Positions 1-64,000 of a stretch of 64,000 nucleotides of DNA are shown here, piece by piece. Positions within the stretch are counted from its first letter, which is position 1. Each line of letters begins with the position of its first letter. The notes beneath the pieces are model-generated. The model was not told the DNA's origin, did not search any database, and was given only the letters and a program-made list of their open reading frames with translations. Origin of the DNA: Candidatus Iainarchaeum sp. (GTDB taxonomy: Archaea; Iainarchaeota; Iainarchaeia; Iainarchaeales; UBA10219); assembly GCA_018304425.1 (NCBI GenBank), contig JAGVWE010000002.1:192001-256000 (forward strand). Reading direction: 5' to 3'. The position numbers were made by a program, and so were the translations under genes.

Positions 1-328
1 AAACCATCAAGATTATCACGGTGGTGTGCTTGTGAAGGCGCGTGCCCGCAAGCAGGGTTCCGATGCCGAGCTGGAACACGAAGAACTCCAGGGTAAACGA
101 GTGCGTGAGAGGCTTCCAGCCCATGAGCTGCAAAACGTCCAGCACGGCCCACAAGAAGAGGAAGACCATCGTGAAACGGTAGAGGCCGCTCCGGAATCCC
201 TTGTAGTCGTCGAAGATCCAGAAAAAGAAGAACGAAAACGCCGCCATGGCAAGGAAGTCAAGCAGCAAATCATTGGCTACCCAGGGAAGGTCGAGGCCGA
301 CGAGGTGGCTGAGGAAACGCAGGAGCAT
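1..328 (-). CDS. Hypothetical membrane protein (3' end runs off the window)
   Basis: Manual translation from ATG at 328 (MLLRFLSHLVGLDLPWVANDLLLDFLAMAAFSFFFFWIF...) is open to the window edge with several hydrophobic segments. AT-rich TATA-like sequence lies upstream. Not in the ORF track. Confidence 0.7.
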   Translation of the reverse strand, partial: MLLRFLSHLVGLDLPWVANDLLLDFLAMAAFSFFFFWIFDDYKGFRSGLYRFTMVFLFLWAVLDVLQLMGWKPLTHSFTLEFFVFQLGIGTLLAGTRLHKHTTVIILMV

Positions 329-390
329 GCGGAAACGCCTATATATAATGCACCCAAAGCAGTATATAAAGGTTATTCACTTTTTAACTT

Positions 391-828
391 CTATAAGTTA
401 ACGTTATTTGTCGGGTTTGGGGGGCTGAATGCCTTTTGGCGCCGGATTTTGCCGCGCAAAACCCCTTCAAATGGCAGTTTAAGGGACTTTAACGTGTTTT
501 GGAGGGAAAAGTCGTCGGATAGGGTGGTGAAGGGCTTGCCTTCACCAGCCAGGTCCAGGGCCACGGCCACAACATCCAGGTCGGCTGCCGAAAGGCGCGT
601 GCCCAAAGCCCTTGCCCGGGCTTTGGCGCTTTCAAGCGAGGCCTGGGAAGGGGAGTGGAGGCGAAGCAAGCCGGATTGGAGGGCACTCTGCACGAGCTCC
701 CGTGAACGCAGGTCCAGGCACTCGTCCGCGGCCTTGGGCGGCATCAGGTACTCGTTGCCGGGCTGGAACGAGAAATCAAAGCAGTTGAGGATGGCACTGG
801 AATCAAGGAGGTAGCGCGTGGAAAGCAC
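391..828 (-). CDS. nob1: Nob1-family PIN-domain rRNA maturation endonuclease (no C-terminal Zn ribbon)
   Basis: PIN acidic motifs YLLDSSAIL, ADE, LSAADLDVVAVA and SDDFSLQN match the Nob1 pattern. Confidence 0.8.
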   Translation of the reverse strand: MLSTRYLLDSSAILNCFDFSFQPGNEYLMPPKAADECLDLRSRELVQSALQSGLLRLHSPSQASLESAKARARALGTRLSAADLDVVAVALDLAGEGKPFTTLSDDFSLQNTLKSLKLPFEGVLRGKIRRQKAFSPPNPTNNVNL

Positions 829-871
829 CTTTATAATTAATTAGGGGATTGGGTATATTAAAGTTGGTTGC

Positions 872-2344
872 ATGCCGGAATTGAAGGAAATCGTGCGGGG
901 CTTGAGCGACATCGAACGGAAGAGCCTGGCCTCCCTCCACGATGAGAGCGCGATTGGCGCCGAAGAACTCGCGGAAAAAGCCAACCTCCAGGTGGACAGT
1001 GTGAGGCGCGCCCTGCAGTGGCTGCACGAAAAGGGTCTCGCCGAAATCAGGGAGACGCGCAAGGAATGCTGGATGCTGACCCGGAAAGGCGCGGAAGCCC
1101 TGGAAAAAGGGCTGCCCGAAAAGCGCTTGGCCGAAAAATGCTCGCAACTCGCCCGGCACGGCAAGGAAATCACGCTCGACGACCTCAAAAAAGAGTTCGG
1201 CGAAGAAATGAGCCCCGCGCTCGGCACCGCCAAGAAACTCAACTGGCTGTCGCTGGGAAAAACCATCCAGTTCAACGACGAAATCTTCCACGCCAGCCGG
1301 AAACTGCTGGAAGACAAGCAAGCCTACCTGAAGACGGTCTCACTGTGCTGCCAGGTCGCGGAACCCGTGCCGGCCGGCGGCGAAACCTTCGAAGAATTCA
1401 GGCGGCGCGGCCTGATAGAACGCAAGGAAAACGTTACGCGCGTGGCCACCATCACCGAGCGGGGAAGGAAGGCCCTCGCTTTGCCGGAATTCGCGAGCGG
1501 GCAACGCAAGTTCGTCATCGACGCGCCCGTGCCACGCATTTACCCCGGCAAGCGGCAGCCCTATGTTCAGTTCATCAACCAGGTCAAGCGATGGCTGACC
1601 GCGAATGGCTTCAAGGAAGTGCCTTCTCCGTTGATCACCCAGGAGTTCTACAACTTCGACGTGCTGTTCCAGCCCCAGAACCACCCCGCGAGGACGTGGT
1701 CGGACACCTACCAGTTGAAGCGGCCCACGCACGGAAGGCTGCCTGACAAGAAAATCGTGGAAGCCGTCCGCGTGGCGCATGAACGCGGGGGGAAATCCGG
1801 TTCCAAGGGCTGGGGCCATGCCTGGAGCGAGGAAATCGCGCGGAAAGTCATGCCGGCCTCGCACTGCACGGCGCACGATGCCCGGCAATGGGTGAAAGAC
1901 ATCAAGCCAGGCAAGTATTTCTCGTTGAACCGCGTCTACCGCCCGGACGTGCTGGACGCCAAGCACCTCATCGAATTCAACCAACTGGATGGGTTCATCC
2001 TCGGGGAAGGCATCAACTTCCGCCACCAGCTCGGCATCTTCCGCGACTTCGCCAGGGAAATAGCGGGCGCCACCGAAATCAAGTTCACGCCGGATTACTT
2101 TCCCTTCACGGAGCCCAGCGTGCAGCTCAGCTGCAAGCACCCCGAACTCGGCTGGATGGAGTTCGCCGGCGGCGGGTTCTCCAGGCCCGAGATACCGGCA
2201 AGCCTCGGCATCCAGGAGCCCTTGATCCTGTGGGGCATGGGCGTGGATAGGCTGGCCATGCTCAAGATGGGCGTCAACGACATTAGGCACTTGTTCAGCG
2301 ACGACTTGGAGTGGCTGCGGAACGCGCCCCCGGTGAAGGAGTAA
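872..2344 (+). CDS. pheS: Phenylalanyl-tRNA synthetase alpha subunit, archaeal type
   Basis: N-terminal wHTH extension, FYNFDVLFQPQNHPAR, YFPFTEPS, WGMGVDRLAM. Confidence 0.97.
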   Translation: MPELKEIVRGLSDIERKSLASLHDESAIGAEELAEKANLQVDSVRRALQWLHEKGLAEIRETRKECWMLTRKGAEALEKGLPEKRLAEKCSQLARHGKEITLDDLKKEFGEEMSPALGTAKKLNWLSLGKTIQFNDEIFHASRKLLEDKQAYLKTVSLCCQVAEPVPAGGETFEEFRRRGLIERKENVTRVATITERGRKALALPEFASGQRKFVIDAPVPRIYPGKRQPYVQFINQVKRWLTANGFKEVPSPLITQEFYNFDVLFQPQNHPARTWSDTYQLKRPTHGRLPDKKIVEAVRVAHERGGKSGSKGWGHAWSEEIARKVMPASHCTAHDARQWVKDIKPGKYFSLNRVYRPDVLDAKHLIEFNQLDGFILGEGINFRHQLGIFRDFAREIAGATEIKFTPDYFPFTEPSVQLSCKHPELGWMEFAGGGFSRPEIPASLGIQEPLILWGMGVDRLAMLKMGVNDIRHLFSDDLEWLRNAPPVKE

Positions 2345-2348
2345 AAGC

Positions 2349-3995
2349 ATGCCCATCATTGACGCAAGCCTGAAGGACCTGAACCAGTTGCTGGGAAAAA
2401 AGCTCTCCGCCAAGGAACTCGAGCAAAGGCTGCACTTCGCCAAATGCGAGCTGGAGGCCAGCGACGGCGACCAGATAAAGATTGAAGTCAAGGACAGCAA
2501 CCGCCCGGATTTGTGGAGCGCGGAAGGCGTTGCACGGGAACTAAGGGGCAAGCTCGGCCTCCGAAAGGGGATGCCCCAAGCCCGGTTCAAGGACTCGAAA
2601 CACGAAGTCATCGCCCACGACAACGTGCTCGTTTACCGGCCCGGCATCGCCTGCGCGGTGGTCAAGGGACTGAAGGTTTCGGAGCCCCTGTTGCTGCAAT
2701 TGATCCAGTTGCAGGAGAAAATCACGCACACGTTCGGCCGCAAAAGGGAAATGGTTTCCATCGGCTTGTACGAGTTCGAAAAGCTGAAGCCCCCCATCCA
2801 CTACAAGGGCGTGGCCCCCGAAAGCGTGAAGTTCGTGCCCCTGGACTTCAAGCGGGAAATGAACCTGCGCGAGATCCTCGCCGAACACCCCAAGGGAAAA
2901 GAGTTCGGGAACCTCATCGCCGGGCACAAGGTGTGGCCCATCCTCTGCGATGACGCGGGAAAGATTTGCTCCCTGGTGCCCATCATCAACTCGGAACTCA
3001 CGGGCCGCGTCAAGGAAGGCACGGGGACCCTGTTGCTGGAGATGACGGGAACCGATGAACGCTTCGTGAACACCGCGATGAACGTGTTCTGCATGGCCTT
3101 GCAGGACCGAGGCGCGGCCATTGAACGCATGGCGGTCGTGAAAAACAAGAAAAAGACGTGGTTACCCGACTATGCGCCGGGAAAAATGTCGGTGGCGCTG
3201 GCGTACGTGAACCAGGTGGCCGGCATGGCCTTCACCGCCAAGGAAGTGGCGGGGCTACTGGAAAAAGCCCAGTACAACGCGAAAGCCAGGGAAAAAACCA
3301 TTGAAGTCGAATACCCGGCCTACCGCCAGGACCTACTCCACCCCATCGACGTGGTCGAGGACGCGCTGATTGCCTACGGCTACGACAAACTCCTGCCTGA
3401 ATCGGTCACGCTAGCAACCAACGGGGAATTGACGCAGGAAACAAGGCAATGGGAGGCCATCCGCGAAGCCTGCATCGGCCTGGGCCTGCAAGAGATTCTC
3501 ACGTTCACCATGACATCCAAGGAAAAGCAGGCCGCGAAGATGGGCTATGCCGACGACGACTTCGTCGAGATAGCCAACTACGTTTCCACCAACTGGCAGG
3601 TGTTCCGCAAGCGGTTGCGGCCTGAACTGCTGGAGTTCCTGTCCAAGAACAAGGACGCCGAGTACCCGCAAAGGCTGTTCGAAGTCGGCCGCGTGCTGCG
3701 CCTGGACGAGAAAAGCGAGACGGGAGTGCGGGAGCCCACGCGGCTGTGCGTGGCCCTGGCGGACGCCAAAGCCAATTACACGCATATCAAGTCCGCGTTG
3801 GACGCGCTGGCCCACCAACTCGGTTTCTCCTACGAAGTCAGGGAAGAAAGGGACGCGGCCTTCGCCGAGGGAAGGCACGCCTGCATCCGGGTCAACGGCC
3901 AATGCAAGGGCGTACTCGGCGAGGTCAGCGACGAGGTGCTCGCCAAGTTCGGCTTGGAGACCAAGGTCGCGCTCCTGGAATTAGAGCTGGAGTAA
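2349..3995 (+). CDS. pheT: Phenylalanyl-tRNA synthetase beta subunit
   Basis: NRPDLWSAEGVAR, YRQDLLHPIDVVED, YPQRLFEVG; directly follows pheS. Confidence 0.97.
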   Translation: MPIIDASLKDLNQLLGKKLSAKELEQRLHFAKCELEASDGDQIKIEVKDSNRPDLWSAEGVARELRGKLGLRKGMPQARFKDSKHEVIAHDNVLVYRPGIACAVVKGLKVSEPLLLQLIQLQEKITHTFGRKREMVSIGLYEFEKLKPPIHYKGVAPESVKFVPLDFKREMNLREILAEHPKGKEFGNLIAGHKVWPILCDDAGKICSLVPIINSELTGRVKEGTGTLLLEMTGTDERFVNTAMNVFCMALQDRGAAIERMAVVKNKKKTWLPDYAPGKMSVALAYVNQVAGMAFTAKEVAGLLEKAQYNAKAREKTIEVEYPAYRQDLLHPIDVVEDALIAYGYDKLLPESVTLATNGELTQETRQWEAIREACIGLGLQEILTFTMTSKEKQAAKMGYADDDFVEIANYVSTNWQVFRKRLRPELLEFLSKNKDAEYPQRLFEVGRVLRLDEKSETGVREPTRLCVALADAKANYTHIKSALDALAHQLGFSYEVREERDAAFAEGRHACIRVNGQCKGVLGEVSDEVLAKFGLETKVALLELELE

Positions 3996-4005
3996 CGTGA
4001 GGCCG

Positions 4006-4515
4006 ATGAGAATACGCATCCAAGAACGGCTCTTATCCCGAAAAAGAAGAAGACCACCTGCCCAGGCCCATGAGAAACGACGGCCCTCGTTTTCCGTGTA
4101 CGCCACTCAACTCAGGGGAGAGGACAAGAAAGCGGTCGACGCCTGCGTCCGGCTCCTCAAGCAACAGCTCAATGGCGGCGTTTTCGCGGTCACGGGCACG
4201 GTCTTAGCTCCCGCTTTTCCAAAAGTAGCTCAATGGATTACGGAAAAGATGAACCTGCCTGAAAGCGACTCCCGCATGGCGATTGCCGCGCCCCTGATTG
4301 TCGCAGGCTTCGGTGCCTACCAGTACATCAGGGCCAGCCGGCAACTCGCCCAAGCCTTCAGGAAGGCCGTGTTCAAAATCCAGACCTCGAATGACCCAAG
4401 GTTGTCAGAGTTGGCTGCCAAATCAAAGTATCTGACCATTACGCCGACCGGGCTAATCCTGGGCACCTCCTGGAAGCCATGGTTTCTTGCAGGGAAAACG
4501 AGGAAACTGGAATAA
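4006..4515 (+). CDS. Hypothetical protein with Arg-rich N-terminus and a hydrophobic hairpin
   Basis: Open frame filling the gap after pheT; N-terminus RLLSRKRRRPP; two weakly hydrophobic segments. Confidence 0.65.
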   Translation: MRIRIQERLLSRKRRRPPAQAHEKRRPSFSVYATQLRGEDKKAVDACVRLLKQQLNGGVFAVTGTVLAPAFPKVAQWITEKMNLPESDSRMAIAAPLIVAGFGAYQYIRASRQLAQAFRKAVFKIQTSNDPRLSELAAKSKYLTITPTGLILGTSWKPWFLAGKTRKLE

Positions 4516-4568
4516 CTCAGCCGAACAACCGACCTGCCCCTTGGCGCTACACACCCAACACCTTTAAA

Positions 4569-4584
4569 TATGTGTCCACACATA
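4569..4584. promoter_or_regulatory. Inverted repeat operator TATGTGT-CC-ACACATA at the TA-operon promoter
   Basis: Perfect 7-bp inverted repeat abutting the TTTAAATA box (4563-4570) upstream of the RHH antitoxin. Confidence 0.65.
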
Positions 4585-4604
4585 ATACAAATAGGTGGTT
4601 TGTT

Positions 4605-4826
4605 TTGCCTAATATGACCCTCAGCATCCCGAAGCCCTTGCACGAAGAGATGAAAAAATACCCCGAATATAAGTGGAGCGAAGTCGCTCGAAAAGCCATC
4701 CAAGAGAAAATCGAGGCGGCACGGCTGGCCGATGACTTGAAGGCCATTGCTCAAGCGAAAAAGGAACTCCGGGAAGGGAAAACCGTTCCCCTCGAAAAGC
4801 TCGCCGAAGAACTGGGGTTGAAATGA
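4605..4826 (+). CDS. Ribbon-helix-helix antitoxin (RelB/CopG-like)
   Basis: TTG start after GGTGGT; MPNMTLSIP...KWSEVARKAI RHH pattern; tail VPLEKLAEELGL; ATGA overlap with relE. Confidence 0.85.
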   Translation: MPNMTLSIPKPLHEEMKKYPEYKWSEVARKAIQEKIEAARLADDLKAIAQAKKELREGKTVPLEKLAEELGLK

Positions 4827-5071
4827 CGTTCGTCGTCGAACTGTCCACAAAGGCTGCAGACCAGTTCCGGAAACTCGACAAACCAGTCCAAGAACAAATC
4901 CTGAAAAGACTGCGGCGATTGGCCGAAGACCCGGAACTCGCCAAGCCCTTGTCCCATGGACTCAAGAACAACCGCAGCGAACGAATCGGAAAACACCGTG
5001 TAGTATTCGCCATCGTTGGAAACAAATTAGCCGTCGCCAAAATCGAGCACCGTGACACGGTGTACGGCTAG
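4823..5071 (+). CDS. relE: RelE/ParE family toxin
   Basis: 82 aa; KAADQFRKLDKPVQEQILKRL, RIGKHRVVF, KIEHRDTVY. Confidence 0.9.
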   Translation: MTFVVELSTKAADQFRKLDKPVQEQILKRLRRLAEDPELAKPLSHGLKNNRSERIGKHRVVFAIVGNKLAVAKIEHRDTVYG

Positions 5072-6534
5072 CCGAACAGCCTGGTCTGCCTGCTCTCATC
5101 GGAGGACGGGTGGCTTTCGTCGTCCGAAGGAGCGGTGGGAACCTTTTCCTCAGGGGTTTCTTCGCCGCCCACGTAATCTGCCAAGGAGCCGCGCGAGCCC
5201 CGGGGTGCGGGTGCGTCCGCCGCAGTCATGCCTTCGAGGGGCTTCAGCGAACGCGGTTTGGCGTGCGCGGCACGCAGCTCTTCGGCCTTGGCCAAGGCGT
5301 CCTTGACTTTCTTGGTATCGGCCTTGGTGTCCATCAAGAACGCGAGTTCCTCGGCCTCGAAGTCGAACTGCGCGCAGAGCTCTGCTGCCTTTTCCTTGTC
5401 CTCGCAGAGCACCTTCAAGTAGGGCAGGTCGTGGGCCATGACTTCCCTGGCCGAGGAATGGGTTTTTTCCCCGATTTTCCGGCAGAGCCCGGTTTTAAGC
5501 CCCCGCAAGGCCTTGGACCTGGAGAGCATGGAGAGCAGGCCGGGGAACCGGAACTGCAGCCAGCCATGGTAGTCCTGGGAACGCGAAAGCGCAACGCCTG
5601 CAGTCATCAAGTCGCCGGAATAGCGGAGGAACTCCCAGGCCTGCCTGCGCAGGATGCGCGCGGAATAAATGTCGGCCTTGCTCAACCGCTCGAAGGCCGC
5701 CGCAGTATCCGGGCGCGCGGTGTAGATGCGGGGAATGTTTTCCTCGACCCACCGCAAGAGCATGTCGTTGCTCAAGTCCGTGGAAAAACGCGCGCGCCGG
5801 ATTTCCTCCACGGTTTTTCCCTTGAAAATCTGTTCCAATACCTTGAAGATTTTTTCCTCGCGCTCGCGGAAGCCCATGCCCTGCACGTCGGCCAGGGAAA
5901 CGCTTTCCCCCAGCGCCAGAGTCTGCGCGTCCAGCAACGCGGAACGCATGTCCCCGGACGCGTTGCGCGCGAGCTCCTTGACGGCTTCCTCGTCGAATTT
6001 CGCGCCTTCGACCGACAAAACCTCTTTGAGGCGCTTGGCCATGGAAAGGTAATTGATTTTCTTGAATTCCAGGGCCTCGCACGCGTAAACAAAGGACTTC
6101 ATCTTCTGGTCGCCGTAGACGTCGTTCGCGGTCAGGATGACCGGGTTTTGCGCGGTCTTCACGATTTCCCCGATGGCCGCCGCGCCCCCCCGGTCGCGGG
6201 CCTGCAAGCCATCCGCCTCGTCGATGAGCACCAGGCGAAGCCGGCCGGAAAAACTGGCGTTGAGCGCCGCGCCGCCCGCGTACTTTTCGATGTTTTCCTT
6301 GGAGCGCAAGTCCGAGGCGTTTAACTCGAAGACCTGCCAGCCATGCAGGCGCGCGAGCAGGTAAGCCAGGCAGGTCTTTCCCGCACCCGACTGGCCCCAA
6401 AAGAGCAGGGGCTTCTGGCGCTGGCCGGCCTGCCAAGCCTTCGCCCAGGCAAGGCCACGTTCGACGAGGTCCGAGTTGCCAATAAATTCCTCCACGGACT
6501 TGGGAGCGAACTGGTCAGTCCAGAGCTGGGCCAT
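5068..6534 (-). CDS. rfcL: Replication factor C large subunit
   Basis: LWTDQFAPKS, Walker A GQSGAGKT, ELNASD, IDEADGL, GDMRSA, C-terminal PIP-like QTRLF. Confidence 0.95.
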   Translation of the reverse strand: MAQLWTDQFAPKSVEEFIGNSDLVERGLAWAKAWQAGQRQKPLLFWGQSGAGKTCLAYLLARLHGWQVFELNASDLRSKENIEKYAGGAALNASFSGRLRLVLIDEADGLQARDRGGAAAIGEIVKTAQNPVILTANDVYGDQKMKSFVYACEALEFKKINYLSMAKRLKEVLSVEGAKFDEEAVKELARNASGDMRSALLDAQTLALGESVSLADVQGMGFREREEKIFKVLEQIFKGKTVEEIRRARFSTDLSNDMLLRWVEENIPRIYTARPDTAAAFERLSKADIYSARILRRQAWEFLRYSGDLMTAGVALSRSQDYHGWLQFRFPGLLSMLSRSKALRGLKTGLCRKIGEKTHSSAREVMAHDLPYLKVLCEDKEKAAELCAQFDFEAEELAFLMDTKADTKKVKDALAKAEELRAAHAKPRSLKPLEGMTAADAPAPRGSRGSLADYVGGEETPEEKVPTAPSDDESHPSSDESRQTRLFG

Positions 6535-6609
6535 GCAAGGAATGGGCTGGAAAAGGGTTTTAAAGGCCACTAACAGGGCTTTAAAACCTGTCGGAAGCAG
6601 GGAATTAAA

Positions 6610-7803
6610 ATGCAGGTCGGCCTCGTGGGAAAGCCTTCGTCAGGGAAGTCAACCCTGTTCAACGCCTTGACGCTGCTTGACGCGGCCATGGCCAGCTATC
6701 CGTTTACCACCATCGAGCCCAACAAGGGCATCGGCTTTGTCCGCGTGGACTGCGTGGACAAGGAGTTCGGCAAGCAATGCAAGCCCCGCACCGGCTACTG
6801 CGAGAACGGGACAAGGTATGTTCCAGCCGAAGTCATTGACGTGGCCGGGTTGGTGCCGGGAGCCAGCGAGGGCCGCGGGAAAGGCAACGAGTTCTTGTCC
6901 GATTTGTCGCACGCCGACGTCTTGATTCACGTCGTGGACGCCTCGGGTTCAACCAACGAGGAAGGCCAACTGGTGCCCATGGGCAGCCACGACCCGGTCA
7001 AGGACGTGCGCTTTCTGGAAGACGAAATAGACTTGTGGTTCGCGGGCGTCATCGCCAAGAACTTCAAGAAGTTCGGGAAGACGCCCTTCGAGGGAAAGGG
7101 CGCGCTGTTGAAGGCCATGGCGGCCTGCCTGTCCGGGATTGGCGGCACGGAACGCGACTGCGATTTGGCGCTGGACAAAGCCGGGCTCTTGAACAAGAAA
7201 CTGCAGACCTGGGACGAGAACGACATCAAGGCGTTTGCCACGGCTTTGAGGAAGGTCAGCAAACCCATGGTCATCGCAGCCAACAAGATTGATTTGCCGG
7301 GCGCGGAAAAGAACGTGGAACGCATCCGAAAGGAGTTCCCGCATTTGACGGTCATTGGCTGCAGCGCCATCGCGGAGTTGACGCTCAAGCGCGCGAACAA
7401 GGACGGCACCCTCAAGTACCTGCCGGGCAGCAAGGACTTCACGGTGCTCAAAGACCTGAACGAGGCCCAGCAAAAGGGCCTCGAATACATCCGCAAGAAC
7501 GTGCTCGAAAAGTTCGGGTCAACGGGCGTACAAGAACTGCTCGACAAGACCGTGTTCGACGCCTTGGGCTACATCGCGGTCTTCCCAGGGGGAACCAAGA
7601 AGCTCGAGGACTCCCAGGGAAGGACCCTACCGGACTGCTTCCTGATGCCGCCCAAGTCAACGGCATTGGACTTCGCGTTCAAGCTGCACACGGACTTCGG
7701 CAACCACTTCATCCGCGCCGTCAACGTCAAGAACCACTTAATGATCGGCAAAGACCACGAACTACAGCACCGCGACGTGGTCGAAATCATCCACGGGGCG
7801 TAA
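6610..7803 (+). CDS. ychF: YchF/Ola1 OBG-family ATPase with C-terminal TGS domain
   Basis: GKPSSGKST, YPFTTIEPN, DVAGLVPGA, NKID, HTDFG. Confidence 0.95.
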   Translation: MQVGLVGKPSSGKSTLFNALTLLDAAMASYPFTTIEPNKGIGFVRVDCVDKEFGKQCKPRTGYCENGTRYVPAEVIDVAGLVPGASEGRGKGNEFLSDLSHADVLIHVVDASGSTNEEGQLVPMGSHDPVKDVRFLEDEIDLWFAGVIAKNFKKFGKTPFEGKGALLKAMAACLSGIGGTERDCDLALDKAGLLNKKLQTWDENDIKAFATALRKVSKPMVIAANKIDLPGAEKNVERIRKEFPHLTVIGCSAIAELTLKRANKDGTLKYLPGSKDFTVLKDLNEAQQKGLEYIRKNVLEKFGSTGVQELLDKTVFDALGYIAVFPGGTKKLEDSQGRTLPDCFLMPPKSTALDFAFKLHTDFGNHFIRAVNVKNHLMIGKDHELQHRDVVEIIHGA

Positions 7804-7826
7804 AGAAAAAGAGGAAAAGAAGCCCG

Positions 7827-8117
7827 CTAATGAATGACGGGCTTGGCGTCGACTTGGGGGAGGACTTCCGCCCTGGACTCGTGCGACAACTGCCGTTCCT
7901 CGGCGGAGACCAGGTGCATGATTTCGCCGAGCTCCTTGTCCTTGTTGCGGAGCCGGCCCAAGGCATAGAGGTAGGCGTTGATGATGCTGTCCAGGTCAAG
8001 GGTGCGCTTGAAGCCCTGCCTAGCCACTTCCTCGAAGTACAAGTGAACCAACTTGAACGCGGTCTCCTCGTCGGAGGCGCGGGAAACCATTGACCGCTGC
8101 ATTGCCTTCATGACCAT
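7827..8117 (-). CDS. Hypothetical protein
   Basis: 96-aa ORF with GAGGTG ribosome-binding site and TATA upstream. Confidence 0.75.
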   Translation of the reverse strand: MVMKAMQRSMVSRASDEETAFKLVHLYFEEVARQGFKRTLDLDSIINAYLYALGRLRNKDKELGEIMHLVSAEERQLSHESRAEVLPQVDAKPVIH

Positions 8118-8155
8118 ACCACCTCAAAGAATACGGGGTAAGGAGTATTTAAGGG

Positions 8156-8899
8156 TTACGCCGGCTTGAACAACAGGAAAGCGATTTCGCCTTGGCCGCC
8201 CAAGAAGTTGCTGGCCGTCACGGCAGAGGACTCCAGGGCCTTGAAACCGAGGCGCTCGCATTCGACGAGAAAGGCCTTGAACGAGAAGCCGGTGGGGGGA
8301 AACTCGTTGCAGAACACGGCCAGCCGCGCCAAGGCATCCCCTCGGAGGACGCGGTGGAACTCGCGCAACGCGGCCTCCCAGTCCGGCATGTACTCCAGGG
8401 AGTGCAGGCAAAGGATTTTGTCCACGGAATGGTCGGGTAACCCCGTGCGGGAAGCGGGCCGCTCCAGGAACTCCATTTTGTAGGCGACGCCCTCCCTTTG
8501 GGCGAGCGCCAGGGCCTGTTCCAGGAAGGGCCTGGAAAAGTCCAGGCAAAGGGTTTTCCCCCTTGGGTTCAGGTGCTTGGCGAGGAACACCTCATAGAAA
8601 CCGGAACCACAGCCGATGCTGAGAAGGTCTTCGTTGCCGTGAAAGGCCAGCGAGAGGAACAGTTTTTCAAACACGTGAAGCCGCTGGTCCAGGGTCGGGA
8701 CGGCGTCATAGGAAGCGGACAGCTTGTTCCAAGCGCCTTTCATGGAGTCGAGGCTTGGCCGCCCAGACTCCAAGTCGATTTCCGTCTGGAAGTCCAGGAG
8801 CCGCTGCTTTTCGAGGCGGGAAAGGGCGGGAAGCGGCTGGCGTTCGAGGAACGCCTTGAAGTCGGAGACGATGGCAGGTTGCATGGCATCACGCGGCAT
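8156..8899 (-). CDS. Class I SAM-dependent methyltransferase
   Basis: LLSIGCGSG, LDFS, SVDKILC, ALREFHRVLR. Confidence 0.85.
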   Translation of the reverse strand: MPRDAMQPAIVSDFKAFLERQPLPALSRLEKQRLLDFQTEIDLESGRPSLDSMKGAWNKLSASYDAVPTLDQRLHVFEKLFLSLAFHGNEDLLSIGCGSGFYEVFLAKHLNPRGKTLCLDFSRPFLEQALALAQREGVAYKMEFLERPASRTGLPDHSVDKILCLHSLEYMPDWEAALREFHRVLRGDALARLAVFCNEFPPTGFSFKAFLVECERLGFKALESSAVTASNFLGGQGEIAFLLFKPA

Positions 8900-10022
8900 C
8901 CAAGGCCTTCAACAAGGCCTCGCCCTGCACGGCGAGCGTGATTTCCTTGGTCTTTCCCTTGTTCCCCAAGTCAATCAACGCGGAGCGGATGAGGCGATGC
9001 GCTTCCAGGTTGGCCAGGAAGTCCCGGATCCTCCGCTCGGTCACGGGTTCCTTCACGGCGGAAGCGTATTGCTGGTAGAGTTCCCCCGAGTGGAGGGTGC
9101 CCTTGCCCGCGATTATCCGCAGCAAGGCCCTTTCGTGTTCGCTCAGGTATTTCACGGCTTTCAGGTTCTGCTCGGCGACCGCTTCAAAGGCATTCTGCAG
9201 GTGGCATAACTCCACGCGCTCCGCGTTCACGCGCTCCGCTTCCCTGCCTGCCTTCCACAGGCACTCGATGGCGATGCGGGCGTCGCCCCCGAGCTTGGCG
9301 GCGTGCGCGGCCGCGACGTTGATGACTTCGGGGTCCAGGGAGCCGGGCGCGAACGCGTACTCGGCGCGCTCGCGGAGGATGTCCTTCAACTGCTGGGGGC
9401 TATAGGGGTTGAATTCAATGGCTTGCTCGGCAAGCGAACTCCGGATGCGGGGGTCAAGCCGCACCGTCAAGGCCTTGTCGTTGGAGACCAGAATGAGTTC
9501 GAGGCCCTTCTTCTGGTACTCGATGACGCGCAACAAGTCGTACAAGAGCTTTTCGCCGTCCTCGGCGCACAACAACTGGTCCACCTCGTCCAAGACGATG
9601 ACGGGCGTGAAGGAGGCCTGCTTCAAGGCGTTCAAGAGCTTGGAGTATAGCTCGTCGGTTGCCACGCCCCGGCGGGGCACGGCCTCTCCGAGGAAGTTGG
9701 CGAGTTCGGATAGGACGGCGTGCCGGGAATTGAATTCAAAGCAGTTGAGGTAAAGGTGCTTGGCGCGGTCGGTGTGCTCTTCGAGTTGGTGGAGGACGAA
9801 CTTGATGCATGCGGTTTTTCCCACCCCGGTTCCGCCGCACACGAAGACGTTCTGGGGCTTGCCGCCCCGCGCAATCGGGTTCAGGGCATACACCAGGGAA
9901 TCGATTTCCGCGTCCCGGTGGGGCAGCCGCTCCGGGACGAACTCCGGGTAGAGGTATTTCTCGTTGCGGAACAGGTTGTGCTCGCGCCTGGCCTCCGCGA
10001 AGATGTTCTTGGGCATGACCAC
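8889..10022 (-). CDS. cdc6: Orc1/Cdc6 replication initiator
   Basis: PERLPHRDAEI, GGTGVGKT, YLNC, LDEVD, GDARIAI, C-terminal wHTH. Confidence 0.95.
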   Translation of the reverse strand: MVMPKNIFAEARREHNLFRNEKYLYPEFVPERLPHRDAEIDSLVYALNPIARGGKPQNVFVCGGTGVGKTACIKFVLHQLEEHTDRAKHLYLNCFEFNSRHAVLSELANFLGEAVPRRGVATDELYSKLLNALKQASFTPVIVLDEVDQLLCAEDGEKLLYDLLRVIEYQKKGLELILVSNDKALTVRLDPRIRSSLAEQAIEFNPYSPQQLKDILRERAEYAFAPGSLDPEVINVAAAHAAKLGGDARIAIECLWKAGREAERVNAERVELCHLQNAFEAVAEQNLKAVKYLSEHERALLRIIAGKGTLHSGELYQQYASAVKEPVTERRIRDFLANLEAHRLIRSALIDLGNKGKTKEITLAVQGEALLKALDAA

Positions 10023-10079
10023 TAATTAGGGGGCTGAAAGAATAAATAAAGGTTTCCCCGGGGGAAAGCCGGGAAACCG

Positions 10080-11312
10080 CTATTTCTTTCGCTCCTTGAG
10101 CCACTGACTGGCAAGCGCCTGGTCTTCCAGGGCGGCCTTCAAGCGCTTCAAGCCCTCTTGGATGTCCTTGGTTCCCGTGGCATACGACAAGCGGATGTAC
10201 TCGTCGTTTTCGCCCGCGTTCTTGCGGCCAAACCGCATGCGGGACAAAACAGCCACACCGGCCTTTTCGAGGGCATAGTCTTCGACGTCCAGGGAGTCCT
10301 TGAAGCCCAGGTTCTTGCAGGCCCCGGTGACGTTGGCGAAGACATAAAAGGCGCCGAACGGGAGGTGGCAGCGAACCCCTTTGATTTCGTTCAAGAGCCC
10401 GACAATCAGGTCGCGCCTGGCCTTGTACTCGGCCACCATCTTGCGGGAGGGCTCCTGGCTGCCTTCCAAGGCGGTCTTGCCGGCCAACTGGGTGAAAGTG
10501 GCAGCGCAGGCCACGTAATTGTTGTTGAGCCTCGCGATGCCGGGCACGAGTTCCCTGGGCATGGCCCCGTAGCCGAGGCGCCAACCGCACATGGCGTAAA
10601 TCTTTGAGAAGCCATGGAGGAGGATGGTTCTTTCCTTCACGCCTGGAAACTTGAGGATGCTGTGGAATTCCTTGTCATAGGTGATGTCGGAATAGATTTC
10701 ATCGGTTAAAATCCAGAAATCGTGTTTCTTTGCCAGTTCCGCGAGCCGCTTCAGGTCATCGGCCGCGATTACGCCGCCGGTGGGGTTGGCCGGGCTGTTG
10801 ATGACCACCATCTTGGTCTTGGGGGTGATGAGCCGCTCGAGTTCGTTGATGTCAAAACTGAACCCCCTGGACTCCCAGTACGGCAAAGGCACCCGCTTTC
10901 CGCCCACGAAGTCGATGGCGGACTCGTAGATCGGGTAGCCGGGGTTCGGGTAGATGACCTCATCGCCTTCATTGACCAGCGCCTGGATGGCGAACAGGAT
11001 GATGGACTTGCCGCCCGCAGTCACGACGATTTCGTCCATGGAATAGGGCACGCCATAGCGCTTCGTGAGGTGCGCGGCAATGGCTTCCCGTAGTTCGGGC
11101 AGCCCAGCCGGCGGGCCATAGTGGGTGCGCCCCTTTTGGATGGCCTGGATGCCGGCCTCGCGGATGTGCTCCGGCGTGTCAAAGTCGGGTTCGCCGATGC
11201 AGAAGCTCACGATGTCGCGGCCCTTCCTTCGCAAGTCGACGACCTTGGCAAGGACCTCGAATGCGGTCTCGGTTCCCAGCCTGGACATTCTTTCAGCGAG
11301 TTTCACTTTCAT
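10080..11312 (-). CDS. PLP-dependent class I/II aminotransferase (AspC-like)
   Basis: IGEPDFDTP, NSPANPTG, DEIY, GFSKIYAMCGWRLGY, GAFY. Confidence 0.93.
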   Translation of the reverse strand: MKVKLAERMSRLGTETAFEVLAKVVDLRRKGRDIVSFCIGEPDFDTPEHIREAGIQAIQKGRTHYGPPAGLPELREAIAAHLTKRYGVPYSMDEIVVTAGGKSIILFAIQALVNEGDEVIYPNPGYPIYESAIDFVGGKRVPLPYWESRGFSFDINELERLITPKTKMVVINSPANPTGGVIAADDLKRLAELAKKHDFWILTDEIYSDITYDKEFHSILKFPGVKERTILLHGFSKIYAMCGWRLGYGAMPRELVPGIARLNNNYVACAATFTQLAGKTALEGSQEPSRKMVAEYKARRDLIVGLLNEIKGVRCHLPFGAFYVFANVTGACKNLGFKDSLDVEDYALEKAGVAVLSRMRFGRKNAGENDEYIRLSYATGTKDIQEGLKRLKAALEDQALASQWLKERKK

Positions 11313-11313
11313 T

Positions 11314-12309
11314 TCAGGTCACCTTCATCCGGCTCTTGGCGAGCACTTTCCGATTAACCAGGCAATCCGGCGCGATGCCGTTGAAGGCCGAGACAAGGTT
11401 GTTCACGGCCAATAAACCCATGTCCGTACGGCTTTTAACGGTTGCGGAAGCGATGTGGGGGGCGAGGACGACGTTCTCGAGCTTGAGCAGGGCCTTCTCG
11501 ATGACGGGTTCGCGCTCGTAGACGTCCAGGCCCGCGGCAAAAATGCGTTTTTCCTGGAGCGCCTGGGCCAGCGCCTTCTCGTCAACCACCGGGCCGCGTG
11601 AAGTGTTGACGAGCACCGCGGTCGGCTTCATGAGCTTGAACTCCTTCTCGCCAATCAAGTGATGCGTGTTGGGGTTGAGGGGAACGTGCAGGGAAACGAA
11701 GTCGGACTCGCGCAACAGGGTTTCCTTGTCCACGAATTTCGCGCCGAACTCTTTCTCGAAGTCTGGGACGCGCTGGACGTCGTGGTAAAGGATTTTCATT
11801 TCAAAGCCCTGGGCCGCGCGCCTGGCGACCTCGCGACCGATGCGGCCCAAGCCGAAGATGCCGAGGGTCGCGTCCTCGGTGCTCTGGCCCAGGAAGTGCA
11901 GCGGGCCCCAGCCCTTGAACTTGCCCTTGCGCACGAAGCGCTCGGCCTCGCCCACGCGGCGCGCGGCGGCCAGCAAAAGCGTGAACGCGAAATCCGCGGT
12001 GGCGTCGGTGAGCACTCCCGGGGTGTTCGTGACCAGGATGCCGTGGTGCGTGGCCGCCTTGACGTCCACGTTGTTGAAGCCCACCGCATAATTGGAGACC
12101 ATCTTGAGGTTGGGCTCCGCGTCCAAGACTTCGGCGTCAATGGAGTCCGTCAAGAGGCAGAGCAAGGCGTCCTTGCCCTTCACGCCTTTCACGATTTCTT
12201 TTTTGGTGAGGACGCGGTCTTCCTTGTTGAATTCGACGTCGAAGTGGAGGAACAGCAGGTCCATGGCAGGCTTTGGAATCTGCCGAGTAACGAAGATTTT
12301 CGGTTTCAT
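11314..12309 (-). CDS. D-2-hydroxyacid dehydrogenase (glyoxylate reductase/D-glycerate dehydrogenase)
   Basis: AVGFNNVD, NTPGVLT, GLGRIG, VNTSRG, GLDVYEREP, PHIASAT. Confidence 0.93.
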   Translation of the reverse strand: MKPKIFVTRQIPKPAMDLLFLHFDVEFNKEDRVLTKKEIVKGVKGKDALLCLLTDSIDAEVLDAEPNLKMVSNYAVGFNNVDVKAATHHGILVTNTPGVLTDATADFAFTLLLAAARRVGEAERFVRKGKFKGWGPLHFLGQSTEDATLGIFGLGRIGREVARRAAQGFEMKILYHDVQRVPDFEKEFGAKFVDKETLLRESDFVSLHVPLNPNTHHLIGEKEFKLMKPTAVLVNTSRGPVVDEKALAQALQEKRIFAAGLDVYEREPVIEKALLKLENVVLAPHIASATVKSRTDMGLLAVNNLVSAFNGIAPDCLVNRKVLAKSRMKVT

Positions 12310-12528
12310 GGGGCCCACTGGGACAGGAAACTTACCCATGAAAAGGAATTTAAAGCGAGAGCCTGTTTTCCGCAAACGCTTTTTTTCCGCAAGAAAAAAA
12401 GGGTTTAAAGACTGGCTTGAAAGCGTAAAAGACGGCGGAAAGCGAAACCAAGGGGTTCTGGCACCGGAAAAGACGGGTTCAAGGGTCGTTTAAAAAGGCC
12501 TTGAACAAGAGGATAGAGGTGATAAACC

Positions 12529-12606
12529 ATGAACATTTACGCCAGATGGGTCTTGCAGGAAAAACAGGACTACGAGATTACCCGGCCCAGGCAAAACCCC
12601 CAATAG
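12529..12606 (+). CDS. Candidate 25-aa small protein MNIYARWVLQEKQDYEITRPRQNPQ
   Basis: GAGGTGA ribosome-binding site just upstream of the ATG and TTTAAAAA about 35 nt upstream, in an otherwise empty intergenic region. Confidence 0.5.
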   Translation: MNIYARWVLQEKQDYEITRPRQNPQ

Positions 12607-12773
12607 CCTCCTTAGCGCCCAACCTAACAGGCCGCTATTTATGTCCCGTCGAGCCCCCAAGGCGAAGACGGGACGACGTATAGCGCACAGCCGAAGCCAG
12701 CAGGCGGAGGTGCCCATCAGGGCACGCCGCTATCGTGCGGCTATTTATGGATTACGTGGCCTGAATCTGGGGT

Positions 12774-13604
12774 ATGCCCGGGATACTGTTCGGCTCTTCC
12801 GGCATCCCCCACTCGGCCGAGGGCGGCGACACCGTGAAAGGCATCCAAACCATGCGGGAGCTCGGGCTGGACGCCATGGAACTGAGTTTCACCCACGGAG
12901 TGCACCTGGGCCCGGCCAGCGCGCGGGACGTGCGAAGGACAAGCGAGGAAACCGGCATCAAGCTCAGCATCCACGGCCCCTACTACATCAACTTGTTCGC
13001 GAAGGAACCCGAGAAGGTGGAGGCAAGCAAGCAACGCATCTGGAAGAGCCTCGAAGTCGGGGAAATCGCGGGCTGCGACTACGTCTGCTTTCACCCCGCC
13101 TACTACATGAAAGCCGAACCGAAAACCGTGCACGCGCAGGTGCGCGACATCCTGGCGGAGTTGCAGGGCAAACTCCACGACCAGAAGATGCGCATCCGGT
13201 TGGCGCCGGAGACCACGGGAAGGGTCACGCAGTTCGGCTCGCTGGCGGAGACCCTGGAACTGGCCTACGAGCTGAAGGAACTCCTGCCCGTCTTCGACTT
13301 CTGCCACTTGCACGCCCGCGAGAACGGGAAGTTCAAGCGCAAGGAAGACGTGGAACGGGTCTTCGACGAGGTCGAGGCGACCACGCCTTGGCTGCTCAAG
13401 GACTTCCGCATGCAGGTTTCGGGCGTCAGCTACACCGTGAAAGGCGAGCGGGCGCACACCGCGTTGGCGGACTCCGACTTTCCCTGGAAGTGGTTGATGG
13501 AGTGCCTCAAAGAGTTCGGGGTGAACGGCGTGGCCATCTGCGAGAGCCCCCAACTCGAATTCGACGCGATGAAGATGCGGGACTACTACAAGGGGCTGCC
13601 GTAG
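12774..13604 (+). CDS. nfo: Endonuclease IV (AP endonuclease 2, TIM barrel)
   Basis: LSIHGPYYINL, FHPAYY, APETTG, FDFCHLHAR, ICESP. Confidence 0.9.
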   Translation: MPGILFGSSGIPHSAEGGDTVKGIQTMRELGLDAMELSFTHGVHLGPASARDVRRTSEETGIKLSIHGPYYINLFAKEPEKVEASKQRIWKSLEVGEIAGCDYVCFHPAYYMKAEPKTVHAQVRDILAELQGKLHDQKMRIRLAPETTGRVTQFGSLAETLELAYELKELLPVFDFCHLHARENGKFKRKEDVERVFDEVEATTPWLLKDFRMQVSGVSYTVKGERAHTALADSDFPWKWLMECLKEFGVNGVAICESPQLEFDAMKMRDYYKGLP

Positions 13605-13649
13605 GACGTCGCAAGCAACGTTATATAGGAGTTTGAGCGCTTTATTTGC

Positions 13650-14621
13650 ATGGGAAAACGTTGGAAGAGCGGGGCCCGCAAGCGGCGGAACCCCAAGCCG
13701 CGCAAACGGGGGCCGACGCCCCGAGGCCGGCGCCTGCTTGGAATCGGCGGGGAAAGACGCCCGCCCACGGTCTTTGAGGCGGCTTTAGCGCGGCTTGCCC
13801 GGGCGCAACGCATCCAGGAAAGGAATAGGCGCGCCGTGGAAGAGGGCAGGTTCGGAAGAGTCAGGCGGTACACCAAGCCAGAGGACCGCAGACGCCCCTC
13901 CAAAAATGACTTTCTCAACACGCTGGGACTGATTGGACGGCATGCCGTGGAACGCGAACTCGAGAAACACCGGTCCATCAAAGCAGAAGCCCTTATCAAA
14001 GCGCTTGGCAATAGAAATCCCCGTGACCTCCCGCCGGAAGAGTTGCGGTCACTGCTTGCGCAGGCAGCGGAAACGCAAGCGAGGGCCATTTCGCCGACGG
14101 CGGCAGAACTAAGGGCAGCAAGGGACGAAGCCCGCCGCGAGGCGGTGATGCGGTTGCGGAAAAGTTATGCGCAACCCAATGACCTGCTGCGCCTGCAAGT
14201 GCAGTTGGTCCACGCGCTCGGCCCAAAGACCATGGACGTCATTGCAAGAAGCGTTGGGAAACGCCCGCCGACTGACTTCGTTTTTTTCCTGGCCCAGCAA
14301 GTCAAGGCAAACAAGCACGTGCATCTTGGCGGGGACCGGTTGTACATCGATTATGCTGAACTACTAGAAGAACTCGCCAAACAACAAAATGCACTCGCCA
14401 AAACGGTGGCTGCGGGAGACCAAAAACAGGAACAAGTGCAACGAGACTTCACGCGCAAGGCCGCACGGGCACCCGATGCCTCAGCCCACGACGTGATGGC
14501 CGCACTGGGAAACATTATTGGGTTTGTAGAGGAAATTGGAACCAAGGCAGCGGCCAGAAAACAGGCGTTTAACGCCGACATGATTCGGGTGCTGGGCGCT
14601 TTGCAGGCGGCCGGCTACTGA
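13650..14621 (+). CDS. Hypothetical alpha-helical protein with a very basic N-terminal leader
   Basis: 323-aa ORF with TTATATA upstream; 14 of the first 28 residues are K/R. Confidence 0.75.
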   Translation: MGKRWKSGARKRRNPKPRKRGPTPRGRRLLGIGGERRPPTVFEAALARLARAQRIQERNRRAVEEGRFGRVRRYTKPEDRRRPSKNDFLNTLGLIGRHAVERELEKHRSIKAEALIKALGNRNPRDLPPEELRSLLAQAAETQARAISPTAAELRAARDEARREAVMRLRKSYAQPNDLLRLQVQLVHALGPKTMDVIARSVGKRPPTDFVFFLAQQVKANKHVHLGGDRLYIDYAELLEELAKQQNALAKTVAAGDQKQEQVQRDFTRKAARAPDASAHDVMAALGNIIGFVEEIGTKAAARKQAFNADMIRVLGALQAAGY

Positions 14622-14629
14622 TTCCCCGC

Positions 14630-14794
14630 CTAGTCCTCCATTAACGCGAAGATGAGTATCCACATGATGAGGAAGCCGACCACCGAGAGGAGGGGGTTCT
14701 CGAAGGCGCCGAGGAAGAACGTGGTCAACGAGAAAAAGAAGAACAAGCCGAGGGACACGAGCAGCGAGCGGAGCAGGGATTTCAGGACCGGCAT
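14630..14794 (-). CDS. Small two-TM membrane protein
   Basis: MPVLKSLLRSLLVSLGLFFFFS...VGFLIMWILIFALMED; TTAAATA upstream. Confidence 0.7.
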   Translation of the reverse strand: MPVLKSLLRSLLVSLGLFFFFSLTTFFLGAFENPLLSVVGFLIMWILIFALMED

Positions 14795-14819
14795 ACCAGT
14801 GTTGTAAGCGAAGGCGTAT

Positions 14820-15389
14820 TTAAGGGTTGCGCGGGGCTTTAAGCAAGGCCATGGCTTCGGCTGGGTTAAGGACGCGGATGCTGGGCAGGATGCCAACAAG
14901 TTTCTTTTTGAAACCGCTAATCAGGCGCTTGTCCCGCGTCACAAAGTACTTGCAGTCATCTATGCGGTGCGCTTGCATGAGTAGAAGGGCATCGAAAGTC
15001 GAAAACCCCAACGCACAAATGCGGTGCAACGAGGCCAAGTCGATTTCCTTGGTGGCAACAACCGAGAAAGAACACAGTTCTTTGACTATGGCTTGAACCT
15101 TGGCCAACTCCTCTTCAGTCAACGGGAGTTCTTTTCGTCCTTCACTGAATTCAGAAACGTTGTAACCGTAGTCTATCAGTTTCTTTTCTTCCGTGAGTTT
15201 TTCGACGACGTCCCTGAATTCCAACAAGTTCCAGTCGCTTGCATGACTGGTGAACGCTTTTTTCACGTACTTGTCTTTTAGTGCTTTGCTTCGCCTGAGA
15301 GAATCGGTAAGTCGTTGGCCCTTGTCTTCCTTGGCTTGAATCGACAGGAAATCGAGAAGCAAGTTGGTGTCAAGCATGAAACCAGGCAA
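14820..15389 (-). CDS. PIN-domain (VapC-like) ribonuclease
   Basis: FMLDTNLLLD, NLLE, STFDALLL, FVTRDKRL; lower GC than its neighbours. Confidence 0.85.
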   Translation of the reverse strand: MPGFMLDTNLLLDFLSIQAKEDKGQRLTDSLRRSKALKDKYVKKAFTSHASDWNLLEFRDVVEKLTEEKKLIDYGYNVSEFSEGRKELPLTEEELAKVQAIVKELCSFSVVATKEIDLASLHRICALGFSTFDALLLMQAHRIDDCKYFVTRDKRLISGFKKKLVGILPSIRVLNPAEAMALLKAPRNP

Positions 15390-15393
15390 CCCA

Positions 15394-15471
15394 TCACCCG
15401 AACAGCCATTTTACGAGGCTTCGTCTGACAACGCGTTTGCGTTTCTTCCGCTTCTTCGCCTTTGAAGCCAT
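15394..15471 (-). CDS. Candidate 25-aa basic peptide MASKAKKRKKRKRVVRRSLVKWLFG upstream of the PIN gene
   Basis: TTTATAT box, GGGTGA RBS and ATG; its stop (GGGTGA) can double as the RBS for the PIN TTG start. Confidence 0.55.
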   Translation of the reverse strand: MASKAKKRKKRKRVVRRSLVKWLFG

Positions 15472-15547
15472 TCCCGGGGTCACCCACTTATGATGGGTAG
15501 TTTCCCGATATAAATCCTTTCGCTGCAGGGAGGACTCCTGCACGGGT

Positions 15548-18172
15548 TCAGTTCCTGCCAAAGCCGCCACCCCCAGGAGTAGAACGCCGCGACAACACGC
15601 GACTCATTGCCAGGGGCTCCACCAAAACCGTTCGCCCGCCCCTGCGCCGCAGCCAGTAGGCGAGCGCGCCGCCAAGCAAGGCCGAGGCCAGCAGGCCGAG
15701 GGCCAGCAAGGCAAACGCGGAGTTCGAGGAAGCCAGGGAGGCCAGCAAGGCCCTGGCCGGACTCTCGGTTGAAGGAGCCAGGGACGTGGAAAGCTTTTTG
15801 ACTTTGAAGACGCCGGCCAGGTTGGCCCCGCTGAACTGGATGACGCCTCGCTCCCCCTCGTCCTCGAAGCGAAGGGAGAAGGCACGAGGCAGGAGGGCGC
15901 AGACGCGGGGAGGCAGGCGGAACGCGGAAGCGGAAACCAGTTCCAGGGTCGCCGGAAACAATTCGTTGCCACTTGAGTCAAGGACGTCCACGGAAAGCGA
16001 GGGGCCTCCGCCGGCAAAGGCCTGGCCTGACTCGAAAAGACAACTGGCTTCATGCAAGGGCAACGATTGCAACTCTCTTTGGGGGGGTCCGGGGTCCTCG
16101 CTGGCCTGGGCCTGGACGGCCGGTGACTCAAGCACGGGCCTGGCGTCCCGCGCAATGGGCAACAACAGGACCTCGCCTTCCCCATAACGCCTTGGCCGGC
16201 GGTTCAAGAGCCTGGAACCGGGTTCGGGGACCGGGTCACTGGAGAGGACGAGGGCCACGGTTTTCTCCGAAAAGTTTCCGGCGTTGTCGTAGGCACGCAC
16301 CGAGTAGGCGTGGAAGCCCGGCGACTGCCCCGAAAACAAGTGACTGGTTTGGAGGCCGACGTCAACGAAGGGAGCGTCATCGGCTTTCACGGCAAAGGAT
16401 TGGATGCCTGCTTGGTCCACGGCGTCAAAGGAAAGGGAAACCGTGGAAGAAGCGAGCGTGGCGCCGTCGGCCGGCGAGGAAATGGCCAGCCTGGGCGCGT
16501 CACGGTCCAAGTAAATCGTGTCCGCAATCAAGTCCGTGGTGGCGTGGCCAAGCGAGTCCGTGAAACGGGCGAAGACGAGCTTGTTGCCGTCCGCGTCACT
16601 GCAGCCGGGCGCGTCCCGTGCGAGGTTGAAGCCGGTGAGCAGGGGCGTGAAGTCCAGGGGCGCGGAGAACGCCTGGTTGTCACAGGAAAAGGCGACCTGC
16701 ATGGGGCTCACGTCGTCGGCTTCGAGGGCGAGGTCGATGAGCGGGCTTGAGACAAAGCAGGTGTCGCCGGTCTTCTGTATTTTGAGGCGCGCATTCTGGG
16801 GCGGCAGGCCGTCAACGGTAAACGGGTTGTCCGAAGAGTCCAGGGCCTCGGCGCCGGCGTCGTCGCGCACCACGACGTCGAGGTAGACCGCTTTTTTTTG
16901 GATGGCGGGAACGCTCCAGGCAAGGGAACAGGTTTGGCCGAGGCCATCAGGCCGAGGGCCAGCAGGCCGAGGGCCACCCGGCCCGGGGCCTTCGGGCATG
17001 CAATGGGTTGCGTCCAGGGAAACCCCCAGGACCAGGGGTTCGCCTTTTTGGCCGGGGGCCTCCGAGAGGAAGACGTCTGCCGTGTGCCTTTGGTTGAAGT
17101 CGGGGTCGGAAAAGCGGAAGGCCAGCAGGGCTTGGCCTGTTGTGTCGGAGAGCACTTCTGCTCCGTTTGGCTGGCTGACTTGCACGACCGGGCTGGAATT
17201 GGGTTTGAGTTCGAGGAGGGGCGGGTACTCGGAGGAATGGCTGCCTAAGAGGACGAAACGGCTGTTGCCGTCAAAGTCTTCGACCGAGTTCTTCAACAGG
17301 AAGGAAACGGAGGGCTTGCCGGCGTCAAGGGCGTCGAAGACGGCCCGGGTTACGTCGATGGATTGGTAGCCGGTGCTGACGGCCCCGGCTTCGCCGCCAA
17401 GGGCGCCGAGAAAGTCGGCGGTGACTTCGCTGAGTGGTTGAACATCAAAGTCTTTTTCGTCGAGTGCCTCGAAATCGTCGATGGCGTAAACGCCGATGAC
17501 GCCATCCGCTGAACCGAAATCGGTTTTGGCGCCTGCCACAAAGAGGTTGAGTTGAGCCGAAAAAAACCTTTCCCGTATCCTGCTTAAATCGAATTTGATG
17601 AAGGCGCGGTTGGCGGTTCCAACGTATTCGACGAGACCGGTTTTGGCGCGGAACTCCATGTTCATCGTGGCGCGGGTCGTGCCTTCGGTGTTCATGTTTC
17701 CCCTGCCTATGCCCTTGAGCTGGTGCAGGGGGGTTGGAATGGATTCCATGGAATAACTGCCGTTGCAGGAGCGCGCGCCTGGCAACGTGATGTAACCAGA
17801 GGAGCGGTTGACGACGCCGGTGCAGGTAGCCCAGCCCTGGACTTTGACGACCATGTACGTGGCGCCCAGGTCCCGGGAATTGGGGAGCTCGCACTCGCCT
17901 CCCAGGTTGCCGGTGCCGCTGCGGCTGAGCAGGCAGTAGCCGTGGTCGAAGTCGGTGAAGCCCTCCCCGATATGGCCGTCGCTGCCCCCGCGTTCGCCGG
18001 CAACCAGGGGATTGGATTGGAGCACGGCAATACCATAACGGTACTTCAGGAGGGAACCGGAGTCATCGGCTGAAAGCGTGAGGGCCGAGCCAAGGTCGGC
18101 AAAGAGGGCCAAACCGAGGAGGACTGGGAAAATCAGGGGCAGGAAATGCTTGGAGGGTTGCAGGGTCATCAC
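15548..18172 (-). CDS. Large secreted, C-terminally membrane-anchored surface protein (DNRLRE/CBM96-like plus Ig-like domains)
   Basis: Signal peptide; NRAFIKFDLS...SAQLNL...IDVT...PLLEL; Ig-like VRAYDNAGN; C-terminal TM followed by RRR. Confidence 0.8.
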   Translation of the reverse strand: MMTLQPSKHFLPLIFPVLLGLALFADLGSALTLSADDSGSLLKYRYGIAVLQSNPLVAGERGGSDGHIGEGFTDFDHGYCLLSRSGTGNLGGECELPNSRDLGATYMVVKVQGWATCTGVVNRSSGYITLPGARSCNGSYSMESIPTPLHQLKGIGRGNMNTEGTTRATMNMEFRAKTGLVEYVGTANRAFIKFDLSRIRERFFSAQLNLFVAGAKTDFGSADGVIGVYAIDDFEALDEKDFDVQPLSEVTADFLGALGGEAGAVSTGYQSIDVTRAVFDALDAGKPSVSFLLKNSVEDFDGNSRFVLLGSHSSEYPPLLELKPNSSPVVQVSQPNGAEVLSDTTGQALLAFRFSDPDFNQRHTADVFLSEAPGQKGEPLVLGVSLDATHCMPEGPGPGGPRPAGPRPDGLGQTCSLAWSVPAIQKKAVYLDVVVRDDAGAEALDSSDNPFTVDGLPPQNARLKIQKTGDTCFVSSPLIDLALEADDVSPMQVAFSCDNQAFSAPLDFTPLLTGFNLARDAPGCSDADGNKLVFARFTDSLGHATTDLIADTIYLDRDAPRLAISSPADGATLASSTVSLSFDAVDQAGIQSFAVKADDAPFVDVGLQTSHLFSGQSPGFHAYSVRAYDNAGNFSEKTVALVLSSDPVPEPGSRLLNRRPRRYGEGEVLLLPIARDARPVLESPAVQAQASEDPGPPQRELQSLPLHEASCLFESGQAFAGGGPSLSVDVLDSSGNELFPATLELVSASAFRLPPRVCALLPRAFSLRFEDEGERGVIQFSGANLAGVFKVKKLSTSLAPSTESPARALLASLASSNSAFALLALGLLASALLGGALAYWLRRRGGRTVLVEPLAMSRVLSRRSTPGGGGFGRN

Positions 18173-18194
18173 CTGGATATAACGCCAAAAAATG

Positions 18195-18219
18195 TTTAAA
18201 TATTTCGTTGATTGACGAA
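18195..18219 (-). promoter_or_regulatory. Palindromic operator copy 1 (TTCGTTGATTGACGAA, 18204-18219) plus TATA box for the surface-protein gene
   Basis: The minus strand reads TTCGTCAATCAACGAA-A-TATTTAAA; 24 bp are identical to the 23.4-kb copy. Confidence 0.8.
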
Positions 18220-18563
18220 ATTATGGTCTATTCCTGTCGCTGGAGGGCGATTAGGCGGTAATGCCTGCCCTAGGCTGGGCTGGGCCATTAAAGGCCATTT
18301 GGGCTTGGCTAGAGAGCCAGCTACAAACACTTACCGTGTCTGGCTGGGCCTCAAAGAGCCAAAGCCTCAAAGCCAGTTGAACAACCCTTGTATGGCGGTC
18401 ACTGTTTGCAGGTCGCTTTTCTAAAGCCGGTTAATGGTTTGCTCAACTGTTGATGGACTGATGAGGGAAAGCGTTTTAATAGTTGTGGGTTTGAAAAAAC
18501 AACCCGCCTGATTCCGGCGGAAAACAGCTACCATTATAAAGTTTAGGCGAACAATAGTATTTC

Positions 18564-18938
18564 ATGGCGGATGCACACGGCGGGCACGGAGACGCCCATG
18601 GAGGAGCGGGTGCGCACGGCGGCGGACACGGGGATGCCCACGGCGGCGGCTCTTCCCAGGGCGGCGGATGGGGCGGCATGTGGACCACCAAGCACACCGA
18701 CAACTGGTATGACTGGGTGGCAACCGTTGTCTCGGAGCAGGTAAGCACGTTCGTGGCATTCATCTTCTTCATCATCACGGTTGGAGCCGTTTACGGGGCG
18801 CTGGTTGCGGCACGGAACCCGACGATGGAACCTTTCCTCCTCATCGTGCCCGCGGTGCTTGGCCTGATCGCGTTCTACAACCGGGACATCGCGACCCTTT
18901 TCTTCCTCCTCTTCACCGTTGGATTTATCCTAGTGTAA
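18564..18938 (+). CDS. Membrane protein with His/Gly-rich N-terminal tail
   Basis: DAHGG repeats followed by about three TM segments; TTATAAA upstream. Confidence 0.75.
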   Translation: MADAHGGHGDAHGGAGAHGGGHGDAHGGGSSQGGGWGGMWTTKHTDNWYDWVATVVSEQVSTFVAFIFFIITVGAVYGALVAARNPTMEPFLLIVPAVLGLIAFYNRDIATLFFLLFTVGFILV

Positions 18939-18960
18939 TCGAATGGAATGCGGGCTCGGC

Positions 18961-19620
18961 ATGGCAGACGTGACGCTTTCAAGCAGCGAATTCAAGGCCC
19001 TATCCTCCGACACGCGGACGCAGATAATCAAGTATTTGGGCGAGCGGAACTACACCTTATCAGAACTCGCGAAGAAGCTTGGGATGTCCTCGCCCGCGGC
19101 AAAGGAACACCTGGACATCCTGGCAAGAACGGGCCTCGTGCAATTGAATGACGAGGGAAGGAAATGGAAGTACTATGCCTTGACGCGGAAGGGCCGGCAG
19201 CTGCTGGGCGGCGAGGAAAACAGGACCACGTTCCTCATCATCTTATCGGCTTCTGCGATCGCCTTGTTCGGGGTTTTGCTGCTTTTCGCGAATTCATTGA
19301 ATGGAGCCTCCCTGGCTGAGGGGTTTTCGGGGGGCATGACCGGGGAAACGGCTTCCCCCCTGCTGGCCAAGAACGCGGCGGAAGAGGCGTCCACGGCCAT
19401 GACCGTTCAGGCTCCGACGGCGGCTCCCCGGCCTGCCACAGGAACAGCCGAGCAGCCCGCCGACAGCACCCCAGGCCTGAACCAGACCCCGTACCCGGCC
19501 CAAGACCAAGAGGCGTTGGATCGGGCCACGAACGAAACCTACGCTTATCTGGCCCTCGCCCTCGGGCTCTCGGCTTTCATCGGATTCCAGGCGGGCAGGC
19601 TCCGAAGGGACGCCATTTAA
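18961..19620 (+). CDS. Membrane-anchored ArsR-family winged-HTH regulator
   Basis: FKALSSDTRTQII...LSELAKKLGMS...EHLDIL...KYYALT, then a TM, an Ala/Pro/Thr-rich linker and a second TM. Confidence 0.85.
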   Translation: MADVTLSSSEFKALSSDTRTQIIKYLGERNYTLSELAKKLGMSSPAAKEHLDILARTGLVQLNDEGRKWKYYALTRKGRQLLGGEENRTTFLIILSASAIALFGVLLLFANSLNGASLAEGFSGGMTGETASPLLAKNAAEEASTAMTVQAPTAAPRPATGTAEQPADSTPGLNQTPYPAQDQEALDRATNETYAYLALALGLSAFIGFQAGRLRRDAI

Positions 19621-19656
19621 CCGGCCTGATTAATCGGGGCCCCTCCGCTCAAGGCG

Positions 19657-20628
19657 CTAATCCGGCAAGCCATTGAGCTCATAGAAGTAGGTGACGGGAC
19701 TCGGCCTCCCCCGCAGGATCACGCACGATTTTATTTTGGTGATGAGGCGGTTGAACTCCGGCTGCTTGAAAAAGGTGGACGAGAACTCGAAGTACGCGTC
19801 GAGGTCCGCGACCTTCACGGTCATCATGAGGTCATGGGGGGCGGAAATCATGTTCACCTCGTGCACCTGCTCGAATTGGACGAGCTGCCTGGCGAGTTCC
19901 TCGGTCCTGCCTGGCACGGCGTCAAGGAACACAATGGCCTGGAAGTTCACGCCCGCCGGGCCATAGTAGTCCGGGCTGATGATGGCCGTCTTCTTCACGA
20001 CCACTTTTTCCCCGAGCAACCGGCCCCACCGCGTGCTCACCGTGTTCCGGTGCACGCCCAGGTTTGCCGCGACCGCGTTCAGGGAAAGCTCTGGGTCGGC
20101 GAGCTTCAACCGCAAAACATCCCTGTCAAGTTTGGAGAGCCTGAACGAGGAATCGAACTCCCCAACCGGCTTGCCATGCTGCTTGAACGACTTGTTCACG
20201 AAAAAAATCGAGGAACCGTTAATCCAGTGATGGAACTCTTTCTCGATGCCGAGCATGAATTCGATTATTTCCTCGGTGCTCCGCGCGTGCATCTTGAAAG
20301 CCAGGTCATAGTCTCCCGTGACGATGAAAACGATGCGCACCCGGGGGTGCTTGAACAGCCGCGAGATGAATTCATCGATGTCAAAGCGGTTCAGTTTCAG
20401 GGAAACGAACACCCAGACCAGTTGCGGGAGGTTGACCAGCCGCGAGTCCAGGCGGTACTTGTAGCGCTGGATGATGCGCTCGCGCTCGAATTTCCGGACA
20501 ATGTAGTTGACCGTGGAATGGTTGAGCCGCAAGGCCTCCGCGACCTGCCGCTCGGATTCCAGGAGGCCACGCCGGGCGACGTACTGCAAAACCCTGGATT
20601 CGACGGGGGAAAGCACTCTATTCGCCAT
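19657..20628 (-). CDS. Tandem (double) Lrp/AsnC-family regulator
   Basis: Two HTH+RAM units (VTGDYDL; ISAPHDL). Confidence 0.85.
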   Translation of the reverse strand: MANRVLSPVESRVLQYVARRGLLESERQVAEALRLNHSTVNYIVRKFERERIIQRYKYRLDSRLVNLPQLVWVFVSLKLNRFDIDEFISRLFKHPRVRIVFIVTGDYDLAFKMHARSTEEIIEFMLGIEKEFHHWINGSSIFFVNKSFKQHGKPVGEFDSSFRLSKLDRDVLRLKLADPELSLNAVAANLGVHRNTVSTRWGRLLGEKVVVKKTAIISPDYYGPAGVNFQAIVFLDAVPGRTEELARQLVQFEQVHEVNMISAPHDLMMTVKVADLDAYFEFSSTFFKQPEFNRLITKIKSCVILRGRPSPVTYFYELNGLPD

Positions 20629-20762
20629 GGTGTATACTGTAATTGTTTAGAAATATATATAATTTATGCGCAAATGCATGGCAAAAAAGGAGCTATTTTG
20701 TGCAAAAACCCATTCAAAAATATATACTTGGAGGACACCATATATAACGAGGGGGTGGGCGC

Positions 20763-21020
20763 ATGGCAAAGTCAGAATTCTTTAAAGCGCTTGGCATACT
20801 CGCTTCCCTAGTCACGGTGTACCGCGGCATTACCATGGACGTGCCCATGGTGGACACCATCATCATTGTCCTGGTCTCCATCCTGTTCTTCGCCCTCGCA
20901 GCCGAGTTAAAGGTACACGGAAGCCACTGGGAAAGCCCCAATACCGGTGTAGAGCCAGGGCCCTTGCCGGATTTCCTGAAAACGAGCTGCCCCTGCACGG
21001 ACGACGAAGGAGGCGAATGA
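20763..21020 (+). CDS. Small membrane protein divergent from the Lrp gene
   Basis: 85 aa with two hydrophobic segments; GGGGTG RBS; AT-rich shared promoter region. Confidence 0.7.
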   Translation: MAKSEFFKALGILASLVTVYRGITMDVPMVDTIIIVLVSILFFALAAELKVHGSHWESPNTGVEPGPLPDFLKTSCPCTDDEGGE

Positions 21021-21023
21021 AAC

Positions 21024-21050
21024 ATCGACGATTGACGAAATATTTAAATA
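21024..21050 (+). promoter_or_regulatory. Palindromic operator copy 2 (ATCGACGATTGACGAA, 21024-21039) plus TATA box for a pilin gene
   Basis: Two mismatches to consensus; followed by A-TATTTAAATA, 24 nt before the pilin ATG. Confidence 0.75.
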
Positions 21051-21074
21051 TTGTTCGCCTCCTTAATTCCCTCC

Positions 21075-21251
21075 ATGCGACTCGATTCAAGAGCCCAGAT
21101 CTCCATTGAGTTAATCATTGTCCTGGCCGCCGTGGTGGCCATCGTGCTCCTCCTGGTCACGCAATTACAGGAAACCAGCACCGAGGGCAGGGACAAGATT
21201 AAGTCAACGGCCAAGTCGATTTTCGACAAAATCGAGAACGACATCAAATAA
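21075..21251 (+). CDS. Class III signal-peptide pilin (short; candidate major pilin)
   Basis: RAQ-ISIE-LIIVLAAVVAIVLLLV motif; 58 aa. Confidence 0.88.
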   Translation: MRLDSRAQISIELIIVLAAVVAIVLLLVTQLQETSTEGRDKIKSTAKSIFDKIENDIK

Positions 21252-21276
21252 GGGCTTCAAGGAATTCGGGATTTCC

Positions 21277-21697
21277 ATGAACCCCGCCAACCCCCGGGAA
21301 AAAGGCAAGGGCCAGCTGAGCCTGGAATTCATGCTCCTCCTGGCCGCCTTTCTCTCCTTCCTCTTCCTGCTCCTGCCAGCCATCGAAGAAGTGCTGCGCA
21401 TGGGCTCCTACGGCGTGGACGCGAAGGCCGCGGAACTCTTCTTGAACCGGGCCAGGCAATCGTCGGAACGGCTGCGCGCCGGAAGAAATCGAGGCCTTCG
21501 CCCTCCACGAGTGGAGGCTCTCCGCGGGAGGCGGGGAATTCGACGTGGAAATCGGCGACGGGGAATACCGCAAAAAACTGGGGCTGAAAGCAAGCCCACA
21601 ACTGGCGATTCCGCCTTTCACCTTCACGGGAAAATTCGCGTTGCGGTTGACGAAAGAAGGCGGTTTCGTTTCCGGCTCAATCGTAGAGGGTAATTGA
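21277..21697 (+). pseudogene. Class III signal-peptide pilin with an apparent frameshift near 21475
   Basis: KGQLSLEFMLLL N-terminus. After SSERL the plausible sequence continues in the +1 frame (EEIEAFALHEWRL...FALRLTKEGGFVSGSIVEGN, stop at 21697). Confidence 0.65.
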
Positions 21698-22042
21698 AAG
21701 CCGGCCGAGGGCGCCGGAAGGCGCCGCATAATAAATGGACTCCGTGAACGCGTTCGAAGCGGGTTCGCCGACGGCAACGAACTCGTCGTTGAAACCGATT
21801 CGCCCGCTAAACCCCGGGAACACGCGCCGGAAGTCGGACTCCATTTCAGGCAGGGATGGAATTCCCTGGCCGACCCAGACGACGAGGAGGTCGTGTTGTT
21901 TTTGGAGAAGATAGAGGGGCTTCAGGTCCGGTGCCTCCGCTGGCTTGGTGGATAGGAGCACGAGCACCAGCACCGCGAAGCCCAGCAAGGCTTCCAGGGA
22001 AAAGTAGAGCCCGCGTTCATCCATGCGCTTACGTTCATCCAT
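21677..22042 (-). CDS. Minor pilin-like protein
   Basis: ERG-LYFSLE-ALLGFAVLVLVLL. Confidence 0.75.
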   Translation of the reverse strand: MDERKRMDERGLYFSLEALLGFAVLVLVLLSTKPAEAPDLKPLYLLQKQHDLLVVWVGQGIPSLPEMESDFRRVFPGFSGRIGFNDEFVAVGEPASNAFTESIYYAAPSGALGRLSITLYD

Positions 22043-22505
22043 CGCAGAACACCCCGATGAGGAGGGCCTTTTCCTTGCCGACGAGGACCAGGCGCTCGAA
22101 CGAATAACAGGTAGTACTGGCCTGGTTGGCTGGACCGGTTAGGGGCTTGTCTGCCCACTGGGTTTCAGGGCCATTGAAGGGAACGAGGCGCAGGGACTGG
22201 AGGAGGGGAAAACCCTGGAGTTCCGGTGCGGTGGGTGCGGGGGACAGAAAGTTCGGGGTCACCCGGTGCAGGCCGGAATCGAATGCAGCCAACCCCGGAA
22301 AAGACTGGGAGGCATCGTTTTTGACGAGGGCATCCAGGAAGAAGAGGCCCTGCCGCTGCAGGCGGTAGGCTGGCAGGGCGGAGGCGGAGTGCAGGGCGAG
22401 GCTGGAAAGGAAGGCGAGGCCAGCCAGGGAAGTAAGCAGGAGGATGACCACGGCCAGCAGCAAGTCCGTGGAAAAGAGCAGGCCCCGTTCACTTGTAGTG
22501 TTCAA
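22035..22505 (-). CDS. Minor pilin-like protein
   Basis: ERG-LLFSTD-LLLAVVILLL. Confidence 0.75.
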   Translation of the reverse strand: MNTTSERGLLFSTDLLLAVVILLLTSLAGLAFLSSLALHSASALPAYRLQRQGLFFLDALVKNDASQSFPGLAAFDSGLHRVTPNFLSPAPTAPELQGFPLLQSLRLVPFNGPETQWADKPLTGPANQASTTCYSFERLVLVGKEKALLIGVFCDG

Positions 22506-22860
22506 GGACGTTCACCCGGAGTTTTTGCCCGTCGAATTCGGCGTGGGCTGAAAGAATGGAAGCGGAATGGATGGCTTGACCGGAGGAGGCGCTGGCCGCG
22601 TGGTCGGAGAACCCGCAGGGCAAGGCTGTTGAGAGTTCGCCTCCGGCGTTCGAGTAAAGGGAGTCGGCCAGCGTCGCGCAGGACTCCGCTTCGAGGAACG
22701 AGTGGAGGGCATGCCCTGCATCCATGGCCTGGAAGGAAATGTCCTGCCAGGTTCCCACCATCAGGGAGAGGACGGCAAGCAGGGCCGCAAGGGCTGCCAT
22801 GGCTTCCAGGCTGAGCGCGCCTTGCTGCTTGCCCACGCGAACCGGGTTCAAGGAGTGCAC
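22489..22860 (-). CDS. Minor pilin-like protein
   Basis: KQQG-ALSLE-AMAALAALLAVL. Confidence 0.75.
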   Translation of the reverse strand: MHSLNPVRVGKQQGALSLEAMAALAALLAVLSLMVGTWQDISFQAMDAGHALHSFLEAESCATLADSLYSNAGGELSTALPCGFSDHAASASSGQAIHSASILSAHAEFDGQKLRVNVLEHYK

Positions 22861-23396
22861 GCTCCCACCTTCAACGCGGTGACCGTGTAATTGGGCGGCA
22901 AGGAAAAGGATTGCATGTAGTCGTCGAAGCGGATGCGGGCCTGGATGGTGTCGTCCGCGTCGCGGGCCGCGTTATGGAATTCCGCGAAAACGATGCCGTT
23001 GACTTCGTGGAGGAGAACCTTGAAGCGGCTGCGGAGGAACGCATAGTCGATGGCGCCCGCGTTTGAATGGAATTCCACGGCGGGAAAACCTGGGTGAACG
23101 GCCTGTGACTGCTGGACAAAGGCCAGGAAGTTTGCCGCCAACCGGTCTTCGATGGCATTGGTTTCCCTCGCACCCTGGTCGAGTTGTTCTTGGAGGGTGC
23201 CGCGGAGGACGCGGTCCGCGTTGAGCTCGAGTTCCGATCGAACGAAGTTGGTTTTCTCGGCCTGCACGGCAAGCGTGGTGGCCTGGCCCAGGGAAGACGC
23301 AGCCAGGGAGGAAAAGCCGAGGACCAGGAAGAGCGTGAACAGGATGGCCAGGACCAGGGCAGTCGAAAAAAAGGCACGGGAAGTCATGGATACCAC
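22848..23396 (-). CDS. Minor pilin-like protein (first gene of the cassette)
   Basis: SRA-FFSTALVLAILFTLFLVL; overlaps the next gene. Confidence 0.7.
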   Translation of the reverse strand: MVSMTSRAFFSTALVLAILFTLFLVLGFSSLAASSLGQATTLAVQAEKTNFVRSELELNADRVLRGTLQEQLDQGARETNAIEDRLAANFLAFVQQSQAVHPGFPAVEFHSNAGAIDYAFLRSRFKVLLHEVNGIVFAEFHNAARDADDTIQARIRFDDYMQSFSLPPNYTVTALKVGACTP

Positions 23397-23418
23397 ACTT
23401 AATACGAGGAAAAAATAG

Positions 23419-23442
23419 TTAAATATTTCGTTGATTGACGAA
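23419..23442 (-). promoter_or_regulatory. Palindromic operator copy 3 (TTCGTTGATTGACGAA, 23427-23442) plus TATA box for the minor-pilin cassette
   Basis: The minus strand reads TTCGTCAATCAACGAA-A-TATTTAA, in the 46-bp gap before the 23396 gene. Confidence 0.8.
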
Positions 23443-24018
23443 TTATTGGATTATGACTTTTTCGGGGGTGGTGAGGAAGAGAAACGGCTTGACGCCCACT
23501 TTTACCTGGGCGCCGCGCTTGCACGGGGTCTGGCACGAAACCACGTAATTGCCGGCGCTGACCCCTGCCAGGAGGTCGAACTCCACGTGGACGGCCGCAA
23601 GCTGCCCATCGCAGACGATGACCGTTGCATCTACCACGCGCTTGGAGAAAAACAAGCGGAACCAGGCAAAGAAGGCAATGAGGCCGGCCAGCAGCCACAC
23701 CGAGTAATTGAACTGCGCCAGCAAGACCTGGGACTGGAAGAACCAGGCGGCCTGGGCGAACAGCCAGACCCCGGCAAAAAACAGGAAATAGGCCTTGAAC
23801 TCCCGGCCGGTGACGCGCCGGAATTCAACGACCAACAGGAAAAAGTAAACCAGGGAAAGCACGGCCTGCGCCGACAAGAACATGGAATCGGAAAGCGTGT
23901 TGCGGGCGAAACCCAGCAACAACAGGCCGATGACCATCACCTGCAGGGACGCCGCAAGCAAAGTCTTGCGGCTCACGCCCTTGAACCATTTCCCAAGAAG
24001 AGTCCTGGATGCACGCAT
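23443..24018 (-). CDS. Four-TM membrane protein with a small C-terminal beta domain (pilus operon)
   Basis: Hydrophobic segments; last gene of the contiguous minus-strand pilus operon. Confidence 0.75.
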   Translation of the reverse strand: MRASRTLLGKWFKGVSRKTLLAASLQVMVIGLLLLGFARNTLSDSMFLSAQAVLSLVYFFLLVVEFRRVTGREFKAYFLFFAGVWLFAQAAWFFQSQVLLAQFNYSVWLLAGLIAFFAWFRLFFSKRVVDATVIVCDGQLAAVHVEFDLLAGVSAGNYVVSCQTPCKRGAQVKVGVKPFLFLTTPEKVIIQ

Positions 24019-24022
24019 GCCT

Positions 24023-24406
24023 TCACCCCTCTCCCTGGAGGACTTCCACGTGCACGGACTTGTACCGGGTCCGGTGCCGGATTTTTTCGGAAAGCGATTC
24101 CAGGTCCTGCTTCACGCGGGCTTCAAGCAACGGCGCAAACGGTTGGAGGTGCAAGGACAAGGCAATCGATTCAGGGCCTTCCACGAAAGCGATGCGCTCG
24201 ATGTGGTAAGCGGAAGCCGAAGCGGAGAGTTCCGCGGACGCGAGCGCCTTGAGGGAGGCCACGGCCACGGTGGAATCGCGGACTTCGAGGAAAGCCGAAA
24301 GCGATAGCACGGCCAAAAAGAGCACGGCTGCGGCCACGATGACGAGTTCCAGGCTGGCCTGGCCACGGGAACGGGTTTTCCCCCCGTCTTTCCTCCCTTC
24401 ACTCAA
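24023..24406 (-). CDS. Class III signal-peptide pilin
   Basis: RGQ-ASLE-LVIVAAAVLFLAVL. Confidence 0.85.
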   Translation of the reverse strand: MSEGRKDGGKTRSRGQASLELVIVAAAVLFLAVLSLSAFLEVRDSTVAVASLKALASAELSASASAYHIERIAFVEGPESIALSLHLQPFAPLLEARVKQDLESLSEKIRHRTRYKSVHVEVLQGEG

Positions 24407-24887
24407 CGGTTACCACCCCGCTGACTTTCTCGATGGAAACGGTTTTCCAGCCCGGGCCCTGCCAGGCACGGGTGCGGCACCCGAGCTTGAAACCCGGGCC
24501 AAAGGCCTTTGAGTGGCTGCATTGGAAGTCGTCGTTGTCCTGGTCCTGCGCGCATGCCGGAACCCGTTCCAGGGAGGGGTCCAGGGAGACCGCAAAGGAC
24601 AGGCTGGCCTGGCCGGCATCACAGGAAAGCCGGGTCTGGGCTGGCAGGAACACTTCAAGGGTGCGCCTGGATTCCCCGGTCGAGTGGCCGACCCAGGCAA
24701 TGGAGTCATGCACCGCGTCAAAGGCCAGCCGCGCCTTTCCAACGGAGCCAACGTCTTGGACGGCCTTCGAGGAAAGCTGCACCATGGGAAGGGTCGAGGT
24801 CTGAAGGTAGAGCAGCATGGCCATGACCAGCAGCATGAGTTCCAAGGAGACCTGGGCACGCGCGTTCAACGGAATACCACCCGCCAC
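24399..24887 (-). CDS. Class III signal-peptide pilin
   Basis: RAQ-VSLE-LMLLVMAMLL; C-terminal VSIEKVSGVVTVE. Confidence 0.85.
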   Translation of the reverse strand: MAGGIPLNARAQVSLELMLLVMAMLLYLQTSTLPMVQLSSKAVQDVGSVGKARLAFDAVHDSIAWVGHSTGESRRTLEVFLPAQTRLSCDAGQASLSFAVSLDPSLERVPACAQDQDNDDFQCSHSKAFGPGFKLGCRTRAWQGPGWKTVSIEKVSGVVTVE

Positions 24888-26026
24888 AAGACGTCTCCCA
24901 CGGATTGGAGGACCAGGTACGCGATGAGCACTGCGGGAACAAAGGGCGCACTGCGCTTCACTTTGATGGTTTCCGGGAGGAGTTTCCTGGCCGCGAGTTC
25001 CCTCAATTTCCTGGCTTCCTCGTCCGTCAAGCCCGCAGCCCGCACACTATTGGCAACGATGCCGCCTTCCGGCAAAACCATCCGGGCCTGCAAGCCCCTG
25101 AAGTCCAGGCGCCGGGCAAAGGAAAGGATTTCACTGGGGCGAAGGGGTTTGACCACCACCAGCTTGCCTGCCACGGATTCGACGATGGTCTCGGCCGGAA
25201 TCATGCCTTCCACGAGGCTCGCCGTTGGAACGCGTTGCTTCAGCACTTCCTCTTTGCTGACCAGGTAGAGTTTGAAGAACACGTAGAACAAGAGCAGGGG
25301 CGCAAAGTATTTCATGGCCTCAAAGAAGGGAATCAGGTAATAGACGTAGGAAGCATAGGCGAACGAGGCCAGGGTGAAGGCGAGCACGACGAGGCTAGGC
25401 AGGAAGGAAAGTGCCAGGAGCAGGGGCCACACCGAGGCCTCGGGCAAGCCCAGGGCATAGGTCACGGCCAGCAAGCCGACCCCGAGCAGGCTGAATTGAA
25501 GCAGTTGCCAGCCTCGCTTCACGAAGCCGGAGAGGAACTGTTGGCGGAGCAACGCGCTCTTGTAGAAGCCCATGAGGCTGAGCAGCACGCCGTACGGCAT
25601 CATGGAGAAAACGCTGAAAACGAACAAGGCCAGGGGAAAGACCGGCAGGGAAAGGGAGGCAAACAGTTCGGGTTTCCCGGGCCATAGCAGAGCATCCAGG
25701 GAAAACGCGTCCCGGATGAAGCCATAGTTGACCGGGTTCAAGGCCGCGAGGGCCGCGAACAACTTCACGTCGCCCCCGGCCCAGACCCCCACGTGCCACA
25801 AGGCATAGGCGCCCAGGAAGGAGAGAACCGTGACTGCAAGGGCCTGGACGAAGAGCATGTAATCATTGCCCGACACAGCGAGGAAGAAGTGGCCGGCCAA
25901 GCCGAACGCAATCAAGGCATAGGTGAGCTTGTCCGGGATTTCCCTGGACTTCAAATCGGTGTAAGTGGCCAGCACCAGGCCGGCCAAGGACGCGGCGAAA
26001 AAAACGGTTTCAAGCAAGGCAATCAA
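24866..26026 (-). CDS. Prepilin peptidase, family A24 (EppA-like)
   Basis: TDLKSREIPD, AGGDVKL (GxGD-type), C-terminal PFVPAV. Confidence 0.92.
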   Translation of the reverse strand: MIALLETVFFAASLAGLVLATYTDLKSREIPDKLTYALIAFGLAGHFFLAVSGNDYMLFVQALAVTVLSFLGAYALWHVGVWAGGDVKLFAALAALNPVNYGFIRDAFSLDALLWPGKPELFASLSLPVFPLALFVFSVFSMMPYGVLLSLMGFYKSALLRQQFLSGFVKRGWQLLQFSLLGVGLLAVTYALGLPEASVWPLLLALSFLPSLVVLAFTLASFAYASYVYYLIPFFEAMKYFAPLLLFYVFFKLYLVSKEEVLKQRVPTASLVEGMIPAETIVESVAGKLVVVKPLRPSEILSFARRLDFRGLQARMVLPEGGIVANSVRAAGLTDEEARKLRELAARKLLPETIKVKRSAPFVPAVLIAYLVLQSVGDVLWRVVFR

Positions 26027-26199
26027 CTCATCAGCTGCGCAATCATGTTTTCCCGGTACTCGAGGATTTTGGCCTTCGCCTGCTGGGACAACCCGGAGAG
26101 GTTCAAGGCCAGCACGGCGGCTGCGGCCGCCAAGATGATGGCGAACATCACGGTCAACAGGTATTCAAGGGAAACCTGCGCCCTGGTTTCACGAAACAT
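26023..26199 (-). CDS. Short class III signal-peptide pilin
   Basis: MFRETRAQ-VSLE-YLLTVMFAIILAAAAAVL. Confidence 0.88.
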   Translation of the reverse strand: MFRETRAQVSLEYLLTVMFAIILAAAAAVLALNLSGLSQQAKAKILEYRENMIAQLMS

Positions 26200-26332
26200 T
26201 GAAATCACGCAAGAACCCCGGCCGGGCCTTTGCAAGGCTCAGGACGTACAAGCCCACGATTACCGCGATGACGAGGAGCAAGGCCAGCAAGAGCAAGACC
26301 TCCATGGATGACTGGGCTTTCTGGTCGCTCAA
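26189..26332 (-). CDS. 47-aa class III signal-peptide pilin (not in the ORF track)
   Basis: Manual translation MSDQKAQ-SSME-VLLLLALLLVIAVIVGLYVLSLAKARPGFLRDFNVS; TTG overlaps the upstream TGA. Confidence 0.8.
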   Translation of the reverse strand: MSDQKAQSSMEVLLLLALLLVIAVIVGLYVLSLAKARPGFLRDFNVS

Positions 26333-27231
26333 ACGATTCCCCCGATCAACGCCTTGCCAAGGGCCTTGGAAAGGGCGTATACCCCGAACGCGATGAACAA
26401 TAGGATTGGCAGATATATAATGCTTTTGCCTGGCCGGCCCTCCCGCATCAGGGAAACCATGACGCTGGTGGCCAGGATCTCGATGAACAGGTATGCTTCA
26501 ATGAGGAGGGAAATGAGGGCCGTGGCCTGGACGGACTGCGCGAGCACTTCGGCTGGAACGGAGCCTGCCGCAGCCCCGGAGAGCACGCCCAGGATGGTGG
26601 ACACGAACCCGAAAATGAGGGGCGCGACGAATGCCGCGGCCGTCACCAGCAACATGGACTGCATCAGGGTGCTTGACTTGCGCTCGCGGTTGATGCGCTG
26701 CATGGCGCGCAGGTCCTCCGCGATGTCATCCAAGACCTCAGCGAGGCCAGCACCGCTGCGCACGGATTCCACGACCAGGGAAACCGTGCGCTTGACCAGG
26801 GTCGAGTCAACCGAGTCGGCAAAGGACTTCATGGCGGTTTCGAAGTTCTCGCCTTCCTCGAGTTTCCGCACGACCTGGGCGAACCCGGTCTGGAGGGGGC
26901 CATGCCCGGAAACCACTATCTCGCGGAGGCTGGACTCATACGTCGAACCCGCTTTCAGGGTGTCGCTCATCTGCTTGAGGGCATCCACCAGCGAGGCCTC
27001 GACGGACTCGATGCGCTTGACGGCCTGGAAGTAGGGGAAGCCGATGCAGAGGTCGGCGAGCACGACGAACAAGAGCACGGCGAGACGCGCATCCACCGGA
27101 AAAACGAGGAAGGCGGCGGCCGCTGAAACCAGCAAGGACAACAGAATCCAGGCCACGGCGTTGAACCGGAACCCCGAGTGCCGCAGGTACTTGGAATAGC
27201 GTTCGAGCAGGGTTTGGGGAGAGGAGGGCAT
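26329..27231 (-). CDS. Type II secretion F-family (TadC-like) pilus platform protein
   Basis: DALKQMSDTLKAG, SGAGLAEVLDDIAED, multiple TMs. Confidence 0.9.
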   Translation of the reverse strand: MPSSPQTLLERYSKYLRHSGFRFNAVAWILLSLLVSAAAAFLVFPVDARLAVLLFVVLADLCIGFPYFQAVKRIESVEASLVDALKQMSDTLKAGSTYESSLREIVVSGHGPLQTGFAQVVRKLEEGENFETAMKSFADSVDSTLVKRTVSLVVESVRSGAGLAEVLDDIAEDLRAMQRINRERKSSTLMQSMLLVTAAAFVAPLIFGFVSTILGVLSGAAAGSVPAEVLAQSVQATALISLLIEAYLFIEILATSVMVSLMREGRPGKSIIYLPILLFIAFGVYALSKALGKALIGGIV

Positions 27232-27234
27232 GCA

Positions 27235-28389
27235 TTACACCTTGGGCTGGGAGTAAACAAGGTAAGCGATTAGGTATAACAACAGCACGGGCAACGCGAC
27301 GAGGAACGCGAAGGCCATGGCCTCTGGGGAAAGCACGGCCGCCCCGACCCCGATGGGGGCGTTGGTGATGCCGGCAATGATGGCGATGAACACCGGCAAG
27401 ACCACGGCGGTGACGATGAAGATGACGCCGAAGAAATTCATTTTCTCGGAAAAGTCGCGGGTGCGCATCCGCAACTCAAAGGAAACGTCTTCCGCTATCT
27501 GGCTCATGGCCTCCGAGAGGTTGCCGCCCATGCGCAGCGCGCGGTTGACGTGGAGGAGAGCGCGACGCAATGCCGTGGACTGGGTGCGGCGCGCGAACCG
27601 CTCGATGGCGTCCTTCGTCTCGGCGCCTTCCTCGATTTCGTTGACGGTCCGGGAAAATTCCTCGCTCAGCACGCCATAGTCCGCCGCCGCAATGTCCTGG
27701 AAGGACTTGTACAAGCCAACGCCCGTGTGCAACTGGGTGGCCATCTGGCGCAAGGCAAAGGGGAGTTCCCCGCTCGCCTGTTCCCCGCGTTTGATTGCCA
27801 GGGCCTTCGGCAGGGACAGGAAGGTCAGGGCCGCGGCCAGGAAGACGACGAGCGTGGAAAGGATGACGGCCAAGGCCTTGGCCTGGAATTCGGCCTGCCA
27901 GGGGACGGCGAAATACGCGGAGACCAGCAGGGCTAGCAGCCCGGCCAAGAACGAGGCCGCAGAAACCAGCACCATGAACTGTTTTTGGGTGAGCGGGAGG
28001 CCCGCGCTCGACAAGAAGTAACCCGTGTCCCGGGCCTGGGGCAGGCTGGACAAAACGAAGTCAATGGAAGCCGTTACGGGCCGGCATAAGAGGTAGAACC
28101 GCGCCAGGAAGCGGTCAAAGAAGTGCCTGGATTCCAGGAGCCAGGGAATGGCCTGGAATTCGAGTGCCTGGGTTCCGGCAATGCCTTCCCGGAGCACGCC
28201 GAGTTTTCCTTCCACGGCGGCTTCCTCGCCGAAAGCCATGCCCTGGGCGGCATACTTTTTCTTGATGTTCTCCACCAACCGGTCCACGGCAGGCAAAACG
28301 GTTTCAGGTTCGTCCCTGGCCGGTGCGGTGCCCTGCCTGGGCGCGCGCTGTTCCACGATTTTCTTCTTCAACTCGCTCAAGTCGGCCAT
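27235..28389 (-). CDS. Type II secretion F-family (TadB/C-like) pilus platform protein
   Basis: ELPFALRQMATQLHTGVG, YGVLSEEF, GGNLSEAM. Confidence 0.9.
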   Translation of the reverse strand: MADLSELKKKIVEQRAPRQGTAPARDEPETVLPAVDRLVENIKKKYAAQGMAFGEEAAVEGKLGVLREGIAGTQALEFQAIPWLLESRHFFDRFLARFYLLCRPVTASIDFVLSSLPQARDTGYFLSSAGLPLTQKQFMVLVSAASFLAGLLALLVSAYFAVPWQAEFQAKALAVILSTLVVFLAAALTFLSLPKALAIKRGEQASGELPFALRQMATQLHTGVGLYKSFQDIAAADYGVLSEEFSRTVNEIEEGAETKDAIERFARRTQSTALRRALLHVNRALRMGGNLSEAMSQIAEDVSFELRMRTRDFSEKMNFFGVIFIVTAVVLPVFIAIIAGITNAPIGVGAAVLSPEAMAFAFLVALPVLLLYLIAYLVYSQPKV

Positions 28390-28395
28390 TCAAAC

Positions 28396-30033
28396 CTACT
28401 CTCTTTGCCTTCGCGTCAACAGGAAGTCCTGGCACCGCTTGGAGACCTCTGCAATGCCGCGCACGCCCTGCCGGGCGAGGCTCGCAAGGAAGGTGGCACG
28501 GTCCGCCAACTCGGCATCCAATTGCTTGCGGTTGAAGGCGCTGAACTTCTCGAGTTCTCGCAGGAAGCTGATGGGCGTGGGCGTGCGCCTGAAAGAATCG
28601 CTCGCGGCATCCCACTCGAAAACGGTTTGCGTGGTGGTTCGGCCTTCGAGGACGCCCAGGACTTCCGCGACTTCCGTGACGCGGCGGATGGTTCCCTTCT
28701 TCTTGTCGTGGATGCGGTGCTCGATTACCACGAAGTCAAGGCCGGAAAGCATGACCTCGGGGACGCTCATGGGCGGGCTCGTGATGCGGACGATGGCTTC
28801 CTTGGGCGAGTTCGCGTGAACCGTTCCCATCGAGCCCCGGTGCCCGGTGTTCATGGCCGTGAACAGGGAAAAGGCTTCCTCGTGCCTCACTTCCCCAACG
28901 ATGATGCGGTCGGGGCGCATGCGCAACGCGTTCTTGGTGAGGATGTCCAAGGCCAGCTCCCCCGTGCCCTCCAAGCCAGGGGGCCTGGCTTCCAAGCGCA
29001 CCCAGTGCATCAGCGGCAGGGCGAGTTCCGCCGTGTCCTCAATCGAGACAATGCGTTCCCGGGCCGGGATGAACGAGGCCAAGACGTTCAAGGTCGTGGT
29101 CTTCCCCGAACCCGTGCCCCCTGCAATCAGGATGTTGGCCGGCTTCACGCCCAGGCCCTCGACGCACAACCAGAAAAAGGCCGCGAGCCCCGCATCCACC
29201 GTGCCCAAGCGAATCAAGTCCACAATAGAGTACGGGTCTTCCCGGAACTTCCGGATGGTCAACGTGGAACCGTCCACGCTGGCCGGGGGAATGGTGGCGT
29301 TGACCCGGCTCCCGTCCGGGAGGCGCGCGTCCAGCAACGGGCTCGAAATGTCCACTCTTCGCCCGACCTGCCGCGCGATTTTGCTGATCAGGTCCTGGAC
29401 TTCGTTGTCATTGTAGAACTCGATGTTGGTCAACATCATCTCGTGGTCGCGGTGGTAGACGTAGACCGGTTTCTGGGGCCCGATGACCATGATTTCTTCG
29501 AGGCGGTCGTCGCGGACCAAGGAATCGATGATGCCGTAGCCCACCATTTCCCGGACAACCGCTTCGGCGTAGAAGCCATAGCGGTGCTCCGGAATCTTCA
29601 GCTCGGGCGAAGCCCGCAGGATTTCCATGACCTTCTGGTAGTAGACGTTGCGGCGTTCTTCCGCGTCCCGGATGCGGTACGGGGAAACGCTGATGAGCCT
29701 CGTCGCGGCCTCCTTGATGGTGTTGATGACGGCTTTCTCGGCTGCGGTGGGACGCGGGACCGGGACCTGGTAGTAAAGCATGGGCTCGCCGGCCACCCGG
29801 TAAACCGTTACCTCGCCATATTTTTCGACCACGGTTTTCTTGGCCTGCTCGAAGGCAGCGGTTGCCACGGGCCTGGCCCTGGCGGCGGCCTCGGCAGTGG
29901 TCCCGACCACAACCGGTTCAGGGCCTGACTCCAAGGGGATGTCGGCTTCCGCCGTCTTCCCCGCCGGTGCCGGCGCATCCCGGGCCCGCTTTTCCTTGGC
30001 CCGCTCAATCATTTCATTCAAGTAGTCAGCCAC
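28396..30033 (-). CDS. CpaF/TadA/VirB11-family pilus assembly ATPase
   Basis: DARLPDGSRV, GGTGSGKTT, IEDTAEL, LRMRPDRIIVGEVR, TGHRGSMGTVHAN; GTG start at 30033 inferred. Confidence 0.95.
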   Translation of the reverse strand: MADYLNEMIERAKEKRARDAPAPAGKTAEADIPLESGPEPVVVGTTAEAAARARPVATAAFEQAKKTVVEKYGEVTVYRVAGEPMLYYQVPVPRPTAAEKAVINTIKEAATRLISVSPYRIRDAEERRNVYYQKVMEILRASPELKIPEHRYGFYAEAVVREMVGYGIIDSLVRDDRLEEIMVIGPQKPVYVYHRDHEMMLTNIEFYNDNEVQDLISKIARQVGRRVDISSPLLDARLPDGSRVNATIPPASVDGSTLTIRKFREDPYSIVDLIRLGTVDAGLAAFFWLCVEGLGVKPANILIAGGTGSGKTTTLNVLASFIPARERIVSIEDTAELALPLMHWVRLEARPPGLEGTGELALDILTKNALRMRPDRIIVGEVRHEEAFSLFTAMNTGHRGSMGTVHANSPKEAIVRITSPPMSVPEVMLSGLDFVVIEHRIHDKKKGTIRRVTEVAEVLGVLEGRTTTQTVFEWDAASDSFRRTPTPISFLRELEKFSAFNRKQLDAELADRATFLASLARQGVRGIAEVSKRCQDFLLTRRQRE

Positions 30034-30133
30034 GCCCAAAACCCCGTGAAATAAGGGATTTAAGTAATTTAAACCCATTGGCGGGAAGGAAAAAAGCGAT
30101 AATCCTATTAAGGGGGAGAAAAGAGATACTACC

Positions 30134-31126
30134 ATGGCCACGGCCTCCGAATTGGTGGCGGCTGGCTTCAGCCCCGAAGCCGCCAAACGGATTCTGGAAA
30201 GACGTCATGCCAGTTTCAAGAGCTTGTCTGCCACGGAACTCGACCACTGGCTGAACCAGGCGGCAAAAACCTATGGCGTGGCGCGTGCCGCCATTGTCCA
30301 TGCATGCGTAGCCTACCCGGAGTTCACCGGCCTCAATCATGAGCGCGTGCTCCGAGACATTGAACAAGCATACGGAGCAGACCGGGAACGAGCGGCAAAG
30401 CTCGTGATGCAAGTGCCGCGGTTCGCCAGCGTGAACCATGCAAAGGCCCGGCAAAAGGTGGAAGAAGGCCTGAAACTTACCCCGGAAAACGCCGCCAAGC
30501 TCGTGCTAAGCTGCCCGGCACTGGCGGGCTTTGATGTAAAAGGAAGGTTAGCCTCCCTAAGACGGGCGCTCGGCGTTACTTTGGAGCAGGCGCTGAAAAT
30601 GGTGCTGACACAGCCGTCCTTGCTGGGACGCAACCCGGAACGGTTGAAGCATCGCATCACCCGATTCGCTGACCTGCTCCAGGTTGACTTCGAAAGCCTC
30701 GTGAAACTTCTTGAGAAAGCCCCCCGGTTGGCGTCCCTTTCCAGCCGACGTCACGTCGCTGCCTGGGAAGCCGCGCGGAACGCCGTGCAGCGCTTGAACG
30801 ATGTGCGTCAAGCGAGAGGCGAAGTGCCCTATGTACCAAGCACCGGCGAGTTACTGGAAATTTACGCCAAATACTACCCGCTGACCCCCTACCCGATTAG
30901 GGGGCTGCGACGAGGAGAGGACTGGATAAAACGCCGCATCGTCCAGGCAGGCCAGGAAAAACGCAGCACCCGCGCACGACGCGCTCGCACGGCTGCATTC
31001 AGGAAAGCGATGCCCAGCAACCGCACGGCACGCATGCTGCGGTTCTTGCACAAGAAGCCAAGCCCTTTCGGGCGCCGCGTCGAAGGAACCCTGAAACGAA
31101 AACTGCGCCTGGCTAGAGCCGCGTAA
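30134..31126 (+). CDS. mTERF-like helical repeat protein with a basic C-terminus
   Basis: Five Pro-anchored units spaced 33,33,33,36 aa (e.g. LGVTLEQALKMVLTQPSLLGRNPERLKHRI). Confidence 0.65.
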   Translation: MATASELVAAGFSPEAAKRILERRHASFKSLSATELDHWLNQAAKTYGVARAAIVHACVAYPEFTGLNHERVLRDIEQAYGADRERAAKLVMQVPRFASVNHAKARQKVEEGLKLTPENAAKLVLSCPALAGFDVKGRLASLRRALGVTLEQALKMVLTQPSLLGRNPERLKHRITRFADLLQVDFESLVKLLEKAPRLASLSSRRHVAAWEAARNAVQRLNDVRQARGEVPYVPSTGELLEIYAKYYPLTPYPIRGLRRGEDWIKRRIVQAGQEKRSTRARRARTAAFRKAMPSNRTARMLRFLHKKPSPFGRRVEGTLKRKLRLARAA

Positions 31127-31523
31127 GCGCGGCCTGCACGATTTCCCGGTGGTCGAAGCCCATCTTGGCGGGCAGCTTCTTGAGCGGGAACCACTTTATC
31201 TCGGAGGCCTCCTCCTTGCAGAGGGTCAGCTTGCCCCCAACGGGGGCGCAGAGGAACGCCACGGCCACGGTTCCCCGCGGGTCGCGTTTCGGGCTCGAGA
31301 AGACGCCGATGAACGACTTGATTTTCACGCGCAGGCCGGTCTCCTCCCGCGACTCCCGGACAACCGCTTGCTCGACGGTTTCACGCTTTTCCACGCGGCC
31401 GCCGGGCACCACCCAGCAGCCGTTCCACGGATAGCGGTTACGGCGCATGAGCAGGACTTTGCCTTGCTTGACAACGACGGCATCGACCGCCACGGTGCGG
31501 TAACGCTCGTTCATTCGCGGCAT
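31113..31523 (-). CDS. NUDIX hydrolase
   Basis: Nudix box GGRVEKRETVEQAVVRESREETGL; RDPR; FDH. Confidence 0.93.
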   Translation of the reverse strand: MPRMNERYRTVAVDAVVVKQGKVLLMRRNRYPWNGCWVVPGGRVEKRETVEQAVVRESREETGLRVKIKSFIGVFSSPKRDPRGTVAVAFLCAPVGGKLTLCKEEASEIKWFPLKKLPAKMGFDHREIVQAALTRL

Positions 31524-31528
31524 GGGAA

Positions 31529-33439
31529 TCAGCTTAGTTTCCGTTCGCGGATTTCGGCCAGAAGCCGATCCAGGAAATGCTGGACTTTCAGGGTCTCCAG
31601 CTTGCCGGCGCGGTCGCGGACCGTGACCGTGCCTTCCTTGGCCTCCTTTTCGCCGACGACGAGGATGTAGGGGATTTTTTCGAGTTGAGCAGCGCGGACC
31701 TTGTAGGGAACCGTTTCATGCTTTCGGTCGACGTCGCATCGGACCATGTTCTGGCGGAACAACTTCATGAGCTTGTCCGCGTCCTTGAAGTAGTCCTGTC
31801 CCACGGGAACAATGCGCACCTGGATGGGCGACAACCAGACCGGGAAGGCTCCCGCAAAGTGCTCGGTGAGCACGCCCAAAAAGCGTTCCACGCTGCCCAA
31901 AATCGTGCGGTGGTTGATGACCGGCCTATGCTCTTTGTCGTCCGAGCCGATGTAGGAGAGGTCAAAGCGTTCCGGCATCTGGAAGTCCAACTGGATGGTG
32001 CCACACTGCCAGGTTCGGCCAATGGCGTCCTTCAAGTGGAGGTCGATTTTGGGGCCGTAGAAGGCGCCATCGCCTGGATTGATTTTGTACGAAACCTTGT
32101 TGTCCTCCAAGGCCTTCTTCAGGGTGGCCTCGGCTTTCTCCCAGAGCTTGGGGTCTCCCATGGACTTCTCGGGCCGCGTGGAGAGCTCCACGTGGTAACT
32201 GAAACCGAAGGTCTTGTACACGCGGTCACACAATTGCAGCAACTCCTGGATGATGTCCTCCATCTGGTCCTCGGTGTGGTAGATGTGGGCGTCGTCTTGC
32301 ACGAACTTCCGCACCCGGAAGAGCCCGTTCAGCACCCCGGAGAGCTCGTGGCGGTGGACGAGGCCGAACTCCGCCAGCTTGAGGGGCAGGTCACGGTAGC
32401 TGCGCCGCTTGGTGCGGTAAATGATGGTGCTGGGCGGGCAGTTCATGGGCTTCAACGCGAAGTCCTCTTCGTCGATTTCCAGGCAATACATGTTCTGCTT
32501 GTAATGCTCCCAGTGCCCGGAGGTCTTCCACAAGGTGTTGCGCAAGACGATGGGCGTGTTCACGAAATCGTAGTTGAGCTGGAACAACTGCTCGGACATG
32601 AACTTGATGAGCTCGTTGTACATGGCCATGCCCTTGCCGTGCATGAACACGCTGCCCGGGCTCTCCGCGTGCATGCTCCACAAGTCGAGTTCCTTGCCGA
32701 GCTTCATGTGGTTGCGTTTCTCGGCTTCCACGCGTACGTGCAGCCACTGCTCGAGTTCCTTTTTCTCGAAGAAACTGATGCCGTAAATGCGTTGGAGGGA
32801 AGCGTTCTTCTGGTCGGCGCGCCAATAGGAACTGGAAGCCTTCAACACCTTGAAGGCGCCGATGCGGCCCGTGCTGGGAAGGTGCGGCCCGCGGCACAAG
32901 TCCACGAAGTGCTCGCCCTGGCTGTAAAACGAAATCTTTTCCCCGGTGGGAAGCTCGTTGATCAACTCGGTCTTGTACTTGTTGCCCTTCTCGCGCTTGA
33001 GGGCCTCGGCCTTGCTGACCTCGACCCGCTTGAAGGGCTGGTCGGCTTTCACGATTTCGGCCATCTTGGCCTCGATTTTCTGGAAGTCCTCGGGCGTGAA
33101 CGGCCGGGGCATGTCGAAGTCATAGTAAAAGCCTTCCTCGATGGTGGGGCCAATGGTTATCTTGACTTCAGGGAACAACGTTTTCACGGCCTCGGCCATG
33201 ACGTGCGCGGTGGAATGCCACAAAAATTCCTTGTAGTCCTTGGACTTGGGAGTGATGACTTCAAAGGCGCCGGAAACCGAAAGCGGCCGGTGCAGGTCGA
33301 GGAGTTCCTGGTCGAGCTTGACGCCGACCGCGGCCTTGGCCAGGCCCTCGCCAATGGACTTGGCTACTTCGAAGCCGGTCGTGCCAGGCTTGAACTTGTG
33401 CTTGGAGGCATCCGGGAAGGTTAACTCAATGCCAGGCAT
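31529..33439 (-). CDS. thrS: Threonyl-tRNA synthetase (bacterial type, with TGS and editing domains)
   Basis: HSTAH, DLCRGPH, KPMNCP, QDDAH, AFYGPKID. Confidence 0.97.
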   Translation of the reverse strand: MPGIELTFPDASKHKFKPGTTGFEVAKSIGEGLAKAAVGVKLDQELLDLHRPLSVSGAFEVITPKSKDYKEFLWHSTAHVMAEAVKTLFPEVKITIGPTIEEGFYYDFDMPRPFTPEDFQKIEAKMAEIVKADQPFKRVEVSKAEALKREKGNKYKTELINELPTGEKISFYSQGEHFVDLCRGPHLPSTGRIGAFKVLKASSSYWRADQKNASLQRIYGISFFEKKELEQWLHVRVEAEKRNHMKLGKELDLWSMHAESPGSVFMHGKGMAMYNELIKFMSEQLFQLNYDFVNTPIVLRNTLWKTSGHWEHYKQNMYCLEIDEEDFALKPMNCPPSTIIYRTKRRSYRDLPLKLAEFGLVHRHELSGVLNGLFRVRKFVQDDAHIYHTEDQMEDIIQELLQLCDRVYKTFGFSYHVELSTRPEKSMGDPKLWEKAEATLKKALEDNKVSYKINPGDGAFYGPKIDLHLKDAIGRTWQCGTIQLDFQMPERFDLSYIGSDDKEHRPVINHRTILGSVERFLGVLTEHFAGAFPVWLSPIQVRIVPVGQDYFKDADKLMKLFRQNMVRCDVDRKHETVPYKVRAAQLEKIPYILVVGEKEAKEGTVTVRDRAGKLETLKVQHFLDRLLAEIRERKLS

Positions 33440-33667
33440 ACGCTATTCCTCCAGTACGAGAGAAGTTAAAAACCGTTGGTAGGGGAAAGGCAACCGGCGG
33501 GCTAAAAAGAACGAGGAAAACGATTTCACCGACGAGTTTCTGAATCCCTTCTATGCATGGAACATATATTGGCGCTGACCTTGCTTAAATTCGTTTCGGG
33601 GCAGCGGATTTGGCACCGGAAACCCGGCCCCCGCAGGCATTTAAACCCTCACCCCCCCTATTCTCGT

Positions 33668-34903
33668 ATGATATCGCCCCAGCTCTGCGTGCGGTGCAAG
33701 GGAAGGCTCTGGTGCGGGCCCAAGTGCTTCATCCTCGAAAAGTTCGAGGCCCACCGGAAAGTCACGCGGAAGCTCGTGGGGAAGTTCTTCCAGGGCAGCA
33801 GCCCGCCCTCGGTGTTCGTGGGCTGGCACGGCTATCCAAAGGTAACCATTGCCCCGGTTTCGCCCCCGGAAATCCTGGACAACGCGGGGTTCATGGACGA
33901 GCCAGACCGGTGGTTTGGGTTGTCCACCGAGAAAATCGTGCAAATGCGTGAGACGCTCATCCAGAGCAAGAAACCCATCGACATCCACCAGGCCGCGAAC
34001 CCGGACTACAAGCTCATGGAAATCCAGGAAGTCGCGATGAGCGCCGAACCCCTCGACATCGAAGTCGAACTCGAGAAGGCACCCGAAGCCCGGCTGTCCT
34101 TCCAGGAAAGCGCGGCCCCCATCGGCATGAGCGCGCCCCTCAAGAAGTTCAAGTTGACCGACAACCCGAAAGTCCTCCCCAAGGTGGAGTACCTGGTGTC
34201 GGACAGCGAGGCCAAGTCGGGCACGGCTTTGCTGGAGTTGTACCGCGCCGGGGTCTCCGTGCACTCGCTGACCAAGCTGTTGTCCGCGGGCCTGCTCGGC
34301 GTGCAAAAGCGGCGTAAATTTGTTCCCACGCGGTGGAGCATAACGGCGGTCGACAGCAACGTCAGCAAGCAATTGGTGGACGAGAAAGTAAAGTTCTATC
34401 CCACCATCGACGAGTACCAATTGTTCCAGTCGCATTACCTGGACAACCACTTCTACGTCCTGCTCTTGCCGGAGAAGTGGTGCTTCGAGCAGTTGGAGAC
34501 CTGGGAGCCGGGCGGGGCCTGGGCGGTTAACGCCTCGGAACCCATCATCATGGCGGACTGGGAGGGCTATCGCGGGAGGAAGGACTATGCGGATGACGTG
34601 GCCGGAGCCTATTACTCGGCGCGTTTGGCGGTTGCCGAGCACCTGGTGAAGGAAAAGCGGCAAGCCGGCTGCATCGTGTTTCGCGAAATCGGGGAGGGGT
34701 ACAGTTTGCCTCTCGGGACCTGGCAGATACGCGAGAACGTCCGCAACGCCTTGAAGTATCCGCCCATGCGGTTCGGCGACTTCGCGTTGGTGCAGGCGTT
34801 CCTGGAAAAGAAGCTCAAGACGTCCTTCAAGGCCTACAAGGCCAAGTCCAAGTTGCTCGACAAGCTCACGAACCAAAGAAAACTCACGGCATGGTTGCAA
34901 TGA
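33668..34903 (+). CDS. nreA: Nre-family archaeal DNA repair protein
   Basis: CVRCKGRLWCG, GSSPPSVFVG, VPTRWSITAVD, C-terminal PIP box QRKLTAWL. Confidence 0.93.
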   Translation: MISPQLCVRCKGRLWCGPKCFILEKFEAHRKVTRKLVGKFFQGSSPPSVFVGWHGYPKVTIAPVSPPEILDNAGFMDEPDRWFGLSTEKIVQMRETLIQSKKPIDIHQAANPDYKLMEIQEVAMSAEPLDIEVELEKAPEARLSFQESAAPIGMSAPLKKFKLTDNPKVLPKVEYLVSDSEAKSGTALLELYRAGVSVHSLTKLLSAGLLGVQKRRKFVPTRWSITAVDSNVSKQLVDEKVKFYPTIDEYQLFQSHYLDNHFYVLLLPEKWCFEQLETWEPGGAWAVNASEPIIMADWEGYRGRKDYADDVAGAYYSARLAVAEHLVKEKRQAGCIVFREIGEGYSLPLGTWQIRENVRNALKYPPMRFGDFALVQAFLEKKLKTSFKAYKAKSKLLDKLTNQRKLTAWLQ

Positions 34904-35313
34904 ACGACGAACAAATCAAGAAGATTCTTGCTGAGAGCAAGGTCATCGCCGTGGTCGGCTGCTCGCGCGACCCCGCGAAGCCCGCGCATTACGTGCCCGC
35001 CTACCTGCAGGCACACGGGTACCGGATTATTCCCGTGAACCCGGGGGCGGACGAAATCCTCGGCGAGAAGGCCGTGAAGTCGTTGGCTGACATCCACGAG
35101 GCCGTTGACCTGGTGGACGTCTTCCGCCCCTCCCCTAACTGCCTGGCCGTGGCGCAGGACGCGTTGAAGATGCCGCACAAGCCGAAAGTCTTTTGGATGC
35201 AGCTCGGCATCCGCAACGAAGCAGCGCGGAAGCTGCTGGAAGCGAACGGGGTCACAGTGGTGGAAGACCGGTGCACGATGGCCGAGCACGCGCGGCTGGT
35301 GCGGCAAGGCTAA
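34900..35313 (+). CDS. CoA-binding protein (YccU-like)
   Basis: IAVVGCS, IIPVNP, VDVFRP, WMQLGI, DRC. Confidence 0.9.
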   Translation: MNDEQIKKILAESKVIAVVGCSRDPAKPAHYVPAYLQAHGYRIIPVNPGADEILGEKAVKSLADIHEAVDLVDVFRPSPNCLAVAQDALKMPHKPKVFWMQLGIRNEAARKLLEANGVTVVEDRCTMAEHARLVRQG

Positions 35314-35341
35314 TAAACCCGGAAGCCAGTAATGGATAGAT

Positions 35342-36046
35342 ATGAGGGAACCCGTTAGTAGGCTGTTAACCGCGAAAGCGACTGGGTTAAGCCCAAAAAG
35401 CTTGCGAAGGGCCGAGAAACGCTTGGAAGAATTTAGGCCAAGGAGAATCGGCCCATATGAGGGGGTTGGAGGCTATCCACTCGATGTCCGCTCTTATCGC
35501 GAGATTTTGGCTGTGCTGCAAAAGCAATTGCATGGCCTTCGCGGCAGGCACATCCTGGAAATCGGGCCCGGCAGCCTCATGTCCCTTTTTGCGCTCAAGC
35601 GCGAGGGCGCGGAAGTGGCGGGGCTCGAAAAATTCATGGATTCCGACCGTGTTCGGGTGGCAGCGCGTGGAAAAATTCCCGTCGAAACCCGTGACCTCGA
35701 AGAGTTGCCGCACGCGTTTGCCGGAAGGCAATTCGATGCCGTTATTTCCCGGCTTATATTCGAGCCAGGCGGAAAAGTCAAACTCTTTGACGACTACAAT
35801 CGGCTTTCAGACCCGCAATGGCAGCAAGCAGCAACCCGCCTTTCAAACTTCGCGAAAGCATTGAACCAAAAAATCAAACCCCGTGGGCTCCTGGTCATGC
35901 AAACCATTAATTCCACGGACATCGTTCCACATCTTGTACCAACCGCTGGATTTGAATTCGTGTACTCGGGATGGCATCCATCCAGGCACCGGGGCCAGGA
36001 AAAGGAAATGCAGTTAATCGTGCTCCGCAAAGTCCGCGACGTCTGA
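35342..36046 (+). CDS. Class I SAM-dependent methyltransferase-like protein with basic leader
   Basis: ILEIGPG, VAGLE, FDAVIS, IKPRGLLV. Confidence 0.75.
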   Translation: MREPVSRLLTAKATGLSPKSLRRAEKRLEEFRPRRIGPYEGVGGYPLDVRSYREILAVLQKQLHGLRGRHILEIGPGSLMSLFALKREGAEVAGLEKFMDSDRVRVAARGKIPVETRDLEELPHAFAGRQFDAVISRLIFEPGGKVKLFDDYNRLSDPQWQQAATRLSNFAKALNQKIKPRGLLVMQTINSTDIVPHLVPTAGFEFVYSGWHPSRHRGQEKEMQLIVLRKVRDV

Positions 36047-36101
36047 GGGGTGAGCGCCCCTCCCCAGCGCGGTTGAATGCGAAGGGGAGGGGCCGAAAGC
36101 T

Positions 36102-36653
36102 TCAAACCGAGAAGCACTCGCAGACCCCGGTCCAGGTGCAAGTCGAGGTGCTCTTGCCCGTGGCCTTGCCGTCCTTGCCATGGTCGTTGGTGCAACCCCA
36201 GGTGCCCGCTGCGTCTCGTTTGAGGGCAGCATAGGGGCATTGGGGGTTCTTGGCGCACAACGCGTCGCAGGCCTTCTGGACGTTGGACTTGGCCGCGGCG
36301 CAGACCGCCTGGAAGGAACCGGCCTTGTCGCAAGTGCTTGCATTGGCCTGGGATGCCCCAGCCGTGACCCGGAACTCCTGCGCGCACTTGGGCACGGCCG
36401 GCGCGACGGGCGGATCCGGGAAATTGACTTGCACGAGGCCGTTGGCCGTGACGACGTAATCGCCGGGTTCGGCGTGCGGCTCCCCGAAGCTCCCCGACTT
36501 GGAGAAGTCGGGTTTTGGCTTCTCCGATTCGGGCGCGGGTTGCACGGGTTCGGGGGCAGCGGGTTGGGGCGGGGGCGGCTGCTTGCCTTCCTGCGCCAGC
36601 GCAAGCCCCACGATTAGGAGCAGCCCGACGGCTAAGATAAGATATCGGTTCAT
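36102..36653 (-). CDS. Secreted Cys-rich protein
   Basis: Signal peptide, Pro-rich linker, 10 Cys in the C-terminal half; GAGGTG RBS. Confidence 0.8.
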   Translation of the reverse strand: MNRYLILAVGLLLIVGLALAQEGKQPPPPQPAAPEPVQPAPESEKPKPDFSKSGSFGEPHAEPGDYVVTANGLVQVNFPDPPVAPAVPKCAQEFRVTAGASQANASTCDKAGSFQAVCAAAKSNVQKACDALCAKNPQCPYAALKRDAAGTWGCTNDHGKDGKATGKSTSTCTWTGVCECFSV

Positions 36654-36850
36654 TCTCGTTCACCTCACGTTGGAATGCTATTTCAAGGAAATTTTCTTTC
36701 CCAGCTACAACACGCGAAGAGGTATTTAAGAGTTGCCAGGAAAACAGGCGGCGGCAGAAAGAAAAAATTCCACCCGGAAAAAATTCGGTTCACGAAACAG
36801 GCAGACGGGAAAACGGGTGGGCGGTTCGGGTTCCGAAAAAAGAAGGCCGG

Positions 36851-37813
36851 CTATTTTTTGTATTTCATGAACTGGGCGAGCAGGGCCTCGAGTTGGATGC
36901 GCTCGCTGGCGCCCTCGACGAGGCGAAAGTTGTATTCGCCGATGACGTCCACCAACGCGATTTTTGTCTTGGAGTCGAGTTCGGCTTCGGGGAAGTCAAT
37001 GAGCTCCCGGTATAACTGGGTGATGACGTCTTCGCCGGCCATACCGTACTCGTATAAGAGGGTGTCCAGCTTCTCGCGGGCTGGCAGGAACTGGCCGGAA
37101 AGCGCGAGCCGGATGAGGTCCTTGATTTCCTCGGGCCGCGCGCGGCTCGAAACCTCGTACACGGTTTTCTCGTCAATCGCTTTTCCCATGGCAGCGGAGG
37201 CCTGCAAGACGTTGATGCTTTTCCGCATGTCGCCTTGCGCGACGTAGATGATGGCCTTCAAGGCCTTGTCATCGACTTCGACTTTCTCTTTTTTGGCGAC
37301 GTCCACCAACCGGGCCTCGATTTCCTTGGCGGCAAGCGGGCGGAAGCGGAAGACCACGCAACGAGACTGGATGGGCTCGATGATGCGGCTGGAATAATTG
37401 CAGGAGAGGATGAACCGCACGGTGCGCGTGTACTTCTCCATGGTGCGGCGCAGCGCCTGCTGGGCGTCGTCCGTGAGGGCATCGCTTTCGTCGAGGAAAA
37501 TTATCTTGAACTGCGCGTTGAAGGCCAGCGTCCTTGCGAAGTCCTTGATGGTCGAGCGCACGACGTCAATCCCGCGCTGGTCACTCGCGTTTAATTCCAA
37601 AAAGTTCTGCTCGAAGCCGGGGCCGAAGAGTTCCCGGGCCATGGCCACCGAGGCAGACGTCTTGCCCACTCCCGCGGGACCGGAAAACATCATGTTGGGC
37701 AGGTTCCGGGTCCTGACATAGGACTCCAAGCGCTTGGTGATGTCGGCCTGGCCAACGACTTCCTTGAGGGCCATCGGCCGGTATTTTTCCACCCACGGCA
37801 AACCCAGTTCCAA
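36851..37813 (-). CDS. rfcS: Replication factor C small subunit
   Basis: PWVEKYRP, GPAGVGKT, ELNASD, LDESD, SRC motif. Confidence 0.97.
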   Translation of the reverse strand: MELGLPWVEKYRPMALKEVVGQADITKRLESYVRTRNLPNMMFSGPAGVGKTSASVAMARELFGPGFEQNFLELNASDQRGIDVVRSTIKDFARTLAFNAQFKIIFLDESDALTDDAQQALRRTMEKYTRTVRFILSCNYSSRIIEPIQSRCVVFRFRPLAAKEIEARLVDVAKKEKVEVDDKALKAIIYVAQGDMRKSINVLQASAAMGKAIDEKTVYEVSSRARPEEIKDLIRLALSGQFLPAREKLDTLLYEYGMAGEDVITQLYRELIDFPEAELDSKTKIALVDVIGEYNFRLVEGASERIQLEALLAQFMKYKK

Positions 37814-37878
37814 GCAAGACCCCTCGCAATAACCCTGGGAGGCAAGGAATTTAAAGCCAATGGAGCCCAATCCATGCC

Positions 37879-38313
37879 ATGAAGGGCCTCACCAACCAGC
37901 GGCTCAAAGTATGGTTCGTGTTCGCGGTGACCTATGCCGCGCTCTACGCGTTGGCGGTGGCCACCCCCCTCCGGGACTGGGAATTCAATGGCAGCCTCTT
38001 CCAAATGGATTGGCTCGCGTTCTTCCTGCCGCTGCCGGCCTTCGGCCTCATGTACCTCTTGACGGGCTGGCTCAACCAGTACTTCGGCGAAAAAACCGGT
38101 CACTCGTACTGGGTGCCCTTGCTCCTGCTCGTGCTCGGCATGCTGGCCTGGTACGTCGTGCTGTTCTGGTACTACAAGAACGTCGCCGACCTCCGGCAAG
38201 TCAAGGAAATCCAATTCGATTTCGCGGCCAAACTCCTGGACTCGCATTACCCGGAATTCCTCGTGGCGGCCTTCGGCGGATGGCTTGCACACGTGATGGT
38301 GGACCGGGAATAA
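37879..38313 (+). CDS. Four-TM membrane protein
   Basis: Hydrophobic segments and high GC3. Confidence 0.75.
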   Translation: MKGLTNQRLKVWFVFAVTYAALYALAVATPLRDWEFNGSLFQMDWLAFFLPLPAFGLMYLLTGWLNQYFGEKTGHSYWVPLLLLVLGMLAWYVVLFWYYKNVADLRQVKEIQFDFAAKLLDSHYPEFLVAAFGGWLAHVMVDRE

Positions 38314-38346
38314 GCCCTTAAATTCCTTTCCACGGGTTAATTAACT

Positions 38347-39618
38347 ATGAAAGCCTACGTCGCCACCTACGGGTGCAGCCTCAACAAGGCGGACGGCGAG
38401 CAACTGAAGGGGTTCCTGGCCGGCAAGGGCGCGAGCTTCTGCAAGCCTGGGGACGCCGACTTGCTGGTCATCAACACCTGCGCCGTCAAGCAAGTCACCG
38501 AGCAACGCATGCTCAGCCGCATCGAGCGGTTGTCCAAGTTGATGGAGAAGACGGGCAAGAAGCTGGTGGTCACGGGCTGCCTGCCCAAGGTCAGCCCCCA
38601 CAGGATAGCGGAAGCGGCGCCGGACGCCCTGCAGGTCGGACCCAGCCTCGCCGAGTTCTCCGAGAAAATGGGTTGGCCGCGCACGGAGGGCGGGCCGTTG
38701 AACCCGAAGCTCCGCGACAACCAATTCACGTCCATCATTGCACTCAACAAGGGCTGCGCCAGCCACTGCAGTTTTTGCGCGACCAAGCTTGCGCGGGGGA
38801 CTGTGGGGAGTTACGACGCCGAAGAACTGGTGCAACAGTTCCGCCACGCCGTGGCCGAGACCCCCGAAGTCTGGCTGACGAGCCCGGACACGGGAGCCTA
38901 TGGAATGGAAAAGGGGACGAACCTGCCGAAGCTCGTGCAGCGGCTGCTGGAGACGCCGGGAAAGTACCGGGTGCGCGTGGGCATGATGAACCCCCAACAC
39001 CTGCTGCGGTGGGTGGACGACTACCTGGACTTGTTCGAGGACGAGCGCCTCTACCGGTTCTTCCACGTGCCCGTGCAGGCGGGAAGCCCGCGCATGCTCG
39101 ACCTGATGCGACGCGGGTATAAAGTGGAGGACTTCCTGGAAGCGTGCGGGGCCATCCGGAAGCGGTACCCGGACGCCATGATTTCCACGGATGCCATCGT
39201 GGGTTTCCCCACCGAAACCGAGGACGAGTTCCGGGAAACCATGGACGTGGTTGAACGGGTGCAGCCGGAGATGGTGAACGTGTCCAGGTACGGGAAAAGG
39301 CCGGGCACCGTTGCGGCAAAGATGCCGGGGCAACTGACCGAGGAAGCGAAGAAAGCGCGGAGCCGGGAACTGGCCGCCGCGTGCCACCGAATCGTGGCGA
39401 AAAGGAACGCGGGACTGGTGAACCGGGAATTCGAGGTGCTGGTCACCGAGCACGGCCTGAAGGGCCGGTTCCTGGGCAGGAACCAGGACTATAAGCCGGT
39501 CATCCTCGAAGACGACTGGAGGGGAACGTTCGTGTGGGCGCGCGTGAAGCAAGCGGAAGGAGCGTACCTGGTCGGGGAAACCATGGAAAGCCTTTTATTC
39601 AACGCAAACGCGAGGTAA
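38347..39618 (+). CDS. tRNA t6A37 methylthiotransferase (MiaB/e-MtaB-like radical SAM, TRAM domain)
   Basis: TYGCSLN, NTCAVK, TGC, CxxxCxxC (CASHCSFC), IVGFPTET. Confidence 0.92.
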   Translation: MKAYVATYGCSLNKADGEQLKGFLAGKGASFCKPGDADLLVINTCAVKQVTEQRMLSRIERLSKLMEKTGKKLVVTGCLPKVSPHRIAEAAPDALQVGPSLAEFSEKMGWPRTEGGPLNPKLRDNQFTSIIALNKGCASHCSFCATKLARGTVGSYDAEELVQQFRHAVAETPEVWLTSPDTGAYGMEKGTNLPKLVQRLLETPGKYRVRVGMMNPQHLLRWVDDYLDLFEDERLYRFFHVPVQAGSPRMLDLMRRGYKVEDFLEACGAIRKRYPDAMISTDAIVGFPTETEDEFRETMDVVERVQPEMVNVSRYGKRPGTVAAKMPGQLTEEAKKARSRELAAACHRIVAKRNAGLVNREFEVLVTEHGLKGRFLGRNQDYKPVILEDDWRGTFVWARVKQAEGAYLVGETMESLLFNANAR

Positions 39619-39621
39619 GCC

Positions 39622-40293
39622 ATGGGCAAAAAAACGAGGGCAACCAAAAAAAACCGGGACACGCGGAAGAAGGGACGCACGGCAAAAAAACGCGCGGCCC
39701 CAGCCCAACGCATTTACCCACCAGGGTGGCCAGTCAAAGGAAAAGTCCTTTCGCGTGCCCACGGCGTCACCCAATGGCGCTGGCACTTGGGCAAACGCGA
39801 GCTCATGGAGAAAATTACGATGAACCCTGAGAGCGCCATGCCCGTGAGAATACTGGTAAGCGAACACCAAACAAAGCTGGCCAATGCCAGGCTCGAACGC
39901 CGGCAAGGGCCCTCGCTGCAGTCGGTTCCCCAACCGGTGCGCAGAATCATTGGCAACCGGGACTGCCTGGAAGCCAGCTGGTACCTGGACGCGGGTAAAC
40001 GGCGCAGGGATGCGCGGCTGGCGGCCCATGGCGCGCTCCCCGCCCTCGCCCAGGTCACGGGCAGGGGAATCGCGGGGCGAATCCTGGGCCCTGCAATCAC
40101 GGAAAACCTGCAGGCGCTGGTCAACCAGGGGAAGAAAAGCGTGGTCGTAATGGCGGCCATCCAGCGGGGCAATGTCCCAAGCGAGCGGATTGCCAAGAGA
40201 CAGGGGTTTGCGCTCAGGCACGTGACGCGGGAAGAAGCCGAGAACCAAACAATATACATGGGCTATTGGCTCAAAACCGTGCGCCCTCACTAA
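39622..40293 (+). CDS. GNAT-like acetyltransferase with Lys/Arg-rich leader (paralog 1)
   Basis: GRGIAGRI motif A and GNVPSERIAKRQGF motif B. Confidence 0.65.
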   Translation: MGKKTRATKKNRDTRKKGRTAKKRAAPAQRIYPPGWPVKGKVLSRAHGVTQWRWHLGKRELMEKITMNPESAMPVRILVSEHQTKLANARLERRQGPSLQSVPQPVRRIIGNRDCLEASWYLDAGKRRRDARLAAHGALPALAQVTGRGIAGRILGPAITENLQALVNQGKKSVVVMAAIQRGNVPSERIAKRQGFALRHVTREEAENQTIYMGYWLKTVRPH

Positions 40294-40327
40294 GCCTTTT
40301 ATTCCCGTGAAACCATAAGATATTCCT

Positions 40328-41068
40328 ATGGGACGGCCCCGACAACGCATATTCCGGTTCAAGCCCCAACCAGGAGAGAAAGCACCCCGCATGGAGCGGC
40401 CCACGGAAAAAAAGCGCGCACGCGCAAATGGAACGCGTGGCGGGCATGCCAGCGGGCATGCAACGCCAAGGGAAACCCAGCGCCAGTTCGGCTTCTTGTG
40501 GCCGGTGAAGGGCAGGCTGCTCGGCACCCGCAATGGAACGCGGCAGCGGCTGTGGCACCTGGGCGAGCGCGATTTGGTTGAACATGCGACGCTGAACTTC
40601 CACCCTGAAGCGCACGTGCAAGTGAAAATCGAAGTGAAACCACGGGATTCCTCTTTCGCCAACGCCCATGGCAGCCTGCAGCGGCGATGGGGACGCGGCA
40701 TCGAAGAGTTGCCGCCGGAAGTGCGGCGAATCGTGCGCGGCCAGGAGGTCGTGGAAGCGGCCTGGCACGTTGAACCCGAAATGCGGGAAGAGGATGAAGA
40801 ACGCCGGAGGCGGGGAAAACAAACCCTTGTGCTGGGGCGTGGCATCGCCGGCGGCATCGTGGCACCATCCCTAATGGAGACCGCGCAGGAACTCGCCAAC
40901 CACCGCAAAAAACCCGTCTGGGTGCTGGCCTCCATTTGGCAGGGCAACGAGTACAGCGAAGCAATCGCCAAGCGGCAAGGCTTCAAGTGCCGGCACCACG
41001 AATTGAAAGAATACGACCAGGATTCCCGTTACATTGGTTATTGGCTGAAGAAAGTGAGCCCCCACTAA
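40328..41068 (+). CDS. GNAT-like acetyltransferase with basic leader (paralog 2)
   Basis: GRGIAGGI, GNEYSEAIAKRQGF; shares WPVKG, WHLG.R and Y.GYWLK.V.PH with the upstream gene. Confidence 0.65.
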   Translation: MGRPRQRIFRFKPQPGEKAPRMERPTEKKRARANGTRGGHASGHATPRETQRQFGFLWPVKGRLLGTRNGTRQRLWHLGERDLVEHATLNFHPEAHVQVKIEVKPRDSSFANAHGSLQRRWGRGIEELPPEVRRIVRGQEVVEAAWHVEPEMREEDEERRRRGKQTLVLGRGIAGGIVAPSLMETAQELANHRKKPVWVLASIWQGNEYSEAIAKRQGFKCRHHELKEYDQDSRYIGYWLKKVSPH

Positions 41069-41126
41069 GCCCAGCCAAACAGTGAAGCTTAACTAGGGGG
41101 TCGCCGGTTGTTATTAGGGGGGTCAC

Positions 41127-41267
41127 GTGGAGCTTGCAAGAAATTTCCGGCCTTCAGGTAAATGGGTGGTGGTTGCCGTCATCCTAGTTATTGACGTGGT
41201 GGCAATAGGGACAAACTTGGGAGCCACGGGAGAGGCCATACGAAAGGCCCTTGGCCTAACGGCTTAG
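41127..41267 (+). CDS. Candidate 46-aa single-TM protein
   Basis: Manual translation MELARNFRPSGKWVVVAVILVIDVVAIGTNLGATGEAIRKALGLTA; G-rich RBS before the GTG. Confidence 0.5.
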   Translation: MELARNFRPSGKWVVVAVILVIDVVAIGTNLGATGEAIRKALGLTA

Positions 41268-41372
41268 GGAACTAAGAATTCCAGGCTTTTGGTGCCGAGG
41301 CAACGGAACCGTCGCACCAGGACGTGGGGAAAAGCAAAAGGGTTTTATTCCCTTTAGACACCAATATAGGCC

Positions 41373-42134
41373 ATGCAGGACGTCCTGGCAGAGGCGTGGA
41401 GAGAGTACCGGCACAACTTCAAGACCGGGCTCGCCTTCCTGTTGCTGCTGGTGTTCGTGCTGCCCTTCCTCTACCTGCACGGGTTCTACTTCTCGAGCGG
41501 CTCGGTCTTCGCGGACTACGACTTCGCGAAACTCGGCGTCGCGGAGCTGGTGGTTTCCCTGCTGGCCCTGCTCGCGTTCCTGTTCGCGTACTCTGTTTTT
41601 TTGACGCTCACCGTGTTCGCCGTGCGGAAGCGGTACAGCGCCGTGAAAGTGCATTATTTCTTGAGCGAGCAAATCCACAAGTTCGCGTTCAAGGTGTTCG
41701 CCTACCTAGTCATCGTGCTGGCGGCCGCGTGGCTGCTGGGCTGGGTGTGGCTGAGCCTCGGCCTCCCCATGGCGTGGCTGAGCGTGCTCTGGTTGCTGGT
41801 GGCGGTTGCGTTGATGTTCGTGCCGCAAGCCATTGTCATCGACGAACAAGACCTGCCCACGAGCATCGAGCGGGGCATTGAATTCGAGGCCAAGCACAAG
41901 AAGGACCTGGCAACGGTGCTGGCAACCGGGTTCGGGTTGACGATGGCGTTGGTGGGCGTGGAGTTTGTGGTGGACTACTATTTCTTCGTGGGCCGGTATG
42001 CGGCCCTCGTGCTCTCCCTGTTGTTCGTCATGCCCTTCTTCGAGGTGCTGAAGTCCATCCTCTACCTGCGCAAGTTCGAGTTGGTGCGAAGAGCCTACCA
42101 CGCGCACAAGCCCAGACACCATAAAAGCCGTTAA
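41373..42134 (+). CDS. Multi-pass membrane protein
   Basis: About six TM segments. Confidence 0.8.
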   Translation: MQDVLAEAWREYRHNFKTGLAFLLLLVFVLPFLYLHGFYFSSGSVFADYDFAKLGVAELVVSLLALLAFLFAYSVFLTLTVFAVRKRYSAVKVHYFLSEQIHKFAFKVFAYLVIVLAAAWLLGWVWLSLGLPMAWLSVLWLLVAVALMFVPQAIVIDEQDLPTSIERGIEFEAKHKKDLATVLATGFGLTMALVGVEFVVDYYFFVGRYAALVLSLLFVMPFFEVLKSILYLRKFELVRRAYHAHKPRHHKSR

Positions 42135-43849
42135 TTCCCTGTCTTAGGGGCTTCGGCAGGGGTTGGCGCTGACACGGGTTGCTTCATGAAGGTGATGAGC
42201 CGCGTGTTCTCGCCGAGGAACTCCTCGAGTTCCGAGCGCGTGGAAGCCATGTTCCGGAACACGAGCCGCTTCTTCGAGGTCGCGTTGAAGCGCTGGAACT
42301 CCTGTTGGACTTTCCTGGGCTCGGCGACGAAGCCGAGTTTCTCGGAGAGGTGCGCGGCAAACCGGTTGGTCGAGGCGTCATTGCGTTGCGCGGAAAACGA
42401 CCAGGACTCATCGAGGGCCCCGCACAGCTCGGCGAGGATGGACTGGGCTTCCTCCGCGTACTCTTTCTCAGAGAGGCCCTCCCGGAACGCGCGCGGTGCG
42501 TCAAACAAGCCGAACAAGTCCAGGGAATTGCCCGCCGAGGAAATGCCTGGCTCCAGGTGTTGGAGGTACACCCGGGACTTCAGGGTCTCGGCCTTGAGTT
42601 GGGCGAGCGAGGCCAGCGAGGAACAGAGTTCGTTGAGGCGGGCGTCGAACTGCTTCCGGCTGTCCTTGAATGACAGGGCCTGGAGGAGGAGGTTCAGCGA
42701 GGCATCGAAGGCAAGGAACGAGCTTGCATGCGAGCGCAGGCCGTTGAAGGGCCGGAAGGCCGAGGCACGGCAGTTCAGGAGATTCATTTTGCAGTCCGAG
42801 AACAAGCGGTTGTCCAAGAGCTTCAACTGGTACTTGCTTTCAACGCAGGTCACGAGGTCGAACCGCATGCCCTCGATGCCCTCGCAATAGACTCGAATGA
42901 ATTCGTTGGCGAAGTCAAAGGCCTGGTTGGACTGCTTGGAAAAGCCTTCCAGGTGCTCGCGAACGAACAAGTCCAGGCCCACCGAAGGCCGGGCAAAGGC
43001 CTGGGACGAAACCGGGTATAAAGCGTTTAAAACCCGGCATAAGAGGGTTGCGGCCGCTTTCAGGTTCTTCTTCCCCCGGGGCAACTGCCTGGACACCAGG
43101 ACGTTCAAGGCGTTGAGGTTCAGGGGAAGCGAGTGAAGGGGCTGCAACCTCGAAAAGTGTTCGACGAGGTCGGCCACGGCCGAACCCATGGAATCGCCGG
43201 AAAAAACGGGTTCCACGGAACAAGCCAGGGGCCTCGTGGAAAAGTCTTCCACGTGGGAAACGGAATAGTCGCAGGAAAAATGGAACTGCCGTTCCCTGGC
43301 AGGGATTACCTGCAACCAGTTGAATTCGAGGAGGACTTCCCTGTTGGCGAACGGCTCGTTCTCGATTTTTTTCCTCACCTCATAGACCGGCAGGCCCACG
43401 CGTGTGTACTGATTATGAATGGCTTCGTGGCCGTACTCGAGGAGCTTGACGTCCGCCATCTCCCGGATGAGCGGCGTGTTCAGGTAATTGATGTCCAGGT
43501 CCTTCACCTTGTCCTCGACCTCCGAGCCGATTTTTTCCGCGACCCCCCGCGTGATGTCGGTTTCCCGCAGAAGCGACTTGATGATGTTGCCCCGGTCAAA
43601 GGCCTCCATGCGTTCCGCGGACGTGTAGACGTGCAGCTTGTTGAAGGAGGCGTAGACCTGCGCGGCCCGCGGGTTCACGGTTTCCAGGAGCTGCAGGGTC
43701 TTGCGGCGCAAGCCGTCCAGGTTCATGTCCTGTTCCTCGCCGAGGGCCTTGATGATTTTGAGGACGTCCCACTTGCTGCAACCGGCTTCCTCGACTTCCT
43801 TGGCGATGAGTTGCACCGCGGTCCTGACGGGCTGCCCGGATTGCTCCAT
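42131..43849 (-). CDS. ATP-cone protein related to anaerobic ribonucleotide reductase NrdD, catalytically degenerate
   Basis: VYTSAERMEAFDRGNIIKSLLRET...PLIREM...YTRVGLPVYEV resembles the archaeal NrdD N-terminus; no C-terminal glycyl-radical R-x-x-G-Y motif. Confidence 0.7.
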   Translation of the reverse strand: MEQSGQPVRTAVQLIAKEVEEAGCSKWDVLKIIKALGEEQDMNLDGLRRKTLQLLETVNPRAAQVYASFNKLHVYTSAERMEAFDRGNIIKSLLRETDITRGVAEKIGSEVEDKVKDLDINYLNTPLIREMADVKLLEYGHEAIHNQYTRVGLPVYEVRKKIENEPFANREVLLEFNWLQVIPARERQFHFSCDYSVSHVEDFSTRPLACSVEPVFSGDSMGSAVADLVEHFSRLQPLHSLPLNLNALNVLVSRQLPRGKKNLKAAATLLCRVLNALYPVSSQAFARPSVGLDLFVREHLEGFSKQSNQAFDFANEFIRVYCEGIEGMRFDLVTCVESKYQLKLLDNRLFSDCKMNLLNCRASAFRPFNGLRSHASSFLAFDASLNLLLQALSFKDSRKQFDARLNELCSSLASLAQLKAETLKSRVYLQHLEPGISSAGNSLDLFGLFDAPRAFREGLSEKEYAEEAQSILAELCGALDESWSFSAQRNDASTNRFAAHLSEKLGFVAEPRKVQQEFQRFNATSKKRLVFRNMASTRSELEEFLGENTRLITFMKQPVSAPTPAEAPKTGN

Positions 43850-43950
43850 GAAGGGGTTTGGGCGCAAAAAATGCTTTAAATGGTGGGATGGGCCTTCGAA
43901 AAGCAAACTTTTTATACTGTAGCATGTTTGAATTGTAAAAGGTGCGTGGC

Positions 43951-44424
43951 TTGACGGTTTCACTTGACAAGATTGACCACATGATCATCCAGCGGCTCCT
44001 GGAAGACGGCCGGGTCTCGTTTTCCGCGGTCGCCAAGGAAGTCAGCCTCACGGACGTCGCGATCAAGAAGCGGGTGGACCGGCTCAAGCGGAAGGGCGTC
44101 ATCAACGCGATTACGGCTGACTTGAACCTGAAAGTGCTGGGCTACGAGAACCCCATCTACATCCAGATGCGCACCGAGCTCAGCAAGAACAAGGACGTCA
44201 TCAAGAAGCTCAAGGAATTCGACTTCATCTCGGAACTGTACCAGGTGCTGGGGGAATACAACCTGCTGGGCAAGCTCGTGGTGCCGGATTTGGACGCGGC
44301 CGAGAAATTCATCGGAAAGCTCGGCTTATTGGACGGCATCCTGGACATCAAGACCCAGGTCATCATCTCGGAGTTGAAGAAAACCAATTCCCTGCCGAGC
44401 CAGACCCTGCAGAAGACGCTTTGA
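43951..44424 (+). CDS. Lrp/AsnC-family regulator
   Basis: LDKIDHMIIQRLLEDGRVSFSAVAKEV, LGEYNLL. Confidence 0.92.
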   Translation: MTVSLDKIDHMIIQRLLEDGRVSFSAVAKEVSLTDVAIKKRVDRLKRKGVINAITADLNLKVLGYENPIYIQMRTELSKNKDVIKKLKEFDFISELYQVLGEYNLLGKLVVPDLDAAEKFIGKLGLLDGILDIKTQVIISELKKTNSLPSQTLQKTL

Positions 44425-44498
44425 ACGCGGCCGCGTTCCCGCATCCCGCATTCCCTTTTATAACTCCTACCGGTGGAATGAATTAGATTGGTGTCTGG

Positions 44499-47400
44499 TT
44501 GAAGGTCATCGTAAGCGAGAAAGCCATTGCGGGGCGGAGGATTGCCTCGATTCTCGCGGGCAGGGAAGTGCCGCAGTCCACGGAGGGAAAGGCGCCGGTC
44601 TTCTTGTTTGACAAGGACGGCGAAGAGTTCGTGGTCGTGCCCCTGCGCGGGCACATCGTGGACGTGGACTTCCCCAAGCGGTACAGTTACTGGCTTGGAA
44701 CCGACTTGAAGCAGTTGAACAACGCGGAAATCGAGTACGTGGCCACCGAGAAAGAGATTGCCGCTGCCCTCAAAAAGGTGGGCAAAAACGCGGAAGAAGC
44801 CATCATTGCCACGGACGCCGACCGCGAAGGCGAAGCCATTGGCGTCGAGGCCCTGCGGTTCATCCAGGAAGCCAACCCCAAGATACGCGTCAAAAGGGCC
44901 CTTTTCTCGGCGATTACCCCCAAGGACATCCAGGACGCGTTCGCCCAACCCGTCGAGGTGGACCACCACCTGGCGGACTCCGCGGACTCGCGCCGGGAAA
45001 TCGACTTGATTTGGGGCGCGGTCTTGACGCGGTTCATCTCCCTGGTGTCGGGGAGGCTGGGCAAGGAATTCCTCTCCGCGGGGAGGGTGCAGACGCCATC
45101 GGTTGATTATGCGGACGATTTGGTGGTCAAGTCCAGCGAAGGAAACGTCTCCATAGTGAAAATCGGTGCGTTTTGTGAGCGCTTCCTGGATAAACAGAAA
45201 CAGGAAATCGCCGGCTGCGAAGTGTACGACGTAAAATCCGAGGGCTTTGAAGCGTTTTCCTTCAATCCATTGACGTTAACGCTGGAGTTCAAGCCGTTGA
45301 CTGCCGTGGTGAGGCATCGACACGAGGAAGACTTGGTGAAAGTTGGTCTGGAGACGGGCCGTTGGACGCGAATAACCGGCACCCATTCCATTTTCGTGTT
45401 ACGGGACTCCAAGATAGAAATAGTGGTTGGCGGGGAACTACGAGAAGGAGACTTGGTACTGGCCCCGAAATGTATGCCGAGCCAGCCCGCTATTACCGAA
45501 ATAGACCTGCCGCACGCATTCAAGGCGCTCCCCCAAGAAGTGCAGGAAAAGGTCTTTATCACGGAGGCATTCATCCGAAAACGCGTGAGCCTCACGGACG
45601 CAGGCAGGAAATTCCTCAAAATGGCAAGAAAGGGGGCGGTAAGCGCTTATGGCTGCCTAAGCTCAACCATTTCCCAATGGGAAACGGGGAAAAAGAAAAG
45701 CGTGTCCTACCCGTTGCTCGCGAGGTATTTGCAAGCGCTAGGGCATGGTATGGAGTGGTTCTTGGCCAGCGAACTGGGCATGCTCGAGACACCGGTGAGG
45801 CAAGTGCTTTCGGTAGCCGAGTGGCATGCGAACGAAAGGTGCGCACACCTGGGCGAAAAGGCCAAGCTGTGCAGATACGATTATCGGTGGGCTTCTCCCC
45901 TGCATTTGCCGGTCACGAAGGAACTCATGCGCCTCATAGGGTACTACTTGGCGGAAGGGTCGCACGCGGGGCGCAACCTGAGCTTGGATTTCGGCCCGTC
46001 GGAAAATGCCTTGGCCGCGGATGCCGTGAATTGCATTGCCGCAGTATTCGGCAGAACACCAAAAATACATCGGAAACCAACTTCACTGCACATCAATTTT
46101 GGCGGGCATTTCGGGAAAACACTCTTCATGGACGTCTTAAAACTTGGGGAAAACGCGAGGCGCAAGGCACTTCCGAGCCTGGCATTCAACGTGGCAGACG
46201 AAATGAAAAAAGAACTCTTACATGGCTACTTTGAGGGAGACGGCAATTATTCCACCTCCGGGCAACTCCTGTGCCAGACGGCGTCGGAAGGCCTGGCATC
46301 CGGGCTCCTGTACTTGCTACTGCAACTGGGCATCCTTGCCACTTGCTCGCCCACCACAAACACGAGCCCCTTGCCCAACCAACCACCCGGAGGCATCAAA
46401 CCCAGGCACGGATTCAAAGTACGCGTGTCAGGAAAGCACAATCTCGAAAGGGCGCTGGAAATCGTTCCAGCACGCCACAAAGAACGAGTGCTCGCGTACC
46501 TTCAAGGTCAGACCACGCGATGCGGGTTTGACGGCATCCCCATTCACGAAACCGGACTCTCCCGGGTGTGGCCAAAGCTTTCATCAAACCACGCGCAACG
46601 GATAGGCAGCCAAGCGCTCCAAACACTTGTGGAAACAAAGGGGAACCGGCTTGCCTCCATTCAAATCCAACGATTGCAATGCCTTGCCAAAAGCGATTTG
46701 GCGTTTCTCCGGGTCAACCGCGTGGAACGCGTGAAGCCAACCACGCCATTCGTGTTCGATGTCAGCGTGGAAGACAACGAAAACTTTGTCGGCGGCCATG
46801 GAGGTGTTATACTGCACAACACCCTCGCGCTCATCGTCGACCGGGAGAAGGAACGCAAGGCGTTTAACAAGCAAAAGTTCTGGGTGTTGAACGCGGTCTT
46901 CGAAAAGGACCGGAAGCCATTCGAAGCAGAGCACAAGAGCGGGAGGTTCTGGGAGAAAGCCGAGGCCGAGAAAGCGTTCGGCGTCCGGGAAGCGAAGCAT
47001 GGAAAAGTAACCAAGGTGAGCAGCCAGAAGCGCAGCATCGCGAAACCCATTCCCTTCAACACCACGGGTTTCCTGCGCTCGGCCTCCGCCATCGGTTTCA
47101 CGGCCGGGGAGGCCATGAACTGCGCGGAAACCCTTTACCAGATGGGTTTGACTTCCTATCCCCGCACGGACAACACGGTGTACTCCAAGAACCTGGACTT
47201 GAAAGCGGTTTTGCAGGAACTCGGGAAGTGCGTGGAGCTCTCGGCCGAGGTGCAGAAAATCCTGGCCCTGGGACGGATTGACCCCTCGGCTGGCAAGGAG
47301 TCCAAGGACCATCCCCCCATCCACCCGGTGAGCGCCGCACAGAAGGGCAAGCTGGCGGAAAGGCAGTGGAAAATCTATGAACTGATTGTCAGAAGGTTCC

Positions 47401-48338
47401 TGGCCACGCTGTCCGAGGACGCGGAAACCATGAACCAGGCGGTCGACATCGACCTAGAGGGCGAGGCGTTCGTGGCCAGGGGCCAGCTCATCCTCAAGAA
47501 GGGGTGGAAGGAGTTTTACCCCTACTCGCAGTTGAACGAAGTGATTCTGCCGGAGCTGAGGGAACGAGACGTGGTGGACTTGAAGAAGCTGGACCTGCTG
47601 GAAAAGGAGACTGAACCGCCCGCGCGCTATTCGCAGGGCTCGCTCATCAAGCTCATGGAGGACAATGGCTTGGGCACGAAGGCAACCCGGCACGAAATCA
47701 TCCGGAAGCTGTACGCGCGGGCCTACATCCATGGCTTGAAGGCCCTGGAACCCAATGAGATCGCGTTCTCCGTGACGGAGGTCCTGGAAAAGTATGCGGC
47801 TGGCCTCGCCAAGCCCAAGATGACGGCCGAGCTCGAAAACGAAATGGACTTGATTGCCGCGGGCAAGAAGACGAAAAAGGAAGTGGTCGAGGATTCGCGG
47901 CGGCTGTTGCTGGCCAGCCTCGAAGAGCTCTTGAAGAACAAGGCCGACATCGGCCTGGAGTTGCGGAAGGCCCTGCAAGCAGATTCGTTGTTCGGGAAAT
48001 GCGACCGGTGCGGGCAACTCCTCCGCAAAATCAAGTCCCGCAACAACAAGTGGTTCCTGGGCTGCACGGGTTACCCCAAGTGCACGAACACCTACCCCCT
48101 GCCGCAAAACGGGAAGATCACGCCGTTGAGCGTTCCATGCCCTGACTGCGGCAAGCCGACTTTCAGGGTGCAGGGGCAGCGGTACAGGTACGAGATGTGC
48201 GTGGACCCAGCGTGCCCGTCCAAGAAGGACTGGAAGACGAAGGCCAAGAAAATGGCGGCCGATGGGGGCGGGGAAAAACCGGAAGAAGAGGTCGTGACGG
48301 AAAGCGAGAAACAGGAACTCGAAGAAGACCTCTCGTGA
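44499..48338 (+). CDS. topA: DNA topoisomerase IA (intein-containing)
   Basis: VSEK, ATDADREGE, SAGRVQ, SYPRTD, GLGTKATR, C-terminal Zn ribbons. Confidence 0.95.
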   Translation: MKVIVSEKAIAGRRIASILAGREVPQSTEGKAPVFLFDKDGEEFVVVPLRGHIVDVDFPKRYSYWLGTDLKQLNNAEIEYVATEKEIAAALKKVGKNAEEAIIATDADREGEAIGVEALRFIQEANPKIRVKRALFSAITPKDIQDAFAQPVEVDHHLADSADSRREIDLIWGAVLTRFISLVSGRLGKEFLSAGRVQTPSVDYADDLVVKSSEGNVSIVKIGAFCERFLDKQKQEIAGCEVYDVKSEGFEAFSFNPLTLTLEFKPLTAVVRHRHEEDLVKVGLETGRWTRITGTHSIFVLRDSKIEIVVGGELREGDLVLAPKCMPSQPAITEIDLPHAFKALPQEVQEKVFITEAFIRKRVSLTDAGRKFLKMARKGAVSAYGCLSSTISQWETGKKKSVSYPLLARYLQALGHGMEWFLASELGMLETPVRQVLSVAEWHANERCAHLGEKAKLCRYDYRWASPLHLPVTKELMRLIGYYLAEGSHAGRNLSLDFGPSENALAADAVNCIAAVFGRTPKIHRKPTSLHINFGGHFGKTLFMDVLKLGENARRKALPSLAFNVADEMKKELLHGYFEGDGNYSTSGQLLCQTASEGLASGLLYLLLQLGILATCSPTTNTSPLPNQPPGGIKPRHGFKVRVSGKHNLERALEIVPARHKERVLAYLQGQTTRCGFDGIPIHETGLSRVWPKLSSNHAQRIGSQALQTLVETKGNRLASIQIQRLQCLAKSDLAFLRVNRVERVKPTTPFVFDVSVEDNENFVGGHGGVILHNTLALIVDREKERKAFNKQKFWVLNAVFEKDRKPFEAEHKSGRFWEKAEAEKAFGVREAKHGKVTKVSSQKRSIAKPIPFNTTGFLRSASAIGFTAGEAMNCAETLYQMGLTSYPRTDNTVYSKNLDLKAVLQELGKCVELSAEVQKILALGRIDPSAGKESKDHPPIHPVSAAQKGKLAERQWKIYELIVRRFLATLSEDAETMNQAVDIDLEGEAFVARGQLILKKGWKEFYPYSQLNEVILPELRERDVVDLKKLDLLEKETEPPARYSQGSLIKLMEDNGLGTKATRHEIIRKLYARAYIHGLKALEPNEIAFSVTEVLEKYAAGLAKPKMTAELENEMDLIAAGKKTKKEVVEDSRRLLLASLEELLKNKADIGLELRKALQADSLFGKCDRCGQLLRKIKSRNNKWFLGCTGYPKCTNTYPLPQNGKITPLSVPCPDCGKPTFRVQGQRYRYEMCVDPACPSKKDWKTKAKKMAADGGGEKPEEEVVTESEKQELEEDLS
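45099..46820 (+). mobile_element. Intein in topA (574 aa) with LAGLIDADG endonuclease and an HTH-like insert
   Basis: GRVQTP|SVD... and ...VILHN|TLAL junctions; TGTHS block B; LIGYYLAEG and LHGYFEGDG motifs. Confidence 0.93.
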
Positions 48339-48450
48339 GGGAACTGGTTTTGAAAGTCGGGAAGGAACGGATTTTGAAAAAAAATGGCTGGGGGGTTAAG
48401 TGGAAGAACTGAGTGTCTTGGTGAGCCTAACCCCCGCACCACCTTTTTTT

Positions 48451-48477
48451 GCTCCGGCATTGCTTTCCTGCCGGAGC
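48451..48477. terminator. 9-bp hairpin flanked by T-runs downstream of topA
   Basis: GCTCCGGCA...TGCCGGAGC. Confidence 0.4.
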
Positions 48478-48624
48478 GTTTTCTAGGATTGGATCCCCCT
48501 GAAATTTTTACTACACATATATGGGCCTGTCCAGGGATTTAAAAATTTACCGACTTTGGGTGTACTAAATGAGGCATATTGGTTTAAATTAGTATATAGA
48601 TAAGACATTAATAGAGGTAAACGA

Positions 48625-49167
48625 ATGGCGCTGGTCATGCGGGTGGATGACGAAATCCGGCTCAAGATACTGGATGCTTTGCTGAAGAAGCGGTCCGTAA
48701 TCCCGAACATCCGCCAGATCCAGAAGTACACGGGCTTCCACAAGGCCACCATCAAGTCCTCGCTGGACTTCCTCCTGCGCGAGGGCCTGCTGCAGGGGTT
48801 CGGCCCGAAACTCGACTTCAAGAAGCTGGGCTACAAACTCGAGGTGCGGTCGTTTTTCCAGATGGACATGTCGGACAAGAAGCTGTTCGACGAGATGATG
48901 AAGGCCATGGCCGAGGATCCCAACCTCTACCGCGCGACGGCGGTCATCGGCTCGGGCAACTGGAACATGATGGTGAGCCACATCTACCGGGACGTGGAAT
49001 CGTATCACAAGGGAATCATGGAAAAGTATTACCAGAAGATTCCCGGCATCTACAAGGCCATCAAGGACCGGCAGATATTCTATGTCACGGACCCCTCCTA
49101 CAAGAACGAGTCAAGGACCGATTCAGTCATTGAAATCATCAAAACCGAAAAGGGCTTCCAGTTCTAG
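48625..49167 (+). CDS. Lrp/AsnC-like regulator
   Basis: N-terminal HTH (NIRQIQKYTGFHKATIK), KKLGY, IGSGNWN; GAGGT RBS. Confidence 0.78.
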   Translation: MALVMRVDDEIRLKILDALLKKRSVIPNIRQIQKYTGFHKATIKSSLDFLLREGLLQGFGPKLDFKKLGYKLEVRSFFQMDMSDKKLFDEMMKAMAEDPNLYRATAVIGSGNWNMMVSHIYRDVESYHKGIMEKYYQKIPGIYKAIKDRQIFYVTDPSYKNESRTDSVIEIIKTEKGFQF

Positions 49168-49175
49168 GCGGGGGA

Positions 49176-50003
49176 ATGGCGTTGCGCATCCAGTTGAACC
49201 TTGACAAGAGCCTCCAGGAGAATGCGTCCGCCTATTATGCGCTGGGCAAGAAGGCGAAAAAAAAGCTCGAAGGCGTGAAAAAGGCGCTGGAGGCCACGAA
49301 GCAGCGCATGCAGAGGGCCATGGCGGAAAAAGAGGCCGGGGAGCGCCGGCCGAAGATGGCACGGAAGCGGAAAAAGCAGTGGTTTGAGAAATTCCACTGG
49401 TTTTTATCCTCGGACGGGCTGCTGGTCATCGCGGGAAGGGATGCCAGGCAAAACGAGGCCGTGGTCAAGAAGCACATGGAGGACCACGATCTGTACTTTC
49501 ACGCCGAAATCGTGGGCGCGCCGCACACCGTGGTGAAGACCGAGAAAAAGCAGGCCGGTGAGGCCACGAAGCGGGAGGCCGCCCAGTTTGCCGCCGTGTT
49601 CTCAAAGGCATGGGCCTTGAAGCAGGGCCACGTCGACGTGTACGCGGTCAAGCCGGAGCAGGTCAGCAAAAAGGCCCCGACCGGGGAAGCCATGGGCACG
49701 GGGGCGTTCATGATTTACGGGAAACGCGAGTGGTTTCGGAAGACGAGGCTGGAGTTCGCGGTCGGCGTGAAACGGGAAGGCGAGTGCCTGGCCGTGCTAT
49801 CGGGCCCTGAAACCGCGGTGAAAGCGCAGAGCCTGGCGTGGGCGAAGCTCGTGCTCGGCGAGGACCGGAAAAGCGAGGCCGCCAAGAAGCTGAAGAAGCA
49901 GTTCGAGGAAAAACTGGCCAAGCAGGGCGTGGAAGGCGAGGTCAGCCTCGATGAGTTGGTGGCCATGCTGCCGTCAGACAACATACGAATTGAGTGGCCT
50001 TGA
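49176..50003 (+). CDS. NFACT RNA-binding domain (DUF814) protein, C-terminal half of the RqcH/NEMF family
   Basis: ENASAYY, WFEKFHWF, GRDARQNE, FHAEIVGAP, GAFMIYGKR. Confidence 0.88.
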   Translation: MALRIQLNLDKSLQENASAYYALGKKAKKKLEGVKKALEATKQRMQRAMAEKEAGERRPKMARKRKKQWFEKFHWFLSSDGLLVIAGRDARQNEAVVKKHMEDHDLYFHAEIVGAPHTVVKTEKKQAGEATKREAAQFAAVFSKAWALKQGHVDVYAVKPEQVSKKAPTGEAMGTGAFMIYGKREWFRKTRLEFAVGVKREGECLAVLSGPETAVKAQSLAWAKLVLGEDRKSEAAKKLKKQFEEKLAKQGVEGEVSLDELVAMLPSDNIRIEWP

Positions 50004-50054
50004 ACGGTGCCCTGAACGCAAGCCTTTTATTGAGTGAAAGCGTTACCTCTACGC

Positions 50055-51161
50055 ATGCGGGTGAAAACGGCTGTTCTGCTGGTGTTACTGGTTGCCCTGG
50101 TAATAGCCGTTGGCTGCACGGCCTTGCCTGCCCCCTCTCGGCAGGCGGCGAAACCCGTGCAGGCAAAGCCCTTGGCGGTTTCCCCAGAGGAACCAAAGCC
50201 AGTGGTTGAGGCGACGATGCCCGCGCCTCCGACAACGGCCAGGGAGTGCAGCGTGGACGAGGACTGTGCTGACTCCATTGCCTGCACCTATGATTTCTGC
50301 GAGCAGGGTTCGGCGACCGCGGAATGCCGGCACCTAAACATAGGCGTCTGCGTTGGGAACGACGAGTGTTGCCCGGCCGGCTGCACCCATGCCGAGGACC
50401 GCGATTGCCCGGAAACGCAAACCCCGCCGGCGCCGGCTCCGCTGCCAACGACTGCAAGCGTGCCGGGCCAGCCCACGGTGGCGGGAGTGCCGGTGGCGCC
50501 TGCGGAAGGCGAGTTGTTTGCCTGCGGGCGGGACGCGGACTGCACGCTGACGGTGAATGGAGCCTGTGACGGTGCGTTGTCCGTCAACAAAGCCTGGCTA
50601 AGTTACTGGCATGAGCAGGCCGTGAAACAGTGGGTGGCAGCCGGTGCACGTGCCTGCAACGAAGCCCAGTACACGCAGGGCTTCCAGCCCTACTGCTATC
50701 AGGGCAAATGCGCGAAGCGCACGGTGCTTAAGCCAAAAAACGCCAGTACCTCCGTGAGTTCAACCAGCTCAACTCCTCCCACCCAGCAAACCCAGGCAGA
50801 CCCCTATGCGTTGACGACTGGAACCTCCCAGGAGTTCGCCATCGACGAGAAGTATGCGGTGTTCTGGGGAACCGGCCCCTATGCGGGCAAGAAACTCCAG
50901 CTATTGCTCAAGAACCTTGTGCGTGGCCCGGATGGCGGGCTTGCCTATGCCGTATTCAACGTGGTGGACGTGGCCAGTGGCAGGACCCTGAGCGTCAAAG
51001 ACCCCAACAGCGGGAGCATCGGGACCAGCTTTTTCGTTCACAACGTGAGCGGCTACTACTTCGCGCCCCTGGATGCACAGAATAGCCCCTTCATGGCAAA
51101 GGAATTCAGCCTCCTCGGCGAAGGCAGCACCTCGAACGTCGTGAGGGTTGCTTGGCGGTAG
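50055..51161 (+). CDS. Lipoprotein with Cys-rich modules
   Basis: Lipobox IAVG-C; CSVDEDCADSIACTYDFC and CCPAGC modules; Pro/Thr linkers. Confidence 0.75.
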   Translation: MRVKTAVLLVLLVALVIAVGCTALPAPSRQAAKPVQAKPLAVSPEEPKPVVEATMPAPPTTARECSVDEDCADSIACTYDFCEQGSATAECRHLNIGVCVGNDECCPAGCTHAEDRDCPETQTPPAPAPLPTTASVPGQPTVAGVPVAPAEGELFACGRDADCTLTVNGACDGALSVNKAWLSYWHEQAVKQWVAAGARACNEAQYTQGFQPYCYQGKCAKRTVLKPKNASTSVSSTSSTPPTQQTQADPYALTTGTSQEFAIDEKYAVFWGTGPYAGKKLQLLLKNLVRGPDGGLAYAVFNVVDVASGRTLSVKDPNSGSIGTSFFVHNVSGYYFAPLDAQNSPFMAKEFSLLGEGSTSNVVRVAWR

Positions 51162-51218
51162 CGGCCATCTCAACCTTCTTAAATTATTCTGTTTATAGTG
51201 GGAGTAGAGCGTGTTTGC

Positions 51219-54200
51219 ATGAGCGAGCCCACCAGGAAACAGATTCAGCTCATTGTCCAGGAGCCCGACCCCAGCCACGTGGGCCGGAACATCGTGACCC
51301 TGGACCGGAAGGCCAAGGAAGAGCTGGGCGTTACTTCCGGGGACATCGTGGAAATAGAGGGCTCCAAGAAGACGGCTGCCGTCATCTGGCCGGCGAGGCA
51401 GGAAGACGAGGGAAAGGGAGTCGTCCGCATGGACAACCTCATCAGGCACAACGCGGGCATCGGCTTGGGGGAAAAGGTGCTGGTGCGGAAAGGCGCCTAC
51501 CAGGAAGCCAAGAAGGTCGTGCTCGCGCCCACCCAGGAAATCCGGATCGTGGCTTCCGGGTATGACCGCATCCTCAAAAAGAACTTCATTGGGAGGCCGT
51601 TGACGAAGGGGGACAACGTGTGGATTTCGGTGTTCGGCTCGGGCTTCGTTTACAGCGTCGTGGACACGAACCCCAAGGGAGTCGTCAAGGTAACGGATTT
51701 CACGAAATTCATCCTCAAAGAGGAACCGGTCAAGGAAGCCCATGAAGGCGTGCCCAGGGTTGCCTATGAGGACATCGGCGGCCTCGAAGAACAGGTGCAG
51801 AAAGTGAGGGAAATGATTGAGTTGCCCATGCGGCACCCCGAACTGTTCCGGAGACTGGGCATTTCGCCGCCCAAGGGCGTGCTGTTGCACGGTCCTCCTG
51901 GAACCGGCAAGACCATGATGGCGAAAGCCGTGGCCAACGAGACCAACGCGCACTTCATCGCGATTAACGCGCCCGCGCTCATGTGTGTCGGTGCGGAGAC
52001 CAGGATTTTGACCAACCCGGAAGGCGAAAAGACGGCGGAATCCCTGTTTGAAGAGGGGTTGAGGCAGGGCACCCTCGTCAACGATGGCGCCCTTAAGATA
52101 GTCGAATTGAAGGAACCCCTGCACGTCTTCGGGCTGAACAAGGACCTGAAGATCCAAAAGGGAGGCATTACCCACATCACCAAGTTAAGGGCAAGGACAG
52201 TGCGGCTGAAGACGAATCTTGGAGATGAAGCAGTGGTTTCGTCCAACCAGCCCTTTGCAACGTTGGATGCGTTTGGAAACCTTGCATGGAAAACGGCGGG
52301 CGAGCTGAAAAAAGGCGATTTCGTGGCCGTGGCAAAGAACCTCCCGGAACCAAGCCCCTGTCAGTTTGAGGTATTCAAATTGTGCAAACCCACGCAACGA
52401 GTCAATGCCTGCACAAGCAACGATGGGAAACGAAAGCCCCGCAAAAAAGCCTTTTCCAAAGCGGTTTCCGCCGGCGACTACATCCAGTTGTCTGATTCCA
52501 TGAACAGAAGGAACCGCGCCTTCGTGAGAATCCCCCTGGAACCCTCGGATGAGCTGGCGCATTTGCTGGGTTTGATGTATTCTGAGGGCTATCTCTCGAA
52601 GGACGGGTTGGTTTTCACCAACCATGACCCAATCCTGAACCGGCAATTCAGCGAGTTGTGTGAAAAGGTGTTCGGGATCCTGGCCACCATAAAGAGGACG
52701 AAGGCCGTCTGCTATTCCACCACGGCCAGGCTGTTCCTGGAGAAGGTGCTGGGCTTTCCGGTCGGCAAGAAAGGGAACTACTCCCTGCCACATTGGTATT
52801 TCAAGCTCTCAAAGGCGCAAACGGCACGCTTCCTGCAGGGATTCTGGGAAGGCGATGGAACAGTTGGAAAAGCCAAGGGCGGCTATCCAACCGTCCGGTT
52901 CTACGCAAAAGGGAAGAGGATTCTTTCGGACCTGTCGGTTTTGAGCAAGCGCCTGGGCTGGGTGTGCCGCCTGACGCCCTGGAAGACGCCCCTGGGCCTG
53001 ATGCAGGCGTTGGTCCTGATGGGGACGCGTTCGCGGGAGCTGTTCGCGGAACAGATTGCTTCCCGCACGAAAAAGTTCGGGCGGCTGAGGAAATGGCAGG
53101 CAAGCCGCACCAAACAAGGGGACAATCTGGGTGTTCCGGACATCAGCCCCCTGCTCAAACGGCTCAAGAGGGAAGCAGGACTCGTGTACGGGAAAAACCT
53201 GCCGGAGGGGCCGACTGAGCGGTATATTTCCGGCCGCGACCCCTTGACCCAGCGGAAGCTCGAGGAAATAAACGCCTTGTTCGGCGGGCACCCCGCGCTC
53301 GAGCGCCTCATCAAGGCGGAAGTCGCATGGTCGAAGATAACCGCGCTCAAGGCGGAAGGGGAAAGAGACCTCTTCGATTTCACGGTGGAGCCGTTCAACA
53401 ATTTTTTGGCGGGCCACAGCCTGCTGGTCATGCACAACTCCAAGTTTGTCGGCGAAGCCGAGGAACGAATCCGGCAGGTGTTCAAGGAGGCGGACGAGAA
53501 CGCGCCCAGCATCGTCTTCTTCGACGAGATTGACGCGATTGCCCCCAAGCGGGATGAAGTGGTCGGGGAAGTCGAGCGAAGGGTGGTTGCTCAACTGCTC
53601 GCCGCCATGGACGGCATGGAGGCCCGAGGCAACGTCATCGTCATTGCGGCCACGAACCGCGTGAACTCGATTGACGAGGCCCTGCGCAGGCCAGGAAGGT
53701 TTGACCGCGAAATCGAGATAGGCGTTCCGACCAAGGAGGGAAGGCGAGAGATTTTCACGATTCATTCCAGGGGCATGCCGTTGTCCAAGGACGTTGAACT
53801 GGATTACTTTGCCTCCATCACGCACGGCTTTGTGGGCGCGGACCTGGCCGCGCTGGCCAAGGAAGCCGCCATGAAGGCCCTGAGAAGGTATTTGCCCAAG
53901 ATCAACCTGGAAGAGGAAACCATTCCAGCGGAAGTCCTGGAAACCCTTGAAGTGACCAAAAAGGACTTCATGAACGCCTTGAAGGACGTGCAGCCCAGCG
54001 CGTTGCGGGAGGTAACCGTGGAAATCCCGAACGTGCGCTGGACGCAGATCGGCGGCTTGGAGGAAACCAAGGAAGAAATCAAGCAAGCCATTGAGTGGCC
54101 GCTGAAGTACCCGGATGCATTCAAGAAGATGGGCATCAAGCCCCCGAAGGGAATCCTCCTGTACGGGCCGCCGGGATGCGGGAAGACGCTGCTGGCGAAA

Positions 54201-54857
54201 GCGGCTGCCACCGAATCGGAGGCCAACTTCATCCCCATCAAGGGCCCCGAGCTGTTCAGCAAGTGGGTGGGCGAGAGTTCGAAGGGCATCCGGAAGGTGT
54301 TCCAGCGCGCGCGGCAGGTTAGCCCCTGCATCATTTTCTTCGACGAGTTCGACTCGGTGGCGACCCGGCGGGGCCACGGGGATGATTCGGGCGTCAGCGA
54401 GCGCGTGGTCAACCAGTTGCTGACCGAACTCGACGGGGTAGTTGAGTTGAAGGACGTGGTGTTCGTGGCCGCGACGAACCGGCCGGACCTGATTGACCCG
54501 GGAGTCATGCGACCGGGGAGGATTGACAAGGTCATCAAGGTGCCCGCACCCGACGAGAAGTCGAGGCTGCAGGTGTTCAAGGTGCACACCAAGAACGTGC
54601 CGATGGCAAAGGACGTGGACTTGAACGCACTGGCGAAGCAAACGGTTGGCTATAGCGGGGCTGACCTGGAGGGAGTGATAAGGGAAGCCGCCTTGATCAG
54701 CTTGAAGGAAAGCGACATGAAGCCGGGCGTGGTTACCTGGAAGCACTTCGAACTCGCCTTGAAGAAGATTCCGCCCAGCCTGCCAGAGGAAATCACGAAG
54801 GCCTATGATGCTTTCAGGGTGCAGCAGGCGGACTTCAAGCCCAGCTACATCGAGTGA
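51219..54857 (+). CDS. cdc48: CDC48/VCP-family AAA+ ATPase (intein-containing)
   Basis: N-domain plus two AAA modules ([14 protein letters not shown] and [14 protein letters not shown]), RRPGRFD. Confidence 0.96.
51984..53438 (+). mobile_element. Intein in cdc48 (485 aa) with LAGLIDADG endonuclease
   Basis: APALM|CVG... and ...LVMHN|SKFVGE junctions; LLGLMYSEG and LQGFWEGDG motifs. Confidence 0.93.
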
Positions 54858-54876
54858 CGGATTTTTTTGGGTTGGC

Positions 54877-55467
54877 TTAGAAGAAGCCGAGGCCCACGGC
54901 TTTTGAGCCCAGGATGGTGCCGAAGAAGGCGAGGCCCCACACCAACGGATTCCAGGTGAAGACCTTGGAGCCGTCCAGGGGAAAAATGGGGATGAGGTTG
55001 AAGGTGGCGAGGCCGAAGTTGATGCTCGCGCCATAGGCTGTGATGAGGCCCAGTAACTCAGGGGGGTGGAAGAATAGGTAGGCGAGCGTGAACAGGCAGC
55101 CCAACACAATGTTGGTCAGGGGCCCGGCCAGGGAGATGAAGCCGTTTTGCTTGCGGGAAAGGTTGTCGGAAAAGATGTAGACCGCGCCGGGTGCCGCGAA
55201 GACGACACCGAAAACCGCGGCCATGACGACGGCGAGGACGAGGCCGGACTGCCACATGCGGTACTCGGCGTGCGCGCCGAAGCGGATGGCGACATACTTG
55301 TGCGCGAGTTCGTGGAAGATGAAGCCCGTGCCGGTGGCGACCAAGACGATGGGCATGAGCCGGAAGAAGTCGCCGAACTGGAAGATGCCGCCGCCAAAGG
55401 CCCAGGCAAAGGCCACGCTGATGGTGAGCCAGCTGATGAGGATTTCGTTGCGTTCGCGGTCTTCCAT
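54877..55467 (-). CDS. Site-2 protease (M50) intramembrane metalloprotease
   Basis: HELAH, AGPLTN, FNLIPIFPLDG. Confidence 0.92.
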   Translation of the reverse strand: MEDRERNEILISWLTISVAFAWAFGGGIFQFGDFFRLMPIVLVATGTGFIFHELAHKYVAIRFGAHAEYRMWQSGLVLAVVMAAVFGVVFAAPGAVYIFSDNLSRKQNGFISLAGPLTNIVLGCLFTLAYLFFHPPELLGLITAYGASINFGLATFNLIPIFPLDGSKVFTWNPLVWGLAFFGTILGSKAVGLGFF

Positions 55468-55512
55468 GGTTCTCCAAGGAGTGTAAGGGGAAAAAAGATA
55501 TAAATAGATAAT

Positions 55513-55536
55513 TTCGTTAATCGACGAATATTTAAG
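55513..55536 (+). promoter_or_regulatory. Palindromic operator copy 4 (TTCGTTAATCGACGAA, 55513-55528) plus TATA box, in a divergent promoter
   Basis: Followed directly by TATTTAAG before the OB-fold gene. A TTTATAT box for the S2P gene lies on the other side. Confidence 0.78.
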
Positions 55537-55558
55537 GGGTTCGTTTCATGGGCTTATA

Positions 55559-55921
55559 ATGGAGTTAAGCGACCAGCTGATTGGGTTCGCGGCGGCAGGG
55601 TGCGCGGTGATAGGGCTGGGCCTGCTCTTCTACGGGTTGCAGGCCGCTGAACCCCTCCCCCTACGAATTGCGGAAATCGATGAAACGCTGGCCGGAAAAA
55701 AAGTGGCGCTCCAGGGAACCGTGGAGTGGACGCGGCAAGCCAAGACTGCGTTGCTCGCGGGGTTGAAGGACGGAGAGGAAATCACGGTGGTTGCCTTCAA
55801 GCCCGGTGAAGGGGAACTGCGCCTGCTCCGGAAAGGCGGCACCGTGAAAGTGATTGGCCGAATCCAGGAATACCGCGGCGAACTCGAAGTAGTCATCGAA
55901 CGCGTTGAAGCACTTGACTGA
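55559..55921 (+). CDS. Membrane-anchored OB-fold nucleic-acid-binding protein
   Basis: N-terminal TM, then KVALQGTV...LKDG.EITVVAF...VKVIGRIQEYRGELEV. Confidence 0.8.
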   Translation: MELSDQLIGFAAAGCAVIGLGLLFYGLQAAEPLPLRIAEIDETLAGKKVALQGTVEWTRQAKTALLAGLKDGEEITVVAFKPGEGELRLLRKGGTVKVIGRIQEYRGELEVVIERVEALD

Positions 55922-57116
55922 AGAACTGCTCTGGCTGATACTGGGCTGGCTGCTCGGAGTAGTTGCGGGACTGCTTCCCGGCATCCACGCGAACACGATT
56001 TCCTTTCTGCTGCTCGGCTTCGCCGCCAACACGGGTCAACCCGACAAATGGGCCTATGTCGTCGTGGGCATGAACATCGTGCAGGCCTTCGTGGACTTCA
56101 TCCCCAACATCTTCCTGGGACTGCCGGACAGCGAAGCCTTTGCCTCCCTCCTCCCGGGGCACCGGTTTCTCGCAAAGGGCAAGGGCTTGTACGCGGTGAG
56201 GCTGGGCATTATCGGCGCGCTGAGTGGAAGCCTCCTCGCAGCCCTGCTGTTCCCCTTGTTCGCTGGTTTCCTTGCGAAAGCCCTTGACTTCGTGGAAGCC
56301 ATCATCCCCTTGGCGCTTGGACTCGTGCTGGTATCCCTGGTGGCAGGGGAAAGGGATTGGAAGAAACGAGGACAGGCCGTGGCCGTGATTGCCTTGGCCG
56401 GCGGGTTCGGGTTACTGACACTGCCCTCCAGCGCGTTCGCGGACCCCTTGTTTCCCGCCATCACCGGGTTATTCGGGGTGGCAGGGCTCCTGAACGGCTT
56501 GCGAGGGGAAAACCGGGTGCCCGAACAACTTGACGGCATAAGCCCCCTCAAGCCCAAAAACCTCTTGGAGGGCGGCGTGCTCGGCTCCCTCGCGGCAGGC
56601 ATCGTTGCCCTGTTGCCGGCCATCGGACCCGGAGAAGCCTCCTACCTGCTCATGAAGTTGTTCAAGAAAACGAGTGCCAGCCTCTACTTGATCATCGTCG
56701 GCTGCATCAACGCCGCGAACCTCTTGTTCAGCTTCCTCTTCCTCTACTTGCTGGGGAAGACGAGGACCGGCGCCGCAGCCGCCCTGGAAAGGCTTGGCCT
56801 GCTGGACGCGCCCACCCTGGTTGCCGTCACGGGCGCAAGCCTGGTGAGCGCGGCGGCGGGTGCCTGGCTGTGCCTGTGGCTGGCCAAGGCAGCCGCCAAA
56901 AAAATAAGCCAAGTCAACTACCGGTCGCTGAACGCGGGCGTGATTTGCTTCCTGGGAGCCATTGTTTTTCTCCTGCAAGGCCTGCCCGGCCTGCTGGTGC
57001 TCGTCGTAGGCACCGCGATCGGGCTGGTCCCGCTGGCGTTCGGGGTGCGGCGCGCGCACGCCATGAGCTACTTGATGGTGCCCACGCTGGCCTACTACCT
57101 TGGCTTCCCAGGATAA
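55905..57116 (+). CDS. DUF112/TctA-like multi-pass membrane transporter
   Basis: GLLPGIHAN, FVDFIPNIFLGLPD, LLPGH, GLFG; about 12 TMs. Confidence 0.85.
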   Translation: MKHLTEELLWLILGWLLGVVAGLLPGIHANTISFLLLGFAANTGQPDKWAYVVVGMNIVQAFVDFIPNIFLGLPDSEAFASLLPGHRFLAKGKGLYAVRLGIIGALSGSLLAALLFPLFAGFLAKALDFVEAIIPLALGLVLVSLVAGERDWKKRGQAVAVIALAGGFGLLTLPSSAFADPLFPAITGLFGVAGLLNGLRGENRVPEQLDGISPLKPKNLLEGGVLGSLAAGIVALLPAIGPGEASYLLMKLFKKTSASLYLIIVGCINAANLLFSFLFLYLLGKTRTGAAAALERLGLLDAPTLVAVTGASLVSAAAGAWLCLWLAKAAAKKISQVNYRSLNAGVICFLGAIVFLLQGLPGLLVLVVGTAIGLVPLAFGVRRAHAMSYLMVPTLAYYLGFPG

Positions 57117-57147
57117 GCATTTATGCGCGTGCGTGCAAATAGGGTGC

Positions 57148-57513
57148 ATGTGGAAGATAAAACTGGCCACCCTTGAATCCATCCTCTTGGCGGCGCGGAA
57201 CACGTACCCAAATGAATTCATGAGCCTCCTAGGCGGAAGCAGGCAAGCGAAAAACATTGACGAATTGGTCGTCGTTCCGGCGGTGTTCGGGGAAACCTTT
57301 ACCCTCGTGCAGACGCATTTGATTCCCTTCGACCAACGCATCGTGGGCTCGGTGCACTCCCATCCCTCCGGACGGGCATCGCCTTCGGCAGAGGACTTGA
57401 ACGCGTTCAGCGCCTTTGGAGACATCCACTTGATTGTCGGGGAACCCTTTGCCTTGGACTCCGTCCGGGCCTACACCGTGGCCGGAAAGGCCGTGCGCTT
57501 GCAAGTCGTTTGA
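57148..57513 (+). CDS. JAMM/MPN+ metalloprotease
   Basis: YPNEF and HSHPSGRASPSAED. Confidence 0.9.
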   Translation: MWKIKLATLESILLAARNTYPNEFMSLLGGSRQAKNIDELVVVPAVFGETFTLVQTHLIPFDQRIVGSVHSHPSGRASPSAEDLNAFSAFGDIHLIVGEPFALDSVRAYTVAGKAVRLQVV

Positions 57514-57553
57514 GCCCTCAAGCCATTTAAAGAGATGCGGGAATAATTCTCAC

Positions 57554-58780
57554 ATGAACGCTTCCAAGGCATTGCTGGTTTCCCTGGACGGGTTGGGGGA
57601 TAGGCTCATCCCTGAATTGAAGGGAAAAACGCCGCTGGAGGCCGCCAAAAAACCGAACCTGGACCGGCTCGCGCGCGAGGGCATCACGGGCTTGATGAAC
57701 ACGGTCGCGGTCGGGGTGCGACCGGGCTCTGACACCAGCCACTTGTGCATGCTTGGCTATGACCCCAAAGAATATTACACGGGCCGCGGGCCCATCGAGG
57801 CAGCAGGGGTTGGAATTTTCACCCAGGCCGGGGACGTCGCCTTGCGCGGCAACTTCGGAACCGTCGACGAAAAGTGGATAATCAAAGACCGGCGGGCGGG
57901 ACGGATTTTGGACGTCAGTGAACTGTGCAAGGCCCTGGACGGGCTTGAAATCAACGGGGTTACGTTCAATGTCAAGGCCGGAACCGGACACCGCGCCGCG
58001 GTGGTGATGCGGGGCAAGGGTTTGAGCAGCCAGGTCTCAGAGGCAGACCCCCATGTGGCGGACGCGAAGGTGGCTGCCGTGAAGGCCTTGGATGGGAGTA
58101 GGGAAGCCGCGTTCACGGCCCAGGTACTGAACGCGTTCATGGAGAAAAGCCACGCGGTGTTGAAAGCACACCCGCTGAACCTCGAGCGCGTGAAGGGCAG
58201 AAAATTGCCGGCCAACTTTTTGCTGTTGCGGGGCGCGGGCATGGTGCCCAGGCTGCCCAGCTTCCAGGAGAAATGGGGCTTGAAGGGGGCTGGCATCGCG
58301 GGCGGGGGCCTGTACAAGGGGATTATTCGCTTGCTGGACATGGAATTGATTGCGGTGAAGGGAGCCACCGGGTTGCCGGATACCGATGTCAAGGCCAAGT
58401 TCGCGGCCGCGCGCGAGGCGCTGAAAACCCATGACTTCGTGTTCGTGCACGTGAAAGCAACGGATATCTTCGGCGAGGACGGGAACTGGAAGGCCAAAAA
58501 GGAGTTCATCGAAAAGGTGGACAAGGGCTTGGCCGAGGTCATGGGCTTGAAGGAGGTTTTCATCGCGATAACTGCTGACCACTCGACGGCCTGCTGTTTC
58601 AAGGCGCACACCGCGGACCCGGTGCCGCTCGTGATAAGAGGAAACGGGGTGCGCGTGGACGACGTGAAAAGCTATGGGGAACGCGCGTGCGCCAAGGGCG
58701 GCCTCGGCAGGATAACGGGATTGCAGTTGCTGCCCCTCCTGGTCGACTTGATGGGAAGGGCACGGCTTTACGGGGCATAA
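57554..58780 (+). CDS. apgM: 2,3-bisphosphoglycerate-independent phosphoglycerate mutase (archaeal type)
   Basis: LDGLGD, TPLEAA, PGSDTSH, TADHST, HTADPVP. Confidence 0.94.
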   Translation: MNASKALLVSLDGLGDRLIPELKGKTPLEAAKKPNLDRLAREGITGLMNTVAVGVRPGSDTSHLCMLGYDPKEYYTGRGPIEAAGVGIFTQAGDVALRGNFGTVDEKWIIKDRRAGRILDVSELCKALDGLEINGVTFNVKAGTGHRAAVVMRGKGLSSQVSEADPHVADAKVAAVKALDGSREAAFTAQVLNAFMEKSHAVLKAHPLNLERVKGRKLPANFLLLRGAGMVPRLPSFQEKWGLKGAGIAGGGLYKGIIRLLDMELIAVKGATGLPDTDVKAKFAAAREALKTHDFVFVHVKATDIFGEDGNWKAKKEFIEKVDKGLAEVMGLKEVFIAITADHSTACCFKAHTADPVPLVIRGNGVRVDDVKSYGERACAKGGLGRITGLQLLPLLVDLMGRARLYGA

Positions 58781-58819
58781 GCCGATTAGCCTTTTAATCC
58801 CTTCAACGCTTTATTGGGC

Positions 58820-59209
58820 ATGCGTGGCCAGATTAGTTTGGACCTGGTTTTGACGGTGCTCGTGTTGGGCGCGTTCCTACAGATTCTCATGGGGCTGGGT
58901 GCTGATTTGGTGCAGGGACAGGCCAGCGCTTCCCTAAACCACCAGGCGCGGGCCTTGCTGGGGGACGTGGAAGGCCGACTAATGGCCGGGCAAGGGGTTG
59001 GTCCGAGCCTCTCCCTGGAAGGAACGCTGCCCAGGCTCCGCGACCCGGAAACGGGAAAGGAACTGGCCTGCGAAGTCAAGGCCAAGGGAACCCGGCTAGA
59101 GTTGTGGGCGGAAGGAAAAACACGGGCAGAGCAAACGCTGGCCCTGCCAGTCGAAGAAGGCGCATGGAAGTGCGGCGAAAAAATGGGGCTGGGTGCGGGA
59201 AATGCGTGA
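58820..59209 (+). CDS. Minor pilin-like protein
   Basis: MRGQ-ISLD-LVLTVLVL. Confidence 0.8.
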   Translation: MRGQISLDLVLTVLVLGAFLQILMGLGADLVQGQASASLNHQARALLGDVEGRLMAGQGVGPSLSLEGTLPRLRDPETGKELACEVKAKGTRLELWAEGKTRAEQTLALPVEEGAWKCGEKMGLGAGNA

Positions 59210-59687
59210 ACGGGGGCAGATTTTTTCCGTGGACTTCATGATATCGGTTTCCGTGGTGGTGCTGGCCCTGGCCGTCCTCGTGCAAGCCATTGAGTTAAGC
59301 AACCACGCGGGCCAGGATGCCTTCAACCAAGGCGAGTTATACGGGAAAGCCGTGCAGGCCACGCAGTTGCTGGTGAGCAATGAGGCCTGGACCTGCCGGT
59401 TGGGACTGGGCGCAGCGGGAATGGGGTTGGACAATTGCCTGGATGCGGGAAAGGCCGTGGACAAGCAGGGGCTCGGGTTGGGCGAAGAGTTCGGGTGCCA
59501 AGCGGTTGGTGTGAAGGTAGCAGGGTGCGACGAGGAGCCGGGAAAAGCAGGCAACGTCGTTGGATTGAAGCGCGTCGTGGTGATGGGCTCGGGTCTGGGC
59601 TTGGAAGAATTCCGGGCCTGCCGGACGGGAAGGGCGTGCAGCTTGTCCGCGCCCAAGGAAGTCGAGTTACGGGTGTGGCGGAAATGA
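59202..59687 (+). CDS. Minor pilin-like protein
   Basis: ERGQ-IFSVD-FMISVSVVVL. Confidence 0.8.
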   Translation: MRERGQIFSVDFMISVSVVVLALAVLVQAIELSNHAGQDAFNQGELYGKAVQATQLLVSNEAWTCRLGLGAAGMGLDNCLDAGKAVDKQGLGLGEEFGCQAVGVKVAGCDEEPGKAGNVVGLKRVVVMGSGLGLEEFRACRTGRACSLSAPKEVELRVWRK

Positions 59688-59965
59688 GGCGGGGATTTAT
59701 TTTCACGGTGGACGCGGTGTATGCCCTAGTGCTGGCACTCCTACTGGTTAACATCTACATAATTAACTCGGCGGCGACCCCTCCCGCCAAGACCGGCATA
59801 GACCACGAGTTATTGGCCAAAGACAAGGCTTTGACGGCGTTTTACCGGGGGGCCGAATTGGGGGGAATGCGGGAGGGGCTGGCTGGGGACTATTATTGTT
59901 ACCCGGTGGTGCGGGAAAAAACTGGGAAGCGGGTAGCCGAAAAACAATGTGAGGGTCGTCCATGA
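59684..59965 (+). CDS. Minor pilin-like protein
   Basis: MRRG-FIFTVD-AVYALVLALL; ATGA overlap. Confidence 0.8.
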   Translation: MRRGFIFTVDAVYALVLALLLVNIYIINSAATPPAKTGIDHELLAKDKALTAFYRGAELGGMREGLAGDYYCYPVVREKTGKRVAEKQCEGRP

Positions 59966-60354
59966 ACGAGCGCGGCGCCTATAGTGCGGTCATGGCCGTG
60001 CTGGCCGTGGCCTTGCTGGGCCTCACCCTGTTGTCGGTGAAGGTGGAAAGCGAGCAGGCAGCGAACCTGGGTGTGGCGTATGACGCACGCCCGGTGTGGG
60101 TGAATGCCTTGGCGTTGGCGCAGGACAAAATCCAGCAAAGCGCGTGCGCTGATGGGGGAAGAACGAGCCTGGAACCGGAATTCGGGTTGCTCGAAGAGGA
60201 AACCGGTTTCCGGTGCACGAGCACGCCGGCGGAAATCACGGTAAAGGATGGGGTGGCAGCGTTTGAGTTGGCGTGCGAGAAAACGGCTGGCGAGTTAACG
60301 GCGCGGTATGCGCGAAGGGCCGAGCTTCTCGTAAGCGGTTGTCAGGCCCGGTAG
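59962..60354 (+). CDS. Minor pilin-like protein
   Basis: NERG-AYSAVMAVLAVALL; ATGA overlap. Confidence 0.7.
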   Translation: MNERGAYSAVMAVLAVALLGLTLLSVKVESEQAANLGVAYDARPVWVNALALAQDKIQQSACADGGRTSLEPEFGLLEEETGFRCTSTPAEITVKDGVAAFELACEKTAGELTARYARRAELLVSGCQAR

Positions 60355-61784
60355 AGGCGACCGACTTCCTTGCCAAGGCCCGAACCATACTGCAAGGCCT
60401 TCTTCGGCCGCTTCCACACGTACTCGGGCAAGCCAAACTCCCTGGCCAGCGCGCGCACGGGGTGCTTGCGGATGGAATCGGTTGAGTCCGCGATTTTCTC
60501 GGAAGCGGGAAAGGCCATGGCTTGTCGGAGGAACTCCGTGTCCAGGAAGGGCACGCGGAGCTCCAGGGAATGACGGGCAGTAAGCGCGTCATCGCGGTAG
60601 AGGTTCCGGTTCCAGAGGTTGGAGAGCGTGGCCCAGATTTCCTCTTCGACTGCGGGAAAACCGGACTTTGCCAGGATGTCCTTATAAGCCGAATAACCGG
60701 CGAATACCTCGTCGCTGCCTTGGCCGGAGAAGACCACTTTGCAGTTGGCTTGCCTGGCGGCTTCGGCTGCCAGGTAGGTGGGAACGCCGATTTGGAGTTG
60801 GAGTTCGTCGAAGAACATCAGGGCTTTGAGCGTGGCGAGTACATAGCCATTCAATTCCCGGGGCTGGACTTCGCGCACCACCAGGTCAAAGCCCTCGTCC
60901 CTGGCGAGGCGCCGCGCGAACCCAAGGTCTTCCGCGCCCTTCAAGCCCACCGTGAACAAGAGGGTCTGGTTCACGTGCTGGTTGACGGCCTTCGCAATCA
61001 ACGAGGAGTCAACGCCACCGGAAAAAAAGACGCCCGCCTTTTTCAGGGCACGCGTGCGCAGGGCAATGGAGTCGTCGAAGGAGGCGCGGAGCGCGGCAAG
61101 CGAGTGGGTGCCTGGGACGAGCCGGCGGAAATCGTCGAGGGTGAAAACCGGTTGCGAGGAAAAACCGTCCGGGGAAAACGAGAGCAGGTGCCCGGGAAGC
61201 AGCGGCTGTGGGAACGTGATGTCAAGCCGCTTGAGCGCGATGGGCTCGGAGGCCAGGGCGTGGAACTTCGCGTTGGAGCCGAACCACAGGGGCTTGACGC
61301 CGAGGCAGTCGCGGAAGGCGTGGAGCACGCCCTTGTACGTGAAGGCGACTGCGTAATCGCCGCGCGCGACCTGCATGAAGGAGCGCACGGCCTGGAGGGG
61401 GGACTGCGTGCGAAGGGCTTCTTCGAGGAAGTGGGCCAGGGTCTCCGAGTCCGAGGTGGAAAGGAACTGGTGGCGGGAGAGGCCCTGGTTGAGGGCCTCG
61501 AAGTTGTAGAGTTCCCCGTTGTGGGCCACGGACAAGCCGGAGTCACAGCCCTTAATGGGTTGGAAGCCGTGCCCGGTGATGCCCAGGCGGGAGTGGGCCA
61601 GGCCCAGGCAGCCTTCCAGGGAACGCGCTTGCAGGGGCTTCAACTGGCTGGCGGAAACGGTTTGCCCGTCCACGGATACCCCGAAGCCGTCGCGGCCGCG
61701 GTGGGCCGTGGCATACAACATGTCCACCAGGAAAGGGTGGACGTCCTGGCCTTGGCGCGAGCAAAGGCCCAAAACCGAGCACAT
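60342..61784 (-). CDS. asnB: Asparagine synthetase (glutamine-hydrolysing) family protein
   Basis: N-terminal Cys2, HRGRD, HNGELYN, SGGVDSS, SGQGSDE, RVPFLD. Confidence 0.88.
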   Translation of the reverse strand: MCSVLGLCSRQGQDVHPFLVDMLYATAHRGRDGFGVSVDGQTVSASQLKPLQARSLEGCLGLAHSRLGITGHGFQPIKGCDSGLSVAHNGELYNFEALNQGLSRHQFLSTSDSETLAHFLEEALRTQSPLQAVRSFMQVARGDYAVAFTYKGVLHAFRDCLGVKPLWFGSNAKFHALASEPIALKRLDITFPQPLLPGHLLSFSPDGFSSQPVFTLDDFRRLVPGTHSLAALRASFDDSIALRTRALKKAGVFFSGGVDSSLIAKAVNQHVNQTLLFTVGLKGAEDLGFARRLARDEGFDLVVREVQPRELNGYVLATLKALMFFDELQLQIGVPTYLAAEAARQANCKVVFSGQGSDEVFAGYSAYKDILAKSGFPAVEEEIWATLSNLWNRNLYRDDALTARHSLELRVPFLDTEFLRQAMAFPASEKIADSTDSIRKHPVRALAREFGLPEYVWKRPKKALQYGSGLGKEVGRLYRA

Positions 61785-61890
61785 AAGGGAGACTCCCCCT
61801 AAAGGGTTTTTAAACGGTTTCAGGGGGAATAGGTTAGGCGTTTCCCTAACCAAATGAAAAGGGATTAATTAGGCGGGGAGCGTAATAGGT

Positions 61891-63414
61891 GTGGTGATGT
61901 TCATGGCGAATGACAACAAGCTTATTTTTGTGGGCGTGCTGGCGGTGGTGCTGGTCGGGATACTGGCGGTGAACGGCTTTTTCGTGCCCGCTGACCGGTC
62001 GGTTACCGTGCCAAAGTACAACGTCAACGAATTCAGTTACACGGTTTCGGCGGAAAAGCCTTCCGCGGTCATCGCCAACTTCGCTGAAAGCGAGGCCAGC
62101 GGGGAAAAGACGGCCACCGAGTTAACGGTGTACAACCAGGACCTCGCCCTGATAAAGGAGCGGAGGACCCTGGACCTGAAAGCGGGCTTGAACCTCGTCA
62201 AGTACGAGGACGTCGCGAAACTGATTGACCCGTCCAGCGTCTTGTTCCGGGACCTGACATCCAACAGCACCTTCATCGCGGAACAGAACTACCAGTTCGA
62301 TACCGCGAACACCGCCAAGCTGCTGGAGAAGTACGTGGGAAAAGAGATAACGGTCAATGTGGCGAGGGGCGATGCCTCGGAAGAAGTCCGTGGAACCCTC
62401 ATCAGCCGGGAGGGAAACCTCATGCTGCAGACCCTGGAAGGCATTGAGAGCCTCAACAACGTGGAAAGCATGGTGTTCCCCTCGCTCCCCGAGGGCCTGC
62501 TCTCCAAGCCGACCCTCGTGTGGAAGGTTTACGCCAACGGCGCGGGTTCCAGGGAAACCGAGACGAGCTATTTGAGCCAGGGCTTCAACTGGAAAGCCGA
62601 TTACGTGGCCGAAGTCAACGAAGGCGAGACCCAGATGAACCTCAAGGGCTGGGCCACGGTAACCAATGCATCGGGCTCGAGTTACCCCAACGCGAAACTC
62701 AAACTGGTGGCCGGGGAAATCCACCGGGTCACGCCGCCCACCTATTACGGCGGCTATGAACGGGATTACGCGGCCAAGGGCATGGCCATGGAAGCCGCTG
62801 TTGCGCCCTCTCCCCAGGGGTTCGACCAGCGGGCGGTCTCCGAGTACTACGCCTACGGGTTGCGCGAGCCCACCAACGTGCTGGACAACGAGACCAAGCA
62901 GATTTCGTTGCTGGCAGCCGACCAAGTCAAGGTCCAAAAGGAGCTCGTGTACGACGGCCAATACAACGGGGAAAAAGTGCAGGCCAAGCTGAACTTCACC
63001 AACAAGAAGGAAGACGGCCTTGGCATGCCCCTACCCGCCGGAAAAGTGCGCGTCTACAAGCATGACTCGGACGGGCAAATGGTGTTCCTCGGTGAGGACT
63101 CCATCGACCACACCCCGGAAAACGTGGAACGGAAACTGTTCGTGGGCAGCGCCTTCGACGTCACCGGCGAACGCAAGCAAACCAACTACGAGGACCTGGG
63201 CAGGCGGAACCGGCAAACCTACGAGATAACCCTGAAGAACGCCAAAGACCAGGAAGCCGAGGTAGTCATCCTCGAGCACGCCTGGGGCGAGTGGAAACTG
63301 GTCTCGAACTCGGACCCCTACGAGAAAAAAGACAATAGCCAGTTCGAGTTCAAGGTCAGGGTGCCAGCCAAAGGCGAGAAGACGGTAACGTACACGATTG
63401 AATACAGCTACTGA
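61891..63414 (+). CDS. DUF4139-domain exported protein
   Basis: N-terminal TM; LTVYNQDLALIKE, WKADY, LGMPLPAGKVRVY, GEDSIDHTP. Confidence 0.82.
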   Translation: MVMFMANDNKLIFVGVLAVVLVGILAVNGFFVPADRSVTVPKYNVNEFSYTVSAEKPSAVIANFAESEASGEKTATELTVYNQDLALIKERRTLDLKAGLNLVKYEDVAKLIDPSSVLFRDLTSNSTFIAEQNYQFDTANTAKLLEKYVGKEITVNVARGDASEEVRGTLISREGNLMLQTLEGIESLNNVESMVFPSLPEGLLSKPTLVWKVYANGAGSRETETSYLSQGFNWKADYVAEVNEGETQMNLKGWATVTNASGSSYPNAKLKLVAGEIHRVTPPTYYGGYERDYAAKGMAMEAAVAPSPQGFDQRAVSEYYAYGLREPTNVLDNETKQISLLAADQVKVQKELVYDGQYNGEKVQAKLNFTNKKEDGLGMPLPAGKVRVYKHDSDGQMVFLGEDSIDHTPENVERKLFVGSAFDVTGERKQTNYEDLGRRNRQTYEITLKNAKDQEAEVVILEHAWGEWKLVSNSDPYEKKDNSQFEFKVRVPAKGEKTVTYTIEYSY

Positions 63415-63445
63415 CGGCGAAAGCCGCCAGCCTCTTTCTTTTTTT
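63411..63445 (+). terminator. GAAA-loop hairpin plus poly-T tract
   Basis: CGGC-GAAA-GCCG followed by a T-rich run between convergent genes. Confidence 0.5.
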
Positions 63446-64000
63446 TCAAACCGACGCGTAGTAGTAGTCGCCGCTGGCCTTTTGCTCGCGGTCCTTGACC
63501 GAGTCGGGTTTGTTGGCCCGCGGGCGACCGGTTACCTCGTCCCGGCGGTAGGTGATGCCGAGGTTCTTGAGGAACAAGTTCATGCCCTCCCGCATCGACG
63601 AAGGCTTCAAGGCATGGCCGTGCACGGCGGACTCGCCCTCGAAGACAATCAAGCGGTCGGAAACATAGTCCTGGAACAGGATGTCGTGGTCAACCACCAA
63701 CGCGACCTTCTTCTTCTTGTCGACCACGGAACGGATGCAGTCGGCCACGGCCAAACGGTCTTCGACGTCGATGAAGGCCGAGGGCTCGTCCAAGAGGAAG
63801 ACATCGGCTTCCTGGCAGAGCGACAAGGCAACCGAAACCTTTTGGAGTTCGCCGCCCGAAAGCGATTCAACCGCATGGTCCATCACGTCAACGATGCGGA
63901 GCTTCTTGTCGACTTCCGCGCCAAACAATTCCAGGTCAATGGGATACTTGTCGAAGAGCTCGCGCACGGTGAGCCCGGCCTCGGGGACGAGGTACTGGGG
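63446..64000 (-). CDS. rli1: ABCE1/Rli1 ribosome recycling ATPase (3' part)
   Basis: LSGGELQ, LDEPSA, VVDHD, TYRRD, RPRANK, C-terminal YYY. Confidence 0.93.
   Translation of the reverse strand, partial: PQYLVPEAGLTVRELFDKYPIDLELFGAEVDKKLRIVDVMDHAVESLSGGELQKVSVALSLCQEADVFLLDEPSAFIDVEDRLAVADCIRSVVDKKKKVALVVDHDILFQDYVSDRLIVFEGESAVHGHALKPSSMREGMNLFLKNLGITYRRDEVTGRPRANKPDSVKDREQKASGDYYYASV

What the first reader, a model, noticed from the sequence alone, without database searches (positions are those of the whole stretch)
18195..57116. Four-copy palindromic operator defines a candidate pilus + DNA-uptake (competence) regulon
Seen: TTCGTYRATYRACGAA occurs at 18204, 21024 (2 mismatches), 23427 and 55513, each in a short intergenic or promoter region and 0-1 nt upstream of a TATTTAA box, so it overlaps the BRE position. 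The copies at 18.2 and 23.4 kb share 24 identical bp. Downstream genes are the 874-aa surface protein, the 58-aa pilin operon, the four-gene minor-pilin cassette and, 32 kb away, a membrane-anchored OB-fold protein overlapping a DUF112/TctA-like ~12-TM transporter. Established: QxSxE-type pilins processed by EppA-like peptidases form type IV-like pili, and such pili are needed for natural transformation in Methanococcus maripaludis. Inference: a co-regulated DNA-capture system in which the pilus, an extracellular OB-fold receptor (ComEA analogue) and the DUF112 protein (possible channel; no ComEC is seen in this window) act together. The motif ties unlinked loci together, which annotation alone would miss.
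Basis: partly seen in the sequence, partly recalled or inferred. Interest (0 to 1): 0.88.

Follow-up and report, generated by a model that had tools for sequence, protein, structure and literature searches.

The report
Shared operator links archaeal DNA-uptake genes
A 16-base palindrome placed against the promoters of pilus genes and of a membrane gene pair that methanogens need for DNA uptake is conserved across a whole order of tiny DPANN archaea, which points to one switch, probably a membrane-anchored regulator encoded beside the pilin gene, for the still poorly known archaeal DNA-uptake machinery.

Summary
The motif is not a four-copy element: this 1.48-Mb, probably Iainarchaeales (DPANN), genome has about 20 promoter copies (23 hits at 18 bits or more, 0 in the reversed genome). 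It ends about 3 nt before the TATA octamer, with the ATG 30-35 nt further on.

In relatives from other families (locus GC 32-54%) the same palindrome precedes orthologues of the major pilin, the minor-pilin cassette, an M50 protease, the OB-fold/TctA-like pair, a large lipoprotein and a second pilus-type ATPase (19 of 24 sites). The spacing is strictly N8.

Fonseca et al. 2023 already showed that pili and an OB-fold/TctA-like pair are essential for transformation in Methanococcus; an M50 protease was a single transposon hit. The gene pair is therefore known, and this scan has met it before on other DNA. The shared operator, the regulon and a candidate regulator are new. That regulator is a membrane-anchored ArsR-type protein, syntenic with pilin genes and M50.

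Caveat: in this genome most copies front toxin-antitoxin operons. DNA uptake, the regulator's identity and the sign of regulation remain inferred.

The parts
18204..18219 (.). Operator copy 1 (exact palindromic consensus). A TATA-like box lies at 18191-18203 on the minus strand, serving the 874-aa gene.
   Evidence: 26.6 bits
15548..18169 (-). 873/874-aa secreted protein (CBM96/DNRLRE and Big_7 domains). Its ATG lies about 34 nt after the operator. Conservation of this regulon member was not shown.
   Evidence: no orthologue with the motif found
18564..18938 (+). Small His/Gly-rich protein with hydrophobic segments, first gene of the regulator operon. Found upstream of the regulator gene in 3 relatives examined.
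   Evidence: alignment A4
18943..19620 (+). Candidate regulator: ArsR-type winged helix (residues about 14-89), a hydrophobic (TM-like) helix at 91-121, a disordered linker, and a second helix at 189-224.
19657..20616 (-). Tandem double Lrp/AsnC-type regulator; the rival candidate for the operator-binding protein.
   Evidence: an Lrp gene also lies beside the pilin gene in G016
21024..21039 (.). Operator copy 2 (2 mismatches). A TATA-like box at 21040-21052 on the plus strand serves the major pilin gene.
   Evidence: 20.6 bits
21075..21251 (+). Major pilin, 58 aa, with a class III signal peptide and no globular domain (Epd/'system 1' type). Its ATG lies 35 nt after the operator.
21277..21664 (+). 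Second pilin-like gene, apparently frameshifted in this assembly (frame changes near 21480-21512).
21677..23387 (-). Four-gene minor-pilin-like cassette (121, 156, 123 and 179 aa), the same layout as in relatives.
23427..23442 (.). Operator copy 3 (exact). A TATA-like box at 23413-23426 on the minus strand serves the minor-pilin cassette. The copy sits directly after the stop codon of the upstream assembly operon.
   Evidence: 26.6 bits
23443..30078 (-). Pilus assembly operon: T2SSE ATPase, two T2SSF platform genes, an A24 prepilin peptidase, further class III signal proteins and DUF2101. Its own promoter gap (30079-30133) carries no operator.
54877..55467 (-). M50 (site-2-type) intramembrane metalloprotease, 196 aa, diverging from operator copy 4.
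55513..55528 (.). Operator copy 4 (exact), lying between divergent TATA-like boxes.
   Evidence: 26.6 bits
55559..55921 (+). 120-aa protein with one N-terminal TM helix and a nucleic-acid-binding-type OB fold (PF01336; nearest solved relatives by profile are RPA32-type OB folds).
55905..57116 (+). 403-aa TctA-family membrane protein whose start overlaps the OB gene. No TctB or TctC was found in the genome.

Best explanation
The palindrome (consensus TTCGTCAATTGACGAA; half-sites TTCG and CGAA exactly 8 nt apart) is most likely the operator of one dimeric transcription regulator that is conserved across this DPANN order, probably Iainarchaeales. It ends about 3 nt upstream of the TATA octamer. 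With leaderless or short-leader transcripts it would span roughly -48 to -33, which touches the BRE.

The conserved core of its regulon is:
- the Epd-type major pilin operon;
- the minor-pilin cassette;
- an M50 intramembrane protease;
- the OB-fold/TctA-like membrane pair;
- a large orphan lipoprotein;
- a second pilus-type ATPase.

Pili and the OB/TctA-like pair are the parts genetically required for natural transformation in methanogens, so the regulon most likely switches on or off a pilus-dependent DNA-uptake apparatus. The OB protein is predicted to dock by its TM helix on the TctA-like protein.

The most likely regulator is the membrane-anchored ArsR-type winged-helix protein encoded beside the pilin gene. 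This would resemble ArnR, the membrane-bound regulator of type IV filament genes in Sulfolobus. In this genome the operator has also been taken up by many toxin-antitoxin promoters.

Shown: the motif, its position, its conservation before orthologues, and the synteny of the regulator gene. Inferred: which protein binds, whether it activates or represses (roughly even odds, slight lean to activation), and that DNA is the cargo.

Sub-odds: real operator and regulon 0.85-0.9; DNA-uptake function 0.5-0.6; ArsR-TM protein as the binder 0.45-0.5.
For: 1. Non-random and a distinct promoter class.
- 4 window matches against 0.13 expected.
- A weight-matrix scan gave 23 hits at 18 bits or more, against 0 in the reversed genome.
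- Of 218 oriented 'CGWA + A/T-rich 9-mer' sites, 22 carry the partner half-site TWCG at the exact spacing. My own arithmetic for chance is about 1.6.

2. Fixed geometry.
- In one-directional contexts the order is motif, TATA, gene.
- The ATG lies 33-35 nt after the motif in 7 of 7 pilin genes seen (G000, G013, G016, G023, G025, G039, G078).

3. Conservation before orthologues.
- Of 24 motif sites fetched from 6 relatives of different families (locus GC 32-54%), 19 precede an OB gene (5), a pilin (4), a minor-pilin cassette (4), the lipoprotein (3) or ATPase 2 (3); an M50 gene lies on the other side at 3 of the 4 cassette sites. See; orthology by BLASTP and Pfam.
- In G016 (1 contig, 99% complete) 5 of 5 exact-pattern sites are of this kind.
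- TWCG-N8-CGWA occurs upstream of the OB gene in 12 of 26 genomes and upstream of M50 in 15 of 30. It occurs in 0 genomes at each of the spacings N5-7 and N9-11. Reversed controls gave 1 and 3.

4. Link to DNA uptake.
- PMC10133366: clean deletions of an OB-fold single-TM gene and of the adjacent TctA-like gene abolish transformation in M. maripaludis. A TctA-like deletion does the same in Methanoculleus thermophilus. Most transposon hits were in pilus genes, and an M50 peptidase gene was hit once.
- Here the OB and TctA genes overlap in 5 of 5 relatives first examined and sit directly together in 28 of 30 loci.
- The TctA-like gene was found in 71 of 81 genomes of the order.
- No ComEC, TctB or TctC match was found in this genome.
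- The OB profile's nearest solved relatives are RPA32-type ssDNA-binding OB folds.
- Predicted complex: ipSAE 0.66, best of 3 controls 0.00. The runs agree in at least 90% of contacts and partner pLDDT is at least 79. The pass mark was reached by 116 of 157 solved complexes and 2 of 215 mismatched pairs; these counts hold only roughly because my own alignments were used. No solved relative of the TctA-like chain exists by sequence.

5. The regulator.
- An ArsR-type wHTH with a TM-like segment lies beside the pilin gene in G000, G013, G023 and G025.
- It was found in 73 of 81 genomes, and in 38 of 38 high-quality ones.
- 11 of 30 regulator loci (plus or minus 1.5 kb) carry the operator, against 3 reversed-control hits in total.
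- The regulator and M50 genes were both found in 66 genomes. They share a contig in 39 and lie within 10 kb in 31.
- 25 of 25 orthologues have a TM-like segment directly after the wHTH (model).
- The DNA-reading helix and wing are nearly invariant across the order, which fits a conserved operator.
Against: - No expression or binding data exist; no RNA run is listed.
- In this genome about 13 of about 20 copies precede toxin-antitoxin or other small operons, and one abuts the L44e gene. The regulon is therefore broader than DNA uptake. Only 10 of 23 PIN genes carry the motif.
- The pilus assembly operon's own promoter lacks the motif.
- About half of the orthologous OB and M50 promoters examined lack the strict pattern (14 of 26 and 15 of 30).
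- The regulator's own promoter shows no copy, so there is no sign of autoregulation.
- 19 of 30 regulator loci have no operator within 1.5 kb.
- Synteny cannot tell the binder from a neighbour. An Lrp-type gene also sits beside the pilin gene in G000 and G016, and Lrp sites are also 13-17-bp palindromes with an A/T centre (PMC6396743 discussion).
- Homology to the Methanococcus proteins rests on shared Pfam families, size, TM architecture and adjacency.
- Epd pili also serve adhesion (PMC13705601).
- At one copy (genome C1:29978) the strong TATA side faces no gene.
Confidence: 0.6

Rival explanations
1. The operator and regulon are the same, but the output is adhesion or host attachment (surface remodelling of an episymbiotic DPANN cell), not DNA uptake. 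The OB/TctA-like pair would import or sense something else.
For: Epd-type pili contribute to adhesion (PMC13705601). The regulon includes large secreted proteins or lipoproteins of unknown function. The molecular role of OB/TctA in transformation is unknown even in Methanococcus. No DprA above cut-off, no thermonuclease and no ComEC was found here.
Against: The only genetics for this gene pair points to transformation, in two methanogens. The OB fold is of the nucleic-acid-binding type. Three of the conserved regulon's gene classes (pili, OB/TctA, M50) were recovered in one transformation screen.
Confidence: 0.22
2. The operator is read by an Lrp/AsnC-type regulator, such as the double Lrp at 19657-20616, or by another soluble factor, and not by the membrane-anchored ArsR-type protein.
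For: Lrp genes flank the pilin gene in G000 and G016. Archaeal Lrp sites are 13-17-bp imperfect palindromes with an A/T-rich centre. The ArsR-type gene shows no operator at its own promoter.
Against: No Lrp gene was seen beside the pilin gene in G013, G023 or G025, whereas the ArsR-TM gene is there. The ArsR-TM gene lies within 10 kb of M50 in 31 of 39 same-contig cases.
Confidence: 0.2
3. There is no dedicated regulator. The palindrome is an extended or doubled BRE (a strong or bidirectional core-promoter element, or the site of an alternative TFB).
For: The proximal half-site, CGAA plus A/T, looks like the common BRE of this genome; 218 such sites exist. Several copies have A/T-rich boxes on both sides. 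The 55513 copy serves divergent genes.
Against: Only 22 of 218 BRE/TATA-like sites have the distal half-site. In most copies the distal side has no TATA and no gene. In several relatives the motif lies 5-12 nt further from the ATG and is no longer at the BRE. The N8 spacing and dyad symmetry suit a dimer.
Confidence: 0.08
4. The motif is an antitoxin autoregulation site, or part of a mobile promoter cassette spread with toxin-antitoxin modules, and lies by the pilus genes by accident.
For: Most copies in this genome precede TA operons. Many TA copies share further bases after the TATA box (TTGTTCGG-like), as duplicated cassettes would.
Against: The antitoxins belong to different families: RHH, MazE/AbrB, wHTH and unknown. 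In G016 and G023 all exact-pattern sites (5 of 5 and 4 of 4) precede non-TA regulon genes. Only 16 bp plus the TATA box are shared between sites in different genomes.
Confidence: 0.05

Closest known systems
Natural-transformation gene set of Methanococcus maripaludis JJ (Fonseca et al. 2023, PMC10133366): Epd-type pilus genes, MMJJ_13020 (OB-fold, one TM) with MMJJ_13030 (TctA-like), and MMJJ_13210 (peptidase M50)
   Same: The gene classes are the same. The OB-fold protein has the same architecture (about 120 aa, one TM helix, PF01336) and sits directly before a TctA-family protein of about 400 aa, with no TctB or TctC. The pilus type is the same (short pilin, two platform genes, own A24 peptidase).
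   Different: In Methanococcus the genes were found one by one in a screen, and no shared promoter element or regulator was reported in the passages I read. Here they are tied by one operator, in a DPANN lineage with no genetics. M50 was a single insertion there, and I saw no clean deletion of it in those passages. Thermonuclease, ArtE and MinD-type hits have no motif-linked counterpart here, and no SNase match was found in this genome. The sequences could not be compared directly.
ArnR/ArnR1 of Sulfolobus acidocaldarius: membrane-bound one-component regulators of type IV filament genes (PMC6396743; Lassak et al. 2013 as cited there)
   Same: An N-terminal HTH protein held in the membrane by TM helices acts on promoters of type IV filament genes. 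It acts through inverted repeats (ArnR boxes, TCGAC-N5-GTCGA) placed just upstream of the BRE/TATA. It is more than one locus wide: ArnR also binds the aapF and upsX promoters.
   Different: No HAMP or sensor domain was detected here. The TM helix follows the wHTH directly, and the linker is disordered. The box differs in sequence and spacing. One box abuts the TATA here, against two boxes at -43 to -84 there. No sequence comparison with ArnR was possible. Binding here is only inferred.
ArsR/SmtB-family winged-helix regulators; nearest solved structures Phr of Pyrococcus furiosus (2p4w) and HlyU
   Same: The wHTH matches Pfam HTH_5 (39.5 bits against a cut-off of 22). The profile hits 2p4w at E 4.2e-08.
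   Different: The known members listed are soluble. This protein has a TM-like helix after the wHTH in 25 of 25 orthologues. Metal-site residues were not examined.
Bacterial competence regulons in which one cis element joins pilus and DNA-import genes (for example ComK, ComX or Sxy/CRP-S regulons; recalled, not checked here)
   Same: In logic: a shared promoter element co-regulates pilus genes and the membrane DNA-import genes at unlinked loci.
   Different: Here the core promoter is archaeal (BRE/TATA), there is no ComEC or ComEA, the regulator class differs, and the regulon also contains toxin-antitoxin operons.
Regulated intramembrane proteolysis of membrane-bound regulators by M50 site-2 proteases (for example RseP/YaeL acting on RseA or TcpP; recalled, not checked here)
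   Same: A membrane-tethered DNA-binding regulator and an M50 protease are encoded in one conserved cluster, within 10 kb in 31 of 39 same-contig cases.
   Different: Cleavage is pure conjecture here. The protease is small (about 200 aa), and no PDZ domain was reported by Pfam.

Membership tests
Archaeal OB-fold/TctA-like transformation pair (MMJJ_13020/13030 type) | [quoted passage not shown] | tested here: met
   PF01336 at 28.7 bits against a cut-off of 27. One N-terminal hydrophobic segment in 26 of 26 orthologues. Nearest Atlas clusters are 118-127-aa OB-fold proteins, including ones from Methanobacteriota.
Archaeal OB-fold/TctA-like transformation pair (MMJJ_13020/13030 type) | Adjacent TctA-family membrane protein, without TctB or TctC | tested here: met
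   PF01970 at E 4.5e-41. The genes overlap. An OB gene lies directly upstream in 28 of 30 loci. No TctB or TctC match in the genome, which is 92.55% complete. A crude hydropathy count gives 10 segments in the window protein and 7-13 among orthologues; the paper reports 11.
Archaeal OB-fold/TctA-like transformation pair (MMJJ_13020/13030 type) | Sequence homology to the M. maripaludis proteins themselves | not testable with these tools
Archaeal OB-fold/TctA-like transformation pair (MMJJ_13020/13030 type) | Required for DNA uptake | not testable with these tools
   Needs genetics; the organism is uncultured.
Epd-type ('system 1') archaeal type IV filament | One assembly ATPase, two platform genes, a short pilin without a globular domain, and a dedicated class III signal peptidase (as described in PMC13705601) | tested here: met
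   T2SSE, two T2SSF genes, Peptidase_A24 with Arc_PepC, and a 58-aa pilin with a class III signal peptide.
ArnR-type membrane-bound one-component regulators | N-terminal HTH plus C-terminal membrane anchor | tested here: met
   wHTH at residues 14-89, helices at 91-121 and 189-224. A TM-like segment in 25 of 25 orthologues and a second one in 15 of 25.
ArnR-type membrane-bound one-component regulators | HAMP and sensor domain between the HTH and the TM helices | tested here: not met
   Pfam reports only HTH families. The model shows the TM helix directly after the wHTH, followed by a disordered stretch at 122-188.
ArnR-type membrane-bound one-component regulators | Binds inverted repeats upstream of type IV filament promoters | not testable with these tools
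   Inferred only from synteny.
ArsR/SmtB family | Winged helix-turn-helix of the HTH_5 type | tested here: met
   HTH_5 at E 5.1e-10, above cut-off. NF033788 scored 51.6 bits, just under its cut-off of 55. PDB profile hits to ArsR-family chains.
M50 site-2 proteases | HExxH and LDG motifs in membrane helices (motif definition recalled) | tested here: met
   PF02163 at 45 bits against a cut-off of 27.2. H52, E53, H56 and L164, D165, G166 are invariant in alignment A7.
M50 site-2 proteases | Cleaves a membrane-tethered regulator | not testable with these tools
   Conjecture from gene linkage only.

The most novel reading that the evidence does not exclude
An order-wide circuit controls the first cis-defined archaeal competence regulon (Epd pilus plus an OB/TctA DNA importer). 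In it, a membrane-tethered ArsR-type regulator senses something at the envelope and is processed or released by the co-clustered M50 site-2 protease. This would explain why an M50 gene appeared in the Methanococcus transformation screen. It would also add an orphan 1385-aa lipoprotein and a second ATPase as new parts of the archaeal DNA-uptake machine, with toxin-antitoxin modules wired into the same switch.
Probability: 0.2. Interest if true: 0.88.

Novelty: new variant of a known kind. Interest (0 to 1): 0.72.

Why it matters
How archaea import DNA is an open question. They have no ComEC. The only parts list comes from one transposon screen in a methanogen, which left the regulation unknown.

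An operator shared by pilin, minor-pilin, OB/TctA-like and M50 genes, and conserved across many families, is independent comparative evidence that these parts work together. It extends the system to DPANN archaea, whose small genomes suggest (my inference, not tested here) that they may depend on scavenged nucleotides.

It names testable new candidates: a membrane-anchored regulator, an orphan lipoprotein and a second ATPase. It also gives a simple sequence handle (TTCG-N8-CGAA next to a TATA box) for finding further members.

I found no description of this operator or regulon in print. The searches were made, each listing titles and abstracts. I read passages of PMC13705601 and PMC6396743, and passages plus sections 6, 9 and 10 of PMC10133366.

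Tried and rejected
- Public-collection search for relatives of the OB and TctA proteins: two alignments had no stretch conserved enough, and the single-protein scan found no relative. I used the genome search instead.
- No RNA holder is listed for the locus: 17 DNA runs, 0 RNA.
- Rfam found 0 families in the window.
- The 344-nt gap at 18220-18563 folds no better than shuffles (z = -1.39).
- The positive-inside rule for the side of the OB domain was inconclusive (9 of 26).
- The 1385-aa lipoprotein and the minor-pilin cassette proteins gave no Pfam match, even at E up to 1. The Atlas gave no usable hit for the lipoprotein (0.77).
- No orthologue of the 874-aa protein was found among the relatives' motif-linked ORFs.
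- No motif is present at the assembly-operon promoter.
- SNase, ComEC, TctB and TctC were not found in this 92.55%-complete genome. DprA scored only 15.4 bits, below its cut-off.
- Readings rejected: a generic extended BRE; antitoxin autoregulation or a mobile cassette; and a promoter on the other strand with the motif between TATA and transcript start. The last was considered for the TA copies. It is judged unlikely because one-directional contexts show the order motif, TATA, gene, but it is not excluded for C1:29978 and C7:17735.
The weight matrix was then built from the stored files.
- Gene calls outside the tools are from my own simple codon-usage caller. Some starts are wrong, for example at C1:13351 and at the ATPase 2 start.

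Full report
**Observation**

The pattern occurs at 18204, 23427 and 55513 (exact) and at 21024 (2 mismatches). That is 4 matches against 0.13 expected, and none of 100 shuffles reached 4.

Each copy lies in a short gap and is followed after 0-1 nt by TATTTAA(A/C/G). In addition, an M50 peptidase gene diverges from the 55513 copy.

The window is G000:C1:192001-256000 of a 1.48-Mb, 58% GC, 7-contig assembly. Earlier notes of this scan call it Iainarchaeota (DPANN). The Atlas places the OB protein's nearest cluster there too. I did not test the taxon further.

**Extent in the genome**

There are 7 exact copies, 13 at up to 1 mismatch and 26 at up to 2 mismatches.

A weight matrix built from the stored sequences gives 23 hits at 18 bits or more, against 0 in the reversed genome. 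At 16 bits or more the counts are 25 against 1. Twenty of the 23 lie between my gene calls. One of the three 'genic' hits (C1:13351) is an artefact of my simple gene caller.

The motif is not just the local BRE. Of 218 oriented 'CGWA followed by an A/T-rich 9-mer' sites, only 22 carry TWCG at the exact partner position. My arithmetic for chance is about 1.6.

Where the genes on both sides run the same way, the order is motif, TATA, gene. With the ATG 30-35 nt after the motif, the transcripts are probably leaderless or nearly so. The operator would then span about -48 to -33 and touch the BRE. This placement is inferred, because no transcript data exist.

**What the copies precede in this genome**

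Six sites serve seven promoters of surface or membrane genes:
- the 874-aa protein;
- the major pilin;
- the minor-pilin cassette;
- OB/TctA, with M50 on the divergent side;
- a 1385-aa lipoprotein (C3:19581);
- the neighbourhood of a second T2SSE ATPase (C3:316039).

About 13 sites precede toxin-antitoxin or similar small operons. Their antitoxins are RHH, MazE/AbrB, wHTH or unknown. Their toxins are PIN, MazF, ParE, GNAT and possibly AbiE-like. One site abuts the L44e gene, and one precedes an unknown 87-aa ORF. Ten of the 23 PIN matches in the genome sit under such promoters.

**Conservation**

All 30 relatives offered are of the same order but of different families. The pattern is enriched over its reversed control in G013 (7 against 0), G025 (6 against 1), G023 (4 against 0), G015 (3 against 0) and G027 (3 against 0). 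In G016 it is not enriched at 1 mismatch (5 against 4); with the exact degenerate pattern the counts are 5 against 2.

I fetched 24 sites from six relatives (locus GC 32-54%). Nineteen precede orthologues of window or genome genes:
- OB gene: 5 sites;
- major pilin: 4 sites;
- minor-pilin cassette: 4 sites, with an M50 gene diverging at 3 of them;
- lipoprotein: 3 sites;
- ATPase 2: 3 sites.

The other five precede a PIN gene, a GIY-YIG gene, a distant TRAM-like ORF, an unknown 155-aa ORF and an unrelated large secreted protein.

Orthology is backed by BLASTP: lipoprotein E 2e-67 to 3e-43; ATPase 2 44-56% identity, against 34-35% to ATPase 1; first minor pilin E 1e-14 to 7e-06; pilin 48-58% identity. 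Pfam backs it as well.

In the order-wide samples:
- The TctA-like gene was found in 71 of 81 genomes.
- Of its 30 best loci, 28 have a small ORF directly upstream, usually overlapping by 8 nt. In 26 of them the ORF is at most 135 aa long and begins with the N-terminal hydrophobic segment typical of the OB proteins.
- TWCG-N8-CGWA lies within 110 nt upstream of the OB gene in 12 of those 26. It lies within 170 nt upstream of M50 in 15 of 30.
- It occurs in no genome at any of the spacings N5, N6, N7, N9, N10 or N11. Reversed controls gave 1 and 3.
- In several families only the half-sites survive, and the site lies 5-12 nt further from the ATG.
- The remaining half of the promoters show no strict site.

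**Link to DNA uptake**

From Fonseca et al. 2023 (PMC10133366) I read the search passages and sections 6, 9 and 10. In M. maripaludis JJ most transformation-defective transposon mutants hit type IV-like pilus genes. Clean deletions of MMJJ_13020 (OB fold, one TM helix) and MMJJ_13030 (TctA-like, 11 TM helices) abolish transformation and are complemented. A TctA-like deletion in Methanoculleus thermophilus does the same. MMJJ_13210 (peptidase M50) was hit once, and the authors list it among genes 'predicted to be or be in operons with' DNA/RNA-binding proteins. They state that regulation of competence is unknown.

The window's pilus locus fits the Epd-like 'system 1' type described in PMC13705601 (passages).

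Thus three gene classes of the conserved regulon (pili, the OB/TctA pair, M50) also came out of an independent genetic screen. Homology to the Methanococcus proteins rests on family, size, architecture and adjacency.

Other points:
- This genome has no match to ComEC, TctB, TctC or SNase, and only a sub-threshold DprA-like hit. It is 92.55% complete.
- The OB profile's nearest solved relatives are RPA32-type OB folds, YhaM and AspRS anticodon-binding domains.
- The predicted complex of the TctA-like and OB proteins (26-row alignments each) scored ipSAE 0.66, against 0.00 for the best of 3 controls. The runs agree in at least 90% of contacts and partner pLDDT is at least 79. The pass mark was reached by 116 of 157 solved complexes and 2 of 215 mismatched pairs, and these counts hold only roughly with my own alignments.
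- The interface is the OB protein's TM helix (residues 1-30) against TctA residues 96-113, 211-217 and 301-324.
- No solved relative of the TctA-like chain exists by sequence, so the pass is unlikely to be recall of a known complex.
- Which side of the membrane the OB domain faces is undecided.

**Candidate regulator**

Between copies 1 and 2 lies a two-gene operon: a small His/Gly-rich membrane protein, then a 225-aa ArsR-type wHTH protein.

- Orthologues of the ArsR-type protein lie directly or nearly upstream of the pilin gene in G013, G023 and G025.
- The family was found in 73 of 81 genomes, including 38 of 38 high-quality ones.
- Eleven of 30 loci (plus or minus 1.5 kb) contain the operator, against 3 reversed-control hits in total. 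Five of those loci show a pilin gene 33-34 nt after it.
- The regulator and M50 genes were both found in 66 genomes. They share a contig in 39 and lie within 10 kb in 31, typically 3-4.5 kb apart.
- The ancestral layout is therefore regulator, pilin operon, minor-pilin cassette, M50. In G000 the M50 gene has moved 36 kb, next to OB/TctA, yet still sits against a copy of the operator.
- All 25 orthologues examined have a TM-like segment directly after the wHTH, and 15 have a second one near the C-terminus.
- The AF2 model (mean pLDDT 75) has a confident wHTH at residues 14-89, helices at 91-121 and 189-224, and a disordered stretch between them.
- The nearest solved sequences are ArsR-family proteins: Phr (2p4w, E 4.2e-08) and HlyU.
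- The reading helix and wing are almost invariant across the order.

This recalls ArnR/ArnR1 of Sulfolobus, which are membrane-bound HTH regulators of type IV filament genes. They act through inverted repeats, TCGAC-N5-GTCGA, just upstream of the BRE/TATA (PMC6396743, passages). No HAMP or sensor domain is present here, so I do not file the protein as an ArnR family member.

The link between protein and operator is by synteny only. An Lrp-type regulator is the main rival.

**Mechanism**

Most likely a dimer binds the dyad next to the BRE. Two features suit an upstream activating site of the kind ArnR uses:
- the operator's variable distance to the TATA box, from 0 to about 12 nt in different families and on the M50 side;
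- its use between divergent promoters.

The near-consensus TATA boxes, and a BRE-like half-site that a bound protein would occlude, suit a repressor. I put activation at about 55%.

An M50 protease inside the regulon and inside the regulator's gene cluster suggests processing of the tethered regulator. Precedents for this exist in bacteria (recalled, not checked here). There is no direct evidence, and I put it at about 0.15-0.2.

Why toxin-antitoxin operons share the switch is unexplained. A palindromic operator regulates whatever is placed on either side, and TA modules sit divergently from the pilin promoter in G025 and from the lipoprotein promoters in G000 and G025.

**Novelty**

The OB/TctA-like pair as a candidate DNA importer is published. 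This scan has also met that pair several times on other DNA. The operator, the conserved regulon and the regulator/M50 supercluster were not found in print in my searches. I rate the finding as a new variant of a known kind: a regulon operator with a membrane-bound regulator of type IV filament genes.

Noticed in passing
window 21277-21664 (+): The second pilin-like gene after the major pilin is intact (137-142 aa) in four relatives. Here it appears frameshifted: similarity continues in another frame from about 21480-21512. This could be a pseudogene or an assembly error.
   Followed up: partly
window 51219-54857 (+): A CDC48-type AAA ATPase gene carries an intein with a LAGLIDADG homing-endonuclease domain (Pfam Intein_splicing and LAGLIDADG_3). 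A relative's CDC48-like gene next to its M50 gene also shows an intein remnant (L043:5745-6434).
   Followed up: no
genome C3:19630-23787 (L016:2131-6288:+): A 1385-aa lipobox protein with a Cys-rich conserved N-terminal region. It has no Pfam, NCBIfam or Atlas match. It is a conserved member of the operator regulon in G013, G016 and G025.
   Followed up: partly
window 18564-18938 (+) and relatives (alignment A4): A small protein with a His/Gly/Asp-rich N-terminus and hydrophobic segments is encoded just upstream of the membrane-anchored regulator gene in 4 of 4 genomes aligned. It could be a metal-binding or sensing partner.
   Followed up: no
G000 motif promoters, 13-22 nt after the operator (e.g. 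window 21053-21060; genome C1:14174, 29978, 124992; C5:118952): Many copies share a further TTGTTCGG-like element just downstream of the TATA box, about 14 nt after the proximal CGAA. The TATA box is thus bracketed by CGAA ... TTCG. This may be a third half-site or a shared promoter-proximal element.
   Followed up: partly
genome C1:29978 and C1:28259 (L014): Two operator copies carry a strong TATA module that faces a 177-222-nt stretch without a convincing ORF, beside two paralogous 247- and 265-aa proteins with no Pfam match (the first looks winged-helix-like by eye at its N-terminus). This could be a small RNA, an antisense transcript or a promoter read in the other direction.
   Followed up: no
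window 18220-18563: A 344-nt non-coding gap in a compact genome, between operator copy 1 and the regulator operon. It has no Rfam match, and its folding is no better than shuffles (z = -1.39).
   Followed up: yes
genome C3:314524-316035 (L019:524-2035:-) and relatives L037, L038, L044: A second T2SSE-family ATPase, distinct from the pilus-operon ATPase, lies next to an operator copy in 4 of 4 genomes checked, but at varying distance and geometry. Its partners are unknown.
   Followed up: partly
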